NCBI GenBank assembly: GCA_046052125.1
Contig: JBJOMY010000001.1
Span: forward strand, 704,001-768,000
Direction: 5' to 3'
From: Cyanobacteriota bacterium
GTDB taxonomy: Bacteria > Cyanobacteriota > Cyanobacteriia > PCC-6307 > Cyanobiaceae
Length of the DNA stretch: 64,000 bases
Position numbers and translations under genes: made by a program. Below are positions 1-64,000 of the stretch, piece after piece. Position 1 is the stretch's first letter. Each line of letters starts with the position of its first letter. The notes beneath the pieces are model-generated. The model saw only the letters and a program-made list of their open reading frames with translations, made no database searches and was not told the origin of the DNA.

Positions 1-1655
1 TCTTCACGGTCTGCCTGGCGGAAGTACCCAGAGCCGCCTTTGACCTCGGTGCTGTACTTGCGGTCATAGGCCGCCTGCTTGTGTGGGAGTACATAGCGGA
101 GCGGCGCATAGGAAGCCAGGTTTAGTCGCCGGATCTCTCGATTAATGTCAGCAATGGGCGGGAAGGACGATGCACAATCCACATCAGCCTTGATGTTGAG
201 TGGCTTGAGCCGGTCAGGGAAGCGACCGGTTTCTGCAGTGCCGTAGTACTTCTCGATGTGTCGCCGGGATCGTGCAATTGTCAGATGGTCGAGCAGCATG
301 AAGTAGTCGAAGCCCAGCATCTCGACCAAGAGAGAAGGCGTCCGGTCGGTCTCTTCCAGATCAAGCCAGCGATTGAATTGCTTCTGTGCTAATCGCGTGG
401 TGGCATCGATGCTGTTGATTCCATGATCTACCAGTGCACGATCGTCACCTTCAGTAGCAAAGGAGATTTGATTGCGTAGATCAGCAAGACGATTATTGAC
501 CGGAGTGGCCGAGAGCATGAGGACTCGCGTCTTCACCCCTTCGTGGATAATCTTGCGCATCAAACGGTCGTAGCGGGTCTCGCCTTCAGCTTGGGGCGTC
601 TTCTTGTTTCTAAAGTTGTGTGATTCGTCAATGACCACGAGATCATAATTGCCCCAATTCACATGAGCAAGATCAATATCACCCGAGAGACCGCCCTCGC
701 GTGAGAGGTCCGTGTGGTTCAGAACGTCATAGTTAAAGCGATCTGCGGCAAGGATGTTCCGACGATCATTGGCTGTATAGAGGGTCCAATTGTCACGCAG
801 CCTCTTCGGGCAGAGCACTAGCACTCGATCGTTGCGTAGTTCCTGGTACTTGATGATGGCCAGGGCCTCAAATGTCTTACCAAGGCCAACGCTGTCAGCG
901 ATGATGCATCCACCGAAGCGGTTGAGTTTGTCAATGGCGCCGATCACGCCATCGCGCTGGAACTTATAGAGCTTGTTCCAGACGACAGTCTTGCGGATAC
1001 CCGTTGCCGAATTAACAATCTGCTCTTCATCAAGCTGGCCTTCATTCCCACTGAAAAGGCTTTGAAGAATCAGTGCATAAACAAGTCGTGGGTCGCAGTG
1101 GCTTGCTATCTGCTGCAGGCGCTCAAGCAGACTTGTCTTGACCGGCTGATCCTGTTCCAGTGAATTCCATTGATCCTTGAACCACTTATCAATCAACCGG
1201 GCCTCCTCGTTGTTTTCCGATGCCTGAATAAGGCTCAGTGGGTTCCCCGGGGCTGTCCCTAACCCATCACTACTCAAGGACAGCGAGCCAAGTAGCGCCT
1301 GAACTGGCTGGCCATCTGCTTCTCGAATCACGATGGCGCCTTGCGGCACCGTCGAAATGGCCTGCCGTAAGTGCACCTTCTGCGTTAGCCATTGCAGGAG
1401 TTGACCCGCTATCCAACGGATCTGGAGTCTGTTACGAGCAGGTCTGTCAGCAACAGAACCAAGCAACTCGAGATCTTCTACGTTCGCTGGAAGAATTAAC
1501 TGACAAGTGTCAATATCCTTTAGTTCAGAGAAGAGTTCAGCAAATGAAAATGCAGACAGGGTTGCACTCACAACGCCTAACTCCACTCCCCTCCTGAGCA
1601 GTGGACGTACATGGTCAACAACTCGATCGTTTCCCGTGTTACGGACGATTCTCAT
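1..1655 (-). CDS. SNF2-family helicase, N-terminal part (runs off the left edge); type associated with restriction-modification loci
   Basis: Not in the ORF track. Manual minus-strand translation from ATG at 1655 (MRIVRNTGNDRVVD...) gives Walker A 'IIADSVGLGKT', motif II 'VVIDESHNFRN' and motif III 'LSATPVNN'; the start codon and the codons at the window edge are in the same frame. Confidence 0.88.
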   Translation of the reverse strand, partial: MRIVRNTGNDRVVDHVRPLLRRGVELGVVSATLSAFSFAELFSELKDIDTCQLILPANVEDLELLGSVADRPARNRLQIRWIAGQLLQWLTQKVHLRQAISTVPQGAIVIREADGQPVQALLGSLSLSSDGLGTAPGNPLSLIQASENNEEARLIDKWFKDQWNSLEQDQPVKTSLLERLQQIASHCDPRLVYALILQSLFSGNEGQLDEEQIVNSATGIRKTVVWNKLYKFQRDGVIGAIDKLNRFGGCIIADSVGLGKTFEALAIIKYQELRNDRVLVLCPKRLRDNWTLYTANDRRNILAADRFNYDVLNHTDLSREGGLSGDIDLAHVNWGNYDLVVIDESHNFRNKKTPQAEGETRYDRLMRKIIHEGVKTRVLMLSATPVNNRLADLRNQISFATEGDDRALVDHGINSIDATTRLAQKQFNRWLDLEETDRTPSLLVEMLGFDYFMLLDHLTIARSRRHIEKYYGTAETGRFPDRLKPLNIKADVDCASSFPPIADINREIRRLNLASYAPLRYVLPHKQAAYDRKYSTEVKGGSGYFRQADRE

Positions 1656-1661
1656 TTCAGC

Positions 1662-2600
1662 TCATCCACGGAGTGCTTCGCGATGAACACTCAGGAAGTG
1701 TTCTTGTTCGCGGCTGAATGTCTTGATCTGGTTGGCTCCCTGAATCCCCCAGCAACGCAGGGCCTCACCAGCCGCCTCATGGCTCCAGATCAATTCACCG
1801 GTGGTATCGAAGCTGATCCAGTGGCGATCAAAGAGCTTGTCGATATGGGGCGAGAGCAGTAGCCCGTTGGCGCCACTGAGACGCTCCGCGTTATCGCAGT
1901 CCCGCCAAGGCTTGATATGGCTGGCCACAAGAAATTCCTGGCGTGCCAGGCCCGTCACACGGCAGCAAGGCTCGAGTTGCGCCACGCGTTGACGAAACAA
2001 TCCCTGGCCCAGGCGTGCTTTGGTCAGGGCCTCTCGCTCCGTTGTGTTGGGCAGCGCCTGCAATTGGTGCACGTCGTCCAGCAATGCAGCCGCCGCACTG
2101 CCCTCTTCTCCCAGAACCACCAGGTGCACCTGGACGGCACGATCAACGTGGTCCTCGATCAGCTTGAGCAGCAACCGGCCGAGTTCATCGCTGAGCCCTG
2201 CGAGATACACCCCTTGGTTACCGCGCCCCGTGCTGGTGCTGATCGGGCTATGGCGCTCTGGCAGGAGCGGCTGCAGAAGCTCAAAGAAGGTCTGCGGGAC
2301 CAGCGGACTGCTCAAGGGCTGCCAGTTGACGCGAACCAACCAGCCCTCCGCACCCCAGTAGTCCCCTGTCATGCCGAATTCGGGGGGCTTGGGTGCGGTG
2401 ACAGCGACTTGCTCGACCAGACCGATCTGGCTGATCTTGCCGTTGGCGTAGCTGAACACCACGTCTCCGCCCTGGCACTTGGCCAGGTTGTCGTAGGTGA
2501 CGTTGCGCCGCCCATCGGCATTGGCCTTGGGTGACCACACGTAGCCCCCCTCCGTCTCTTGCCGGTAGGTCTGCTTGTGGTTCACCCACCAGAAGGCCAC
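1662..2600 (-). CDS. HNH endonuclease with an N-terminal putative DNA-recognition domain (restriction-type)
   Basis: C-terminal 'ARLGQGLFR...CRVTG...ASHIKPW...NGLLLSPHIDKLFD' (HNH_2 type); likely GTG start at 2600 (VAFWWVNHKQT); stop is 7 nt upstream of the helicase start. Confidence 0.82.
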   Translation of the reverse strand: MAFWWVNHKQTYRQETEGGYVWSPKANADGRRNVTYDNLAKCQGGDVVFSYANGKISQIGLVEQVAVTAPKPPEFGMTGDYWGAEGWLVRVNWQPLSSPLVPQTFFELLQPLLPERHSPISTSTGRGNQGVYLAGLSDELGRLLLKLIEDHVDRAVQVHLVVLGEEGSAAAALLDDVHQLQALPNTTEREALTKARLGQGLFRQRVAQLEPCCRVTGLARQEFLVASHIKPWRDCDNAERLSGANGLLLSPHIDKLFDRHWISFDTTGELIWSHEAAGEALRCWGIQGANQIKTFSREQEHFLSVHREALRG

Positions 2601-2780
2601 GTCAGAAAGCCGTGCTCTTCTTGTTGTAGCTAGAGCAATCGGTGAGCGCCTCAGTAGCTCTGCTAGTCGGGAATCACGCTGCGCACGCCACCACGCAAGT
2701 GGCATGAAAGATCAGTTTGAGTTGCTCACCTTCAAGCCGGAGGCATTGCACCTGCAGCTTGTTGTGGGGGAGAGGCCGGT

Positions 2781-2978
2781 TCATCCCTGCGCCTGGCGTT
2801 CGTTCTCGAGCTGCTCCTCCTGCCAGGCGCGCTGCAGGTCTATGCGTGTGATCCGGTAGCCGAGTCGCCGTGCCGCCAAGATCAGCTCCTTGCGGGAGCG
2901 GCAGTGCTTGAGGGCGCGTTGGAGCGCTGCATCAGCCTCCACGTCGGCGACAAAACGCTCTAGCTCTGACCAGCTCAT
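2781..2978 (-). CDS. Nif11-like leader peptide domain protein
   Basis: MSWSELERFVADVEADAALQRALK...ELILAARRLGYRIT matches the Nif11 pattern. Confidence 0.75.
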   Translation of the reverse strand: MSWSELERFVADVEADAALQRALKHCRSRKELILAARRLGYRITRIDLQRAWQEEQLENERQAQG

Positions 2979-3125
2979 CGGAGGGAAAGCCCTGGGTCTA
3001 TCACCATGTCAATGCTGTCTGATCTGCGCCAGGTTCCGTGGATCACAGTCCGTCAGACCCTGCGTCAGCACTGAGAAAATCGGCCGGGAGACCGGCCGGC
3101 GGGAGGCGCAGCCTCCCGAGGTGGC

Positions 3126-3341
3126 TCAGATCACTGAGACCGTGGTGCCCTTTTGGCCCTGGAAATACCGGGCCATGGCATGGGCATCTTCTGCAGGAAT
3201 CAGGCGGAGCTTTTTGACGGGCTTACCGCGGCGACCGATGGGGGTGGTGATGCGCTCATGGCCATAGGCCTTGATGCCATCGGGATAGGTGTGGAGCACC
3301 AGGAAGCGGATCTCGCAGCAGGGAGCGGTGGGACGGGCCAT
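3126..3341 (-). CDS. small hypothetical protein (start uncertain)
   Basis: C-terminal part of ORF 3126..3527 (RFLVLHTYPDGIKAYGHERITTPIGRRGKPVKKLRLIPAEDAHAMARYF) looks protein-like; the upstream part is palindromic DNA. Confidence 0.45.
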   Translation of the reverse strand: MARPTAPCCEIRFLVLHTYPDGIKAYGHERITTPIGRRGKPVKKLRLIPAEDAHAMARYFQGQKGTTVSVI

Positions 3342-3481
3342 GGAATCAGCGGCGTGGAACACCCGACCGAGGCCCACTGCGGCAGAGGCGGCAAGGACCG
3401 CGCAGCGGCCCGGCCTGATCCTTGCCGCCTCTGCCGCAGTGGGCACGCTGGGAGGGTCCACGCCGCTGATTCCATGGCCCG
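3334..3481. repeat. Nested perfect inverted repeats (25-bp and 26-bp stems)
   Basis: 3334-3358 cgggccatggaatcagcggcgtgga pairs with 3457-3481; 3372-3397 gcccactgcggcagaggcggcaagga pairs with 3419-3444. Confidence 0.95.
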
Positions 3482-3536
3482 GCCCGCCGTGGCTGTGTGG
3501 TGAGCCGATCGCTGGTGCGGACCGCAATGAACAGCC

Positions 3537-3657
3537 TCAAGGCCTATGGCCATGAGTGGATCACCGAGAGGGTGAGCAGTCCCTTAAATGCACCCCACCG
3601 GCTCAAGGCGCACCACCAGAAGCGCCGCGCCGTGCACCTCCAGGATCGTCCCCTGGT
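3537..3657 (+). repeat. ~120-bp imperfect direct repeat, copy 1
   Basis: tcaaggcctatggcca...gggtgagcagtcc...atgcaccccaccggctc...gcaccaccaga...gcgccgcgccg...gcacctccaggatcg is shared with 6927-7044. Confidence 0.92.
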
Positions 3658-4222
3658 TGATGACTGAAGCGAGACACACCAACATGCACCGCGAGCGAAC
3701 AAGTCAGAGGTTGGGCGTTATGGCCTCCGCTGGCCTCGCCCAATCTGTTCCAGTGCAGCGAGATTGACTACTTAGAGCACATGAACCTGACAGTCACGTG
3801 ATGAGGAATCCAGTGCTGGCGCGAGCACTGGATGCACCAAGGCTGGGAGAGGGGTCAGTTTCCCAATCAAACAACTCAGACAAGAAAGAGTGGTTCTCTG
3901 ATTGAAATTCGGCAGCGCTAGCCACTGGGATGGCAAAAACGGAGCGCTGGGAGAATCAATTCATGCCAAGTCTCAGAACATCTCAATCTGCGAGCTGCTA
4001 GATCAAAACAGCAATCCATGCTGCCGCTACGACAACGACAAGTAAGACGACAAGCAAAAAACGAGTCAGCCGTCTCGTGGGCACTGGTCACGCTGCATCA
4101 GTCCGACTTCCATGGTCGCATCCGGAATCAGTGCGAGAGCAGTCAAAGGTGCATTGCGATGTCATATTTCATACAGAAGACAGTAACTATGCAGGCCTGA
4201 TCATTGATCAGCTTCTCCTAAG

Positions 4223-4891
4223 GTGACGGGAAACAAAGAGCTGGCTGGCCGACGAATGATTTCGGTCCCAGAGAGGAGTGAGCCGGAACGCATGAGTAGC
4301 GAGATTTCGCTCACACTTAGACCTGGAGAGCAACTACCGCTACCAACAGCAGAAGAAGGGCCGTCGTTTTTCTCGCTCAAGACTAAGCATGGAGTAGGAC
4401 GGCTTGCAACATTTTCCAAAATCAAGAGGTCCGATATAACCCTAGGATTTACTGGTGCATTGCATTGTGAGTGGCTCATTGCTCCCAGGGAAGCTCAACT
4501 ATCAATAGAGGCTCTTACGCCACTTCAAATGACAGTCATAGCTACAGACTCCTTTTGCAAGGAGCACGAACTAATAAGGTGCTGGCTCTGGGATCTTCAC
4601 CACGTCAGACATCCTGTGGGGGCAATGGCGCGACTAACCGCTTTGCTTCAGTTGATGATAATTCGTTTTGGAAACCGAATAAGCGAGGGATACACATTGC
4701 CCTTTTCTCTGTCCCACTCAAGACTTGCGGAGATAATTGGTGTCACAAGATCAACGGCAACGCGGCTTCTGAGCGTTCAGCGCCAACAAGGATGGGTCCA
4801 AGTGAACAGTCAGAATGGAATGTATGTCGTTACTCCATTAATGATGGATCTCACTCCAAAGTGGATGACTGAACTTGTTGATAATGCCTGA
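4223..4891 (+). CDS. Crp/Fnr family transcriptional regulator
   Basis: C-terminal Crp HTH 'LPFSLSHSRLAEIIGVTRSTATRLL'; resembles 6116..6718; lower GC; start may be 4292. Confidence 0.8.
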   Translation: MTGNKELAGRRMISVPERSEPERMSSEISLTLRPGEQLPLPTAEEGPSFFSLKTKHGVGRLATFSKIKRSDITLGFTGALHCEWLIAPREAQLSIEALTPLQMTVIATDSFCKEHELIRCWLWDLHHVRHPVGAMARLTALLQLMIIRFGNRISEGYTLPFSLSHSRLAEIIGVTRSTATRLLSVQRQQGWVQVNSQNGMYVVTPLMMDLTPKWMTELVDNA

Positions 4892-5228
4892 CAGGAAAAC
4901 CCTCTCAGCTGATCTGGACGGTACTCACTCCCGTCCGCAGCGGCATTTACCTCCCTTCCATTTGGAGCATTTGCTTTGCTTGCAACCTTTCTTTTTCTCC
5001 TGCTTCAGTCCTGAACTGGATTGAGGCAAATCGACACTCTGCTGGCCTGGGGTTTGGGGCATGGCAGCTGTTGGAAGAGGCGGGATCGGGCTTTGCGCCA
5101 CGTCCAGGCTAAGCGGTCTAAATCGCACAGGGGGGAGGCATTCTCAACAGGCACCTCCATGAGTAACTTTGGTGACAAGGCCCCATCGCCTCGGCGATCG
5201 GTCGATTCTCCTCCATAGAACCCCCGTC

Positions 5229-5807
5229 ATGCCCCTCTCTCCCGCGAGTTCAGCGCTCCAGGTGCAGACCGGCCCTGCCGGTCGCGCAATTGCTCAACCT
5301 ATGGAGGTGTCGCTGCTGGAGGCCCTGCAACATCACCTGACGATGGAGCGCCAAGCCAGTGCGACCTATTTCGCTATGGCGGTCTGGTTTGCCGAGCGTG
5401 AGCTCCGTGGGTTTGCTCACTTCTTCAAAGGCGAATCTGCCGATGAGCAACAACATGCAGCACGGTTCGCGGACTACCTGATTGCTAGAGGACAGACAGT
5501 CATTCTCGACGCCCTAGTAGCCCCCTACCAGCAATGGAGCTCTCCTGAGGAAATTTTGACGGCTTCATTCCGAATGGAAGCCGATGTGACAGCGTCACTA
5601 CAGCAGATGTACGGAATGGCTGAGCGTTGCTCGGACGTTCGAACCACCACGTTTCTTGATCCGATTGTTGACGGTCAGGTGACATCAGAAAACCGCATCG
5701 CGCATCTGATGGGGCGCGTTCGCTTTGCCCAACATCAGCCTGCTGCATTGCTTCTCATTGATGGAGAGCTAAGCGATGACAAGTGCGAACCTGCCTCCCT
5801 CAGCTGA
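5229..5807 (+). CDS. ftn: non-heme ferritin
   Basis: 'LTMERQASATY...ERELRGFAHFFKGESADEQQHA...EADVTASLQ...FLDPIVDGQ' with the cyanobacterial ferritin N-terminus 'TGPAGRAIAQPM'. Confidence 0.9.
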   Translation: MPLSPASSALQVQTGPAGRAIAQPMEVSLLEALQHHLTMERQASATYFAMAVWFAERELRGFAHFFKGESADEQQHAARFADYLIARGQTVILDALVAPYQQWSSPEEILTASFRMEADVTASLQQMYGMAERCSDVRTTTFLDPIVDGQVTSENRIAHLMGRVRFAQHQPAALLLIDGELSDDKCEPASLS

Positions 5808-5829
5808 GGGGACCGGCCCTCCAAAGCGA

Positions 5830-6096
5830 TCAATCACGCCGGCAGAGTTCGATCAAAAAGTCCAGCATCAAAGCGTCTAAGGCTTGCTTCCGGCGACGCC
5901 AGCGTTCAGCCGTTGTGAGCAGTTCCTGGCGTCGATTTCTCAGATAAAGGCACTCAAGATTCAATCTGCGTGAGAGGGCTGCATCCTGGCAACTCTGCAG
6001 GATTGCTGAAACTTGAATGCAGCGGTTTCGAATCCTTTCGGCTTCTCGGCACAGACTGCCGACAAGTGAATCGGAAGTGCAGCTAAGGGCAGTCAT
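5830..6096 (-). CDS. hypothetical protein downstream of the Crp regulator
   Basis: Helical ORF MTALSCT...SLCREAERIRNRC in an operon-like position between the Crp gene and ferritin. Confidence 0.6.
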   Translation of the reverse strand: MTALSCTSDSLVGSLCREAERIRNRCIQVSAILQSCQDAALSRRLNLECLYLRNRRQELLTTAERWRRRKQALDALMLDFLIELCRRD

Positions 6097-6115
6097 ATCC
6101 GTGGCGGGAGAACAA

Positions 6116-6718
6116 TCAGAAAGCGATGGAGGAGCCTGCGATGAAAGCAGGCTCGAAACAAAGGATTGGCTCCGATTCAGAGACAATCACTTGACCATCA
6201 GTGCGTAGCCGGCTGAACAGCTTGGTGGTAGTCACTCTGGTGACACCAATCAACTCACCGATTCGTTCATGGCTGAGCTTGAAGGGCAACACACACCAGG
6301 CCCCAGACCTCTTCCCCATCCGCGTCACTAGTACGCCCAGTAAGGCCTGCAGACGCTCCTCCGCACGACCGAGATGGCGGATCCGTAGCAATTGCAGCGT
6401 CCACTCGTTCACCGGATCAAAGCCTTCAGCCGCAACGGGGATGGCATCGCTGCTGAACACCAAAGGCGTCAACGCTTCCACGCACACGCCCTCGCTGCAG
6501 AGGCGCTCCGGTCGCAACTGATCACCGGGCTGCAAGAACGCGATCGTCATGCCCTCGGTCTCCTCGCAGGGGCAATAGACCCGGGCCATCCCCTCGACAA
6601 CCTCAATACAGCAGGCATCCGGCAGTAAAGCGGGATTCAGCAGAACGCTGTGCCCGGCTGGGAGTCGGACTGTCCGAAAGGGCGCTGTGGGCAGAAAACG
6701 AAGGCTCATGAGGCCCAA
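6116..6718 (-). CDS. Crp/Fnr family transcriptional regulator (ferritin-associated type)
   Basis: 'VVEGMARVYCPCEETEGMTIAFLQPGD' beta-barrel and HTH 'LSHERIGELIGVTRVTTTKLFSRL'. Confidence 0.88.
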   Translation of the reverse strand: MGLMSLRFLPTAPFRTVRLPAGHSVLLNPALLPDACCIEVVEGMARVYCPCEETEGMTIAFLQPGDQLRPERLCSEGVCVEALTPLVFSSDAIPVAAEGFDPVNEWTLQLLRIRHLGRAEERLQALLGVLVTRMGKRSGAWCVLPFKLSHERIGELIGVTRVTTTKLFSRLRTDGQVIVSESEPILCFEPAFIAGSSIAF

Positions 6719-6730
6719 GATCCAGGGTTA

Positions 6731-6786
6731 TTGCGAATGGCTCGCAACATAAGCAAGACAGCGGCCTTTTTGCAAGCGATTCTCAA
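6731..6786. promoter_or_regulatory. Two Fur-box-like 17-mers upstream of the Crp gene
   Basis: ttgcga-atggc-tcgcaa (6731-6747, 6-5-6 palindrome) and ttgcaagcgattctcaa (6770-6786) resemble TTGAGAAT-N-ATTCTCAA. Confidence 0.5.
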
Positions 6787-6926
6787 GTGCAACGCGCTCT
6801 GACGAGTCGCCCCTTGGCTCGATGCCCCCGGGTTCTAGTGACCTGGAGAAGCCCACCTCGCCCCCCTTGCGCGCGGCTCCGGCTGTCAGTGCGTGTAGAC
6901 CCCACCACGCAAAGAGTGGTGAGGCG

Positions 6927-7044
6927 TCAAGGCCTATGGCCACGAGCGCATACCAGCGGGTGAGCAGTCCATCAGATGCACCCCACCGGCTCCAGACGCA
7001 CCACCAGATGCGCCGCGCCGGGCACCTCCAGGATCGCCCCTGGT
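6927..7044 (+). repeat. ~120-bp imperfect direct repeat, copy 2
   Basis: Matches 3537-3657 with scattered substitutions and small indels. Confidence 0.92.
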
Positions 7045-7196
7045 CAAGGGCTGCGCGAGGCGAGTGGCTGGTTGGTGTGGCGCGATCGCCCCGGCGGTGC
7101 CGGTGCTCACCGCGCATCAGCGGATGGACTCGCCCCTTGACTGGCGGGGCGGTCCTGTAGGCGTCCCGTCGCTGCGCCGTAGGGCGTCAGAGCGTT

Positions 7197-7472
7197 ATGG
7201 CTACGCATGTTTTGGGGTATGGCCCCGAGGATCCGGTTGGTCTGGTGGAGTCCTGCTATCGGGCCGTGGAGTGGATCCTCGCCACCCACGCCGCCAAGGG
7301 GGTCTTGATCCCCAGGCCCTGGATTGATCACCCCTATGGGGAGGAAGAGATTGCGTTGCTCGAGGAGGAGTTGCTGCCAGCGATGGCTGGGTTCCTTGCT
7401 CGGGTTGATGCGATTGATCGCGCGATTGAGGCTGATCAGGAGCTGGAGTTCCAGGCCCCTCAGGCCCGCTGA
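7197..7472 (+). CDS. hypothetical protein
   Basis: Acidic 91-aa ORF with ATG start that does not overlap confident genes. Confidence 0.6.
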   Translation: MATHVLGYGPEDPVGLVESCYRAVEWILATHAAKGVLIPRPWIDHPYGEEEIALLEEELLPAMAGFLARVDAIDRAIEADQELEFQAPQAR

Positions 7473-7520
7473 GGGCCAGGCCGGCGGTGGCCGGCCTTTT
7501 CTGCTGCTCCCGGGGGCGGA

Positions 7521-7910
7521 TCAGGTTTGGAGCGGGTTGCGCGGTTCCAGGGGAAGAATGCGCACCCGTTGACGGCGCTCATCGGCAACGATCAGGGCAC
7601 CTTGATCCAGCTCATCGCTGTAGCTCTCGAGAAGATTGAGCACCAGCGAACCGATCACCTCAGGCAACACGTTCAAGCAGCGCACCTGCAGAACACTGGG
7701 GCCATCGGCACCAGAGAGGGCAAGCATGGTCCCGAAGTCGAGATCGTGGGTAAAGACCGCATAGCGATGGGCCAGGGCCCAGGCCATCAGGTCGCCATCC
7801 GGAGCGCGTGGATCGCCCACCTCGGACCAATGCACCGCCTCGTGACCGGCTGCTTGCAGGAGAGGGATCCACTCAGTCGACAAGTTCATATCGACCAGAA
7901 GCCGCGCCAT
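7521..7910 (-). CDS. DUF5615 family PIN-like toxin
   Basis: 'LLVDMNLS...DGDLMAWA...VFTHDLDFG'; 1-nt overlap with the upstream DUF433 gene. Confidence 0.85.
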   Translation of the reverse strand: MARLLVDMNLSTEWIPLLQAAGHEAVHWSEVGDPRAPDGDLMAWALAHRYAVFTHDLDFGTMLALSGADGPSVLQVRCLNVLPEVIGSLVLNLLESYSDELDQGALIVADERRQRVRILPLEPRNPLQT

Positions 7911-8137
7911 CAGGTCAGCACCAGCGCCTCCTCTCGCTCCTCGAGGCGCCAGGCTGCGTAAGCAAGGGCCTCATCGATATCGGGTGATTCCAGCAGTGGG
8001 TAAGCCGCCAGGATCCGCTCGCGGCTGACGCCACTGGCTACAAGGCCAACGATGGTGCCAACGCTGATCCGAAGCCCGCGGATACAGGGCTTGCCGCCCA
8101 TCACGGCTGGGTCGTGCGTGATTCGGGAGAAGGCCAT
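7910..8137 (-). CDS. DUF433 family antitoxin
   Basis: 'RITHDPAVMGGKPCIRGLRISV...YPLLESPDIDEALAYAA'. Confidence 0.9.
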   Translation of the reverse strand: MAFSRITHDPAVMGGKPCIRGLRISVGTIVGLVASGVSRERILAAYPLLESPDIDEALAYAAWRLEEREEALVLT

Positions 8138-8164
8138 GGGACCAGCGTAGGCAGCGCGAAGGGA

Positions 8165-9040
8165 TCAAGCCGTAGCGGATTCTGCGAGGAAGCTCTCAAT
8201 CCAGCGCTGGTGCCGGCTGGTGGTGATCAGCCCCGCCAAGGATGGTTGAGCCTCAGGCACCTGGAAGGCAGCGCGGAAGCCTTTGGAGAAGGCCTCGAGC
8301 CGAGCGGGGGCGAGGGCCTTGATTCGGTCCTGCAGCGCAGTGATGGCAGTGGGCGGAAGGGGAGCATCAGCCATCTCAGGCGATGGGCTTTTGGTTGCAG
8401 CTGCCACCGGCTTGGCATCGCTCACCTGGCGCTGCTGCTTGTCGTAGAGCGCCAGGCCAAAGGGATTGCCAAAGGTCATCAACGCCCGTTTGGTGGCATC
8501 GGTTTCAGCTTCCTTGAGCGCGGATTCATGGGCCAGGCCCTTGTCGGCATCAATGCCATGGCCGGCCCCTGAGCCCTCACGGATCAAGGTGCGGTGGCCA
8601 GCGGTAACGGTGATGCGCACGCGGGCGGTGTAAGTGACACCCCAGCCGCTTTTGCGATCCCGCCCAATCGGGCGTTCGTGTTCGGTCACGCAGCGGCTGA
8701 TCAGGGTGCAGCGCTCCCAGCCATCAAACCCAAAGATGCGGTTGGCCTCTGCGATCACCTGCCACCCCTCGAGGTAGCTCACCCGGCTGCGGCCCTGCTC
8801 CCGCTGCCGCACATTGGCCCGATCCAACGGCGCCGACAGCAACGCCACCTGCCTCTCACTAAAGCCGGGGCCATGGGCCCCCTCGAGGTGGGCGGTTGCA
8901 GGTGCGGGCGATGGTTGAGCAGCGTCTTGGCTGAGGGTTTCGCGCAGCAGCTGGAGCGTTGTGGGTGGCCGGCTCGTGGCATTGCGGCGCACAGGCGCCG
9001 AGTGGGTTGTGGTGGTGTTGGCTGTGGATGTGATGGCCAT
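8165..9040 (-). CDS. Rad52/Rad22 family single-strand annealing protein (Sak-like)
   Basis: 'SYLEGWQVIAEANRIFGFDGW' and 'ALKEAETDATKRALMTFGNPFGLALYDK' are Rad52 signatures. Confidence 0.92.
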   Translation of the reverse strand: MAITSTANTTTTHSAPVRRNATSRPPTTLQLLRETLSQDAAQPSPAPATAHLEGAHGPGFSERQVALLSAPLDRANVRQREQGRSRVSYLEGWQVIAEANRIFGFDGWERCTLISRCVTEHERPIGRDRKSGWGVTYTARVRITVTAGHRTLIREGSGAGHGIDADKGLAHESALKEAETDATKRALMTFGNPFGLALYDKQQRQVSDAKPVAAATKSPSPEMADAPLPPTAITALQDRIKALAPARLEAFSKGFRAAFQVPEAQPSLAGLITTSRHQRWIESFLAESATA

Positions 9041-9124
9041 GGCGATGAAGTGGCGTGTGTGGAGTGGAGAAAAGGAAATGGGGCCCGCACCTGCAAAACC
9101 CCATTGCGAGGCCCCCCTTGGGGG

Positions 9125-9778
9125 CTAGGTGATGGACCAGTGGCGGCGTTTGATGAGGCGTGCGCCGGGGACGGCGGTGGCGGAGAGGGAGAAGGCGAGG
9201 TGAGCGGCTTCTGGTTTGGGGAGGCCTGAGATGGCGGAGGAGATGACGGAGCGGATGCGGGCCTTGATGGAGGTTTTGTTGGGGGTGGTGGTGGTTTGGG
9301 TGGTGAGGAGATCTGGCGGGAGGAGACCTGCGTCATCGATCTCGATGGCTTCTGTGGTGCGTGAGGTGAGGCGGTGATCGAGGAGGTTGTGGGCGGTGGC
9401 GGATGGATCGAGGCGGGAGAGCAGATGAATGAGGGTGGATTCGAGGGCGTCAGCGCGGTTGTCTTCTCGTTTGGCGAGGGCTGAGAAGCGCTTGGATTGG
9501 CCGGAGTGGTAGTTGGCTTCTGCGCGGAGGCGTTCGATCACCCAGCAGGTGGCATCGGCTTTGCGGAGAAAGGCCTCGCGCTTGTTGTCTTCCAGGGCGA
9601 GGGATTCCTCGAGATCGGCAATGGCGAGAGCACGTTCGTCGTCGTCCTCGGTGTCGAGGCGTTCAGAGAGATGAGCAATCCAGGAGGTTTCGACCTGGAG
9701 ATCGGTGCCGAGCTCCCAGAGGGTGGGGAGCTGGGGGGTATCGGCGGGAGGGGTGGTGATGGCGATGGCTACGGACAT
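9125..9778 (-). CDS. Siphovirus Gp157-like protein
   Basis: Coiled-coil N-terminus, 'IEIDDAGLLPPDL...PNKTSIKARI' and C-terminal 'VPGARLIKRRHWSI'; adjacent to the annealase as is typical. Confidence 0.75.
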   Translation of the reverse strand: MSVAIAITTPPADTPQLPTLWELGTDLQVETSWIAHLSERLDTEDDDERALAIADLEESLALEDNKREAFLRKADATCWVIERLRAEANYHSGQSKRFSALAKREDNRADALESTLIHLLSRLDPSATAHNLLDHRLTSRTTEAIEIDDAGLLPPDLLTTQTTTTPNKTSIKARIRSVISSAISGLPKPEAAHLAFSLSATAVPGARLIKRRHWSIT

Positions 9779-9820
9779 CGGTGTTTGGGTGCGAGGAATG
9801 GGAGGGAGAAGAAGGGAGGC

Positions 9821-10309
9821 CTATGTCGCCTGAGGGATCTGGATCACCTCGATGGGGATGGCCGAGCGGCGGCTGATGCGATGGGCCTGATCCACCAGCG
9901 AGGCCGTGCCGCGGGATCCCGGGAAAGTGATCACGAGCAAGGCAGCGCCGAGGGGAAGAGCGGAGGCCAGATCCAACGAGCGCTCGAGCATCTGGCGGTT
10001 ACGGATCGGGCCGGCGGCGCGGCCGTGCTCGCTCCAGGCAGCAGGGCAGGCGATCTGAAGCCAACCGAGCTGATCGGCAGCTGCGGCGATCGCTTGATCC
10101 GCGCCGCGGGCAGCGCCATGGAGCAGGGCCTGCACCAAGCGACCACGGGTGGCGCGCAGGAGATGGGTGGCAATCAGCTCGGAGGGCCAGGTGAGATCAC
10201 GGCCACCACCGGCCACGATCACCAGCTGGCCACTGCCAGGGAGAAAGAGTGAGCTGAATAAAGAAGCAGCAGGCGGCGCCAATGCGGCGGCCTGGGTGAG
10301 CGAAAGCAT
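9821..10309 (-). CDS. DUF2493 / YspA-like SLOG family protein
   Basis: 'VIVAGGGRD...LLHGAARGAD...W.EHGRAAGPIRNRQM...FPGSRGT'. Confidence 0.85.
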   Translation of the reverse strand: MLSLTQAAALAPPAASLFSSLFLPGSGQLVIVAGGGRDLTWPSELIATHLLRATRGRLVQALLHGAARGADQAIAAAADQLGWLQIACPAAWSEHGRAAGPIRNRQMLERSLDLASALPLGAALLVITFPGSRGTASLVDQAHRISRRSAIPIEVIQIPQAT

Positions 10310-10385
10310 GGGAAGAAAATGAGCGCAAGAGGATTTCTTTCAAGGGCTCCGGCAACAGCGGAGGCCATCCCTTGATCACCTCTTT

Positions 10386-10407
10386 ATTGTATCAGTACGG
10401 GCGTACT
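10386..10407 (-). promoter_or_regulatory. Extended -10 promoter overlapped by a LexA-like box
   Basis: Minus strand reads AGTACGCCCGTACTGATACAAT: palindrome AGTAC-N4-GTACT (10394-10407) running into TG-n-TACAAT, upstream of the SLOG-Gp157-Rad52 operon. Confidence 0.65.
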
Positions 10408-10950
10408 ATGCGCCAGGCGAGACGGGGCTCTACGGGCTCTCTTCTTGAATCTTTACGGCTCTAGATCTGAGCAACTGAGGCATCAGCAGTGCGGCAACTC
10501 TTCTAAGAGCTGAGCATCGATCAATCGCCCAGAACGCAGCCACCACAGCTGCTTCCAGGAGCATCAGGTAGGCCTGATAGAGCCATGCCACCGCAGCCGC
10601 GGGAGGACGCTGTGCGTGATGAACCAACGCCACACATCCCGGCGGCGGCAAGGACACAAGAGATCACGCGAGCGCCAGGGCCGGTGTCCGCGCAGCGGCC
10701 ACGCCGGCTCGCGAAGCCCTGGCGCCGTGTGACATCCTGAATCACCTGCCGCCGGGTGGCGATCAAGAATTAACGGTTGAACAACCGCAGCAAAGAAAGA
10801 AGCCACACGGTGTGCATCAAGCGCCCCAGTCACATTTGGTGAGAGCCTCAGCCCGGGTCAGTCACCCATCGCCCAGCAGAACGGATTTGGCTGGTTGCAG
10901 GTCATAGAGCACTGCTGCTCTCTGGCCTCCTCCCACACACCCAAGCAGTC

Positions 10951-11370
10951 ATGAGCCCTTCTGCTTCCCGCTCTCACCGCCTGAGCGCTGCAGCGCGACT
11001 TGGCTTTGTTCTTGCCGCTGCGACCGCCGCATTGATTCCCCTCTCGGCATCGGCGCGGCCCTGGCCGATCCCGCAGACCAGCTGGAACAGCAGCGTTCAG
11101 GACTATCCCGCGCCCACCGCACCGCCACGGCCCTGGTGGAACCCAGGAGTCAACACTGGCTATCAGGCTTACGCCACTCCACCGCTGACTCCTGAGCAAC
11201 AGATCCAGCGCTGCAACACCGGCCGCCTGATCGGTGGCCTCGGTGGTGGTGCCGTGGCCTACGCCATGTCACGGGATGACGGACGGGCCTGGGCGATTCC
11301 CCTCGGTGCACTGCTGGGATCACAAGTCGGCTGCAATGCGGCCGCCGGTCGCGGGCCACTGCCCTGGTGA
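10951..11370 (+). CDS. secreted/membrane glycine-zipper protein
   Basis: Signal peptide, Pro-rich linker and 'CNTGRLIGGLGGGAVAY...WAIPLGALLGSQVGC'. Confidence 0.7.
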   Translation: MSPSASRSHRLSAAARLGFVLAAATAALIPLSASARPWPIPQTSWNSSVQDYPAPTAPPRPWWNPGVNTGYQAYATPPLTPEQQIQRCNTGRLIGGLGGGAVAYAMSRDDGRAWAIPLGALLGSQVGCNAAAGRGPLPW

Positions 11371-11378
11371 GGAGCGGC

Positions 11379-12089
11379 TCAGCTCTGCTCAGGTTTCTCC
11401 GCTGTCCAGATCCAGCCCTCCTGCCTGGCTGTGACCAAATCCAAAGGCGCACGTGCGCGGCCTTGGATGAAATCAGCCGCCGCGAGCGCGGCCACTAAGG
11501 CGTCGATGGCATCGGCCGAAGTTGGAAGAATGCCGTCGAGGGCAGAGAGATCAAGCAACGGCTCCAATCCCTCAATGGAGCCGCCCTTGCCTTCTGATCC
11601 ATGGGCAAGCCGTGTTGCTGCCGGATAAACCTCAATGGCAGCGAAGGGGTTCACATCCATTGGAGACCAGGCCAATGGGATCGCCATCCGCGTCGACGTC
11701 CTCAGCGTCTGCAGCAGATCGAGTGCAGCGACAGCCGTGCGCGAAATGAAATTGGCGCCGACTTCCAGGGGGCGCTTGCGGAAACGGTTGTAGATGTCGT
11801 CGTCGGTCTGCCTGCGGAAGAGGGCATGGGCGCTGGCACCCATGGCATCTCCTGCCTGATGTCCCGCGAGAGCCCGCTGCAGCTCAATCGGCCAGCCCAG
11901 CGGTGCATCGAGGGCCAGTAAGGCTCTGCCCGATTCCTTTAGCCAGGCACCGACGATCTCCTCGGGCCTCTCTTGAGGGCTAGCGGTTCTACACGCCTTG
12001 ATCCGCACGCGCTCGCCATCCCATTGACCGAGCGCTAGCCCCACCTTGTTGGGCTGCGTGGCGCAATCGATGCCGATCAGGGCAACCAT
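11379..12089 (-). CDS. DUF429 domain protein (predicted RNase H-like nuclease)
   Basis: 'IGIDCA...ALDAPLGWP...IEVYPAAT...DAIDALVAA...EGWI'. Confidence 0.8.
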   Translation of the reverse strand: MVALIGIDCATQPNKVGLALGQWDGERVRIKACRTASPQERPEEIVGAWLKESGRALLALDAPLGWPIELQRALAGHQAGDAMGASAHALFRRQTDDDIYNRFRKRPLEVGANFISRTAVAALDLLQTLRTSTRMAIPLAWSPMDVNPFAAIEVYPAATRLAHGSEGKGGSIEGLEPLLDLSALDGILPTSADAIDALVAALAAADFIQGRARAPLDLVTARQEGWIWTAEKPEQS

Positions 12090-12106
12090 CGCCGCTGAAG
12101 TACTGC

Positions 12107-12307
12107 TCAGACTCTGGCCTGAATCCACTCCTGCAGCAGTTGCTGTGGGTCAACACCGACCAGCAACTCATCGGGAACCACAGCCACCCGGCGTAGATCG
12201 GGTACTTGCCTGCGCACCTGCGAGATGGCGTGATCGGGATCCATCGCCCGCACCGGCTGGATGCTGCAGCGCTCCTGATCGCAGAAGAACACAGAAAACG
12301 CTGCCAT
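12107..12307 (-). CDS. small hypothetical protein
   Basis: MAAFSVFFCDQERCSIQPVRAMDPDHA..., 66 aa, directly upstream of the DUF429 gene. Confidence 0.5.
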   Translation of the reverse strand: MAAFSVFFCDQERCSIQPVRAMDPDHAISQVRRQVPDLRRVAVVPDELLVGVDPQQLLQEWIQARV

Positions 12308-12471
12308 GCCTGGGGCCTTGAACGGAAATGGGGTGGACTGCGGTGTGAGGAGTGCAGCCCTGTGCATGGCTGTGATGACGGCCAGGGGGTGATGACCGCT
12401 CCTGACGCGTGAAGCGAGCACCGCTCGGTCATGGCTGAGGTGATGGCTGATGCGCAACACCAAGACGACTG

Positions 12472-12773
12472 TCAGTGGTGATGCCCAAGTGCGCTGATGG
12501 GCTCGAGCACCTCCAACAACGCCTGCAATTCCGCCTGCGGCTCCCGCTGCAACACCACGATCACGTCCGGTCCGGGGTCTGCCGCTTGCGCGAGTGCTGC
12601 ACCAACGGCTCCCTGAAGTTGCCCGGCCAGCTGCAATGCCATCAGGGCAAACGCTCCATCCACGGCGACCACCGCCAGGCTGGCCAGCCACTTCATCGCC
12701 ACCCGAGAGGCGGGGTCCTAAAACGAGAAGCAATGCAGAAGCTCACGACATGCCGGCGCGTGAATGAAGAGAA
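12472..12773 (-). pseudogene. Diverged fragment of the primase C-terminus
   Basis: Translates LFIHAPACRELLHCFSF*DPASRVAMKWL...LQLAGQLQGA...VLQREPQAELQALLEVLEPI, aligning to the end of 14216..15940, with an in-frame TAG at the Gln position. Confidence 0.85.
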
Positions 12774-12951
12774 GCGCCTGAAGTCGCGTGCGCTTTCAGC
12801 GCCGAAGCAGTAGTGGAGAATTTAGCAAGTTGAGATTTGGCAGAATACTGGCAAGAATGTCCCTTGTTGCAATTATTTTATCGAGGACCTGATTGAGAGG
12901 GCGGCTACTTACTGGGCATTGACTAGTTGCAACCAGGGTCCCTTCCCATAG

Positions 12952-13971
12952 TCAGGGCCCGGGACACGGTGGGGCATAGCACGTGCCTGGGTCATTCCCT
13001 CCATGAGACGCAGAAGACAAATCAAATACATCAGCATCAGATATATCATCGTGAACCCGCACATCCCGATTACCTGGGCTTGCTGCCAGGGCTTTAATCA
13101 CTGGTGTCGTGAATTGCCGCCTGCCTGCCCCACCATTGGCATTAAAACGCCACTTGATATCTGCCGAGAAGCGTGATCTAAAGGCGCTGTCGTAGGACAG
13201 GTTGGTGGCGAGGGTTAGGTCGTTATTGATGGCGTAAGCAAGGCGCCCCAGAACGCCAGAGCCATCTGCTGTATTTAAGTCGCCGTTTTGGTAGTAATAA
13301 CCAATCGATGCTCTTAGGGCAGGTGTGATGTTGTGGCCAGCGTCCAAGCCATAAGTATCCAGTGCGCCACCGTCGTAGACGCTGTTGAGCTGTTGCTCAG
13401 TATCGCCCGTTGGAATGAGGGCATAAGCGTTAAAGCGCCACTTGTTGGACACGGCTTCTGCATTGACTGCCGCCTGTTGGAAGAAGACAGTGCGTTGCCC
13501 TGAGACCGAAATGCCCGTATCGGCATTGCCAGTGCTCATCGGGCGAGTGTCATAGCCCGCATTGATGCCATACATCCAGCTGCGGTCACCGTTAAGCCAG
13601 CGGTAACCAAGGCGGGACGACGTGGAGATGGTGGTCCCCGTCACCAGAGTGTTGATGATGCTGCTGCTATTACCCCAGTCAGCGAAATTGGCATTCGCCA
13701 GCACATCTAAGAAGGCAACGCTGTTGTTGCCGATGACCAGTGGCAGAAAGCCGCCAATGCCTGCCTGGTTGGGGGTGCCAGCAGCCTGGGTCTGCCCCTG
13801 GACGCCAACCTGTGGTTTGACAACATCCTTGAGGTTGATGCTCATCAGCCCAAGGTCATTGGCTGTGCCTTGCGCGAGGTGAGCAGGTTTGGCGCTGGCC
13901 GCAGTTGTTGCGGTGGCTGCAAGGACCGCAGTGCTCAGTGCGGCAATGGCCAGAGAATTGGCAGGGCGCAT
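12952..13971 (-). CDS. Inverse-autotransporter-like outer-membrane beta-barrel protein
   Basis: Signal peptide from ATG 13971; amphipathic beta strands; 'SRLGYRW...MYGINAGYD...FFQQAAVNAEAVSNKW...NRDVRV'. Confidence 0.7.
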   Translation of the reverse strand: MRPANSLAIAALSTAVLAATATTAASAKPAHLAQGTANDLGLMSINLKDVVKPQVGVQGQTQAAGTPNQAGIGGFLPLVIGNNSVAFLDVLANANFADWGNSSSIINTLVTGTTISTSSRLGYRWLNGDRSWMYGINAGYDTRPMSTGNADTGISVSGQRTVFFQQAAVNAEAVSNKWRFNAYALIPTGDTEQQLNSVYDGGALDTYGLDAGHNITPALRASIGYYYQNGDLNTADGSGVLGRLAYAINNDLTLATNLSYDSAFRSRFSADIKWRFNANGGAGRRQFTTPVIKALAASPGNRDVRVHDDISDADVFDLSSASHGGNDPGTCYAPPCPGP

Positions 13972-14215
13972 GGTCGCCAGATTTTTGGTCATGGTATGGC
14001 AGATCGGTTGCAGCGCAAGGCATTTTGCGTCAGTACCGTTGTTGCGCAGTGTGTCCATCCCCGACCAAGTCAGACCCGTCTCGACAAACCCTATAAGGTC
14101 TTCCGATTTCTGTGCTGATCCTTCTTCACCCACAAAGGGTATCGGTGCAGTAGAGCAAGAAACAAAACCTCATTTTACGATCTCGGGCATCATGAAACCT
14201 CTGTGGTCGATGGAT

Positions 14216-15940
14216 TTATTGCTGAGTCAAATGAGCAACTCCTTGAAATGATGGATGCACTGACTCGGAAACCTTTATAGGCTCAAATACATCTAACAAC
14301 TCCTGCAGTTCTTCCTGAGGCTCTCGCTGCAACACCGCAATCACATCCACCCCCGGCACTGCGGCCTGGCTGAGCTCGCCTCCCGCAGCGCCCTGCAGCT
14401 GGCCCGCCAACTGCAACGCCAGTCCGGCGATCGAGCCATCCACCGCCACCAGCGCCAGGAGCTTTAGCCACTCCATAGCCACCCGACAGGCCGGGTCTTG
14501 AAACGCGATGCACTGCAGCAAGCTGCGGCACTCTGCTGCATGCACAAAGAGCCGCAAAGCGCGGCGTTCAGCGCGTTGTCGGGCTGTCCCAACGCCGACC
14601 TCGAGCACGCCAGGGAGTAGCGACACCCCCTCGCTATGGGAGACGCCATTGCCGGCTAAGGCCTGCTCCAAGCGCTGCTCCGCTGTGCGGCGAAGCACCC
14701 CCTCGGGCAGCTGCTCCACGAGAGCCTGACCGTCACGCTCTATCGCTTGCAAGATCTCCAGCGGTGAATCTCCAGGCCTTACGGATAGGGGAGCCAGGAG
14801 CCGATCGAGCCGCCATTCCAACCAGTGACGTGCACCAGCGATCAGGCCCTCGATGGCACTGGGTCCATTGCTACGAAGCAGCCCGTCAGCGTCCTGCCCC
14901 TCGGGCAGCTGCACTACCGAGGCGCTCAGCCCACCGCCCACCAACTGCGGCTGCAACTGCTCCAGCAACTTCTCCGTCGCTGCTTGCCCGGCCCGGTCAC
15001 CATCAAGAGCAATGAGCAGATGCTTCATCCCCTGGCGTTGCAAGAGCTGCAGCTGCAGCGCCGACACGCTCGTCCCCAGACAAGCCACGGCATTCGTGAA
15101 CCCCGCCTGGTGGAGCTGGATCACATCCAGCGGTCCCTCCACCAAGAGCGCCGTTCCCTCCTTCCGGATCGCCTCCGCGGCTTGGTCCAGGCCGAACACC
15201 ACGCCATTGCGCTGAAACAGCAGATCACCACTGCTATTGCGGTACTTAGGTTCCTGATTGCCAGTGGCCCGGCCGCAGAAACCCACGGTTTGACCGGATG
15301 CTTCGTTCAGGGGAATCACCAAGCGACCGCCGGCAACGCCTAACTGCCAGGTGCGGGCGGTTTCAGGGGTGATGCCACGGGCCTGCAGGTAATCAGCGCC
15401 TGCACCGCCCTGCTCGAGTTGCTGCAACAGAGCCTGGTGGAACTGAGCCCGCTGCTCACCGCGCTTGGCCATCAGTTGCCGGCGCTCGCGCCACTCCTGC
15501 TCGAACCGCGCCTGCGCCTCGGGGTCGCCCTCGGCGACGCTCACCCCCGTGCGCCGCGCCAGCTCGAGCACGGCTTCCTGAAAGCTCAGGCCCTGCCTGT
15601 CCTGCAGCCAGCCGATGGCATCGGTGCCTTTGCCGCAGACAAAGCAGTGCACGCGGTTGCGCGTTGGGCTGACAGACAGCGAGGGGCGGCGATCGTCATG
15701 CCAGGGGCAGCGGGCGAGGAACTCCCGGCCACTCTTCTTGAGTTCAGCGGGCCCAAAGAGATCGGTGATCTGGGCCCGCTCGCGCACGCTCTCCAACACC
15801 GCCGGCGTGAGCAGCCCAGACGAGCGCCCGGTGGGATGCCCACTGGGAGCCCTACGGGCCGCGCCTGCAACCACCCGATGAGGGGCGGCTTTGCCGCTGC
15901 CATTGCCACTGGTGTTGGAGAGCATGAGCATCAGAGGCAC
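14216..15940 (-). CDS. dnaG: DnaG-type DNA primase (CHC2 zinc finger + Toprim)
   Basis: 'CPWHDDRRPS...HCFVCG', 'GFCGR', 'PKYRNS', 'LVEGPLDV', 'IALDGDRAGQAA'. Confidence 0.93.
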   Translation of the reverse strand: MPLMLMLSNTSGNGSGKAAPHRVVAGAARRAPSGHPTGRSSGLLTPAVLESVRERAQITDLFGPAELKKSGREFLARCPWHDDRRPSLSVSPTRNRVHCFVCGKGTDAIGWLQDRQGLSFQEAVLELARRTGVSVAEGDPEAQARFEQEWRERRQLMAKRGEQRAQFHQALLQQLEQGGAGADYLQARGITPETARTWQLGVAGGRLVIPLNEASGQTVGFCGRATGNQEPKYRNSSGDLLFQRNGVVFGLDQAAEAIRKEGTALLVEGPLDVIQLHQAGFTNAVACLGTSVSALQLQLLQRQGMKHLLIALDGDRAGQAATEKLLEQLQPQLVGGGLSASVVQLPEGQDADGLLRSNGPSAIEGLIAGARHWLEWRLDRLLAPLSVRPGDSPLEILQAIERDGQALVEQLPEGVLRRTAEQRLEQALAGNGVSHSEGVSLLPGVLEVGVGTARQRAERRALRLFVHAAECRSLLQCIAFQDPACRVAMEWLKLLALVAVDGSIAGLALQLAGQLQGAAGGELSQAAVPGVDVIAVLQREPQEELQELLDVFEPIKVSESVHPSFQGVAHLTQQ

Positions 15941-17631
15941 TCCACGCCCGGGTACAGGTCACTGCCGATGAACAACTTGCGGGCGTTGTCGGCCTCGAGG
16001 TAGCAGTGGCCGCGGTCCATGCGGATCGTGGTCTTGCTGAAGTCGTTCTCGCCGGTGGTCTGGCCGTGACGGCATTTGCCGTGGTGGATGTCGAGAACAC
16101 CGGGCTGGGGCTGGCTGAATTCATCCACCTTGGGGCGATCGATCAGCCACACCGCTGAGGCATAGCGCTCCAGCTCAGACGTCCCCGCCAGATGGGACAC
16201 ATCGGGGCCGGTGGGGTTGCCGTAAGCGCCGCGGTTCAGCTGGGCGATCACGAAGACATCCAGCTCACAGCGGCCTGCCAGGGCCTTGATGGCCGTGGCC
16301 CTCGCTGCCAATTCAGCCGTGGTGTTGCTCCCATACCCAGGCGTTGGCCCCATGGCATGGAAGTGATCGAGCACCACCGCCGCCAGCTCGGGGTGGGCGC
16401 TCTTGCAGTCCTCCACCAGGGCCGCCAGCTCTTCCACCGTGGCGGCAAATTGCGATTGGTAGAACACGTGCCCCATGCGCTGGCCATTGGTGGCAAGGCC
16501 ATCGCCGAACTGATCGGCGAGCTGCTTGAGGTGCTCGAGATCGCGGCCCTCGATCACCTCCCCGCGGCCCTCGAGTTCGTTGGCCGAGTAGCGCGAGGAG
16601 AACACGCCGCTGGCCTTACGGCAGTAGTTGGCAAACAGGCGGGCACCGATCGCACGGCGGCTCAGTTCACAGGAGAGAACCAGAACAGAGGCACCGTTGT
16701 AGGCCAACCCCATCGCAGCGGCGATCCCCACGGTCGTCTTCCCGACGCCCGATCGCGCGGCTAATACCCAGGTGCTGTCGCCAGTGCCCGGGAGCACACC
16801 ACCGCGCATGTCGATATCAAGCGAGGGAATGCCTGTCGAAATGGATTTGGGGCGTTGATCCGCAGGCAACGAGGCCAGAGCCACGCACTCACGGGTGGAA
16901 TCAGCCACCGCGCAGACCTCCTTGTTCTGGCGATAACGCCCTGCGGTGATCGAGGTGGCGTCATTGAGGAGCTGGCGGCAGCGCTCAAGTTCGCCATCGA
17001 TACCGCAATCGATCTGCTCCCGTGCCAGGAGCTTGCGCACGCCTGAATAGAACAGCGCCCTGGCCTTGGCGCTCTGGAACAGCTGGCAGGCGATCTTGAA
17101 ATCCAGCTCGGGGTGAATCAGGCCGTCATCACCCCAGGCGATCACCTCCGAAAGCGCTTCTTCCATCTGGAGCAATGAACCGCGGAAGCGGCCTTCCAAG
17201 GCGCGTTGGCGCAGGTCCTCACGAATCGCGTTGGCATTGAGCACATCAATGTCACGCCGGCCGCGGAACAGCTCATCGATCTCCAGTGCCAAGGCTCTTA
17301 GGCCCGGTTGGGTCCAGATCGAGCCAGGCACCACCTCGTCAAAGCGCAGCCCAATGGCGCGGCGAAACAGGCCCCAGCGTTCGCGTTGGTCGTCGGTCCC
17401 AACCAACACGGCAGCCAGGAGATTCTTTTCGTGCTCCGCCAGGGAGTGATTCGCAGGCACCGTTGGCACCTCGGCCGCCATCAAGCCAGCGGCGGTCTCG
17501 ATAAAGACGCCGTCATCGATCATCTTTTGGAGCAGCGCCGGGTCAAAGGCGCCGGGGATGGTGGTCTTGAGCTCCTCGTTGCCGGGGTCGTTGTTGCCGG
17601 CACCGGAGTTCGCGTTGGTGTTAGCGGTCAT
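15931..17631 (-). CDS. DnaB-like (SF4) replicative helicase
   Basis: 'VLAARSGVGKTT', 'VVLDHF', 'IAQLNR', 'SHLAGTSELERYAS', 'KCRHG'. Confidence 0.88.
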   Translation of the reverse strand: MTANTNANSGAGNNDPGNEELKTTIPGAFDPALLQKMIDDGVFIETAAGLMAAEVPTVPANHSLAEHEKNLLAAVLVGTDDQRERWGLFRRAIGLRFDEVVPGSIWTQPGLRALALEIDELFRGRRDIDVLNANAIREDLRQRALEGRFRGSLLQMEEALSEVIAWGDDGLIHPELDFKIACQLFQSAKARALFYSGVRKLLAREQIDCGIDGELERCRQLLNDATSITAGRYRQNKEVCAVADSTRECVALASLPADQRPKSISTGIPSLDIDMRGGVLPGTGDSTWVLAARSGVGKTTVGIAAAMGLAYNGASVLVLSCELSRRAIGARLFANYCRKASGVFSSRYSANELEGRGEVIEGRDLEHLKQLADQFGDGLATNGQRMGHVFYQSQFAATVEELAALVEDCKSAHPELAAVVLDHFHAMGPTPGYGSNTTAELAARATAIKALAGRCELDVFVIAQLNRGAYGNPTGPDVSHLAGTSELERYASAVWLIDRPKVDEFSQPQPGVLDIHHGKCRHGQTTGENDFSKTTIRMDRGHCYLEADNARKLFIGSDLYPGVECL

Positions 17632-17666
17632 GGCCTGAACAGCGATGGGACGTGTGGGCCCTGGAT

Positions 17667-18734
17667 TCAGCGCCTGGCCTCCTGAGCGAACTGCTCAGCG
17701 GCCTTGCCGGGCTCACCGAGTCCGGCGGCTTCCAGGAGTTCTGCCAGCCGTTGCTTCTCAGAGGCGGGGAGGTCAAAGGCCTCCATGCCCTGACAACGCC
17801 AGGCGTGATCCCCCCAGACCAGGAGCTTGCGAGCGCGAGCGAAGTCCGGGTGGTGAATGACGGCCAGGTGGCCGCTGCCCACCTCTGGAGTGTTCCCACC
17901 GATTCCGCCACAGAGCCACCCGGAGTAAGGCGCCGTTGAAAGAGCCGTCTGGCCCTGGTTTCCCCAGCAGAAGACGTGCCAGAACTCCACCCCCAGACCC
18001 GCTGCTTTGCGATCAGCGCTGAGGAGGGCCATGGCGCAATCGGCGCCGTTGCGGCCCTGGGGGTAGGTCAAGCGCCAGAACTCAGGCACGTGCCGTAGGG
18101 CGCTGATCAGCACCGCCCAGAAGGCCTCGGCGCCGCCGGCGTGGCGGATCGCCTTCTGCAGCCGGCTGGCCAAAGCCGATCCCGTGGGGTTGTAAGCGGG
18201 CCAGGTCTGGGGCTTGTGTTGGTTGTAGGTGGCAACGAACTGAGCGATCAACGAGCTTTGTGGAGGCGTGTTATCCGGCTCAGCTGAGGGTTCCGGCTCA
18301 GTGGCTGGAGTCGCCTCTGGCTCTGCTGGCGCGAGGGTCGATCCCGGCGCTTTGCATGCTTGTGGTGCTTCCTGGGGCTCTGGCCCCCCAACGGCTACCG
18401 CGCTCAGATCTGCGTCCTCGTCCTCCAGGAGGGGCTCATTCAGGTAAATCCGCGTGCCATGAATACCGCTGCTGTAGGTCAGCCAGCCCAGGGTCCTCAG
18501 ATCCTGAAGGTCTTCTCTGAGCAGCCGCGGTTGCAGATGCCAAGCCGCTGCTAGATCCCGCAGCACCAGGTGCACTTCACGGCCTTCGCGCGCACGAAAT
18601 TGCAGATGGCCATAGAGCTGGGCAACGCGCAAGCAACGGCTTGCCCCCGTCGATCCACGCAGCTCACGCCCCTGCTGTTGCAGGGCTCGATACGTGCGAT
18701 CAATGCCGTCAGTGCTAAGGGCGTAGAAACGCAT
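17667..18734 (-). CDS. Putative replication initiator (N-terminal wHTH-like region, Pro/Glu linker)
   Basis: First gene of the operon with helicase and primase; HTH-like 'LRDLAAAWHLQPRLLREDLQDLRTLGWL'; function inferred from context. Confidence 0.55.
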   Translation of the reverse strand: MRFYALSTDGIDRTYRALQQQGRELRGSTGASRCLRVAQLYGHLQFRAREGREVHLVLRDLAAAWHLQPRLLREDLQDLRTLGWLTYSSGIHGTRIYLNEPLLEDEDADLSAVAVGGPEPQEAPQACKAPGSTLAPAEPEATPATEPEPSAEPDNTPPQSSLIAQFVATYNQHKPQTWPAYNPTGSALASRLQKAIRHAGGAEAFWAVLISALRHVPEFWRLTYPQGRNGADCAMALLSADRKAAGLGVEFWHVFCWGNQGQTALSTAPYSGWLCGGIGGNTPEVGSGHLAVIHHPDFARARKLLVWGDHAWRCQGMEAFDLPASEKQRLAELLEAAGLGEPGKAAEQFAQEARR

Positions 18735-18884
18735 GGAGCGGATCAGGAGGACATGCTCCTGTCGTCATGCCGGAGGCTACCGGGGGCAACCTGCACACCC
18801 TCCCTGGAGCGGCTCGAGGCAGCGAGCTGTTCTGTCTTGCTTCTGAGTCCTGATCCTTCAGCCGCTTGCGTTTGTTATGGCTGT

Positions 18885-19005
18885 TGTTCTTTAAACCTTA
18901 TAGATCTATAGATGGTGGACCTCTCCGTTCCCTTTGAAGGAACTCTCCGGCTCCTATCAAGCGAACTCAGCGGTCTCATCAAGGAACCTGTCAGGTTCTC
19001 ATCGA
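18885..19005. repeat. Candidate replication origin: AT-rich palindrome plus four ~22-bp degenerate direct repeats
   Basis: tatagatctata (18899-18910); units start at 18917, 18939, 18961 and 18983 (ggacctctccgttccctttgaa / ggaactctccggctcctatcaa / gcgaactcagcggtctcatcaa / ggaacctgtcaggttctcatcga). Confidence 0.6.
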
Positions 19006-19205
19006 GGATTCGGGAGGTTCTTTCCAGACCAACGCCGCACTGCCACTAAATCCGCTACTTCCAGATCGGGCAAGTCCGCCAGGATCTGCGCGCTGCTCAG
19101 ACCAGCGGCATAGAGCTCGAGAATGTCGGCCACGCGGATCCGCATCCCGCGGATGCAGGGCCTACCGCCGCACTGCTGAGGGTTGGTGGTGATCCGATCA
19201 CGCAT
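18999..19205 (-). CDS. Orphan DUF433 protein (C-terminus possibly truncated)
   Basis: 'RITTNPQQCGGRPCIRGMRIRVADILELYAAGLS...ILADLPDLE'; no partner toxin downstream. Confidence 0.75.
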   Translation of the reverse strand: MRDRITTNPQQCGGRPCIRGMRIRVADILELYAAGLSSAQILADLPDLEVADLVAVRRWSGKNLPNPR

Positions 19206-19872
19206 GCCTGCACCCTAGGTGCGCTGGACGGAGCTGTTGACGACATCGGTTACAGCGCCACACCCCCTGAGCCATGACCCCTCGGTGCCCTCTCACCGCC
19301 CGCGGGGGGTCTAGCGAGTGCCACAGGGCCGCACTCCTCACGCGCGGCTTTCGACGGCTCTCCGGTTCTGCAGACCCTGGGGGCTCGTTGGGTGTTGGGT
19401 GCTGGCGAATCAGGCGGGAGATCCTGCAACGCGCTTGAGGCAGTCGTCCATCACTCCCGCCGATGCGACGCCATGAACTGCTTTACCCCAACCCCTGACG
19501 GGACATACGTCGCTCTCCCGCAAAAGCGCCGCGATGCAGAAGACCGGCCTGGCAGAAGCTCTGGCCAAGGATCTGCTGCACAGCCTCGAAGGCTGGCTGT
19601 CCTATGGCGTGTTGCTGGTGGTGCCATTCCTGATCTGCCGCTACTTCCATCTCTGATCGAGCAGCCCAGTCTGTCGAGGTCGAGTATCTCGATGCCATGG
19701 CCATCGGACTGCTCAACGCAGAAGACACGATCAAACACGTGCAAGACGTGAGGCCTTTGCAAGAGCGGCGATCCATGGGACAGGCATGGTTGACACAGAG
19801 CGCCTCACGCTTTTTCCCACGAGCAAAGCGATGGCCAGACTCGCTAAACCTGCCTGGCCACGATTGCAGCGC

Positions 19873-22680
19873 TTAGGGGTTATCGGATGTCGCACTGCGT
19901 CGCCACAGGCGCCACACCTTCTCCAGTTCCAGATACAGGAAGAACAACAGGCTGAAGCCCACGCAGATCAGAAGGTCATGGCCGCTGAGCGGCGTTGTTC
20001 CGAAGAACGTGGAGAGGGCTGGCACATACAGCAGTAACAACTGCAAGCCCGAGGTCAGAACGACGGCCCAGATCAGCCAGGGGTTGGAGAAGGGCGCTAC
20101 CTGGACCAGGGGCAGGTCGCTGCGGGCTGAGAGGGCATGGCCCATCTGAGCCAGGCAGAGGGTGGTGAACACCATCGTTGCCCAGGGGGCGTCATGGCGT
20201 GCGGCGTAAAGCATCAAACCGATCACGATCACGGCGAACACCACACCGATGCGCAGGATGTAGCGGCCGATGCCCCGCGCAAAGATCGATTCACCGGGTT
20301 CGGCAGGCGCCTTCTCCATCAGCCCCTGCTCGCCGGGCTCCAGGGCCAGAGCCAGGGCCGGCACGCCGTCGGTCACCAGATTCATCCACAGGATCTGCAG
20401 CGGCGTCAGCGGCACACCCACCAGGCCCAGAAGCGGTGCTGAGGCGATCGTGATCAGCTCGCCCACATTGCTGCCGAGGATGTACTTCACGAAGCGGCGG
20501 ATGTTGGCGTAGACCAACCGCCCCTCCTCCACGGCATTCACGATCGTGGCGAAGTTGTCATCGAGCAGCACCATGTCGGCGGCTTCCTTGCTCACCTCGG
20601 TGCCGGTGATGCCCATCGCCACGCCGATGTGCGCCTGCTTGAGCGCCGGGGCGTCGTTGACGCCATCGCCGGTCATCGCCACCACCTGGCCATTGGCCTG
20701 GAGGGCCTTCACGATCCGGAGCTTCTGCTCGGGCGGTACGCGGGCGTAGACGTTGCAGCGCGCCACTGCCTCCTTCAGGGCGGGCTCATCCATCGCCTCA
20801 AGCTCACGGCCGAGGATTACCTCGCCGCTGCTGTCGGTCAGGCCGATCGCCGAGCCGATCGCGCGGGCGGTGAGCGGGTGATCACCCGTGATCATCACCG
20901 GGCGAATCCCCGCCTGGCGGCAGGTAGCCACAGCCTCCGCAACCTCTGGACGGGCCGGATCCAGCTGAGCCATCAAGCCCAGAAAGATCTGACCATTGAG
21001 GTCATGGTCGGGGCTTTGGTGGTGGGGAGCGCAGGCGAACGCCAGGACCCGCAGTCCACTGGCTGCTAGTTGCTGAGCCTGCTCCAGCCACCACTCACGC
21101 TGAGCTCCTCCCATGGAGATCACGCCGGAGCCATCGACCCAGCGATCGCAGTGGCTCACGATCACTTCCGGTGCGCCCTTGCAGATCAGGAGACGATCGG
21201 AGCCGGCGCCAGCGGTCCCGAGCGGCGCCTGCAGTTCGCCGCGGGGATCCTCGATCCACACCGCCATCAGCTGCCGCTCAGAGCTGAACGGGATCTCGCC
21301 GTCGCGGCGGAAGTGGCTGCGCAGCTCGAAGTCATCGATGCCAACCTTCTGAGCCACCACCGACAGGGCGCCCTCGGTGGGATCGCCCAGGACATCCCAG
21401 CTGCCGTCGGCCTCTTGCTTCAGCTCGGCATCACTGCAGAGCACACCGGCGTTCAGAAGCAGGGTTTGCAGCCCCTTGGCGGCACCAGGCTCACAGCCTT
21501 GAGGCTGGGCGAGCGCGGATTCGATGAAATCACCGGTTGGTACATAGCCCTGGCCCGTGACCTCAACCCTGGAGGTTCCGAGGCGCAGTTCCTGCACCAC
21601 CTGGCGGTTCTGGGTGAGGGTGCCGGTCTTATCCGAGCAGATCACGGTCACCGAGCCCAGGCCCTCCACCGCCGGCAGGCGGCGGATCAGGGCAGCGCGG
21701 CGCACCATGCGCTGGGTGCCGATCGCCAGGGTCACGGTGATCACTGCCGGGAGGCCCTCGGGCACGATCGCCACCGCCATCGACAGCGACACCTCCAGCA
21801 GGTTGAGTGGGTCCTGCTTGAGGAGCAGGCCGAGTGCCACCACCAGCGCCACAAGAGCGAGCGCGCTGCCCACGAGCACCTTGGCTAAGCCATCGAGACG
21901 TTCCTGGAGCGGCGTGCTCTCGCCGCCGGCGGTGTTGATCAACTCAGCGATCTGGCCCAGTTCGGTCGCCATACCGGTGGCAGTGACGACGGCGACACTG
22001 CGACCACGCACCACTTCCGTGCCCTGGAACAAGCAGTTCTGCCGCTCCAGAACCGGCGTGCCCTCCTCGAGCACCAGGTCGGCCCGTTTGAACACGGCTT
22101 CTGCTTCACCGGTCAGGGCGGCCTCCCGCACCCCCAGGTCGGCGACCTCGATCAGACGGGCATCGGCCGGAACGCGATCACCGGCCTCCAGGCGAATCAG
22201 ATCGCCAGGCACAAGCAGTTCACTACTTAGACGCTGCCAGCTGCCATCGCGGCGGACTTGCACCAGGGGCTGCGCCATGTCACGCAGCGCCAGCAGTGCC
22301 TGTTGGGCCTTGCTCTCCTGCAGGTAGCCAAGCAGGCCGTTGAGGACCACGATCACCAGGATGGCGATGGCGTCCTTGGGGAATTCCTGCTGGTGGATCG
22401 AGACAGCCGCTGACACAGCGGCCACCGCCAGCAACATGATCAACATCACGTTGCTGAACTGATCCCAGAGGATCTGCCAGTTGCTGCGGCCCGCCGAAAG
22501 TTCCAATCGGTTGGGGCCGCCGTCGGCCAGGCGACGCGCGCTCTCAGCGGTCGACAGGCCCTCGGGACTGCAGCTCAGCTGCTTCAGGGCATCGGGAACC
22601 GCCAGCGCATGCCAAGGCGTTGTGCGTTGCGGGTCCAAGGCTCGGTGGGCAAACGGGCGAGACCCTAAGGCAATCGACAC
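19873..22680 (-). CDS. P-type IIA cation (Ca2+-type, PacL-like) transporting ATPase
   Basis: 'TGE', 'VPEGL', 'CSDKTGTLT', 'KGAPE', '[12 protein letters not shown]', '[11 protein letters not shown]'. Confidence 0.95.
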
Positions 22681-22880
22681 GCTGTTTTGGCCGAAAGCGT
22701 CTGCTGGAGAGAGCGGACGGGCGGACTTCGGCAGCAGGCGTTAACGATCGGTGCTCCGCTTCTGATCGTGCAACCAGGCGTGGACGCCCAGGCTTGTGAG
22801 TGCTTGGCCGGTTGGCCACCGCAGTAACCCAACCCGGCCGAACGGCGCAAGGGTGAAACCACGGGGAATGCTCCCGGCAG

Positions 22881-23828
22881 ATGCCGCCCGTCCCCATGCC
22901 CCCTCGTCACGCCCCCGTTGCCTCCACCGTGAAGACCTGGCTGAACACCAGCAGTGCCCATCGCCCGCTGTGCGAACGCACGGTGATGGAGCTCTCGCGC
23001 CGGATTCAGCGTTGGCAACAACACCCCGATGGCCCAAGCCATGCCCCCAAGCCCGTGCGCCGCAGTGCCCTGCGGGCCCGTGAGCAGTTGGTGCGCCACA
23101 ACCTGGGCCTGGTGGCCCACACCTGGGGCCGCCACCGCTGCAGCCTGCCCGCCCATGACGACACCACCGCCGATGCGCTGCAGGAAGCGGCGCTGAATCT
23201 GGTGCGCGCAGCAGAAAAGTTTGATCCAGCCAAGGGTTACCGGTTCTCCACTTACGCCACCTTCTGGGTGCGGCGGGGGTTCGCGGAGTTTGAACAACGC
23301 GCCAAACGCGCGATTCGCTTCCCGGCGGAGAAGGCAGCGGTGGTGCTCAAAGCGCTGCGCCTGAGTCAGCAACACCAGAGCAGCACGGGCGATGAACCGG
23401 AACTGGAGTGGTTAGCGGCTCAGCTCAAGTTCGATGGCAAAGCCATGAACACCAAGCAGCTGGCGGAGTTCATCCGCCAGTGGGATGCCACCCGCACCGG
23501 ATCCCTCGATGGCGCCGAGGAGGACGGCGACGAGAGGGGCACTTCCACCCGACTGGATCAGGCGTCTCTGCAGCATGCGAGTGCTCAGGAGCAAGCATCA
23601 GAAGCCGACCCACAACACGCGGCCCTGCCGCAGTTGATGAACTGCCTGGATGAGCAGGAGTACCGCATGATCCGCAACCGATACCTGCGCCGCCCGCCCC
23701 TGAGCCCCTGTCAGTTGCGCCGCTCCATGGGCGGAATGGAGCCGCACCAGATGCAGCAGTTGGAAGCAACGGCCCTGGGCAAATTGCGCCAAGCGGCCAC
23801 AGAGCACGACCTCAAGATTCAGGACTGA
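22881..23828 (+). CDS. sigma-70 family factor (RpoD-like region 2, divergent region 4)
   Basis: 'REQLVRHNLGLV...LQEAALNLVRAAEKFDPAKGYRFSTYATFWVRR' and C-terminal 'QQLEATALGKLR'. Confidence 0.88.
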   Translation: MPPVPMPPRHAPVASTVKTWLNTSSAHRPLCERTVMELSRRIQRWQQHPDGPSHAPKPVRRSALRAREQLVRHNLGLVAHTWGRHRCSLPAHDDTTADALQEAALNLVRAAEKFDPAKGYRFSTYATFWVRRGFAEFEQRAKRAIRFPAEKAAVVLKALRLSQQHQSSTGDEPELEWLAAQLKFDGKAMNTKQLAEFIRQWDATRTGSLDGAEEDGDERGTSTRLDQASLQHASAQEQASEADPQHAALPQLMNCLDEQEYRMIRNRYLRRPPLSPCQLRRSMGGMEPHQMQQLEATALGKLRQAATEHDLKIQD

Positions 23829-23948
23829 TCCATCCCCAGCCAGCGGTTGGCCGTACAACGCCCGGGGGCCAGTTGTCCTCAGGCGTTTGTGGTATGTGGC
23901 GCAGATCTGGGCTGCGTGGCTACAGCGAGGGGGTTGCCGATTGGCGGC

Positions 23949-24695
23949 ATGACTCCTGGTGAAATCTGCACCACCCTGCTCACCCACAAGCAACGGGTGG
24001 CAGAGGCGGCTCACGGGTGGACGGTGGTGATTTGCAGCGCCGACAACGAACTCGTTGCCATGGCGGCCCTACTGGTGCCCCACTGCTCTCTGGCGGCGGG
24101 TTCCATTGCAGACCTGCTCGCCGGCTTGCCCGCGGGGAGCGAGCGATTGCTGGTGATCTGCGACGACGCGCTCCCCGATGGCGGTGCGACAGAGCTGATG
24201 GAGCAGCTGCGGGCGGCTCAGCCCCAAGCCACCTGCCGCTTTCTGGCCTATCTCCCCAGGACCATGGCGCCCGAGAGGCTCGAGCAAATGCTCGCCCATG
24301 GCTGCGATGCAATCTGTTGCCGCAGCAGCGGCGGAACGGGCACGGTGCTCAGCACCTTGGTGCAGGCGCTCCACGGGCAGCAGAGCGTCGATGAAGTCTT
24401 TCGCCGGCGTCTGCGGCGCGGGTCTTGCGGCCATCGCCAGCCGCTGCTCAAGCCCGCTGAACAGGAGTTGGTGCTGCTCGTTGCTCGCGGGCACAAGGCA
24501 CCGCAAATTGCGGCCCTGCGGCAGAGACGCTGCGACACCATCCGGCGTCAGCTGAGCGCCATCTACCGCAAGACCGGGGTGCGTGATCAACGCGGGCTGA
24601 TCGCCTGGGCACTGGCCCATGGCGTGATCAGGCCACTGGATCTCGACTCAGGAATCCATCAAGCCAGGATCACTGAGATCAGGCAACGGCCTTAG
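23949..24695 (+). CDS. LuxR/NarL-family response regulator
   Basis: Receiver-like 'LLVICDDALPDG' and HTH 'EQELVLLVARGHKAPQIA...TIRRQLSAIYRKTGV'. Confidence 0.8.
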   Translation: MTPGEICTTLLTHKQRVAEAAHGWTVVICSADNELVAMAALLVPHCSLAAGSIADLLAGLPAGSERLLVICDDALPDGGATELMEQLRAAQPQATCRFLAYLPRTMAPERLEQMLAHGCDAICCRSSGGTGTVLSTLVQALHGQQSVDEVFRRRLRRGSCGHRQPLLKPAEQELVLLVARGHKAPQIAALRQRRCDTIRRQLSAIYRKTGVRDQRGLIAWALAHGVIRPLDLDSGIHQARITEIRQRP

Positions 24696-24704
24696 CGTGG
24701 AGTC

Positions 24705-24935
24705 ATGGATCTGCTTGATCGCATCACCGTCGACCCAGCCATCCGGTTTGGGAAGCCCTGCGTGCGGGGGACCCGACTCACGGTTGGTGATGTTCTGGGC
24801 ACCCTGGCTGCCGGCTGCAGTGAGACCGAGCTGCTTGAGGACTTCCCACAGCTCAGCCATGAGGATGTGTTGGCTTGCATGGCCTTTGCCGCTGAACGTG
24901 AACGCACCTTGATGGTGTCCACGGGGGTGGGTTGA
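24705..24935 (+). CDS. DUF433 family antitoxin
   Basis: 'RITVDPAIRFGKPCVRGTRLTV...DFPQLSHEDVLACMAFAA'. Confidence 0.9.
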   Translation: MDLLDRITVDPAIRFGKPCVRGTRLTVGDVLGTLAAGCSETELLEDFPQLSHEDVLACMAFAAERERTLMVSTGVG

Positions 24936-25282
24936 GCCTCAAGCTGCTTCTCGACGAGAACCTTTCTGAGCGTTTGCTTCCGCTGCTCAGCGAAGCGTTT
25001 CCAGATTCGAGCCACATCCGCTTACTCGGTCTCGGCGGTGTCGATGACCGCTCCGTCTGGGAGGAGGCCCGTGCTGGTGGCTATCTGCTGCTGACCAAGG
25101 ACGACGATTTCCTTGGAATGAGCCTGAGCCTCGGCTGGCCACCAAAGGTGGTCTGTCTGGCCATTGGCAATGCCTCGAATGCAGCCACAGCCCGGCTGAT
25201 CCTTTCAAGGCTGGAGGAGATTCGCTACTTCAACGACCATCCAGAAGCCGGCTTCCTCCTCCTCAAGCCAGCCTCTGGATGA
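24932..25282 (+). CDS. DUF5615 family PIN-like toxin
   Basis: 'KLLLDENLS...DDRSVWEEA...LLTKDDDF...PPKVV'; 4-nt overlap with the DUF433 gene. Confidence 0.88.
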   Translation: MSLKLLLDENLSERLLPLLSEAFPDSSHIRLLGLGGVDDRSVWEEARAGGYLLLTKDDDFLGMSLSLGWPPKVVCLAIGNASNAATARLILSRLEEIRYFNDHPEAGFLLLKPASG

Positions 25283-25315
25283 TCCAGTGTTGAACGCTGA
25301 TCAGCGTCAATGGTT

Positions 25316-25771
25316 TCAGGCCGCCGCTCCTGAACGGTGCACTGCTGCTGAAACGGAAACCAACGCGTTCCGCCGCGGCAGATGGCAACAGGCACCGGAG
25401 CCAACCAACACATCACTGAGCCGCTTGGCCGCCAGGAGTGCATCGAGCTCGATGAGTTGCACCGCCTCGCGCTGACGCGGAAGCCAACCGGCGAGCAAGC
25501 CGCGATCACCCAGGGGCAGGGGTTTGGGTAGCTCGAGTCGTTGGCCGAGGAACGGCAACCAGCGCTCAACGCCATCGGCCTCACGCCACGGTTCAAAGCT
25601 GGCCACCTCCACCAGCTGCTTGAGCGTGGACTCGCCGTAGCTGAGGGACGTCAAATACATCACGTCCTTGAGCTGTTCAGCCTCAAGGGCAAGGGGCATC
25701 CAGAAGCCGCGATCGGCGGCGTTCTCGATCGCATCACGGTGGTGATGGGTGAGCAGAACCTTGGTGGTCAT
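25316..25771 (-). CDS. hypothetical protein
   Basis: 151-aa ORF with ATG start and protein-like composition. Confidence 0.6.
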   Translation of the reverse strand: MTTKVLLTHHHRDAIENAADRGFWMPLALEAEQLKDVMYLTSLSYGESTLKQLVEVASFEPWREADGVERWLPFLGQRLELPKPLPLGDRGLLAGWLPRQREAVQLIELDALLAAKRLSDVLVGSGACCHLPRRNALVSVSAAVHRSGAAA

Positions 25772-25825
25772 GGCAGCGAGGAATCACTGCACCGGTTCTG
25801 GCTTTGCGGTCCTCAGTGACACCGC

Positions 25826-25885
25826 CCACAGGTGTGGCATCACCAGCGCCACAGACGTGGGATCCACAGGCCACAGGTGTGGCAT
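25826..25885. promoter_or_regulatory. Array of three CCACA-N2-(T/C)GTGG palindromes
   Basis: ccacaggtgtgg at 25826 and 25871, ccacagacgtgg at 25849; spacing 23 and 22 bp; lies in a divergent intergenic region. Confidence 0.6.
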
Positions 25886-26254
25886 GGCTGTCTCTGGTGG
25901 AACAACACCAGCCAGTCGGGATCGGTGATTCCACGCACAGCGGGGGGCCAGCGAGCAGCCATTCCGTCAGCCTTTCTTCCAGCCAGATCGCCCCAACCGC
26001 AGCCCCAGCACCACCGCAACGGGGGCCCTGCCCCCCTCGGAACCCTATGGGGCGTTGCTTGTTGTTCATGCCTGTTGAGTTCCGAGGTGCCGCCATTGGC
26101 GGGGTGATGGCACTGGTGGTGCAGGCGTGTGGGCCGACACCGCTCGGGGCGGTGGTGCGTGGGGCGTTGGTGCAGCCCATGCATGCCCGCCAATCCATTG
26201 CAGCGCAAGGAGTTCAAGGCAAGGCCAATAGCCTCCCGCACCTGCAAACCACGC

Positions 26255-26695
26255 ATGCCCAAACGCTGTCTGCGCCGGCCGATGACCAGTGAGCAGCGGG
26301 CGTTTGCCTGCAAGCACCTGGGCCTGGCGCATCAACAGGCGCACCGCTTTGCGCGCCGTTGGTCGATGGCCGTCGACGACCTGATTGGCCCCGCCTACGA
26401 GGGTCTTTGTAAGGGTGCGATTGGCTTTGATCCCACGCTGGGGCATCGCCCCTCCAGCTATCTCGTCCCGAAGGTGAAAGGCGAGTTGCTGCACTACCTG
26501 CGCGACACGGGCTTCTCGCTGCGCATCAGCCACCGGCTGCGGGAGCTGTGGATCAAAGCGCGCCGATACGTCGCCCAGGGCCTCAGCGATCAGCAGATCG
26601 CCGATCAACTCCAAGTGCCCCTGGAGCGCTGGCTGGATTGTCGCCGCGCCTGCGGACAACGGCCGATTCCGCTGCATGAACTCCAGCGCGATTAA
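26255..26695 (+). CDS. Short sigma-70 family protein (SigF/SigB-like regions 2-3, no region 4)
   Basis: 'DDLIGPAYEGLCKGAIGFDPTLGHRPSSYLVPKVKGELLHYLRD' and 'SDQQIADQLQV'; start at 26255 or 26282. Confidence 0.8.
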   Translation: MPKRCLRRPMTSEQRAFACKHLGLAHQQAHRFARRWSMAVDDLIGPAYEGLCKGAIGFDPTLGHRPSSYLVPKVKGELLHYLRDTGFSLRISHRLRELWIKARRYVAQGLSDQQIADQLQVPLERWLDCRRACGQRPIPLHELQRD

Positions 26696-26784
26696 GCGCT
26701 GAGCTGCACACCACTCCGGAACCCTTTGGGGTCTCAGCAGCTTGTTCAACCACCCCCAGTAGCCTCCCGCACCTGCATCTCTCT

Positions 26785-27957
26785 ATGGGTTCAGCCAAAC
26801 ACCGCCACCAACCAGCCCGTCATCTCCCTGGACGGGGAGCACAACCGGCCAGCAACACTGATCAAGACCGCGAACTGCTGCAGTTCAACGTGCGCCTGGC
26901 CAAGGCACGTCAGGCCCAGGCCGACACCAACCGGATTGAGCGCAAGGCCTTCCGCGAACACGCCCGCATCGAGAACGCCGTCACCGCCTACACCCGCGAG
27001 CTGTGCTCGCTTCTGGATGAACGGGGCTTTACGCAAGGCGTGACGCTCTCCCGCATCCCGGACGGCGGGGATGCAGTGCTGATCGTGCAACTGAGCGATC
27101 TGCACTTCAACGAGCGGGTTGAACTGCCCTCCAACCGCTACGACTTCACCGTGGCCGCGCAGCGTCTGGCCAAGCTCGCCCAACGCGTCAAGCAACTGGG
27201 CCAGAGCTATGGCGCCCGCAAGGTGGTGGTGGCCTGCCTGGGGGATTTCCTCAACAGCGACCGGCGCCTCGATGAGCTGCTCTCCAACAGCACCAACCGT
27301 TCCAGAGCAACCCTGCTTGCCGTCGACATCCTGCGGGCGTTTCTGCTCGATCTACGCGAGCAGTTCGAGCTCGAGGTCTATGGCATCACCGGCAATGAAA
27401 GCCGCGTGAACAAAGAGCTGGGCTGGAGCGATGAGCTCGCCACCGACAGCTACGACCTGATGATCTACGAGATCCTCAAGCGCGGCTTTGCCGGCACAGA
27501 AGGGATCAACTTCTGCGGCTTCCGGGCCAATGAGCTCTTGTTTGAGGTGATGGGCCGCACCTTCCTCTGCCTGCACGGCCACCAGATCGGCGCGAACGTG
27601 CAGAAATCGGTGCAAGAGATCACCGGTAAGTACGCCGCCCAAGGCATCACGGTGGACTACACCCTGTTCGGCCACCTACACGCCAGCGCCATCGGCGACT
27701 ACCACGCCCGCAATGCCTCGCTGGTGGGCAGCAACGCCTACTCAGAAGCAGGGCTGAACTTCTGCAGCAAGGCGGCGCAGAACATCCACATCGTGTCTGG
27801 CTCCAAGGGCACGGGCGCTATCGATGGCGTGAAGGTTGACCTCCAGGACATCAGCGGGATCGAGCCCTACCCCTTTGCCGCCGAATGGGAGGCCTACTGC
27901 CCCAAGAGCGAGCGCAAGCTCCACACCCCCTCTGTCGTTTACCAGGTTGTTGTCTGA
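26785..27957 (+). CDS. Calcineurin-like metallophosphoesterase
   Basis: 'LSDLH', 'LGDF', 'GNE', 'LHGH' and 'GHLH' motifs; coiled-coil N-terminus. Confidence 0.85.
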   Translation: MGSAKHRHQPARHLPGRGAQPASNTDQDRELLQFNVRLAKARQAQADTNRIERKAFREHARIENAVTAYTRELCSLLDERGFTQGVTLSRIPDGGDAVLIVQLSDLHFNERVELPSNRYDFTVAAQRLAKLAQRVKQLGQSYGARKVVVACLGDFLNSDRRLDELLSNSTNRSRATLLAVDILRAFLLDLREQFELEVYGITGNESRVNKELGWSDELATDSYDLMIYEILKRGFAGTEGINFCGFRANELLFEVMGRTFLCLHGHQIGANVQKSVQEITGKYAAQGITVDYTLFGHLHASAIGDYHARNASLVGSNAYSEAGLNFCSKAAQNIHIVSGSKGTGAIDGVKVDLQDISGIEPYPFAAEWEAYCPKSERKLHTPSVVYQVVV

Positions 27958-28337
27958 TGACTGTTTCCACTCCTTCCCGCACCTGCGCCTGCGCTAGGGG
28001 CGCCAGCGGCAACACGGCGCTTGAGCTGCAGAGCGCGCTGCTCCAGGCGATCACTGGGCTCACGCAACTGGTGAGTCAGCTCAGCCAACAGTTCCCGATC
28101 ACCCAGCCGACTGCTCCTGCAGCAGAGCCCTGGATGGAGGAGCGCCCCAGCCAGGCAACCAAGCCGACATGCGTGCCCAACCTCTCAACCCTCTGGGATG
28201 AGCTGTCGGTGGTGGAACTGCGCTCGCTCTTGCGCAGCTATCCGATTGATCGCTCCTCCCTGCCAGCCCCGATCGAACTGCTGCGCCGCAGCGAGCTCAT
28301 CGAAGCCCTCAACCAAATCCAAGCCCTCGGTGCTTAA
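27957..28337 (+). CDS. hypothetical protein
   Basis: ATG overlaps the TGA of the upstream gene (TGATG). Confidence 0.6.
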   Translation: MTVSTPSRTCACARGASGNTALELQSALLQAITGLTQLVSQLSQQFPITQPTAPAAEPWMEERPSQATKPTCVPNLSTLWDELSVVELRSLLRSYPIDRSSLPAPIELLRRSELIEALNQIQALGA

Positions 28338-28390
28338 GGGGCGAAAGGCCCCTCGCGAATCAGACCCGTTCACCCATTCCACACACGCCT

Positions 28391-28867
28391 ATGACCACAA
28401 CCCTCACCACCGCCAATCCCGCCGCTCTCGGCGAACCCATCCCCGGATCACCGGAAGCGCTGTTGCTCTTGGCCAACGCGGGAATACTGCCCGCCAGTGC
28501 CGGCGCCGACGATCCCCGCTTCTCAGCCGACGCCATCACCACCTGCGTCACCCGACTGCTCGAGGTGAAACAGCAGAAGGAACTCCTGGCCAATGAACAG
28601 AAGGAACTGAACGAACAGCTGCGCCTGGCGCACTTACGCGGTGACCTGCTCACCCTGTTGCCAGCCGGCAAGGACGGCAACGGCTATCAGATCACCCCGG
28701 ATCTCGTGCTCAACCGCCGCCCCGGCCGCAAGCAGTGGAGCTACTCGATCGACTGCAAAGAGATCGAATGCCAGCTCAAGGCACGCCAGAGCTATGAGCA
28801 GCAGAGCGGCCTCGCCAGCTACAGCCTCGGTGCAGCGTTCTGGGAGGTGCGGGCGAGCAAGGGCTGA
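28391..28867 (+). CDS. hypothetical (phage-like) protein
   Basis: 158-aa ORF with coiled-coil segment and consistent codon usage, followed by a terminator. Confidence 0.7.
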   Translation: MTTTLTTANPAALGEPIPGSPEALLLLANAGILPASAGADDPRFSADAITTCVTRLLEVKQQKELLANEQKELNEQLRLAHLRGDLLTLLPAGKDGNGYQITPDLVLNRRPGRKQWSYSIDCKEIECQLKARQSYEQQSGLASYSLGAAFWEVRASKG

Positions 28868-28893
28868 GTCCGCACATCACGGCGCAAGTGATC

Positions 28894-28924
28894 AAAAGCC
28901 CTGGGTTACGGCCCGGGGCTTTTT
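28894..28924 (+). terminator. Intrinsic terminator (probably bidirectional)
   Basis: aaaagccctgggttacggcccggggcttttt. Confidence 0.75.
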
Positions 28925-29440
28925 GGCATCCAGTGTTCAGCTCCAATCAAAAACCCCCGAGCAGCGCCCGAGGGTCATTGGCTAATCACGTCGAATGAAG
29001 CGTTTGGTCTGGATCGAAGCTGCTGGCGTTGGCGCCTGGGGCCGAACGTTCCAGATGTGGGTTGGTTGGTTCTCCTGGGGCACCTATGGCGGTGCAAACG
29101 GAGTGTCGACGGTTCAGACGCACCATTCAGTGTCCGAACTGACGACCCGCCCACGGTTGGGTGAAGACTGTTGGAGCAGGGGCCTGCAGTCAGCTTGCTT
29201 CTGGCGGGTAGCGGGGTGGCGTGTCGTCCATCTGGGCGCCTCCTTGGTTGATGGACACACCATCGCGCCGCCGCTGACGCCAGGCAATCGGGATTTACAC
29301 GCATTGCCTTTGCAGCCAAGCGGGAGCAGGGTGGGTTGTTTGGTGCGTTCAGCGCAGGCAGCCGGATTTCGGGCTACACCCGTTGCCCCTCGCTCGCCAC
29401 CCTGGAGGTTCATCTCTAGGTGCAGAAACCACCCGGTTCC

Positions 29441-30529
29441 TCAGCTGGAGATGCGGAAGCCCTGCTTGAGCCATAGCGACACATACACCAAGGACACCAA
29501 CACCGGCACCTCGATCAACGGGCCAATCACACCGGCCAGGGCCTGTTGGGAACTGATTCCCCAGATGCTGATACAGACAGCAATCGCCAGCTCAAAGTTA
29601 TTGCCAGCTGCGGTGAAAGCCAAAGCGGATGTGCGCGTGTAATCCAAGCCGCTTCTCTTGCCTAGGGCAAATGCGGTGCTCCACATGATCACGAAGTAGA
29701 GAAGCAGAGGCAAGGCCACCCGCAAAACCTGGCCTGGATTCGCAGTGATCGCCTTGCCCTGGAGAGCAAACATCACCACGATAGTGAAGAGCAAGCCGTA
29801 TAAAGCGAAGGGAGCAATCCTGGGAATGAATCGCTCTTCGTACCAGCGGATGCCTTTGGAACGTACGCCAATCTGACGGGTCAGGAACCCAGCCACCAGA
29901 GGAATCCCAAGAAAGACCAGTACGGCTTTTGCAATCTCCCAGAAGGAGAAGCTCAGAACTTGGCTTTCAAGCCCAAGCCAGCCAGGAAGCACCTGCAGAT
30001 AGAAGGTGCCCAACAAGGCATAAATAAGGACCTGCAGAATGGAATTAATCGCAACCAGCACTGCAGCCACTTCACGGTTTCCCTTGGCCAGATCAATCCA
30101 GATCAGCACCATCGCAATGCAAGGCGCAATACCAATCAGGATCAATCCAGTCCGAAAGGCAGGTTGATCTGGAAGGAACAACCAAGCCAAAGCGAACATC
30201 AACAGTGGCCCCAACCCCCAAACCAACCCAAGGGCCAGCTTCAGCAGGCGGGGATCACGGGCAGCGTGGCCCAGTTCGCCGTAGCGCACTTTGGCCAGCA
30301 CTGGATACATCATCAACAACAAACCGATGGCGATCGGCAAAGAGGTGTGATCCACCTGCACCGCAGTGAGCGCAGCCTGTATGCCAGGCACCAGCCGTCC
30401 GAGCAGGAGACCACTGGCCATCGCCAACAGGATCCAGAGCGGTAGGAGCCGATCGAGCACAGGCAGCGAGGCCAACACAGTGGCCTCTTTGGACGACGGC
30501 TGCGCTGAGTGGAGAGCGTCGTCTCTCAT
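29441..30529 (-). CDS. acr3: ACR3 family arsenite efflux transporter
   Basis: 'LDRLLPLWI', 'MMYPVLAKV', 'GIAPCIAMVLIW', 'AGNNFELAIAV', 'IGPLIEVPVL'. Confidence 0.93.
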   Translation of the reverse strand: MRDDALHSAQPSSKEATVLASLPVLDRLLPLWILLAMASGLLLGRLVPGIQAALTAVQVDHTSLPIAIGLLLMMYPVLAKVRYGELGHAARDPRLLKLALGLVWGLGPLLMFALAWLFLPDQPAFRTGLILIGIAPCIAMVLIWIDLAKGNREVAAVLVAINSILQVLIYALLGTFYLQVLPGWLGLESQVLSFSFWEIAKAVLVFLGIPLVAGFLTRQIGVRSKGIRWYEERFIPRIAPFALYGLLFTIVVMFALQGKAITANPGQVLRVALPLLLYFVIMWSTAFALGKRSGLDYTRTSALAFTAAGNNFELAIAVCISIWGISSQQALAGVIGPLIEVPVLVSLVYVSLWLKQGFRISS

Positions 30530-31239
30530 GGCATGTGGGGCGCTGCGATTTGTAGTCGGGCCTCCGTTCCGTCGGGGCCTAGGCAGCAAGGCAGATGCCC
30601 TGTCTTCACCCAGATCGTGCAACCCGGTTCACTGCAAGGTCGATGCACACTGCCCGGTGGATTGCGCAGCCAGCTGCCAGCGGGATAGGTGCCGTGCTCG
30701 TCCTGGAACACACCAGACAACACATAAATCTCCTCGCCGCTTGGATGGCTGTGGGGCTGAAACACCGTGCCAGGCGCCCAGCGCACCAGCGCCACGTGCT
30801 CCGAGCCGTAGCCGTGTAGGGGCATGACCTCGAGCCCATTCACAAGCCCAGGAACCCAAACACCGGAGCTGGTATCGATCACCAGCCGCTGCTGATCTCC
30901 CGGGTGCATCTGATACAGCTTCACCAGAATCGTGCAGCCAGCCTTGCTGAACGGGGTATGGCTCGATCCCACCGGATTACGCAGGTAGCTGCCGGCGGGG
31001 TAGTCCCCGTGCTCATCCGAGAACGTGCCCTCGAGAACAAGGATTTCTTCTCCACCGGGATGGCCATGGGGCTCGAAGTGACTGCCGGGGGCGTAGCGCA
31101 CGATTGAGGTGGCACGGGCCACCTCTTCCCCGCGGCGATCCAGAAGGCGGCGTTCCACGCCAGCCATTGGTGAGGGCTGCCAGGCCAAAGCATGGGTGTC
31201 GAGCACCACGCGTTCGCTGAGGTCGGCATGCAGGTCCAT
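30526..31239 (-). CDS. ChrR-like double cupin protein
   Basis: 'WQPSPMAGVERRLLDR...ATSIVRYAPGS.F..H.HPGGEE' with a second cupin repeat. Confidence 0.88.
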   Translation of the reverse strand: MDLHADLSERVVLDTHALAWQPSPMAGVERRLLDRRGEEVARATSIVRYAPGSHFEPHGHPGGEEILVLEGTFSDEHGDYPAGSYLRNPVGSSHTPFSKAGCTILVKLYQMHPGDQQRLVIDTSSGVWVPGLVNGLEVMPLHGYGSEHVALVRWAPGTVFQPHSHPSGEEIYVLSGVFQDEHGTYPAGSWLRNPPGSVHRPCSEPGCTIWVKTGHLPCCLGPDGTEARLQIAAPHMP

Positions 31240-31253
31240 TCAGCTGATTCTGA

Positions 31254-31532
31254 TCAGCTCACTTCCGGCGCCCAGCCCCGTTGGCGGACCATGTCATCCG
31301 TCCAGCCCTGACAGCGCCTGACCAGATGCTCACCCTGGGCAATCAGTCCGTGGTGAAGCTGGCAGGTGAGCAAAGGGATGCAGTCAGCACCGGGGTGGTA
31401 CCTGAACCAATGGCAGGTCATGCAGACCTTGCGGCTGCGACTGGGACGCAGCACGTCCTCATCCAGATAGGGCCAGGCTTCGCAGTCGCTGCCTGCAGCC
31501 ACTGAGGTGGCCCGGATTCGAGAAGCAGTCAT
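31254..31532 (-). CDS. small Cys/His-rich hypothetical protein
   Basis: 'VCMTCHWFRY...LLTCQLHHGLI...RCQGW'; ATG at 31532. Confidence 0.7.
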   Translation of the reverse strand: MTASRIRATSVAAGSDCEAWPYLDEDVLRPSRSRKVCMTCHWFRYHPGADCIPLLTCQLHHGLIAQGEHLVRRCQGWTDDMVRQRGWAPEVS

Positions 31533-31545
31533 CAACCCCTCTATG

Positions 31546-31559
31546 CATACACTTGTACT
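31546..31559 (-). promoter_or_regulatory. LexA-like box
   Basis: Minus strand AGTACAAGTGTATG, one mismatch to RGTACNNNDGTWCB, 14 nt upstream of ATG 31532. Confidence 0.55.
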
Positions 31560-31621
31560 AGCAGGGATTGGCTGGGTTGGCGCGGGTCGTGCTGATCGGT
31601 TCCGGATTCCTCCAACAAAGG

Positions 31622-31652
31622 AGCCCCGGGCCATGGGCGCCCGGGGCTTTTT
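31622..31652 (+). terminator. Intrinsic terminator-like hairpin
   Basis: agccccggg-ccatgggcg-cccggggct followed by a T tract. Confidence 0.65.
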
Positions 31653-31755
31653 GAGCCAGTGGGTTGTTGGTCTCCCACCGCCTCTTGGTCATGGCTCAGG
31701 TCTGCGGCGGAGCGCAAGGCCTGTCGGAACTCTTTGGGGCCTTTCCCCATGTCCT

Positions 31756-32079
31756 TTGTTCAACTCTTTTCCGCGCTTCTTCTCCTGGCTGCGCTCGTTG
31801 CTGCAGCGACCTCAGACCTGCTCCAGCAGCGAGCTCGGGCCCTTTGAGCTCGACCACGCCTTTGCTGCCTTTGAGCAGGGTGATTGGTTGGCAGAACTGG
31901 ACCTCCTGCAACTGGGTGTTGCCCTGCAGCGCGGCGCCATCGCCCGCGGCGGCTACGACGGCCGCTCCTTTGACCTGATGGTCGCCATCGCCGATGTCCT
32001 GCAAAGCGATCACGGCTGGAGCTTTGAGCAGTCCGATGCCTGGCTCGAGCGCATGGGGCTCTGGGAGGAGGAGTTCTGA
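31756..32079 (+). CDS. hypothetical protein (start uncertain)
   Basis: C-terminal part of ORF 31507..32079 is protein-like; TTG start assumed. Confidence 0.5.
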   Translation: MFNSFPRFFSWLRSLLQRPQTCSSSELGPFELDHAFAAFEQGDWLAELDLLQLGVALQRGAIARGGYDGRSFDLMVAIADVLQSDHGWSFEQSDAWLERMGLWEEEF

Positions 32080-32149
32080 GGGTTCAGGCCACCGCCGGTA
32101 GCCTCCCTCGCGGCCAAGTCCGGTCGCAGCGTCGTCTGCCTGGCTGCCG

Positions 32150-32347
32150 ATGAGTGAACACCTCTGGCTGACCACTGCCGAGCTCTGCTCCCATCTGGCT
32201 ATCAGCCGCTCCACGCTGTTTGCCATTCGCCGCTCGGGCCTGCTCAAGGACGGGCGGCATCTGGTGGCCAAGAACCCAACCAGCGCTCGCTCGCACCTGC
32301 TCTGGCACCGTCAGCGCTGTGAGTTGGCCCTCGGGAGGATCAGCTGA
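32150..32347 (+). CDS. Excisionase-like HTH (AlpA/MerR-like) protein
   Basis: 'WLTTAELCSHLAISRSTLFAIRRSG'; convergent with the integrase. Confidence 0.75.
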   Translation: MSEHLWLTTAELCSHLAISRSTLFAIRRSGLLKDGRHLVAKNPTSARSHLLWHRQRCELALGRIS

Positions 32348-32565
32348 TGGCTTCCATCGGCAGCTCCAACAGCGCCTGGGTCACCACCAGCGAGCTCTGC
32401 GCTGCCCTTGCCATCAGCCGCTCCAAGCTCTGCCGTCTGCAACAGCGCAAGGTGTTCCGCCAAGGGCTGCACTGGGTGCGCAAAAACCCAACCGCGGCAC
32501 GTTCCGATCAGCTCTGGAGCCTGGAGGCGTGTCGTTCACTGCTTGAGAATCAACACCGTTTCTAG
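32347..32565 (+). CDS. Second excisionase-like HTH protein (paralogue)
   Basis: 'WVTTSELCAALAISRSKLCRL...KNPTAARS..LW' aligns with the upstream gene; TGATG coupling. Confidence 0.75.
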   Translation: MASIGSSNSAWVTTSELCAALAISRSKLCRLQQRKVFRQGLHWVRKNPTAARSDQLWSLEACRSLLENQHRF

Positions 32566-32595
32566 AGGCTCCTCCTCCGCCACCAACAAGCCATC

Positions 32596-32622
32596 AAAAA
32601 AAGGGGGCCTCAGGCCCCCTTT
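32596..32622. terminator. Bidirectional terminator between the xis pair and the integrase
   Basis: aaaaaaagggggcctcaggcccccttt. Confidence 0.75.
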
Positions 32623-32646
32623 CTGCTGTCCGCTATCCGTTCAGGG

Positions 32647-34014
32647 CTAGGCACCCGCCCCGGGTTCAGGGAGCATCCGACGCGCCAGGGAGGCCTTGGT
32701 TTGCTCCTCCGTGATCTCGCTCAGGTACGTGCGCCGGTGTACCTCCGGGCTATGGCCCATCACCGCTGCCACATCCGCGTAGTTCCAGGTTGTGGTTTCC
32801 CGAGCCCGAATCGCGTAGGCGTGGCGCAGGTCATAAGGCACGCAGCGCTCCTTGCGTTTCTGCGCTTTCTTCTTGCCCTGGGCTGGCGCTGTTTCTACCC
32901 AGGCATACAGCTTGGTCTTGAGTTCAAACTCCGCCTTGGCATCGGAGCTGCGCAACTTGTGGCAGCACACCGCGCCCAGGCGTTCGTTGTTATCGCAGCG
33001 CTTCACGAGGTCACGCTCGGGATCAAAGGGCTGGCCCTCCTCATTCACGAACTTGGGCACGTAGCGGCTGCGCAGCTGCTCGAGCCGTTGCTCCCCATTC
33101 ACACCGCCCAGCTGGTAGCGCTCCACCCATTCGGCAGGCAGCGGTAGTGCGACGCGGAAACCAGTCTTCGTGACCTTGATGTGGCGGGCCGCCACGCTGA
33201 TGCTCACCATCCCCTGCTCATCGGGGAGTTCAGCGATATGCCACACCTCATGGGGCCTGAGCCCATAGGTGGCCACCATCGCGAACACCCACCCCCAGAG
33301 CGGGTCCTCGTCCATCACCTGATCCAGCCACTCCTGAATTGCTGCGGTGCTCGGAATACGGCGCCTGGATTCACCCGCCGAAAGGAGCGCCACCTTCTTC
33401 TTATTGACCATTCCCTTGAGCTCCTCGCTCAGGCTCTCCGGTGCAATCGCCCCGTAGCCGGCCCGCCGGAGCAACGACACCACCTCCCGCTTCTGGCGGA
33501 ACCCCTGGCGGTGGGTGGCCATCGGCAGCAGCGTGGCCGTTGCGTCCTCCAGCCGTGCCTTGAGGCTTTCGCTGGTATGCAACGCAAAGCGGCGCACATC
33601 CTCCTCAGTAGCCGGGCGATCCGCCGGCAGCAGACAGAAGTAGCCCTTGCCTTTGAACGGACCCACCAGGTTCATGTTCACCCCCTGGGCTCGCTGGAAC
33701 GCCACCACGGCGGCGCAGATGGCAGGCCAGCAAGGGTTGTTTGCGTTGGCGGCGTCGAGGTCTTCCTGGCCGTCGGGGAGAACAGCGGGCTTGCCACTGC
33801 GGGTCGCCTCGATCAGCAGGTCCTGGAGGTTTTCGATCGCCTCTGGGTCAGCGGCTGCATAGCCCTTGATGGTGTGCTCGCGGGTTTTGCCACCCTCGCC
33901 GAGCTGGTACACCGTGATCCATGGGCTGCGGCGGTGCTCCCGCAGCCGGTATCGGGCGCCGAAGGCGCGCAGCACGGCATTACAGCGCTGCATGGGGCTC
34001 TGAATCGTGGCCAT
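32647..34014 (-). CDS. Tyrosine recombinase/integrase
   Basis: Catalytic motifs 'TYGLRPHE', 'TKTG', 'YDLRHAYAIR', 'MGHSPEVHRRTY'; adjacent to the tRNA. Confidence 0.92.
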   Translation of the reverse strand: MATIQSPMQRCNAVLRAFGARYRLREHRRSPWITVYQLGEGGKTREHTIKGYAAADPEAIENLQDLLIEATRSGKPAVLPDGQEDLDAANANNPCWPAICAAVVAFQRAQGVNMNLVGPFKGKGYFCLLPADRPATEEDVRRFALHTSESLKARLEDATATLLPMATHRQGFRQKREVVSLLRRAGYGAIAPESLSEELKGMVNKKKVALLSAGESRRRIPSTAAIQEWLDQVMDEDPLWGWVFAMVATYGLRPHEVWHIAELPDEQGMVSISVAARHIKVTKTGFRVALPLPAEWVERYQLGGVNGEQRLEQLRSRYVPKFVNEEGQPFDPERDLVKRCDNNERLGAVCCHKLRSSDAKAEFELKTKLYAWVETAPAQGKKKAQKRKERCVPYDLRHAYAIRARETTTWNYADVAAVMGHSPEVHRRTYLSEITEEQTKASLARRMLPEPGAGA

Positions 34015-34247
34015 GGGGAACGCATCTCTGGATGGAGTGTTCCCACCGATCCGGACCCAGAACCCCAACCAATCTCACGCGGTGAGACGAGCCGGATTCC
34101 TTGGGACTTGTCCCAAGGAAATGACACAACTACGGTTTTCGGCGATCTCCCCCGGACTCATTCCGCCCGGGGGAAACCGCCTTCTGAAACCCTGAGAACC
34201 CTTGCGTTGCAGGGTAAAACCCTTGCAGTCCAAGCGATCTCAAAACA

Positions 34248-34319
34248 TGGGTCGTCTGAGATTCGAACTCAGGACCAATCGGTTAAAAGCCGAGTGCTCT
34301 ACCGCTGAGCTAACGACCC
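34248..34319 (-). tRNA. tRNA-Lys(TTT)
   Basis: Reverse complement GGGTCGTTAGCTCAGCGGTAGAGCACTCGGCTTTTAACCGATTGGTCCTGAGTTCGAATCTCAGACGACCCA folds as a cloverleaf with anticodon TTT. Confidence 0.97.
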
Positions 34320-34435
34320 GCCCGGTACCTGGAAATCCAAGCGCGGGGGTGGCCCTTGCGGGCACCCAGTGAACGTATCACCCAGAGGGTCCCGCCTCCA
34401 ACCGCGCCGAGAATGGCTGGAGCGCACCCCCAGCC

Positions 34436-34963
34436 ATGCCTGTTACGCCCTGGCCCCAGCCTTCCGTGCACCCGGATGCCTGGGTGGCTGATTCAGCGGT
34501 GTTGATCGGCGACGTGCGCCTGGCGGCCGGGGCGAGTGTCTGGCCCACTGCAGTGGCCCGCGGCGATGTGTGCAGCATCGAGATCGGCGAGGGCAGCAAC
34601 GTGCAAGACGGCGCAGTGCTCCACGGCGACCCGGGCCAGCCGGTGCGGATCGGGGCCGACGTGACCATCGGACACCGGGCCGTGGTGCATGGCGCCACCC
34701 TGGAAGACGGCTGCCTGATCGGGATCGGGGCCGTGGTGCTCAACGGCGTCACCGTGGGGGCCGGAGCGCTGGTGGCCGCAGGAGCGGTGGTGACCAAAAA
34801 CGTGGCGCCTCGCGCCCTGGTGATGGGGGCCCCGGCCCAGCTCAAGCGTGAGCTCAGCCCTGAGCAAGCCGAGGAGCAGCGGCAACACGCCCGCCGCTAC
34901 CGCCAGCTGGCCATGGCCCACGCCGGCCGCTCGAGCGATCTGGGCTTCCACGCAGCCAGCTGA
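34436..34963 (+). CDS. gamma carbonic anhydrase family (hexapeptide repeat) protein
   Basis: 'ARGD...[14 protein letters not shown]...[10 protein letters not shown]'. Confidence 0.92.
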
Positions 34964-35055
34964 ATTGCTGCGAATTCAGTCGATTGCCGGCCCTAGCCGC
35001 TGCGCTTGGCGCGTGGCCCGTAGGATCAGCACACGCTTCGACACATTTCCCAGCC

Positions 35056-35178
35056 ATGGATGCACGGCTTCTGCTTGTAGTCACCCCGGTTCTTCTGGCC
35101 GCCGGCTGGGCCGTGTTCAACATCGGCCGCGCTGCCGTGGGCCAGCTGCAGCTGATGCTCAAGCGCGCCAACGGCTGA
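35056..35178 (+). CDS. psbY: Photosystem II protein Y
   Basis: MDARLLLVVTPVLLAAGWAVFNIGRAAVGQLQ. Confidence 0.93.
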   Translation: MDARLLLVVTPVLLAAGWAVFNIGRAAVGQLQLMLKRANG

Positions 35179-35203
35179 TCGGCTTCGAGCCCGTTTGAAT
35201 CCC

Positions 35204-35232
35204 AGAGCCTCCGCTGCGGCGGGGGCTTTGTT
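35204..35232 (+). terminator. Terminator after psbY
   Basis: agagcctccgc-tgcg-gcgggggcttt followed by gtt. Confidence 0.6.
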
Positions 35233-35292
35233 GTGTCGAGCCACCAAGGGCGCCCCGTAGGGTGAAACCTCGGAGCAGATCGGGGCCCCACG

Positions 35293-36672
35293 GTGCAGAC
35301 ACACAGCCCAACCACCCCAAACGAGGTGCTGGTGATCGGTGCCGGCCTGGCGGGCACTGAGGCGGCCTGGCAGATCGCCGCAGCCGGCGTACCGGTGCGC
35401 CTGGTGGAGATGCGCCCCGTGCGCCGATCACCCGCCCACCACAGCAGTGAATTTGCCGAGCTGGTGTGCAGTAACAGCTTCGGGGCGCTAAGCAGCGACC
35501 GCGCCGCGGGCCTGTTGCAGGAGGAGCTGCGCCGCCTCGGTTCCCTGGTGATCGGCACCGCCGACCGCCACGCCGTACCCGCCGGTGGCGCCCTGGCGGT
35601 GGACCGCGGCCGCTACAGCGCCGCCCTCACCGAAGCGCTCGAGCAGCACCCGCTGGTGACGGTGGAGCGCCGCGAGCAGACCGAGCTGCCTGGCCCCGAG
35701 CAGATCACGGTGCTGGCCACCGGTCCGCTCACCAGTGAGCCACTGGCCGATCAGCTGCGCGCCTTCACCGGCCGGGCCGATTGCCACTTCTTTGATGCCG
35801 CAAGCCCGATCGTGGAGGGCGAGAGCATCGATCTCTCGGTGGCCTTCCGCGCCTCCCGCTACGACAAGGGCGACGCCGACTACATCAACTGCCCGATGAA
35901 CAAGGAGCAGTTCCTCGCCTTCCGCGAGGCGTTGCTGGCGGCCGAGCAGGCCGAGCTCAAGGATTTCGAAAAGGAGAACGCCACCTTCTTCGAGGGCTGC
36001 CTGCCAATTGAGGAGCTCGCCCGCCGCGGCGAAGACACGATGCGCTACGGCCCGCTCAAGCCGATCGGCCTCTGGGATCCCCGCTGGGGCGATGTGAACG
36101 ACCGCGACGTGCGCCGCGCCAACCGCGCCTATGCCGTGGTGCAACTGCGCCAGGAAGACAAGGACGGCCGTCTCTGGAACCTGGTGGGCTTCCAGACCAA
36201 CCTCAAATGGGGGGAGCAGAAGCGCGTGCTGCGGATGATCCCAGGGCTGGAGAACGCCGAGTTCGTGCGCTTCGGGGTGATGCACCGCAACACCTTCCTG
36301 GAGGCCCCGCAGCTGCTCGATCCCACCCTGCAGTTCCGCCAGAGGCCCTCCCTGCTCGCCGCCGGCCAGATCACCGGTACCGAGGGCTACGCGGCGGCGG
36401 TGGCTGGCGGCTGGCTGGCTGGCACCAACGCCGCCAGGCTGGCCCTCGGCCATGAACCGCTGCAGCTGCCCGCCACCTCAATGATCGGCGCTCTCACCCA
36501 CTTCATCGCCGAAGCCCCGAGCGAGAAGTTTCAGCCGATGCCGCCGAACTTCGGCCTTTTGCCCGAACTGCCCGAGCGGATCCGCGACAAGCGCCGCCGC
36601 TACGGGGCTTACCGCGATCGGGCCTTGGAGGATCTGGCGCCCTTCTGCGCAGCACTGGCGGTCGCCGCCTGA
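35293..36672 (+). CDS. trmFO: tRNA (uracil-5)-methyltransferase TrmFO
   Basis: '[14 protein letters not shown]', 'AELVCSNS', '[12 protein letters not shown]', 'GVMHRNTF'. Confidence 0.96.
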
Positions 36673-36708
36673 AGGCCTGGCTAGCAAGGGGGTAACAGCG
36701 GCTGCTGG

Positions 36709-37646
36709 ATGCCCCAAGCCCCACCCGGCGCCCGCCAGATCGAACGCCGCTCGCTGCAGATCGGTGTGGCCGCAAGCCTGGTGATGGCGGCGATGGGCAT
36801 CAGCGTCTACGCCCTCTCCGGCTCGGAGGCGCTACTGCTCGATGGCCTCTATTCCGGCGTGGGGCGGCCTCGAGCTTCATTGCCGCCCGCATCGGAGCCA
36901 ACGTGGTGCGTCCCCCGGATCGCGCCTACCCCTACGGCTACGACGGCCAGGAGGCTCTCTATGTGCTCTTACGCTCACTGGTGTTGATCGGGATCCTCAG
37001 CGTGGCGGTGATCACGGCGGGCACCACGATCGTGAACCACCTGGGCGGCCAAGCGGTGGAGGCGGTGCAGCTGCGGCCGGTGGCGGGCTATGCCGGCTTG
37101 ATGGTGGTGCTCTGCCTGGCCTTGGCCTGGCGCCACGAGCACGACTGGGAGCGCAGCGGCCGCTGCAGTGAATTGCTGCGCACCGAAGCCCACGCCGCCC
37201 GCGTCGACGGGCTGATCAGCGCGGTGGCCGGGGCGGCTCTATTGGGAGCACCGCTGCTGGAGCGCACACCCCTACGGCCGCTGGTGCCGGTGGCCGATTC
37301 GGTGCTCGTGTTGTTGCTGGCCCTGGTGGTGTTGCCCGAGCCCCTGCAGCAGTTCTGGCGGGCCCTGCGCCAGAGCGCCGGCGCCGCCTGTGATCCCGGC
37401 CTGATCGCCCGCACCCGCGATGCCGTGCAGGAGCTGCTCAGCGGCATGTCCACCTGGCTGCTCGACCTCACGGTGATGAAGGTGGGCCGCACCACGTTCG
37501 TGGTGGCCTATCTCAACCCCGCGATGCCGGTGGATGGCCCCTGGATCGATCGGTTGCGGGAGCGCATCGACGCGCGCTGCGCCGAACTCCTAGGCCCCGT
37601 GCGAACCGAAGTGATCCTCACGGGGCAGGCGCCGTTTGCGGCGTGA
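36709..37646 (+). pseudogene. Cation diffusion facilitator family transporter, frameshifted near 36861-36864
   Basis: Frame 1 'SGSEALLLDGLYSGV' continues in another frame as 'AASSFIAARIGANVVRPPDRAYPYGY'. Confidence 0.75.
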
Positions 37647-37810
37647 GCCGATGACAGGCCCATCTGAATGATCGGTGCCCTCACCCACTCATCGCCGAGG
37701 CCCCGAGCGCAAAATCAGCCAATGACCCCGGACTTCGGCCTGCACCCGAACTACCCAATAGCATCCACAAAAAGCGGAGAGGCTATGGGTTTCACCACAA
37801 TCGGGGCCTA

Positions 37811-38578
37811 CTAGCGAGCCTCGCCTACCTTCACTGAATCCACAATCCAGCTTTGAATGCCAGTGCGCTCTAACACCTGCTCGGCATCAAAATGAGCCTT
37901 GATCCGATCCCAGTCGATGTCATGCACATCCGCAGGGGGATCGCGGTTGATTGCCTGGTACGCCCAGCTGTAGTGGGCTGTGAACATCACCGTGGGCTGA
38001 TCACACCACGCAATCTGCAGACCCATCTGCTGCACGGCGGTGAACACAAAGCGATCACACACCGGACCTAAATAAGGCGGCATCATCCCCCATAGTGCTA
38101 AAGCTCGGAAGCTACGGGGATAGAAAACAAAACAGGATGTGTCCGCGTGGATGCGGAGTACATCCTCCTCAGGCACACCGGGCACTTCAGTGCCGTCCGG
38201 CAACACCACCCGGCGCCCCATCACAAGCACATCAGCTGTTGGCTGTCGCCGTTTGAGCTCAAAGGCGAGTGCCAGATGCTGAGGCTCAAACCAGTTGTCG
38301 GCATCGAGCATCAGAATCGGCCAGTAACCGCGGTTGATCGCTGAAATAGCTCCGAGGCAACGGGGTGTGTTGCCGTTGTCGCCATGGCGAAACGGCAAGA
38401 TCAGGTGGTCGCAGTCCCAGCCATCAATCTGCGAGCGCGCTTCACCATCTGCCACCATCACGTGTCGAACCGGGACCGTCTGGCGGAGACAACTCATGTG
38501 GCAGCGCTCCAGCACCTCCAGCGACTCGCTGCAATAGGGAGTGATCACGGCAGCCCCGCGACCTGACACAACCCCCAT
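37811..38578 (-). CDS. Glycosyltransferase family 2 (GT-A fold)
   Basis: 'AVITPY...SCLRQT...VADG...MLDADNW' with DxD motif. Confidence 0.8.
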   Translation of the reverse strand: MGVVSGRGAAVITPYCSESLEVLERCHMSCLRQTVPVRHVMVADGEARSQIDGWDCDHLILPFRHGDNGNTPRCLGAISAINRGYWPILMLDADNWFEPQHLALAFELKRRQPTADVLVMGRRVVLPDGTEVPGVPEEDVLRIHADTSCFVFYPRSFRALALWGMMPPYLGPVCDRFVFTAVQQMGLQIAWCDQPTVMFTAHYSWAYQAINRDPPADVHDIDWDRIKAHFDAEQVLERTGIQSWIVDSVKVGEAR

Positions 38579-38661
38579 GAGCCCCTATGCAGTGGAGCGA
38601 TTGAACCACGACTTGCGAATCGCTGCCGCTTAGGGTCGCCCCAACCCACCTCCAAGCCCCG

Positions 38662-40233
38662 GTGACCACAAGCCCTGCCCCCACCTGGGATGTGATCGTG
38701 ATCGGCTCGGGCATTGGCGGCCTGGTCACCGCCTCGCAGCTGGCGGCCAAGGGGGCGAAAACTCTGGTGCTGGAGCGCTACCTGATCCCGGGTGGCTCGG
38801 GAGGCAGCTTCCGGCGCGAGGGCTACACCTTTGATGTGGGCGCCTCGATGATCTTCGGGTTCGGCACCCAGGGGCACACCAACCTGCTCACCCGCGCCCT
38901 GGCGGATGTGGGCCAACACTGCGACACGGTGCCCGATCCGGCCCAGCTCGAATACCACCTGCCCGGCGGGCTCAACGTGGCGGTGGACCGCGACTACGAG
39001 GCCTTCATCGCCAGGCTCTCGGCGCTGTTCCCCCACGAGGCCAAGGGGATCCGGGCGTTTTATGACACCTGCTGGCAGGTGTTCAACTGCCTCGATGCGA
39101 TGCCGCTGCTCTCGCTCGAGGATCCGGCCTATCTGGCCAAGGTGTTCTTCCGCGCGCCGCTGGCATGCCTGGGGCTGGCGCGCTGGCTGCCATTCAACGT
39201 GGGTGATGTAGCGCGCAAGCACATCCGCGACGAACAGCTGCTCAAGCTGATCGACATGGAGTGCTTCTGCTGGTCGGTGATGCCTGCCGATCTCACGCCG
39301 ATGATCAATGCGGGGATGGTGTTCTCCGATCGCCATGCCGGCGGCATCAACTACCCCAAGGGAGGCGTCGGCGTGATCGCCGAAAAGCTTGTAGCCGGCC
39401 TGGAGAGCCATGGCGGCGAGATCCGCTACAAGGCCCGCGTCACCCAGGTGCTGATCGAGAACGATCAGGCCGTGGGCGTGCGGCTGGCCGATGGCGAGGA
39501 AATCCGCGCCCGCCGAGTGGTGAGCAACGCCACCCGCTGGGACACGTTTGAAACCGAGCAGGAAAGCGCCGACGTGCAGCGCCCGAGAACCGCCGCCCTC
39601 GTGGATGCCGCGCATACCCCCAAAGCCGAAACCACCTGGCGCCGCCGCTACAAGCCTTCGCCCTCCTTCCTGTCGCTGCACCTGGGTGTGGAGGCCTCCG
39701 TGATTCCGGAGGGCTTTCACTGCCACCACCTACTGCTTGAAGACTGGAGCGAGATGGAGGGCGAGCAGGGGGTGATCTTCGTATCGATCCCCACGCTGCT
39801 CGATCCCTCCCTGGCACCGGAAGGCCGACACATCGTGCACACCTTCACCCCCAGCGACATCAAGCACTGGAATCAGCTCAGCCCCTCGGACTACAAGGCC
39901 AAGAAAGCCGCCGATGCCGCCCGGCTGGTGCAGCGACTGGAGGCAATCCTGCCGGGGCTCGGCAGCGCGATTCTCCACCAGGAGATCGGCACACCACGCA
40001 CCCACCGCCGCTTCCTCGGCCGCATGGGCGGCAGCTACGGGCCGATCCCAGCCCTGCGGCTTCCGGGCCTGCTGCCGATGCCCTTCAACCGCACCGGACT
40101 GCAAAACCTTTACTGCGTGGGCGATTCCTGCTTCCCAGGGCAGGGCCTGAACGCCGTGGCCTTCAGCGGCTTCGCCTGCGCGCACCGCATCGGCGCTGAT
40201 CTGGGGCTCAACCCCTGGGCGTTGCCGGCCTGA
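38662..40233 (+). CDS. crtH: Carotenoid cis-trans isomerase
   Basis: 'VIGSGIGGLVTA', 'FDVGASMIFG', 'GINYPKGG', 'CVGDSCFPGQGLNAVAFSG'. Confidence 0.93.
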   Translation: MTTSPAPTWDVIVIGSGIGGLVTASQLAAKGAKTLVLERYLIPGGSGGSFRREGYTFDVGASMIFGFGTQGHTNLLTRALADVGQHCDTVPDPAQLEYHLPGGLNVAVDRDYEAFIARLSALFPHEAKGIRAFYDTCWQVFNCLDAMPLLSLEDPAYLAKVFFRAPLACLGLARWLPFNVGDVARKHIRDEQLLKLIDMECFCWSVMPADLTPMINAGMVFSDRHAGGINYPKGGVGVIAEKLVAGLESHGGEIRYKARVTQVLIENDQAVGVRLADGEEIRARRVVSNATRWDTFETEQESADVQRPRTAALVDAAHTPKAETTWRRRYKPSPSFLSLHLGVEASVIPEGFHCHHLLLEDWSEMEGEQGVIFVSIPTLLDPSLAPEGRHIVHTFTPSDIKHWNQLSPSDYKAKKAADAARLVQRLEAILPGLGSAILHQEIGTPRTHRRFLGRMGGSYGPIPALRLPGLLPMPFNRTGLQNLYCVGDSCFPGQGLNAVAFSGFACAHRIGADLGLNPWALPA

Positions 40234-40826
40234 TCAACTGCGCTGCCTCCCACACGCTCAACGTTCCGGGTTTGCACGGATGCCGGAGCACCCCCGCCGC
40301 CATGACGCTGAAGGTTCGATTGCAGTGGCTACGGTCGTTCTGGGATTTGATCGTCAGGGCTGGATCACCGTCATCGCGGCTGTTCTGCTCGCCCTGATCA
40401 CTCTGTATGGCCTCCGGCCGACTGCGTCTACACCAGTGACGACTATGTCTCAGTCCTGGGAAGCACTGCCATCGATTTACCGCAGCAAGCAGGACTTCCT
40501 TGCATCGCTGCCGCCCTGGCGGCGGCCATAGAACAGCAAGTTGGCATCCAACGATCGACAAGAAAGTGCAGCGATACGCGCTGGAGCAGAACATCGAGCA
40601 GCTGAGGAGAGAGAACGCGCGGCTCGCAGCGATCGAGTCCAGGCTCGCGCACTTCGAGCGGGAGCACTTGTCTGGCTCAACCCCACACCCCTCAACCCGC
40701 GATTCCTCGAACTTGTAGCCACTGAGCTCGCTGAAGTCGCCCAGCCATGAGCGCCCCCCGGAGATCCGAACTCACAGCAGCAGCGCGCCTCTCCATAGGG
40801 TGGCTCATTCCTGCGCTCAGAGCTCC

Positions 40827-41123
40827 ATGGCCGCCCCCACCCCCGGCGATGCCAACCTCAGCTCCGTTGAACTGGCCCGCTACCTCGAGCAGCGCGGCGA
40901 GCTGAGCAAGCCCTGGATGCTGCAGCTGCTGCGGCTCACCAAGCTAAAGGAGGAGCGCGCCTCCATGGATCCGCAGGACTACATGGACAAACTCCAGGAA
41001 GCCCACGCCGACCTGATGCGTTTGGGTGAGTTCTGGAAGGGGCGCGAGCAGGAAGTATTCGGCGGGCGTTACCAGCCCTCAGAGTTGCTCGAACCCCTGC
41101 CAGGTTCCCCAGAGGATCGATGA
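40827..41123 (+). CDS. conserved hypothetical protein
   Basis: Core-like codon usage; ATGA overlap with the next gene. Confidence 0.75.
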   Translation: MAAPTPGDANLSSVELARYLEQRGELSKPWMLQLLRLTKLKEERASMDPQDYMDKLQEAHADLMRLGEFWKGREQEVFGGRYQPSELLEPLPGSPEDR

Positions 41124-41641
41124 CGGCCCACCGCTACCCAATGGCGCCGCTGATCCGCTTCACCCTGATCAGTCTCTATCTGGCGCTGGTATTGCCCCTG
41201 CCCCTGCTCGCTCCCGCGGAGCTACAGCCGTGGCTGTGGGCAGCCCTGCCTCTGGGGCTGGCCGTGGTCCTCGCCCTGGTAAGCGAGCAGGTGGAGCTCG
41301 ATGAGAGCGGCATCCGCGTCGGCCATCCAGCCTGGTGCCACTGGCTGCTGCGGCGCGGCTGGCAGCTCAACTGGGATCAGATCAGCGGCCTCACCCCCGT
41401 GGCCACCAGCCAGGGCGGGCGCGTGTTTTACGTGCGCACAGCAGACGGCTCGGCCTACCTGCTCCCCCAGCGGGTGCAAGCCTTCGAGGATTTCCTGAGC
41501 CGCTTTAGCCAACACAGTGACTTAGACACCAGCTCCATCGGCCGAATCAGCCCCCCCTGGACCTACCAACTCCTGGCCATCCTCTGCACCCTGGGCCTGG
41601 CAGGCGAAGCGCTCACCGGCCTGCTGCAGCTGCAGCGCTGA
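41120..41641 (+). CDS. hypothetical membrane protein
   Basis: Two N-terminal and one C-terminal hydrophobic segments. Confidence 0.75.
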   Translation: MTAHRYPMAPLIRFTLISLYLALVLPLPLLAPAELQPWLWAALPLGLAVVLALVSEQVELDESGIRVGHPAWCHWLLRRGWQLNWDQISGLTPVATSQGGRVFYVRTADGSAYLLPQRVQAFEDFLSRFSQHSDLDTSSIGRISPPWTYQLLAILCTLGLAGEALTGLLQLQR

Positions 41642-42433
41642 TCAGGGCAACGCCGGCAGAGCGGCTCGGTTGGGATCGGGCGTTCCTGAATCGACCGGAA
41701 TCGTATCCAAGCTGAAGCGATAGCCCTGCTGGCGCACGGTTTCGATGCCGCCACCCTCGCCGAGGCCGGCCTGCTCGAGCTTGCGGCGCAGGGTGAGCAC
41801 CTGGGTGTCCACCGAGCGGGGGCCACCGCTGAACGGGGGCCAGGCCATGCGCAGCAGTTCGCTGCGGTTGCGCACCACCCCAGGCGGCATCAACAGGGCA
41901 CACAACAGCGCAAACTCCCGCGGGCTGAGCTCCACCGGCTGATCGCGCAGCGTCACCTGGCGCAGCAGCAGGTGTACCTCCAGCGGCCCCACACACACCC
42001 GCTCCTGCAGGCCACTGCGGCTGCGGCGCAGCAAGGAGCGGCTGCGGGCGGCCAGCTCCTCGAGGCCAAAGGGCTTGCGCAACACATCGTCGGCGCCGGC
42101 ATCGAGCAGCGACACCACCGGTTCGGAGCCGGAGCGGGCCGTGAGCACCATCACCGGGCAGCGCAACTGGGCGGCGAGCTTGAGGGCGGTGGTTTCCTCT
42201 AGCAGTTCGGCCGCCACGAGCAGATCGGGCGTGAGGTCGTCGCAGAGGGCCACCGCTTCGGCGGCGCTGGCCACGGCGGCGGCCAAGTAGCCGTCCTGAC
42301 GCAGCCTCTGGGCCAGCACGGTGCGAAGCGTGGGGTGCGGATCCACCACCAGCACACGCTTCAGGGAACTTTCAGCTCCGGAGAGGGAGCTGGTTGTGGA
42401 GCTGTCAGCGGAGGAATCCACCTGCGTCTCCAA
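41642..42433 (-). CDS. OmpR-family response regulator with atypical receiver
   Basis: 'LDAGADDVLRKPF' and wHTH 'LSPREFALL...RSVDTQVLTLRRKL...IETVRQQGYRF'. Confidence 0.88.
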   Translation of the reverse strand: METQVDSSADSSTTSSLSGAESSLKRVLVVDPHPTLRTVLAQRLRQDGYLAAAVASAAEAVALCDDLTPDLLVAAELLEETTALKLAAQLRCPVMVLTARSGSEPVVSLLDAGADDVLRKPFGLEELAARSRSLLRRSRSGLQERVCVGPLEVHLLLRQVTLRDQPVELSPREFALLCALLMPPGVVRNRSELLRMAWPPFSGGPRSVDTQVLTLRRKLEQAGLGEGGGIETVRQQGYRFSLDTIPVDSGTPDPNRAALPALP

Positions 42434-42514
42434 GGTTCTGCCTACGCTATCTCTGTTTCTGTGGCCAGAGTGGTATCAGGCGATGCCTTGCCAGCTGTCC
42501 CCTCCGGTCCTGTC

Positions 42515-42781
42515 ATGACCGCTCTGCAACACCCCGACGCGATCCGCCACTTCCAGTCGCTGTGTGACGCCTGCCAGTCACTGGCGAGCCGCTACCACAG
42601 CCCCGCGGAGCTGCGCCTCTACGCCGACGGCTACCTGCACGCCCTACGCAAAACCGCGGTGCTCGATGCGCTCACCCAGCGGCGCCTGGAAGAGTTGGTG
42701 GATCGCTGGATCATGGACCCCTCCAGCTTCATCGGCCCAGGCGATGACATGAGCACCCTCTACGAAACGGGCCGGAACTGA
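42515..42781 (+). CDS. conserved cyanobacterial hypothetical protein (DUF6761-like)
   Basis: 'LQHPDAIRHFQSLCDA...ELRLYADGYLHAL...DPSSF'. Confidence 0.75.
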   Translation: MTALQHPDAIRHFQSLCDACQSLASRYHSPAELRLYADGYLHALRKTAVLDALTQRRLEELVDRWIMDPSSFIGPGDDMSTLYETGRN

Positions 42782-42800
42782 TCCGGCCCCGCGGGCGACC

Positions 42801-43121
42801 TCAGGCCAGAGCAACAGCCAGCTTTTCGCGCAGTTCGCCGGAGTTGTACATCTCGATCAGGATGTCGGATCCGCCCATGAACTCCCCGTTCACATAAACC
42901 TGGGGAATGGTGGGCCAATCGGAAAACTCCTTGATCCCCTGACGCACCTCCGGGTCGGAGAGCACATCGAAGGTTTCAAACGGCACCGCCAGGGCGTTGA
43001 GGATCTGCACCACGTTGTTGCTGAAGCCGCACTGGGGCATCAACTTGCTGCCCTTCATGAACACGAACACCGGGCTGCTGCCGATCAGCTGTTCGATGCG
43101 TTGCTTGGTGGAGGCGTCCAT
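42801..43121 (-). CDS. grxD: Monothiol glutaredoxin Grx4
   Basis: 'PQCGFS', 'WPTIPQVY', 'GGSDI'. Confidence 0.95.
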
Positions 43122-43124
43122 GGA

Positions 43125-43361
43125 TCAGGCGGTGGGAGTGGAGGTCTGCAGAGCCAGGGCGTGAATGGCCTCGCTGGCCAGTTCACTGCGCAGGGCGCCG
43201 TACACGAGCTGGTGCTGCTTCACGCGGCTCAGGCCGTCGAAGGCGGTGGAGACCACCGTCACCTGCAGGTGATCGCCGCCGCCGGTGAGGTCTTCCACCT
43301 CAACGCGGGCATCCGGCAGGGCCTGGGTGATGGCAGCTCTCACCTGGTCGGGATGGACCAT
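43125..43361 (-). CDS. bolA: BolA family protein
   Basis: '[25 protein letters not shown]...IHALAL'. Confidence 0.93.
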
Positions 43362-43410
43362 GGGCTGGAGAGACGAGACGCGTGCTGAGCAGGGAATGTA
43401 AGCGCCGCGC

Positions 43411-43947
43411 TTACTGGGCTGGCGGCGTGGCGCCGGCTGCGGTGTAAGGCGTGCCCACAAAGCCCAGCTCCACCAAGCTCTGGTAGGCCTTTTGGCCCTG
43501 GGGGCTGGTGGGCGACATGCGCTGCACCACCCGCACCAGCAGGGGTACGGCCACCTGGGGCTGGTTCATGCGGCGCAGCAGAGCCGCCAGGCGCAGCTCG
43601 ATGTTCGCTTGCAGTTCGGTGGCCTCGCGGCCCTTCTGGTCCATCTCGCGGGGGATGCGGGCATCAAGGCCGCGGAAGGCACCGGAGAGATTGCGGTAGG
43701 CGCTCACCAGATAGGTGGCGGCCTCCAGAGCCTGGTCGTAATCGGTTTTGGCCTGGCTGAGCTTGCCGGCCGCCGCGGCCGCATCACCCTGGGCCACCTT
43801 GGCCTGCACCGCCGCCAGGTTCAGACCGGAGCTGGGCGACTCGAGCACCTTGAGGGGCTCCTGTTGGGCCCGGGCCGGCAGCTGCGCTAGGGAGGGTGTC
43901 ACAAGCGCCAGGGCGCTGAGGGCAAAAGCAGCAATCGGCCGGCGCAC
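43411..43947 (-). CDS. secreted helical (TPR-like) hypothetical protein
   Basis: Signal peptide followed by an all-helical body. Confidence 0.75.
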
Positions 43948-43956
43948 GGCAACAAG

Positions 43957-44802
43957 TCAGACGTTGGAAAACTCTACGGGCGTTGCAAAGCCGCCCTCGG
44001 CGGCGCTGCGGCCCACGGCCTCGAGGGCCTGCGCTTCAGCGGCAGCCATCGCCGCGGCCAACTGCTCACTGAAGTGCTGCGCCGCCTCGCGGCCATGGCC
44101 CTGCACGCGTAGCGGCGGCCCGAAGGCCAGGGCGGCGCGATCGCCGAAGCGGGGAATGGCCCGGCCGTAGGCGATGCCGATCGGCAACACCGGCACCGAG
44201 AGTCCGTGGGCCGAGGCGAGCAGCGCCAAGCGCGAGAGCCCCTGCATCAAGCGGATCGGACCGCGCTCGCGCATGATCCGGCCCTCCGGAAACACCACCA
44301 GCTGCTGGCCGGCTTCGAGCAGATCCACGGCATAGCGCAGGCTGGCGGTCTGGGGCTTGAGCTGATTCACCGGGAAGCAGCCCAGGCGATGCAGGAACCA
44401 GCCCTGCACACCCTTCATCTCATCGAGGGTGACCATGAAGCGGCAATCGCGGCCGCTCACCCGCCGCCCCGCTGCGTAGGGGAGCATCAGCGCATCCCAG
44501 CGGGCCCGGTGCGTGGGCGCCATCAGCACCGGGCCGCTCAGGGGGAGATGCTCGCGGCCAAGCACGTGCAGACGGCGAAAAAAGCCCTTGAGGGCGAGAT
44601 CCTGGGTGACCACCATCGCCAGAGGCGACAGCCAGGGGCTGATGCCATTGCAGAGGCTCTGCTCGCGCTTGATCAGTTGGCTGGAAGCCGTCGCCACCCT
44701 GTCGTCGCCTGATCGGCCATCCCTCAAGCTCCAACGTAGGGGCCGCTTGGCGAGCTCACCGCCAGCGGCAGGCACTTCCCCCTGCGGCCGTTCAAACCGC
44801 AA
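43957..44802 (-). CDS. plsC: Lysophospholipid acyltransferase (start uncertain)
   Basis: 'THRARWD' HX4D motif and 'VFPEG'. Confidence 0.85.
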
Positions 44803-44858
44803 CCGAATCCGGTGGCCACAGCCGAATCCATAGGATCCGGCCAGACGCCTCCGATGCC

Positions 44859-45608
44859 ATGGCCAGCCTTGGCGTGAACATTGATCACATCGCCAACGTG
44901 CGCCAGGCCCGCCGCACCGTGGAGCCCGATCCGGTGAGCTACGCGCTGCTAGCGGAACTGGGCGGAGCCGATGGCATCACCGTGCACCTGCGCGAAGATC
45001 GCCGCCACATCCAGGACCGCGACGTGGAGCTGCTGCGCCAGACCGTGCGCAGCCGCCTCAACCTGGAGATGGCCGCCACCGCAGAAATGGAGGCGATCGC
45101 CCTGCGCATCCGGCCCGACATGGTGACCCTGGTGCCAGAGAAGCGCGAAGAGGTGACCACCGAAGGCGGCCTCGATGTGGCCGGCCAGCTGGAGCCCCTC
45201 ACAGGTCTGGTGGGCCGGCTGCAGGAGACCGGGATCGGCGTGAGCCTGTTTGTGGATGCCGAAGCGAGCCAGCTCGAGGCCTGCCGCGCCACCGGCGCCC
45301 GCTGGGTGGAGCTGCACACGGGCACCTACGCCGAAGCCAACTGGCAACAGCAACATCTGGAGCTGGCCCGCCTCACCGAGGGCAGCTTCATCGCCCGCAG
45401 CCTCGGCCTGCGCGTGAATGCCGGCCACGGCCTCACCTATCAGAACGTGGAACCGGTGGCGGCGATCGAGGGGATGGAGGAGCTCAACATCGGCCACACG
45501 ATCGTGGCCCGCGCCCTAGCGGTGGGCCTGGAGGAGGCGGTGCGGCAGATGAAGGCTTTAGTTCAGAATCCCCGCCGGGAACCCCTGTTCGGCAGCACCA
45601 GTTCATGA
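44859..45608 (+). CDS. pdxJ: Pyridoxine 5'-phosphate synthase
   Basis: 'LGVNIDHIA', '[10 protein letters not shown]', 'NAGHGL', 'ELNIGH'. Confidence 0.97.
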
Positions 45609-45925
45609 CCCACTACCACTTCGTGGCCGCCAGCGAGACCTTCCTCACGGTGGAGGAGCCCCTCGATGAGGTGCTGCGCGAGCGGGTGCGCAACTACGGC
45701 GAACAGGGCAAAGAGATCGACTTCTGGCTGGTGAAGCGGCCGGCGTTCCTGAACGCTCCCGAACTGAAGGCCGTGGCGGATCGGGTGCCCCAACCGGCGG
45801 CTGCAGTGGTGTCCACCGACGCCAAGTTCATCGAGTTCATGAAGCTGCGCCTTGAGTTTGTTGCGAAGGGCAGCTTTGAGGCCCCCAGCGCCTCGATCCC
45901 TGACGCCCTGGCCAGCGCCGCCTGA
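45605..45925 (+). CDS. ycf54: MgPME cyclase complex protein Ycf54
   Basis: '[22 protein letters not shown]...IDFWLV..PAFL...KLRLEFV'. Confidence 0.92.
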
Positions 45926-46099
45926 GCAGGGCAGGGCACGGCGGGAACAGCCAACAACACGCTCCCGCCACCCTCAAGGATTCCGTCCGGTCTTTACGGA
46001 ATCCCGGAGGCAGATCGGGTCGATTCATAAACCCGGGCAACCCAATGAGAAGAAGGGCCCTCCTGCGCGTCGAGGAGAAGCAACCGTGTGGCTTGCAGC

Positions 46100-46459
46100 T
46101 CAGAACAGGCCCAGAAACTTCTTGCGCTCGGGTTCAGCTGACGAGGAAGGCTGGGCGCCGGGGCGGGCCTGATCGCTGTCCTGCTGGTAGCGAGGCTTGG
46201 CATCGCCGATGGTGAGCAGCGCCTCCTTGTTCTTCCACCAGATCCAGTCGCGAATGGGTGGGGTGCGGGTCAATTCAGCCCGGGTGAGGCCCAGGCCGAG
46301 CTTGCGGGAGGCATCGAGCAGCACCTCCACCATCTGATCGCCATTGCTGCAGTTGGCCAGCGCCTCGTTGGTGCGCTTGGCGCCATCGAGGGCTTTCACC
46401 AGGATCGAAACCCGCTGGCCCACCGAGAGCGTGCGGGGATCCGTGGGCTGGCTCTCCAT
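46100..46459 (-). CDS. conserved hypothetical protein
   Basis: MESQPTDPRT...PPIRDWIWWKNK...KFLGLF. Confidence 0.7.
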   Translation of the reverse strand: MESQPTDPRTLSVGQRVSILVKALDGAKRTNEALANCSNGDQMVEVLLDASRKLGLGLTRAELTRTPPIRDWIWWKNKEALLTIGDAKPRYQQDSDQARPGAQPSSSAEPERKKFLGLF

Positions 46460-46551
46460 CAGCGCAAAGGCAGGTGGTGGCAGGTTAGTGGCGTTGCAGG
46501 GATGACAGATCCGCCAACCGGAGGCAAGACTGGAGCCAACGCGCCGTCTGC

Positions 46552-47229
46552 ATGACGTCCTCCCAGCGCCGAGCACACCATTGGGTGATCGGTGACGTTC
46601 ATGGTTGCGCCGATGCGCTGGATCAGCTGCTGCTGCAGCTTCCGCCTGCTGATCGACTGATCTTCTGCGGCGATGCGATCAACCGCGGTCCGGGGATCGA
46701 GGCGAGCATGCAGCGGATCTGGCGTCTGGTGGAGTCGGGCCGGGCCGTGTGGCTGCGGGGCAACCACGAGCAGGATCTGATCCAGGGGCTCCAGGGCCAT
46801 GACAGCGAGGCCGAGCGCCGCCTGGCCGGCTGCGACACCTACCGCCAACTGGGCGACACCCAGTGCCGGCAATGGCTCGATCGGCTGCAGCATCTGCCCC
46901 TCGCCTACTGGGGTGAGGGCTGGGTGGCGACCCACGCCGGCTTCGATCCGAGCACCTGGCAGCCCGATCTGCGGGTGCGGCTCGATTTCTGGCAGAACTA
47001 CGACGGCCGCTTCGGTGATGTGGTGATCGGCCACACCCCCGGCCCGCACGTGCGCCGGATGCGCCACATCGTGATGGTGGACACCGGTGCCTGCTACGGC
47101 GGCGATCTCAGCGCCTACTGCCCGGAAACCGAAGCGGTGATCGCGGTGCCTGGGCTGCTCAGCGAACAGGCCAGGCCGTTGCCGGGCGTGAGGCCCGCCG
47201 CCCCCCAGCCGGCCGCTGCCCGCAGCTGA
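46552..47229 (+). CDS. Ser/Thr phosphatase-family metallophosphoesterase
   Basis: 'GDVHG', 'GDAINRG', 'RGNHE', 'GHTP', 'DTGA'. Confidence 0.9.
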   Translation: MTSSQRRAHHWVIGDVHGCADALDQLLLQLPPADRLIFCGDAINRGPGIEASMQRIWRLVESGRAVWLRGNHEQDLIQGLQGHDSEAERRLAGCDTYRQLGDTQCRQWLDRLQHLPLAYWGEGWVATHAGFDPSTWQPDLRVRLDFWQNYDGRFGDVVIGHTPGPHVRRMRHIVMVDTGACYGGDLSAYCPETEAVIAVPGLLSEQARPLPGVRPAAPQPAAARS

Positions 47230-47232
47230 GCC

Positions 47233-50200
47233 TTGCTCACCCTTTACCGCAGCAACCGGGCTGAACTGCTGGCGCAGGTTCTGGCCACGCAGCTGCGCCT
47301 CGATCCCCCTGGCCCGCTCGAGCAGATCCAGGTGGTGGTGAACACCTGGCCTACCAGCCGCTGGCTGGGGGAGCAGATCGCCACGGGCAACGGCGCCGGC
47401 ATCGCCGCCAACCTGCGCTTTCCCTTTCCCACCAGCCTGCTGCGCCAACTGGTGGATCAGCTGCTCGCCGAGCCCGAGCTCGAGCTGGAAACTCCCGTTT
47501 CAGGACCTGACCCCTGGCGCGCCCAAAACCTGGTGTGGCCCCTGCTCGAGCAGCTCCCGGCCCTGCTCGCGGAGCCAGAAGCCGCCCCGTTGCAGCGCTG
47601 GCTGCAGCAGCGCCAGGGCGATCAGCAACTGCGCCAACTGGATCGGCCCCTCTGGCAGCTCACGCGGGCCATTGCCGATGCCATCGACGACTACGGCCTC
47701 TACCGGCCCGCCATGCTCGAGGCCTGGCTGCGGGGCCAGGCGGTGGATGGCCGGGGCCAACCCCTGGCGGAAGCGCTGCACTGGCAGCCGCTTCTGGTGC
47801 GTCGCCTGGCCGAGCAACTGCAGGGCCAGCCGTTTGGGCTACGGGCGCTGGAGTTGATCCGCCGCCTGCAGCAGGGCTGGCGGCCAGATCCCACCAGCTC
47901 CAGCGAGCAGCCGCTGCGGTTGTTCGGCCTGAGCAGCCTGGCGCCGGTGCAGGTGGAGCTGCTGCAGGCGCTCTCGGCTGTTCAGGCTGTGGAGCTCTAC
48001 CTGCTCACCCCCTGCCGGGATCTCTGGCAGCGGCGGGATGGGGCGGGGAGTCGCGATCCCCTGAGCAGCGATTGGCTCCTGGAGGTGCCGGGGCTCGAGG
48101 CCCGCTTCGGGCGGTTGGGGGCTGAATTCCAGCAATTGCTCGAAGGCAGCGGCGAGAACCAACTGGGGGAATGGCGCGAAGGGGATCTGTTCTTTGCACC
48201 GGCGCGGGTGGCATCCGAACAGGGCCGCCCCGCTTCGCTGCTGGAGCAACTCCAGGAGCGGCTGGCCAGCGGTGCGGCCGATGGCGAGGGGGGGGAACCG
48301 CTGGAGGCAGCGGCTGGCGACACCTCCCTGGAATTCCATGCCTGCCCGGGGCGGCTGCGCCAGCTGCAGGTGGTGCGCGATCGGCTGTTGCAGCTGCTGG
48401 CCGCCGATCCCGAGCTGGAGCCCCGCGACATCCTGGTGATGACCCCCCAGGTGGAAGCGTTCGCGCCACTGGTGGGGGCTGTGTTTGGCGACAGCGGCGC
48501 CACCGGCGTGACGCTGCCCTGGCGGCTCACCGACCGCAGCCAGCAGAGCGAGGCGGGCATCAGCCAGGGGCTGCTCGAGCTGCTGCAGCTGGGGGGCGAA
48601 CGGTTCACCGCCTCAGCCCTGGAGCGCCTGTTGGCCTGCGCGCCGCTGCTGGAGGCCCAGGCGCTCGCCTCAGACGATGCGGCCGCCATCAGCCGCACCT
48701 TGCAGGAGGCGGGCTTCCGCTGGGGGCTCGATGGACGAGATCGCGGCGGCGACGACAGCCACAGCCTCGAGTGGGCGATCGATCGGCTGGTGCTCGGGCT
48801 GGTGTTGCCCGAGTGGCCGGGGCTGGCTCCCGGCGGCTGCGCGCCGCTGGCCCTCGAGCCGAGCCTGGAGCAACAGGAGCGCTGGATCGCATTGCTGCGG
48901 GCCCTGTTGCGCTGGCTGCGCTGGCTCGGCCAAGCCCGCACCCCGGCGCAGTGGCTGCAGGGCCTGCGCACCTTGCTGACCGAGCTGTTTGGCGATGGCG
49001 GCGAGCGGGCCTGGGAGCTGCAAAGCATCCACGCCGCCCTGGCGGACTGGAAGGCGGTGGCGGAGTCGAGCGATCTCGAGCTGGCGGCGCCGGTGGTGGC
49101 CGAGCTGCTCGGCGAGCGCCTCAGCGAGGGCAGCGGCCGCTTCGGGCACCGCTCCGGCGCCCTCACGATCAGCGCCCTGGAGCCGATGCGCGCCATCCCC
49201 CACAAGGTGGTGGTGCTGATGGGTCTCGACGCCGGCGCGTTCCCGCGCCAGAAGCAACGCCCTGGCTTCCACCTACTGGAACAACAGCGCCAACTGGGCG
49301 ATCCCAACAGCGGCGACCAGGACCGCTACGTGCTGCTCGAGAGCCTGCTCTCAGCGCGCCAACACCTGTTGATCAGCTGGAGCAACCGCGATGAGCGCAC
49401 GGGCGAGCGACTGGAGGCCTCCACGCCGGTGCGGCAATGGCTGGAGTGGCTCAGCCGCGAGCTGCCAGAGCTGCCGGTGCGCGAGCACTACGCCAACCCC
49501 CTGGAGCGCGGCAATTTCCTGAGCGATCCCCCCTGGCCGCCCGCTAGCTGCGATCGCCGGTTGCTGCAGGCGCGTAGGCAGCTGGAGCAGGGCAGCGCCG
49601 AGCCGGCGCAGCGGGGCCTGGCCTTCAGTGCGATCCCGCCCCAGCCACTGCAACCGCCGGCACTCACACCCCAACAGGCCTGGATCAACCTGCGCCAATG
49701 GCTGGAGCACCCGCAGCGCCAGTGGCTGGAGGGGCTGGGCCTGCGCCCGCGGGAGTTCGACAACCCGGTGTTGGATCGCGATGCCCTGGAGCTGCAGGAG
49801 CGCGAGCGGGCGGCCCTGCTGCGCGGGCAACTGGATCCCCTCCCCAACGCCCTGCCCGACTGGCAATGGCTAGAGCAGGGCACAGGCCTGCTGCCGCCCC
49901 AGGCCGCCGGCGAGCTGGAGGTGCAGCAGCTGCAACAGCGCTGGCTGGCCCTGCGCGATTGCCTCGAGCAACTGGGGGAGGCCACAACCCGCAGCACTCG
50001 CTGGCAAAACCTGGAGGGAGACCTGCACTGGCGAGGCCGCCAGCTGGTGGTGGTGCACACCGCCAAACCGCGCCCTGCGCAGCGCATGGCCCTGTGGCTG
50101 GAGCTGCTGTTGGCTTGCGCCGCCGGTGAGGCCCCCACTGGAGCTGCCCTGGTGGGGCGCGATGGCCAGCGCTTCCGGGTGCTCGAGCGGCTGGAGGCCC

Positions 50201-50514
50201 TGCCCGCCGCCGCGGCCGCAGACCATTTGGAGCAGCTGCGCCAATGGCACGGGCACTACAGCCAGCGCTGTTGGCCCCTGCCGCCAGACACCGGCTGGGC
50301 CTTGGCCTCTGCGGCGGAGCCGCGCCGCTGGAGCGCCGCCCAGAGCGCCTGGGAGGGCAACGCGATGCTGCGGGGCGAACGGCGCGATCCCGTTCAGGCG
50401 GTGTGTTTCGGGGCGGATCTGCCGGCGGCGGAGCTGCTCACCCCTGAACTGCAACAGCTGGCCCTTGCGCTGCACGGGCCGCTCCTGGAGCGGCGCCAGG
50501 AGGTGAAGGGATGA
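47233..50514 (+). CDS. recC: Exodeoxyribonuclease V gamma subunit
   Basis: 'LYRSNRAELL', 'PRDILVMTP', 'PMRAIPHKVVVLMGL', 'DRYVLLESLLSAR'. Confidence 0.93.
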   Translation: MLTLYRSNRAELLAQVLATQLRLDPPGPLEQIQVVVNTWPTSRWLGEQIATGNGAGIAANLRFPFPTSLLRQLVDQLLAEPELELETPVSGPDPWRAQNLVWPLLEQLPALLAEPEAAPLQRWLQQRQGDQQLRQLDRPLWQLTRAIADAIDDYGLYRPAMLEAWLRGQAVDGRGQPLAEALHWQPLLVRRLAEQLQGQPFGLRALELIRRLQQGWRPDPTSSSEQPLRLFGLSSLAPVQVELLQALSAVQAVELYLLTPCRDLWQRRDGAGSRDPLSSDWLLEVPGLEARFGRLGAEFQQLLEGSGENQLGEWREGDLFFAPARVASEQGRPASLLEQLQERLASGAADGEGGEPLEAAAGDTSLEFHACPGRLRQLQVVRDRLLQLLAADPELEPRDILVMTPQVEAFAPLVGAVFGDSGATGVTLPWRLTDRSQQSEAGISQGLLELLQLGGERFTASALERLLACAPLLEAQALASDDAAAISRTLQEAGFRWGLDGRDRGGDDSHSLEWAIDRLVLGLVLPEWPGLAPGGCAPLALEPSLEQQERWIALLRALLRWLRWLGQARTPAQWLQGLRTLLTELFGDGGERAWELQSIHAALADWKAVAESSDLELAAPVVAELLGERLSEGSGRFGHRSGALTISALEPMRAIPHKVVVLMGLDAGAFPRQKQRPGFHLLEQQRQLGDPNSGDQDRYVLLESLLSARQHLLISWSNRDERTGERLEASTPVRQWLEWLSRELPELPVREHYANPLERGNFLSDPPWPPASCDRRLLQARRQLEQGSAEPAQRGLAFSAIPPQPLQPPALTPQQAWINLRQWLEHPQRQWLEGLGLRPREFDNPVLDRDALELQERERAALLRGQLDPLPNALPDWQWLEQGTGLLPPQAAGELEVQQLQQRWLALRDCLEQLGEATTRSTRWQNLEGDLHWRGRQLVVVHTAKPRPAQRMALWLELLLACAAGEAPTGAALVGRDGQRFRVLERLEALPAAAAADHLEQLRQWHGHYSQRCWPLPPDTGWALASAAEPRRWSAAQSAWEGNAMLRGERRDPVQAVCFGADLPAAELLTPELQQLALALHGPLLERRQEVKG

Positions 50515-53500
50515 GCACCCTGGCCCGCTTCGATGCCAATGCCATGCCCCTGAGCCCGGGCATCCGCCTCCTGGAGGCCAGCGCCGGCACCGGCAAAACC
50601 TTCGCCCTGGCCCATCTGGTGCTGCGCCTGCTCAGCGAGGGAGCAAAGCCGCTCAGCGTGGAGCAACTGCTGGTGGTCACCTTCACCGATGCGGCGGCGG
50701 CGGAACTGCGCGATCGCATCGCCCGCCGGCTCCAGGAGGCCCTGCAGTTGCTGGAGCCAGGCTGCAGCACACCCCCAGGCGATGAGCCGCTGGCGGCCTG
50801 GCACGCGGCCCTCGCCCCTGCGGCGCCGGGCTTGCTGCGGGGCCGCCTGCTCCTGGCGCTCGAGCAGCTTGATCGCGCCGACATCACCACCATCCATGGC
50901 TTCTGCCGGCGCACCTTGCAGCGCCAGGCCCTGGAGGCAGGCCTGGGCCCGGCGGTGAGCCTCGAGAACGAAGGGCGCGAACGCCGCGCCGAGCTGGTGC
51001 ACGACTACTGGAGCAGGCAGGTGTTGCCCCTACCCGCGGGCTACCTGGCCGGCTTGCGTCAGCGGCACATCACCCCCGATCAGCTCTCTGGCCTGCTCGG
51101 CAGCCTCGATGGAGACCCGGCCCTCAGCCTCGAGCCCCTGCCAGAGCCGCTGAGCGCCAATGCGCCTCTGGCACCGCAACTGGAGGCGATCTGGCAGGAG
51201 CGCTGGCAGGTGTTCCGGCAGGAGTGGCAGGAGCGCAGCGAAACCCTGGAAACCGATCTGGCGGCTGCAGCCGCAGAGCTCAAGAGCCTCCAGCTGCCCT
51301 ACAAGCCCTACCGGCTCAAAGCCAAGCCCGACAAGCTGCAACGCGTGCAGGCCTGGCTGGATGGCCTCAGCGATCCCGAACAAGCCCCCAGCTACCAGGA
51401 GGTGCTGAGCCAGAGCGATCTGCTCGGCTACTTCCACCCCGGCAGCTTCTGCAAGGTGGCGGCCCAGGCCCATGGCGATGGGGTGTCGCTCCCGCAACGG
51501 CCTTTGCTGGAGGCGATCGCAGCCCTGGCGGATGGCCCGGCGGAGCTGCTGCTGCTCCATTTCGCCCACTGGGGCCGCGCTGAGCTGGCGCGGCGGCGTG
51601 AGCGCAGCGGCCAGATGGGCTTCGCGCAACTGCTCGAGCAACTTGATCCAGGCCCCGAGCCCGCCATTCCCTCGCCGCTGCTGGAGGCGGTGGCCCGGCG
51701 CTACCGCGCCGCCTTGATCGATGAATTTCAGGACACCGATCCGCTGCAGTGGCGGATCCTGCAGCGGGCCTTCACCGGCAGGGAGCCTGGGCATCTGCTG
51801 GTGATGGTGGGTGACCCCAAGCAGGCGATCTACCGCTTCCGCGGCGGCGAGCTGGCCACCTACCGACTGGCGGCGCAAGCCGCCAGCGAGCGCTACGGGC
51901 TCACCGAAAACCGCCGCTCCAGCGCTGCCTTGGTGGAGGGGCTCAATGCCCTGATGCAGCCCGGACTGGTGCGCTCCGAGCTGGAGGTGCCGGCAGTACA
52001 GGCCAAGGCCCAAAAGGGCACGTTGCAGCTAGCTGAAGGCGAAGCGCCCCTAAAGGTTCTTCCCCTCGAGCCCGCTCAACTTGAGAGCCAGATGGCCGCG
52101 CTCTGCCAGCAGTTGCTCGAGCGGCGACTGGTGTTGCGGCAAGGGGATCAGGAGCGCAGGCTGCGGCCAGGGGATCTCTGCCTACTGGTGGGGCGCCACA
52201 GCCAGGCGGAGAGCCTGCGGGCGGCGTTGGAGCGGCGTCAGCTGCCCAGCCGGCTGGTGAGCCGCGGGGATGTGTTCGAAAGCCTGGGCGCCACCGCCCT
52301 GCAGCGGCTGCTCGATGCCCTCGCCAACCCAGGCGATCCAGGCCGGCAGCGGCTCCTGGCGGCTTCGCCGCTGTTGGGCTGGTCGGCGGCCGAGCTGCAG
52401 AGCCGCCCTCCCGAGCGCTGGGATCAGCTGGCGGCCGAGCTGAGCCAGTGGGCGCAGCAACTGCCGCGGCTGGGGCTCACCGGCGTGCTCGCAGAGCTGC
52501 TCGCAGCCGATGGGCTGGCGCGGTTGTCGCTGCGGGGGCGGGCCCTGGCGGATCTGCAGCAGGCAGCCGAGCTGGTGCAGGAGCAGATGCACAGCCAGGG
52601 GTTGGGGGCCGTGGCGGCGGCGGATTGGCTGCGCAACCTGAGGCTGCAGGAAGAGCGCGACCCACCCGAGGAGCACCTCTGCCGCAGCGATGCCGCCGAA
52701 TCAGCGATCGCCGTGGTGACGGTGCACCGCAGCAAGGGCCTGGAGTACCCGGTGGTGATCTGCCCCTATCTCTGGAAGGCACCCGCCCCGGCCAAAGCAG
52801 GCAGCCAGCGGCTGGGCCGGCGCTGGTTGCCGCCCGGCGCCAGCCAACCGCAGCTCGATCTGCACCTCAATCCCTACTGGGGCCGCGGCCGCCAAGCCGC
52901 TTTCCAAGACCACCACGCCCAGCTGCAGGAGGCGGAACGCCTGGCCTATGTGGCGTGCACCCGGGCGCAACACCTGCTGGTGCTCGGCTGGCCGGGGGCG
53001 GAGCTGGCCGAAGCGGGCAACCCCTTGAGCCCCTGGCTGGAGCACCGCAACCTCACGGCACTGCAGCCCATCGATCTGGCCCAGCTGCCACCGCTGGAGC
53101 GGCGCTGGAGCCCGGAGCCCGAAAGCGGTGAGCTGGAGCTGGGCCCCACCCCCAGCCGCTCGCTCGATAGCCGCTGGGGCCGGGCCAGCTATTCCGCCTG
53201 GACCCACAGCGACGCCGCCCTGCCCCCCCAGGCCCGCGACGAAGGCCGCGACAACGATGCCCTCACCCCAAGCGACGACAGCAGCGAATTAGTCCCAGCG
53301 GAGGACGGCACGCGCTGGCCGGTGTTGGGGCCCCTGGCCCACTTCCCCCGCGGCGCCGGTCCGGGTGATGCCCTGCACCGGATGCTCGAGCAGGTGGAGT
53401 TCCGCCAACTGGCGGACAACCCCGAAGCCAGCCGCGCGCTGTTGCTGCAGGAGCTGGAGCGGGCGGCTCTCGATCCCGAGCAGATCGAACCGCTGCTCGA

Positions 53501-54152
53501 GGGGCTGCAGCTGGTGGCGAGCAGTCCTCTGGGGGGAGCCTTGGGCCGCTGCCGGCTGGCGGATCTGGAGAGCGGCAGCTGGTTGAGCGAGCTCAACTTC
53601 GATCTGCCTCTGGCCCACAGGGATCGCGATCGGCTCGTGCGCAGCAGCGGCCTGGCGGCAGCCTTCGAGCAACACCCCGGGGGCCGCTTCGGGGCCGCCT
53701 ACGCCGAGCAGCTGCGCGGCCTGCAGGTGGCCAGCCGCGGCTTCCTCACCGGCTCGATCGACCTGGTGTTCCAGTGGCAGGAGCGCTGGTGGGTGGCCGA
53801 TTGGAAGAGCAACTGGCTGGGGCGGCGCGACAGCCAGGGCCAGGTGGTGGCCTGCGGCCCCGCCGATTACAACCAGCCAGCCATGGCCGAGCTGATGGCC
53901 CGCAGCCACTACCCCCTGCAGGCGCATTTGTATTTGGTGGCCCTGCACCGCTACCTGCACTGGCGCCTGCCCGGCTACGACCCCGCCCAACACCTGGGCG
54001 GCTACGCCTACGTGTTCTTGCGTGGTGTGGCCGGTCCGGCGGCAGAGGCTGAGGCCCAACAGGGGGCGGGCGTTCCCGGTGTGCTGGTGGACACCCCCCC
54101 GCTGAGCCGCTTGCTGACCCTCGATGCGCTGTTGCGGGAGGGGCAGCCATGA
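50511..54152 (+). CDS. recB: Exodeoxyribonuclease V beta subunit
   Basis: 'EASAGTGKT', 'IDEFQDT', 'GDPKQAIYRFRG' and nuclease 'GSIDLVF...DWKSN'. Confidence 0.95.
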   Translation: MSTLARFDANAMPLSPGIRLLEASAGTGKTFALAHLVLRLLSEGAKPLSVEQLLVVTFTDAAAAELRDRIARRLQEALQLLEPGCSTPPGDEPLAAWHAALAPAAPGLLRGRLLLALEQLDRADITTIHGFCRRTLQRQALEAGLGPAVSLENEGRERRAELVHDYWSRQVLPLPAGYLAGLRQRHITPDQLSGLLGSLDGDPALSLEPLPEPLSANAPLAPQLEAIWQERWQVFRQEWQERSETLETDLAAAAAELKSLQLPYKPYRLKAKPDKLQRVQAWLDGLSDPEQAPSYQEVLSQSDLLGYFHPGSFCKVAAQAHGDGVSLPQRPLLEAIAALADGPAELLLLHFAHWGRAELARRRERSGQMGFAQLLEQLDPGPEPAIPSPLLEAVARRYRAALIDEFQDTDPLQWRILQRAFTGREPGHLLVMVGDPKQAIYRFRGGELATYRLAAQAASERYGLTENRRSSAALVEGLNALMQPGLVRSELEVPAVQAKAQKGTLQLAEGEAPLKVLPLEPAQLESQMAALCQQLLERRLVLRQGDQERRLRPGDLCLLVGRHSQAESLRAALERRQLPSRLVSRGDVFESLGATALQRLLDALANPGDPGRQRLLAASPLLGWSAAELQSRPPERWDQLAAELSQWAQQLPRLGLTGVLAELLAADGLARLSLRGRALADLQQAAELVQEQMHSQGLGAVAAADWLRNLRLQEERDPPEEHLCRSDAAESAIAVVTVHRSKGLEYPVVICPYLWKAPAPAKAGSQRLGRRWLPPGASQPQLDLHLNPYWGRGRQAAFQDHHAQLQEAERLAYVACTRAQHLLVLGWPGAELAEAGNPLSPWLEHRNLTALQPIDLAQLPPLERRWSPEPESGELELGPTPSRSLDSRWGRASYSAWTHSDAALPPQARDEGRDNDALTPSDDSSELVPAEDGTRWPVLGPLAHFPRGAGPGDALHRMLEQVEFRQLADNPEASRALLLQELERAALDPEQIEPLLEGLQLVASSPLGGALGRCRLADLESGSWLSELNFDLPLAHRDRDRLVRSSGLAAAFEQHPGGRFGAAYAEQLRGLQVASRGFLTGSIDLVFQWQERWWVADWKSNWLGRRDSQGQVVACGPADYNQPAMAELMARSHYPLQAHLYLVALHRYLHWRLPGYDPAQHLGGYAYVFLRGVAGPAAEAEAQQGAGVPGVLVDTPPLSRLLTLDALLREGQP

Positions 54153-55786
54153 ACCAGCTCGCCTCCGCCCTGGGCGACACCCTGTTGCGCCGGCTTCCCC
54201 CTGCGGCCACCAGTGATCCGGCCCTACTGCTGCAGGCCAGCCGCGCCCTGATCGCCGCTTTGGAGCAGGGCGAACTGGGGCTCGATCTCGAAGGCCCACC
54301 CCCGGAGGGCGTGGAGGCGAGCAGCTGGCCGGAGGCCACCTTGCAGGCACTGGCCGCCAGCGGCTGGATGGCGGAAGCTGATCAGCTGGCAGCGAACTCG
54401 AGCGCCGAAGCCAGCTCCGCCAGCCACGCCGTGATCATGCGCGATGGGCGCTGGCTGCGCTGGCGCCGCTGGCATGAGCAGAGGCTCCTGTGCCTGGACG
54501 ACCTGATCCAGCGGGCTCAAGCCTCGCTGCAGCCGGCTCCCACCGCTCAAGCGATCGCCGCCGCCACCGCCAGCGCTGCCGCAGCAGGGCTCGACCCTCA
54601 GCAACAGGCCGCAGTGGCAGCACTCCTGAAGCACCAGCTGGTGTTGCTGCTCGGAGGCCCGGGCACCGGCAAAACCTCCACCGTGGCCCAGATGCTCCAG
54701 GCCGCCCTAGCCCTCGATCCGCAGCTGCGGGTGCAACTGGCAGCGCCCACGGGCAAAGCGGCGGCCCGCCTCAGCGCAGCGCTGGACGCCGTGCACCCAC
54801 TGCCCTGCTCCACCCTGCACCGGCTGCTCGAAGCGCGGGGCAACGGCCGCTTCGCCCGCAACGCAAAGCAGCCGCTGGAGCTCGATCTGCTGGTGGTGGA
54901 TGAACTCTCGATGGTGGATCTGCCCCTGATGCGCGCCCTGTTGGAGGCAATGCCCGCCCAGGCACGCCTCTTGCTCGTGGGGGATGCAGGGCAGCTGCCA
55001 CCGGTGGGCACCGGTGCGGTGTTGGAGGAACTGTCGCGAGCGGAGCTGCGAGAGCGATTGGGAGCAGCGGTGGTGGAGCTCACCACCACCTACCGCAACA
55101 ACGGCGCCATCGCCGCATTGGCCTCGGCCCTGCGCCAGGCCCCCGAGCGAACCTCCGATCCCCTGCCAGCGCTGCGGCCATTGCTCAGCCAACTCACCAG
55201 CGAAGACAACCTGCGCTGGCTGGAATGCCCCCTGCAGCAACTCCCGCCGGAGGTGCTCCAGCCCCTGCGGGAGCACCAACAGCGTTTGCGGCAGCTGAGC
55301 CTGGCCCTGCGCTGGCAGGGCGGTGAGGTGGAGCCCAGCGGCAGCGCCGCCCTGCTCAGCGAACTGGAGCAGCTGATGGCCCTGAGCCCCCTGCGGCAGG
55401 GGCCCTGGGGCGTGGCAGCGCTGCACCGCGCCTTGCTGGGGCCGGCGGCCACGGGCCCGCTGGAGCGCTGGCCCCTGGGCACACCGGTGCTCAACCGCCG
55501 CAACCATCCCGAGCAAAACCTGGCCAACGGTGAAATCGGCGTGCTGGTGGAGCGCAACGGGCAGCGGCTGGTGTTGATGGCCGGCGATCGGCTGCTCCAT
55601 CCCGCCCGGCTGGCGGGGGCCGAACCGGCCCTGGCGCTCACGGTGCACAAAGCCCAGGGCAGCCAGTACAGGCAGGTGCTTTTGCTGGTGCCCCCGAGCC
55701 GTCACGGCGATCCACGCCTGCTCTACACGGGACTCACCCGCGCCCGCCAGGCGGTGCTGCTGGTCACCCCGGCCCAGGCTGCCTAG
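54149..55786 (+). CDS. recD: Exodeoxyribonuclease V alpha subunit
   Basis: 'GGPGTGKT', 'APTGKAA', 'DELSMVD', 'TVHKAQGS', 'LYTGLTRA'. Confidence 0.93.
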   Translation: MNQLASALGDTLLRRLPPAATSDPALLLQASRALIAALEQGELGLDLEGPPPEGVEASSWPEATLQALAASGWMAEADQLAANSSAEASSASHAVIMRDGRWLRWRRWHEQRLLCLDDLIQRAQASLQPAPTAQAIAAATASAAAAGLDPQQQAAVAALLKHQLVLLLGGPGTGKTSTVAQMLQAALALDPQLRVQLAAPTGKAAARLSAALDAVHPLPCSTLHRLLEARGNGRFARNAKQPLELDLLVVDELSMVDLPLMRALLEAMPAQARLLLVGDAGQLPPVGTGAVLEELSRAELRERLGAAVVELTTTYRNNGAIAALASALRQAPERTSDPLPALRPLLSQLTSEDNLRWLECPLQQLPPEVLQPLREHQQRLRQLSLALRWQGGEVEPSGSAALLSELEQLMALSPLRQGPWGVAALHRALLGPAATGPLERWPLGTPVLNRRNHPEQNLANGEIGVLVERNGQRLVLMAGDRLLHPARLAGAEPALALTVHKAQGSQYRQVLLLVPPSRHGDPRLLYTGLTRARQAVLLVTPAQAA

Positions 55787-55796
55787 CCTCAGCCCC

Positions 55797-56162
55797 ATGG
55801 CCAACGTTGTGGAGCGCCCCTGGGGCTGGTTTGAACCGCTGGGCGGCGGCGAGGGCTACCTGGTAAAACGCCTTTGCATCCGCGCCCAGCAGCGCATCAG
55901 CCTGCAGCGCCACCGCCACCGGAGCGAGCACTGGGTGGTGGTGGCCGGATCGGGCACGCTCCAGTGCAACAACGACACGCTCACGGCCGAGCCGGGCACG
56001 AGCCTGTTCATTCCCTGCGGTGCCCTGCACCGCGCCAGCGCGGGCGAGCACGACCTACTGATCGTGGAGGTGCAGCGCGGAGAGCAGCTCAGCGAAGACG
56101 ACATCGAACGCATCGCCGACGACTATCAGCGCCTCGGCGAGGGCAGTTCCATCGAGTGTTAA
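55797..56162 (+). CDS. Mannose-6-phosphate isomerase type II C-terminal cupin
   Basis: 'RPWG...VKRL...ISLQRHRHRSEHWVVV...EVQRG..LSEDDIER'. Confidence 0.9.
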   Translation: MANVVERPWGWFEPLGGGEGYLVKRLCIRAQQRISLQRHRHRSEHWVVVAGSGTLQCNNDTLTAEPGTSLFIPCGALHRASAGEHDLLIVEVQRGEQLSEDDIERIADDYQRLGEGSSIEC

Positions 56163-56267
56163 GTTGAGTTCGAGACCCTTTGTGTAAGGGCAAGGCAGTT
56201 ATTCGAAGCTCAAACGCAGCTCAGCGCCGCACAACGGCACTCTTCGCGTGATCGCTTCATCTCCAGG

Positions 56268-58208
56268 GTGTCTGCCGGCCTGTCGACGAAGGACATTTCA
56301 GGCCCAGCGATTTACAACGTGACCCAAAGCATTTGCGAGAGCCTCAACAGCTCATCGGACGAACGCGCCACAACATCTTCTCTGCAGAACGATTCATCTC
56401 CTGAACAGACCATCCCAGCGGTGGATCTGAGCGCTGCTGTTGATCTGAGCGCCATCGATCTCCCCACCACCAGCAGCGATGCCCCTGTGGAGGTGAGCAC
56501 CACTGTGATCCCGGCCAAGCCCCAGGGCTTCGCCAGCTTCGGCTTCGCTCCTGAACTGCTCGATGCGCTCACGGCGATCGGCTACCAGGAACCCTCCCCG
56601 ATCCAGAAAGCCGCCATCCCCGAGCTGCTGCTCGGCCGCGACCTGGTGGGGCAGGCCCAGACCGGCACGGGCAAAACCGCGGCGTTCGCCCTACCGATGC
56701 TGGCGGCCCTCGATGCGGAGCAGCGCACCCCCCAGGTGCTCGTGCTCACCCCCACCCGGGAACTGGCGATCCAGGTGGCCGATGCCTTCAAGAGCTACGC
56801 GGCCAACATGCCGCACCTGCGCGTGCTGCCGCTCTACGGCGGCTCCGACTTCCGCGATCAGATCGTGCGCCTCAAGCGCGGCGTGCAGATCGTGGTGGGC
56901 ACCCCCGGTCGGGTGATGGACCACATGCGTCAGGGCACTCTCGATCTCTCAGGCCTGCGCAGCCTGGTGCTCGATGAGGCCGATGAAATGCTGCGCATGG
57001 GCTTCATCGACGACGTGGAATGGGTGCTCGAGCAGCTCCCCAGCCAGCGTCAGGTGGTGCTGTTCTCAGCGACGATGCCCCCGGAGATCCGGCGCATCTC
57101 CCACAAGTATCTGAACGATCCCGCCGAGATCACGATCAAGACCAAAGGGTCGGATTCGAGCCGGATTCGTCAGCGCTTCATCACGGTGAACGGGCCCCAG
57201 AAGCTCGAGGCCCTCACCCGCGTGCTGGAAGCGGAAACCAAGGAAGGGGTGATCATCTTCGCCCGCACCAAGGCGATCACCGTCACCGTGGCCGAGGCCC
57301 TGGAAGCCAAGGGTTACGATGTGGCCGTGCTCAACGGCGACGTAGCCCAGAGCCAGCGTGAACGCACGATCGAACGGCTCAAGAACGGCACCGTGGATGT
57401 GCTGGTGGCCACCGATGTGGCGGCCCGCGGCCTCGATGTGGACCGCATCACCCTGGTGGTGAACTACGACATCCCCTTCGATTCCGAGGCCTACGTGCAC
57501 CGCATCGGTCGCACCGGCCGGGCCGGCCGCACCGGCGACGCGATCCTGTTTGTCACCCCGCGGGAGCGGCGTTTCCTCGGCGGACTGGAGCGGGCGGTGG
57601 GCCGGCCGATCGAGGCCATGGAGATCCCCAGCAACGCCACCATCAACCAGAGCCGTCTCGATCGGCTGCGCCAACGCCTCTGCGACGGTTTGAGCAGCGA
57701 AGGCCGCGAGGAGGAGCGGGCGCTGCTTTCCGAGATCCTGCAGCGGGTGGGCCAGGAAAGCGGCGCCAGCCCCGAGCAACTCGCCCTGGCCGCCCTGCAG
57801 CTGGCGGTGGGCGCCCAGCCCCTGCTGGTGCAGGGCGATGAGAGCTGGATTCGCCAGAACAGCGGCGGCCGCGATGCCCGCGACAGCCGCGATGGCCGCC
57901 GCCAGGAGCGACCCGGCCCCGGTGGTCAACTGCGCCGCGGCCCCCGCGAGCAGTCCGGCCCGCCGGAATCCGGCATGGAGCGCTTCCGCATCGAGGTGGG
58001 CTGGCGCGATCGCGTGAAGCCCGGAAACATCGTGGGCGCCATCGCCAATGAAGCCGGCCTCAACGGCCGCAGCATCGGCCGCATCCAGATCTTCGATGCC
58101 CACAGCCTGGTGGATCTACCCCAGGGCATGCCCGAAGACGTGTTCCAGGGTCTGCGGCGACTGAAGGTGATGAACCGCGAACTGCAGATCAGCCGCTCCC
58201 GCGACTGA
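56268..58208 (+). CDS. deaD: DEAD-box RNA helicase (DeaD/CsdA type; start uncertain)
   Basis: 'AQTGTGKT', 'PTRELA', 'DEAD', 'SAT', 'HRIGRTGR' and a C-terminal DbpA-type domain. Confidence 0.93.
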   Translation: MSAGLSTKDISGPAIYNVTQSICESLNSSSDERATTSSLQNDSSPEQTIPAVDLSAAVDLSAIDLPTTSSDAPVEVSTTVIPAKPQGFASFGFAPELLDALTAIGYQEPSPIQKAAIPELLLGRDLVGQAQTGTGKTAAFALPMLAALDAEQRTPQVLVLTPTRELAIQVADAFKSYAANMPHLRVLPLYGGSDFRDQIVRLKRGVQIVVGTPGRVMDHMRQGTLDLSGLRSLVLDEADEMLRMGFIDDVEWVLEQLPSQRQVVLFSATMPPEIRRISHKYLNDPAEITIKTKGSDSSRIRQRFITVNGPQKLEALTRVLEAETKEGVIIFARTKAITVTVAEALEAKGYDVAVLNGDVAQSQRERTIERLKNGTVDVLVATDVAARGLDVDRITLVVNYDIPFDSEAYVHRIGRTGRAGRTGDAILFVTPRERRFLGGLERAVGRPIEAMEIPSNATINQSRLDRLRQRLCDGLSSEGREEERALLSEILQRVGQESGASPEQLALAALQLAVGAQPLLVQGDESWIRQNSGGRDARDSRDGRRQERPGPGGQLRRGPREQSGPPESGMERFRIEVGWRDRVKPGNIVGAIANEAGLNGRSIGRIQIFDAHSLVDLPQGMPEDVFQGLRRLKVMNRELQISRSRD

Positions 58209-58234
58209 TCCGGCTGATCAGGCTCAAGCGGGGC

Positions 58235-58447
58235 TCAGGCACACAGGCCGGTGAGCCCCTCGGTGGAGAGCTCGGTGGACAGCAACGTCAGCTGCTCCAC
58301 ACCGAGGCGCTCCACCGCCACCACCAGACTGGGCTGGGCGCTTTCACTCTCACTGGCCACAAGGCTCTGCAGCAGATCAAAGCGATCCTGGGGAGCCAGT
58401 TCGCCGTTATCACTCCAGGCCAGACTCCAGGGCACGGGTGCCGTCAT
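58235..58447 (-). CDS. small hypothetical protein
   Basis: 70-aa ORF in an otherwise empty interval. Confidence 0.45.
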   Translation of the reverse strand: MTAPVPWSLAWSDNGELAPQDRFDLLQSLVASESESAQPSLVVAVERLGVEQLTLLSTELSTEGLTGLCA

Positions 58448-58719
58448 GGGAGGCGCTCGCTACGAGTGTGGGTTCACTGACAATCGGACAATAGTTGGGG
58501 ATCGCTGCGTTTCTTCCGCTTCCCTTCGCTGTTGCTTCAAGCCTCTTCACCTGGATGACCCGGTGGCATCCCGGGTGGCAGTCCAGGCCCGCAGCATCGC
58601 TGCAGCAGCCCGCAAGTGTCCGGAGCATGCCCCTGTAGGCTGACAGAGATTCAAAGGCTTACTGCCTCCTTCAGGAACCGCAGCACCCACGGATCAGTTT
58701 TCAGGTTCCGCATCAAGGA

Positions 58720-59142
58720 ATGACCATTTACATCGGCAACCTCTCGTTTCAGGCCGAACAAGAGGATTTGCTTGACCTCTTCAGCCAGTACGGCGAAGTG
58801 GCCAAGTGCAGCCTTCCCCTCGACCGCGAGACCGGCCGTAAGCGCGGTTTCGCCTTCGTCGAAATGGCCAATGAGGCCGACGAACAGAAAGCCGTCGACG
58901 ATCTCCAGAACGTCGAGTGGATGGGTCGCATGATCCGCGTGAACAAGGCCACTCCCCGCCAAGGCGGCGGCGGTGGTGGCGGCGGCTACGGCGGTGGTGG
59001 TGGCGGCGGCGGCCGTGGCGGCTACGGCGGTGGCGGTGGTGGCCGCGGCGGCTATGGCGGTGGCGGTGGTCGCGGTGGCGACGGCGGCTACGGCGGTGGT
59101 GGTGGCGGCGGCTATGACGGCGGCGGCGGCAACCGCTGGTGA
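58720..59142 (+). CDS. rbp: RRM RNA-binding protein with Gly-rich tail
   Basis: RNP2 'IYIGNL', RNP1 'RGFAFVEM' and GGGY repeats. Confidence 0.95.
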   Translation: MTIYIGNLSFQAEQEDLLDLFSQYGEVAKCSLPLDRETGRKRGFAFVEMANEADEQKAVDDLQNVEWMGRMIRVNKATPRQGGGGGGGGYGGGGGGGGRGGYGGGGGGRGGYGGGGGRGGDGGYGGGGGGGYDGGGGNRW

Positions 59143-59175
59143 TCACGCGCTGATCGAGGCTTGAGCCTCCATCAG

Positions 59176-59219
59176 AAAAGCCCTGGGTGCTGGCAGATTC
59201 GCCGGCCCCAGGGCTTTTT
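59176..59219. terminator. Bidirectional terminator
   Basis: aaaagccctggg...cccagggcttttt between convergent genes. Confidence 0.75.
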
Positions 59220-59268
59220 GCTGGCCAGGGCCCTGATCACAGGCCCTGGCCGAGATCACCAACGCACC

Positions 59269-59469
59269 TCAGGCGATGGCTTCGCTCTCGTCGAGCTCGA
59301 TCAGATCGTGCAGCTGATCCCGTTGCCATTCGCGGCAGCGCACTTCGGTGGCCGGATGGGTGGGCTGGAGTTCGCCCTCGCGGGGTTCAGGCAGCGCATT
59401 GCGCAGGCTGCGGCGACGCAACTTCGCTGTCCAGCGATGGAAACGATGGAAGTCTCGGGTCCGTGTCAT
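59269..59469 (-). CDS. small hypothetical protein
   Basis: MTRTRDFHRFHRWTAKLRRR..., convergent on the terminator. Confidence 0.5.
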   Translation of the reverse strand: MTRTRDFHRFHRWTAKLRRRSLRNALPEPREGELQPTHPATEVRCREWQRDQLHDLIELDESEAIA

Positions 59470-59588
59470 GAACACCTCCAGGTGGTGACACCACTGGTCT
59501 AACGCGGCCATCGCCCACCGCAATGTCCGCGGGAAACAGATTCACAGAGGCAGCTTCACAGTGGCTGCACAGCCGGGGATTCGGCTCG

Positions 59589-60476
59589 TTAAACCTCGCC
59601 GCTCTCCTTCAGCAGGGCGTCGTAGCGATCGAAGCCCACCAGCTCACGCAGCTCAGCGAACTCCAACATTCGCTCCGGCGTACGGCCGGCCTTCAGCGCC
59701 GCAAGCGCGCCCTGCATCGCCGCCGCCGCGCACGACAACAAGGTGAGCGGGTAGGCCGCCAGCCGCACACCCATCTCCCCCAGAACATCCGGCGGCAGCA
59801 GGGGCGTGATCCCTCCCTCGAGCATGTTGGCCATCCGCCAGCCCGGCACCTCCTGGCAGAAGCGGCGCAGTTCGGCCTCTGAGCGCGGGGCCTCCAGAAA
59901 CAGCACATCGGCCCCGAGTTCAGCGAAGGCATTGAGGCGCCAGAGGGCCTCATCCAGCGCCGCCGCCTCGCCATGGCTCGCCGCCAGGGCGGAGCGGGCA
60001 TCGGTGCGGGCCACGATCACCAGATCAGCGCCTTCGGCGCGGGCCGCCACAGCCGCTCGGATCCGGGAGAGGGCCTCCTCACGCCCCACCACCTCCTTGA
60101 CGCCGGTGTGGCCGCAGCGCTTCGGGGCCAGCTGGTCTTCAAGCATGATCCCGGCGAATCCAGCGCGGGCGAATTGCTGCACGGTGCGACGCACGTTGAG
60201 CGGATTGCCGTGGCCGGTGTCGCCATCGCCGATCACCGGGATCTGCACCGCCTCACAGATCGAGCGCCCCTGATCGAGCATCTCCGACACGGTGAGTAAG
60301 CCCGTATCCGGCAACGCAGCCCGGGCCGCGGCCACGGAGAAGCCGCTCATGAACGTGAGCGGAAACCCGGCGCGCTCCACCAGCCGCGCCGAAAGTGCGT
60401 CAAAGCAGCAGGGCATCACCAGACAACCCTCACGCTCAAGCAAGGCGCGCAACCGCTGAGCAGGAGGAATGGTCAT
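59589..60476 (-). CDS. Isocitrate lyase / PEP mutase family protein
   Basis: 'DALSARL', 'GDGDTGHG', 'LEDQLAPKRCGH', 'ARTDA'. Confidence 0.92.
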   Translation of the reverse strand: MTIPPAQRLRALLEREGCLVMPCCFDALSARLVERAGFPLTFMSGFSVAAARAALPDTGLLTVSEMLDQGRSICEAVQIPVIGDGDTGHGNPLNVRRTVQQFARAGFAGIMLEDQLAPKRCGHTGVKEVVGREEALSRIRAAVAARAEGADLVIVARTDARSALAASHGEAAALDEALWRLNAFAELGADVLFLEAPRSEAELRRFCQEVPGWRMANMLEGGITPLLPPDVLGEMGVRLAAYPLTLLSCAAAAMQGALAALKAGRTPERMLEFAELRELVGFDRYDALLKESGEV

Positions 60477-60535
60477 GGCCGGACAGCGATCAAGCTCCAT
60501 GACCCTCGCGCAGAGGCCTGCCCTTGAATGCAGCG

Positions 60536-62326
60536 ATGGCTTCCCCTCAACCGCCCCTGCAGCGTCTGCTGCGCAGCCTGCGCCCCCATCGCCGCCTGGT
60601 GTGGCTGGCGGCCAGCTGCTCGGTGCTCAACAAGCTCTTCGATCTAGCACCGCCGGTGCTGATCGGCCTGGCGGTGGATGTGGTGGTGCAACAGAACACC
60701 TCCTGGCTGGCAGCGCTGGGGGTGCGTTCGGTGCCCGGCCAGCTGGGGGTGTTGGCGCTGCTCTCCTTTGTGATCTGGAGCGCCGAATCGCTGTTCGAAT
60801 ATCTCTATGCCCTGCTCTGGCGCAATCTCGCCCAAACAGTGCAACACGAGCTGCGCCTCGAGGCCTACAGCCATCTGCAGCAGTTGGAGATGGGCTTCTT
60901 TGAGGCCAGCAGCAGCGGCCGCCTGCTGGCGATCCTCAACGACGACATCAATCAGCTCGAGCGCTTCCTCGACCACGGCGCCAACGAGCTCCTGCAACTG
61001 ATCACCACCGTGCTGGCGGTGGGCGGCGCCATGGTGTGGCTCTCCCCCACGGTGGCGGGGGTGTCGTTCATACCGATCCCGGTGATCCTGTGGGGATCGC
61101 TCACCTTCCAGAAGCGGCTGCAGCCCCGCTACCGCGAGGTGCGTGAGAGGGCCGGTGATCTGGCCAGCCGCCTCGCCAACAACCTCGGCGGCATGCTCAC
61201 GATCAAGAGCTACGCCGCCGAGCCGTGGGAGAACCAACGGCTCGCCGAGCAGAGCCAGGCCTACCGGGAGAGCAACGCCCGGGCGATCCGCTTCTCGGCG
61301 GCGTTCATCCCGCTGATCCGCTTCGCGATCCTGTTCGCGTTCCTGGCGATCCTGGTGATCGGCGGCTTGCAGGCCTGGAGCGGTGCCATCGCCGTGGGCA
61401 CCTATTCCTTCCTGGTGTTCATCACCCAGCGGCTGCTGTGGCCGCTCACCAGCCTCGGCCGCACCCTCGACGACTACCAGCGCGCCATGGCCTCGAGCCA
61501 GCGGGTGCTGGATCTGATCGACACCCCGATCGCCATCCCCAGCGGCCATCGCCCCCTGCCCCTGAGCCAGGTGCGCGGATCCCTGAGCTTCCGGGCTGTG
61601 GATTTCGCCTACAGCGGCCGCTCCCCCCTGCTCCACCACTTCAACCTGGAGGTACCCGCCGGCAGCACCATCGGCATCGTGGGCGCCACCGGCTCGGGCA
61701 AGAGCACGATCGTGAAGCTGCTGCTGCGGCTCTACGAGATCCAGGGCGGCGAAATCCTGCTCGATGGCCTGCCGATTGATCAGCTGGAGCTGGCCGATCT
61801 GCGCCGCGCCATCGGCCTGGTGAGCCAGGAGGTGTTCCTCTTCCACGGCACGGTGGCCGAGAACATCGCCTACGGCAGCTTCGAGGCACCCCGCGCCGCG
61901 ATCGAACGGGCCGCCCAGCTCGCTGAAGCCTCACGCTTCATCGAAGCGCTGCCCCAGGGGTACGACACGGTGGTGGGGGAGCGGGGCCAGCGCCTCTCTG
62001 GCGGTCAGCGCCAGCGCATCGCCCTGGCCCGCGCCATCCTCAAGAACCCGCCGGTGCTGATCCTCGATGAGGCCACGGCCGCGGTGGATAACGAAACCGA
62101 AGCGGCGATCCAGCGCTCGCTCGATCTGATCACGGCCGAGCGCACCACCCTGGTGATCGCCCACCGCCTCTCCACCGTGCGCCACGCCGATCAGATCGTG
62201 GTGATGGATCAGGGGCGGATCGTGGAGCAGGGCAGCCATGACAGCCTGATCGCCGCCGGCGGGGCCTACGTGAACCTCTGGCGGGTGCAGGCCGGCCTGC
62301 GGGCCGATGAAGCGCTGCGCCTCTGA
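60536..62326 (+). CDS. ABC transporter fused permease/ATP-binding protein
   Basis: TM domain, 'GATGSGKS', 'LSGGQRQR', 'ILDEAT', 'IAHRLST'. Confidence 0.95.
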
Positions 62327-62413
62327 TCGCTCACGCCCAGCAGCCGGCCAGCCCAAAAACTGACCGCTAGTTAGTCAATGCCAAAGGGATGGTCAAGAGG
62401 CGTGAAATAAGTT

Positions 62414-63340
62414 GTGAGAATGAAGAGTCCAGGCCTGAAGAGCATCGGCACGCACCCCCGCGATGAGCGCGGCCCGATCCTGATGGCCATCGCCTTGGGC
62501 CTGGGTGGAGGCCTGCTGCTAGCGGCGCCGCTCAACCAACTGCTCAATGGGCCGCCCCTGGGCAGCAATCACCAGGTGGTGAATCCGTTCAGCAGCTGGA
62601 CGGGCATGGGCGAGAAGGAGGTGGTGATCCTCGGCACCGATGTGGGCGGCGGCAACACCGATGTGATGTACACGCTGAGGGTGGACAACGGCGTGACCAA
62701 GCTCACCCAGGTGCCGCGCGACACCTACATCGACTCCAGCCGTTTCGGCCCGCTCAAAGCCAACGCCCTCTACGCCTTCGGCGGCCCCGATGCGGTGAAG
62801 CAAGAGCTCACCAAGCACCTGGGGCGTCCGGTGCAGCACCACATCCTGGTGAACCTCTCGGTGATCCGGCGCCTCGGCGATGCCCTCGGCGGCCTCCAGG
62901 TGAACGTGCCAAAGAGGATGTACTACAACGACAACACCCAGGGCCTGCACATCGATCTGCAGCCAGGCCCCCAGGTGCTGCGCGGCCGCGACATCGAGGG
63001 CTTCCTGCGCTTCCGCCACGACGAGCTGGGTGACATCGGCCGACTGGATCGCCAACGGCTGCTGCTCAAGGCCCTGTTCGATCAGATCACCAAGCCCGAA
63101 AACCTGGTGCGCATGCCCGCCCTGCTCGCCGCGGCCGGCAAAGACATGAAGACCGACCTGGGCCCGATGGAGATCGGCGGCCTAATCACGGCCATGGGCG
63201 GCACCAAGCTCGATGCCGAGCGACTGGGCGGCCGGCCATTCATGCGCGATGGCATCAGCTACTGGGAAGCCGAGTGGCCCAAGGCCACTGACACCAGCGC
63301 CGCCAATAGCTCCACCGACCGCTACGGCTCCGTGTTCTGA
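62414..63340 (+). CDS. LytR-CpsA-Psr (LCP) family protein
   Basis: TM anchor, 'ILGTD...TDVM', 'VPRDT', 'FLRFRHD..GDIGRLDRQ'. Confidence 0.9.
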   Translation: MRMKSPGLKSIGTHPRDERGPILMAIALGLGGGLLLAAPLNQLLNGPPLGSNHQVVNPFSSWTGMGEKEVVILGTDVGGGNTDVMYTLRVDNGVTKLTQVPRDTYIDSSRFGPLKANALYAFGGPDAVKQELTKHLGRPVQHHILVNLSVIRRLGDALGGLQVNVPKRMYYNDNTQGLHIDLQPGPQVLRGRDIEGFLRFRHDELGDIGRLDRQRLLLKALFDQITKPENLVRMPALLAAAGKDMKTDLGPMEIGGLITAMGGTKLDAERLGGRPFMRDGISYWEAEWPKATDTSAANSSTDRYGSVF

Positions 63341-63558
63341 GGCGTGTCCTCAGCGGTGCCCTGCAACTCGGCCTCGTAGGCCGCCGGCACCACCACCAAA
63401 AACAGCCACCACCACAGCACCACCGCCAGCGCCACGGGCGCTGTGATCCACCAGCGCTGCAGCAACCACCAGCTCCCGGCCACGGCCAGGACGCCCGTGA
63501 GCAGGATCGACCAGGGCTGGCACCACCAGGGCTTGTGGCTCCAGATGCTCTCAGCCAT
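63322..63558 (-). CDS. small membrane protein (DUF6737-like)
   Basis: 'W..KPWWCQPWSILLTG' with two TM segments. Confidence 0.8.
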   Translation of the reverse strand: MAESIWSHKPWWCQPWSILLTGVLAVAGSWWLLQRWWITAPVALAVVLWWWLFLVVVPAAYEAELQGTAEDTPQNTEP

Positions 63559-63997
63559 GGGGATGCCCCGAGCGCGACAACACGAGTAGAGCCAACAACA
63601 GCGCCACCACGGCCAGCACGGGGCTAGCGGCCGCCACCGTCACTCCCAGAGCAGCGGTGAACCAGATCGAGGCCGCACTGGTGAGGCCATGCACTTGAGG
63701 GGTGGGATCGTCGTGGCCGTTGCCGCGGCGATCCACCAGGATCTCGCCAGCCCCAAGGAAGCCCACGCCTGTGGCCACCCCCTGAATCACGCGGCTGCGC
63801 GCCTCTGGATCTGGCCCGGCCGCCAGCACCATCAGGCAGGCACTGAGCCCCACCAACACGTGCATGCGCAGGCGACTGGGCTGGGGATGGCGGAAATGCT
63901 GGGCCCGGTTCACCCCCACCGCCATGCCGCAGAGCACGGAGAGGCCGAGGCGCAACAGCACCTCAAGGTCGGGGGAGACAGCGGGAATCCAGGTCAC
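63551..63997 (-). CDS. MgtC/SapB family protein (start at the window edge, uncertain)
   Basis: 'LRMHVLVGL', 'RVIQGVATGVGFLGAG', 'VHGLTSAASIW'. Confidence 0.88.
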   Translation of the reverse strand: MTWIPAVSPDLEVLLRLGLSVLCGMAVGVNRAQHFRHPQPSRLRMHVLVGLSACLMVLAAGPDPEARSRVIQGVATGVGFLGAGEILVDRRGNGHDDPTPQVHGLTSAASIWFTAALGVTVAAASPVLAVVALLLALLVLSRSGHPHG

Positions 63998-64000
63998 AGA

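Follow-up and report, generated by a model that had tools for sequence, protein, structure and literature searches.

We describe a 46.5-kb island, A1, in the tRNA-Lys gene of a freshwater picocyanobacterium of the Vulcanococcus/Cyanobium type. With a probability of about 0.6, we read it as a member of a lineage-restricted integrative family without virion genes, which descends from P-SS2-like cyanosiphoviruses or shares a gene pool with them, and which works in the manner of a large tycheposon or phage satellite. The window, the whole stretch of 64,000 nucleotides that was analysed, opens inside the island. The first-pass annotation had described a tRNA-integrated element that lacks virion genes and encodes helicase, primase, annealase and sigma factors of its own; Pfam and PHROG searches bear this out, and the genes that it listed are present. 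The extent given there did not hold, as A1 begins 12.2 kb to the left of the window.

Attachment sites, integration genes and a tandem prophage

The right end of A1 carries the following features (window coordinates).

34248-34319 (-): tRNA-Lys(UUU), whose 3' 44 nt (34248-34291) are the attR core
32647-34068 (-): divergent tyrosine integrase, 473 aa, inward-facing, assigned by fold and invariant residues
32150-32347 and 32347-32565 (+): two xis-like HTH genes, paralogues, with weak HTH_17/phrog_2907 matches

This tRNA-Lys(UUU) is the only tRNA-Lys detected in the assembly by ARAGORN. A1 is bounded by 44-bp repeats of its 3' half, at C1:691728-691771 (one mismatch) and C1:738248-738291, and a further, exact copy lies at C1:619348-619391. 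A1 therefore spans C1:691772-738247, or window positions -12228 to 34247.

The integrase gene is intact, but its product gave no sequence match in Pfam, PHROG, NCBIfam or PDB. A Foldseek search with its AF2 model (pLDDT 78.8) retrieved XerA, Cre, Tn1549 Int, TelA and lambda Int (E 3e-5 to 1e-3, probability 1.00), and the catalytic residues R271, K301, R415, H439 and Y448 are unchanged across 12 homologues; the protein is predicted from the model to fold as a tyrosine recombinase. Its true start is likely to be ~18 codons 3' of the annotated one, because the homologues are ~455 aa long. It is 27% identical to P-SS2 gp101 over the full length, and no full-length relative turned up in those genomes of the family that measure 1.6-1.9 Mb. 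The two xis-like proteins are paralogues, as judged from their mutual identity of 48%; their family support is weak (HTH_17, E 1e-3; phrog_2907, E 9e-4), and P-SS2 gp100, the neighbour of the phage int gene, shares 41% and 37% identity with them.

Beyond the left end of A1, and in tandem with it, lies B1, a 72-kb prophage that encodes terminase, portal and capsid. Phage structural genes, which might have marked an ordinary prophage, are thus present to the left of the window, but they belong to a different element, which has att boundaries and an integrase of its own. Left of C1:619348 there is a third remnant, clearly decayed, whose integrase survives as an N-terminal fragment with a stop codon.

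A1 and B1 might be taken for one composite prophage of ~119 kb, with virion genes from B1, DnaB/DnaG replication and sigma factors from A1, and joint excision at the outer att copies. An A-type and a B-type element also stand in tandem at tRNA-Pro on contig C3, and the best phage match of both A1 and B1 is P-SS2 (DnaG, 38.6%; capsid protein, 41.3%), whose own genome is 107.5 kb. We regard this reading as very improbable. A1 and B1 are set apart by an att copy between them and by a second integrase, complete and accompanied by xis, and B1 carries a 922-aa primase-helicase of its own. Among 22 genomes of the genus, 7 have the A-type without the B-type capsid gene, 4 the B-type alone, 4 both and 7 neither, with no association between the two. 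Nine IMG/VR stretches (12-21 kb around the B-type capsid gene) contain no A-type DnaB, DnaG, integrase or exonuclease.

The backbone and its P-SS2 counterparts

The remaining backbone genes are listed below; an endolysin gene lies in the 12.2 kb left of the window.

8165-9040 (-): Rad52-family annealase, recombination module
9125-9778 (-): Gp157/Gam-like protein, recombination module
9821-10309 (-): SLOG (YAcAr) protein, recombination module
14216-18734 (-): replication operon, made up of the next three genes
14216-15940 (-): DnaG primase (Pfam, PHROG, NCBIfam)
15931-17631 (-): DnaB-family helicase (Pfam, PHROG, NCBIfam)
17667-18734 (-): winged-helix protein resembling P-SS2 gp107, 355 aa, upstream of DnaB
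22881-23828 (+): sigma-70 factor, 315 aa (Sigma70_r2; phrog_351, E 3e-29)
23847-24695 (+): 282-aa protein with sigma region-4/LuxR-like C-terminus (phrog_3282, E 7e-8)
25316-25771 (-): 151-aa ORF, conserved on comparison with relatives and sister copies
26129-26695 (+): short sigma-70 protein, 188 aa, region 2, SigF-like (Sigma70_r2; phrog_36098, E 4e-31; NCBIfam SigF subfamily)
26785-27957 (+): SbcD/Mre11-like exonuclease (phrog_284, E 1e-52)
27885-28337 and 28391-28867 (+): two conserved ORFs, no assigned function
31507-32079 (+): 190-aa ORF, conserved in relatives and sister copies, no family match in Pfam, PHROG or NCBIfam

Eight A1 proteins match P-SS2 (NC_013021): the integrase (gp101), both xis-like proteins (gp100, twice), the gp107-like protein, DnaB (gp108), DnaG (gp109 primase), the 315-aa sigma factor (gp113 rpoS, 29% identity) and the endolysin (gp098 lysozyme). 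Identity to gp107, gp108 and gp109 is 26%, 34% and ~38%, respectively. These comparisons indicate that the A1 backbone corresponds to the part of P-SS2-like cyanosiphovirus genomes that serves lysogeny and replication. The gp107-like protein had been called Rep, a label by position; its N-terminus is modelled as a winged helix (Z ~8, in an overall model that is poor, pLDDT 48.6). The Rad52/Gp157/SLOG module is kept in sister copies, and occurs also in prophages B1 and B2.

No capsid, terminase, tail, relaxase or T4SS gene was recognised by Pfam in 54 ORFs (48 from A1, the rest from the flank), or with PHROGs in the 30 A1 ORFs scanned. An integrative conjugative or mobilisable element could likewise be tRNA-integrated, carry cargo and encode replication genes, but the same 54 ORFs yielded no coupling protein family either, and we give this interpretation hardly any credence. 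A1 has no recognised packaging gene (terS, capsid, scaffold) and no pac- or cos-like DNA in common with B1 or B2. Its description as DNA-damage-inducible finds no support in the sequence: Pfam gave no S24 or CI-type repressor, no other repressor was recognised, and the single LexA-box match lies within dnaG (shuffled sequences averaged 0.14 matches, and 12 of 100 had at least one).

Sister copies, cargo and mobility

This genome carries three copies of the backbone, one each at tRNA-Lys, tRNA-Met and tRNA-Pro. The exonuclease and the two ORFs that follow it (26785-28867) are 70-92% identical among these copies. The 11 backbone genes compared show dS values of 0.2-1.1 and dN/dS ratios of 0.06-0.38, and none has an internal stop; the ratio is 0.08-0.38 for the replication operon genes, 0.06-0.11 for orf158 and ~0.1 for the exonuclease. 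These ratios point to purifying selection on the backbone, which would also fit host-domesticated genes.

The syntenic backbone that the first-pass annotation had proposed to look for does exist in other genomes. Of the 22 genus genomes with a completeness of 90% or more, 11 carry element-type DnaB, at 16 places in all, and 11 copies from 8 genomes have a common gene order. Tblastn with the B1 head genes matched none of these 11 copies (E cut-offs of 1e-4 to 1e-8, varying by comparison), and PHROGs detected no head, packaging or tail protein in 145 ORFs from G012 (58 kb) and G027 (73 kb), the one marginal category match (phrog_8608, E 9e-4) being confined to B1. DnaB sequences do not cluster by att site in their tree: A1 (Lys) pairs with G007b (Pro), and the tRNA-Met copy, A2, with G017b (Lys). 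Backbone modules have thus, on this tree, been shuffled between elements.

Cargo content varies among the copies, in keeping with the earlier proposal of a platform for exchanging cassettes. The part of A1 left of the window holds an MNT/HepT pair, HicB, an AbrB-like gene, SNase, and the remainder of a defence cassette (DUF4391, type III restriction-modification Mod and Res). The other cargo and inserted features are as follows.

C1:702458-705655 (-): SNF2-family helicase, 1065 aa, right end of the defence cassette, extending left past the window start
1662-2705 (-): HNH endonuclease, defence cassette
4223-4891 (+) and 6116-6718 (-): two Crp/Fnr-like regulators flanking the ferritin-like gene
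5169-5807 (+): ferritin-like cargo gene
7521-8137 (-): DUF5615/DUF433 toxin-antitoxin pair (Pfam)
11379-12128 (-): DUF429 protein, PADLOC candidate PDC-S44
12472-14133 (-): inserted cassette, with a 393-aa ORF without family (12952-14133; 1-kb bin GC 0.557) flanked by a duplicated dnaG 3' fragment (12472-12702)
19873-22680 (-): P-type cation ATPase (type IIA, Ca2+-like), 935 aa, cargo slot
24705-25282 (+): DUF433/DUF5615 (PIN-like) toxin-antitoxin pair, cargo slot (Pfam)
29441-30622 (-): ACR3 arsenite efflux gene, cargo slot (TIGR00832, 412.9 bits against a cut-off of 282.8)
30526-31239 (-): ChrR-like double cupin, ACR3 cargo slot (Cupin_7)

The P-type ATPase and ACR3 had no match in any of six relatives compared; a paralogue of the ATPase lies at C3:168638-171367. 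A1 has two DUF433/DUF5615 pairs and one orphan DUF433. The pair at 24705-25282 was matched in G027 alone among the six relatives, and recurs within the backbone of G008.

It is possible, though we think it doubtful, that A1 is a defective, domesticated P-SS2-like prophage, its head, tail and packaging genes deleted, now fixed in the chromosome, immobile, and kept because the host profits from its defence, metal and toxin-antitoxin cargo and from some phage genes. The P-SS2 ancestry would fit, as would the decayed remnant left of C1:619348 and the transposases and broken integrase pieces in the G027 array; similar islands in RS9917 and WH8016 have been interpreted as relic prophages in the accessible parts of two reports (PMC2784084; 10.1101/325100). 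Neither an excised form nor an empty site or copy-number signal came to light: metagenome contigs aligned to the A1 locus gave short-sided joints only, and four tRNA-Lys loci without a close integrase retain island remnants. In IMG/VR, three queries with A1 backbone genes found none. Independent decay, however, is not expected to halt repeatedly at one gene set, and the same virion-less architecture recurs in 11 copies at three tRNAs with intact ORFs. The low dN/dS at dS of up to 1.1, att repeats that are exact or differ at one position, and the exchange of integration modules between backbones also argue against it.

For a mobile, virion-less A1, we infer excision, replication, an inducing signal and a route of transfer. 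The recombinase would act on the 44-bp core, and since this is identical to the tRNA-Lys(UUU) 3' half, integration would rebuild the tRNA. Together with one or both Xis-like proteins, it would excise a 46.5-kb circle, which the gp107-like protein, DnaB-type helicase and DnaG primase may replicate via the host polymerase. The two sigma-70 proteins and the sigma region-4-like protein could redirect host RNA polymerase to element promoters, while Rad52, the Gam-like protein and the SbcD-like exonuclease would drive recombination, through which modules and cargo cassettes could also pass between A1 and sister elements. As A1 has an endolysin and no particle or conjugation gene, exit would rely on the capsids and lysis of a helper phage, or on vesicles.

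Comparison with P-SS2, tycheposons and phage satellites

P-SS2 and A1 have homologous int, xis-position gene, gp107-DnaB-primase operon, sigma factor and lysozyme. P-SS2 is, however, a virus of 107.5 kb, and A1 has none of its portal, capsid, tape-measure and fibre genes; P-SS2 has bet/exo where A1 has Rad52/Gp157, and amino acid identity is only 26-41%. As far as the accessible text of the 2009 report goes (Sullivan et al., PMC2784084), P-SS2-like islands in Synechococcus RS9917 resemble A1 in their lysozyme, sigma factor, integrase and RAD52 genes, and tRNA-linked attachment is common to P-SS2, these islands and A1. The claim of an undescribed family must be qualified accordingly.

Tycheposons had been wrongly presumed to rely, as a rule, on large serine recombinases: 910 of 937 elements have tyrosine recombinases in the portion of the tycheposon preprint available to us (Hackl et al., bioRxiv 10.1101/2020.12.28.424599), on which the following comparison draws. 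Like A1, the tycheposons of Prochlorococcus sit in the 3' part of tRNA genes with partial-tRNA repeats, sometimes in tandem arrays; they have an inward-facing tyrosine integrase and xis at one end, helicase (including DnaB-type) and primase genes, and niche and defence cargo. Those that carry cargo lack capsid and conjugation genes, and, as in the A1 family, integrases divide according to the tRNA they target, and replication modules are shared across them. By the account in the same preprint, phage-inducible chromosomal islands (PICIs) and other phage satellites also combine a site-specific integrase, replication genes and defence cargo with the lack of a full virion module, and reside beside helper-type prophages. 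A1 differs from PICIs in having no recognised terS, capsid-remodelling or helper-sensing repressor gene, no known helper and no association with a resident B-type prophage, and in being 3 to 4 times larger; against described tycheposons or PICIs together, it is 2 to 4 times the size. A1-type elements span 33-48 kb, compared with roughly 10-20 kb for tycheposons, and the host of A1 is a freshwater picocyanobacterium. Among the products of the ~25-kb backbone are two sigma-70 proteins, a sigma region-4-like protein, Rad52, Gam-like and SLOG proteins, an SbcD-like exonuclease and an endolysin; the available preprint text mentions neither "sigma" nor "lysozyme". A1 looks like a large relative of the ocean tycheposons rather than a wholly new kind of element, and we regard it as a new form of tycheposon/satellite element, large and derived from a phage.

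Extent and gene content of the tRNA-Lys element

The assembly comprises 2.64 Mb in 10 contigs, with a GC content of 64-66%. ARAGORN found one tRNA gene in the window, tRNA-Lys(UUU), and the 3' 44 nt of this gene are repeated twice upstream on the same strand, where the first-pass annotation had proposed looking for a single further copy. Because the repeat recurs at C1:691728-691771 (C1 being the contig that holds the window), the element, which we call A1, can be bounded at C1:691772-738247, a length of 46,476 bp. The element originally assigned to window positions 1 to 34319 is therefore real and linked to tRNA-Lys, but it was truncated: the window starts 12.2 kb inside A1. Genes were called with a home-made caller based on a codon-usage score trained on long ORFs of the genome, which gives approximate starts and from which weak or foreign genes may escape, and the calls were scanned with Pfam, PHROGs, PADLOC and NCBIfam. 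Every gene listed by the first-pass annotation was recovered in A1.

Features of A1 and the tRNA-Lys locus (plain numbers are window positions; strand is given where noted)
C1:619348-619391, outer att copy, exact match to the tRNA 3' 44 nt
C1:619392-691727, B1, a 72.3-kb att-bounded prophage to the left of the internal att copy
C1:691728-691771, internal att copy, one mismatch to the tRNA 3' 44 nt
8165-9040, Rad52-family annealase
9125-9778, Gp157/Gam-like protein; a SLOG protein belongs to the same recombination set
14216-15940, DnaG primase
15931-17631, DnaB-family helicase
17667-18734, 355-aa protein, upstream of DnaB
22881-23828, sigma-70 protein, 315 aa
23847-24695, third sigma-related protein, with a region-4-like C-terminus
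26129-26695, sigma-70 protein
26785-27957, SbcD/Mre11-like exonuclease (phrog_284, E 1e-52)
32647-34068, minus strand, integrase, 473 aa, 180 bp from the tRNA and reading into A1, with the xis pair beside it
34248-34319, minus strand, tRNA-Lys(UUU)

The part of A1 to the left of the window carries an MNT/HepT pair, a HicB-like gene, an AbrB-like regulator, a SNase-Excalibur nuclease, a type III restriction-modification system, DUF4391 and a two-domain endolysin (phrog_10051, E 4e-67). Toxin-antitoxin genes consist of two DUF433/DUF5615 pairs and one orphan DUF433. The cargo includes a ferritin-like gene flanked on both sides by Crp-like regulators, ACR3 (412.9 bits; cut-off, 282.8), a ChrR-like cupin, a type IIA P-type ATPase, and SNF2 and HNH defence genes. 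The 355-aa protein gave an AF2 model with a pLDDT of 48.6, in which the usable part, residues 8 to 98, returned generic winged-helix matches (Z ∼8, VIA-align) that are not specific. Look-alikes of two conserved ORFs without assigned function, orf158 and orf151, in the ESM Atlas fall in unnamed clusters, some of them viral.

No capsid or other virion gene was recognised in A1 by Pfam (54 ORFs, 48 of them in A1 and the rest in its flank) or PHROGs (30 A1 ORFs), and the earlier statement that virion and conjugation genes are lacking holds for the whole element. A P-SS2-like prophage would be expected to carry a head, tail and terminase module; Pfam and PHROGs place none within the att-bounded A1. 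A conjugative or mobilisable element is likewise not indicated, as no relaxase, T4SS or coupling-protein family of Pfam occurs among the 54 ORFs. The packaging genes that would mark a PICI (terS, capsid protein and scaffold) were not found by Pfam or PHROGs, in a set that includes several conserved ORFs of no assignable family. No repressor was recognised in A1, and a crude hydropathy scan for a holin found no transmembrane segment in its small ORFs.

The integrase and its relatives

The A1 integrase has no family match in Pfam (E up to 0.01), PHROGs or NCBIfam, and attempts to identify it by sequence in the PDB, by phmmer and with a profile built from 12 sequences, gave chance matches only. 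The AF2 model (pLDDT 78.8) was more informative. Its top Foldseek matches in the PDB are all tyrosine recombinases, namely XerA, Cre, Tn1549 Int, TelA and lambda Int, with E values of 3e-5 to 1e-3 and a probability of 1.00. R271, K301, R415, H439 and Y448 are invariant across 12 homologues, and Y412 occupies the first His position; the assignment of these residues to the R-K-H-R-H/W-Y motif is our own reading of the alignment. Given the predicted fold and the invariant residues, we consider the protein a divergent tyrosine recombinase, so that the original guess is borne out by structure prediction rather than by sequence families. The twin xis-like genes reported alongside it do form a pair of paralogues (48% identical) beside int, but their similarity to excisionase families in Pfam and PHROGs is marginal.

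A precomputed Pfam domain was present in none of the 120 integrase homologues listed from a collection of 5.8 billion proteins; JGI labels these in part as "integrase" and NCBI as "hypothetical protein." This family thus escapes Pfam and is hypothetical at NCBI, which makes it easy for automated screens to overlook such islands. A profile of the integrase family gave only partial matches (E ∼1e-13) to an ORF of ∼390 to 450 aa in most genomes of the Cyanobiaceae, including those of 1.6 to 1.9 Mb, and full-length matches were restricted to the larger genomes. A separate integrase search lists among its matches records titled Synechococcus sp. HJ21-Hayes and Cyanobium sp. FGCU52, which may be cultured strains.

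A conserved A-type family and the B-type prophages

The A1 backbone is present three times in the genome. A2 adjoins tRNA-Met(CAU) (C1:182263-182336) and has an integrase 30% identical to that of A1; a search of C1:100-200 kb for the distal (left) end of A2 found no tRNA-Met repeat of at least 16 nt. A3 (C3:14591-47917, on a second contig) is bounded by 43-bp copies of the 3' half of tRNA-Pro(UGG), and its tRNA-distal end carries a different integrase-like gene. Since 11 backbone genes show dS values of 0.2 to 1.1 among the three copies, with dN/dS of 0.06 to 0.38 and no internal stops, the copies are old and separately maintained, neither recent duplicates nor decaying pseudogenes.

The syntenic backbone predicted for other genomes was found. 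Element-type DnaB occurs in 11 of the 22 genomes of the genus that are at least 90% complete, at 16 places, and in 9 of 151 genomes (3 of 33 genera) in a family-wide sample. Eleven A-type copies in eight genomes, some without genes at one end, have a common gene order with differing cargo: endolysin, AbrB, (cargo), Rad52/Gp157/SLOG, DnaG-DnaB-gp107-like, sigma, sigma-like, orf151, sigma, exonuclease, orf150, orf158, orf190, xis, int. None of these 11 copies gave a tblastn match to the head genes of B1, and no head, packaging or tail PHROGs were found in 145 ORFs from two relatives (58 kb of G012 and 73 kb of G027). The DnaB tree, built from 11 of the 16 copies, is at odds with the att sites, pairing A1 (tRNA-Lys) with a copy at tRNA-Pro in a relative (G007b) and A2 (tRNA-Met) with one at tRNA-Lys (G017b); because its groups cut across the sites, integration and replication modules must be exchanged between elements.

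Cargo sits in fixed slots whose contents vary between copies. In six relatives compared, nothing matches the P-type ATPase or ACR3 of A1; the A1 cupin is matched in three of the six, outside the slot it has in A1, and RND efflux genes occupy a slot in G007 and G008. One cassette of A1, in a 1-kb bin with a GC content of 0.557, is flanked by a duplicated dnaG 3' fragment (12472-12702). Inserted between dnaG and this fragment is a 393-aa ORF (12952-14133, minus strand) with no match in Pfam, PHROGs, NCBIfam or PADLOC. The A1 defence cassette (SNF2, DUF4391, and type III Mod and Res) has a paralogous copy at C1:290912-299849, with proteins 82 to 87% identical except for Mod, at only 54%; the copy suggests exchange of cassettes between islands, and the divergence of Mod fits a changed specificity. 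In the tRNA-Lys island of G012, a 453-aa ORF matching photosystem II D1 (phrog_182, E 6e-182; L033:15807-17165, minus strand) lies between backbone modules and, as called, has an N-terminal extension of ∼97 aa.

Structural phage genes to the left of the window, by which the first-pass annotation would have recognised an ordinary prophage, are indeed present, but they lie inside the separately att-bounded B1 and outside A1. B1 encodes a 922-aa primase-helicase, two sigma factors, its own integrase and a xis-like gene. Its terminase and head genes are the large terminase TerL (phrog_38, E 3e-75), portal, scaffold and major capsid protein (phrog_212, E 5e-54); for recombination it carries RecT, an exonuclease VIII-like protein, SSB and a Rad52/Gp157 pair, and its defence and other cargo comprises complete DISARM, a GmrSD-like gene, SoFic and an RND efflux/two-component cassette. 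The stretch with these genes is C1:661-691.6 kb (L004:9014-14905, L005:461-14903 and L006:381-7252). A third element has left a remnant on the left side of B1: the N-terminal part of an integrase, which contains a stop codon and shares 75% identity with the A1 integrase. The B1 capsid gene has its best phage matches in P-SS2 (41.3%) and S-CBS2, its protein is 96 to 100% identical in nine IMG/VR contigs, and B-type capsid genes occur in 8 of the 22 genus genomes (at least 90% complete). Apparently recent temperate siphoviruses such as B1 are unusual in picocyanobacteria.

A second B-type prophage, B2 (C3:47961-113226; L059:9918-20000 and beyond), is the next unit after A3, with head genes 49 to 61% identical to those of B1, and three 43-bp copies of the 3' half of the tRNA delimit the tRNA-Pro(UGG) array formed by A3 and B2. 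Together the four att-bounded elements (A1, A3, B1 and B2) amount to ∼217 kb of this freshwater genome, to which the third A-type copy is added. Adjoining the first tRNA-Pro att copy are three TTGCGCACAT-type repeats with 11-bp spacing (L057:14675-14714), and a 22-nt stretch with two of them recurs beside the second (C3:47832-47853). These repeats are common to A-type and B-type elements and are probably integrase arm sites. Immediately outside the left end of each tandem array is an autotransporter gene with an Autotransporter beta-domain, of 1032 aa (L001:10236-13331, minus strand) and 943 aa (L057:10409-13237, plus strand).

A- and B-type integrases at a common tRNA belong to the same subfamily (36% identity at tRNA-Lys, 32% at tRNA-Pro). 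The DNA that the two types share is confined to the segments of Rad52/Gp157, AbrB, SNase and a few small genes, with none near the B terminase. Both types are present in 4 of the 22 genus genomes; 7 have only A, 4 only B and 7 neither. A-type elements are thus no component of B-type prophages, and they show no visible dependence on a resident one. It could be proposed that they form a new class of large (33 to 48 kb) satellites of temperate P-SS2/S-CBS2-like cyanosiphoviruses, here the B type, sharing the integrase type and att site of the helper, settling beside it in tandem, and ferrying defence and metal-resistance cassettes between freshwater picocyanobacteria; we consider this unlikely, with odds of roughly one in five.

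Phage ancestry, proposed mobility and comparison with tycheposons

The best phage matches of the A1 DnaG are the cyanosiphoviruses P-SS2 (38.6%) and S-CBS2 (34.6%), and eight A1 proteins have homologues in the P-SS2 genome: the endolysin (gp098), both xis-like proteins (gp100), the integrase (gp101; 27% identity over the full length), the 355-aa protein (gp107), DnaB (gp108), DnaG (gp109) and the 315-aa sigma factor (gp113). In contrast, the portal, capsid, tape-measure and fibre genes of P-SS2 are all missing from A1. Because of these eight homologues and the absence of structural genes, A1 is, to judge from its sequence, that part of a P-SS2-like phage which serves lysogeny, replication and transcription. 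Sullivan et al. (PMC2784084) had already described islands of Synechococcus RS9917 with lysozyme, integrase, sigma-factor and RAD52 genes resembling those of P-SS2, and interpreted them as a relic prophage. The A-type family connects a full P-SS2-like siphovirus with a cargo carrier that lacks particles but retains genes for replication, recombination, sigma factors and lysis.

Anatomy, conservation and the way the closest known systems behave lead us to infer that A1 would undergo a cycle of excision, replication and transfer. The original description, of a cargo platform that makes no particles, replicates itself and has a conserved backbone, is in our judgment right, with replication predicted from gene content. 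Its further claim of DNA-damage inducibility did not fare as well. Using RGTACNNNDGTWCB, which we take to be the LexA-box consensus, we found a single match in the window (0.14 expected); it lies inside dnaG, and it therefore lends no support to SOS control. Queries of IMG/VR with the integrase, the exonuclease and DnaB, the last both as one sequence and as an alignment, found no relative except one 33% fragment, a result that says little about presence in particles because the database consists of predicted viruses and the scans used short peptide patterns.

Assembled contigs from four public runs (four studies), aligned to window positions 19000 to 38000, are fragmented and of mixed strains, and none of them bridges an empty site. 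A contig joint from 26159 to 32083, with 8 other letters between, recurs in two runs from two studies (X6 and X21); it would leave out the exonuclease, orf190 and everything between them, has only 25 letters on its short side, and may stem from a repeat or a different strain. Neither a clean attB nor the ancestral left flank was recognised in four genomes that lack a close integrase (G023, G036, G024 and G028), in which unrelated island DNA and a remnant of a sigma gene still lie to the left of tRNA-Lys.

Prophages and classical mobile elements are considered scarce in picocyanobacteria, a gap that tycheposons have been proposed to fill in Prochlorococcus. The available portions of the literature on tycheposons, Vulcanococcus prophages, picocyanobacterial and Cyanobium prophages, integrases and genomic islands do not describe the A-type family. 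If A-type elements move, they would offer a tractable system for the spread of cargo and defence without capsid or conjugation genes, and could show whether cyanophage satellites exist. Tycheposons are defined by a site-specific and mostly lineage-specific tyrosine integrase, hallmark genes in common, a small replication module and cargo, and they form tandem arrays at tRNAs and are induced by mitomycin C (bioRxiv 10.1101/2020.12.28.424599). The same preprint gives tyrosine recombinases for 910 of 937 elements and large serine recombinases for the remainder, and the contrast first drawn with tycheposons on the ground of serine recombinases was thus mistaken. A1 agrees with tycheposons in every structural feature compared: it is linked to a tRNA with partial-tRNA repeats, as expected of site-specific integration; its integrase lies next to the tRNA and points inward, with the xis pair adjacent; it has a helicase-primase replication module, DnaB with DnaG; and it carries cargo without capsid or conjugation genes. 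It differs from them in three respects: in size, in host and in its phage-like backbone, which is much larger.
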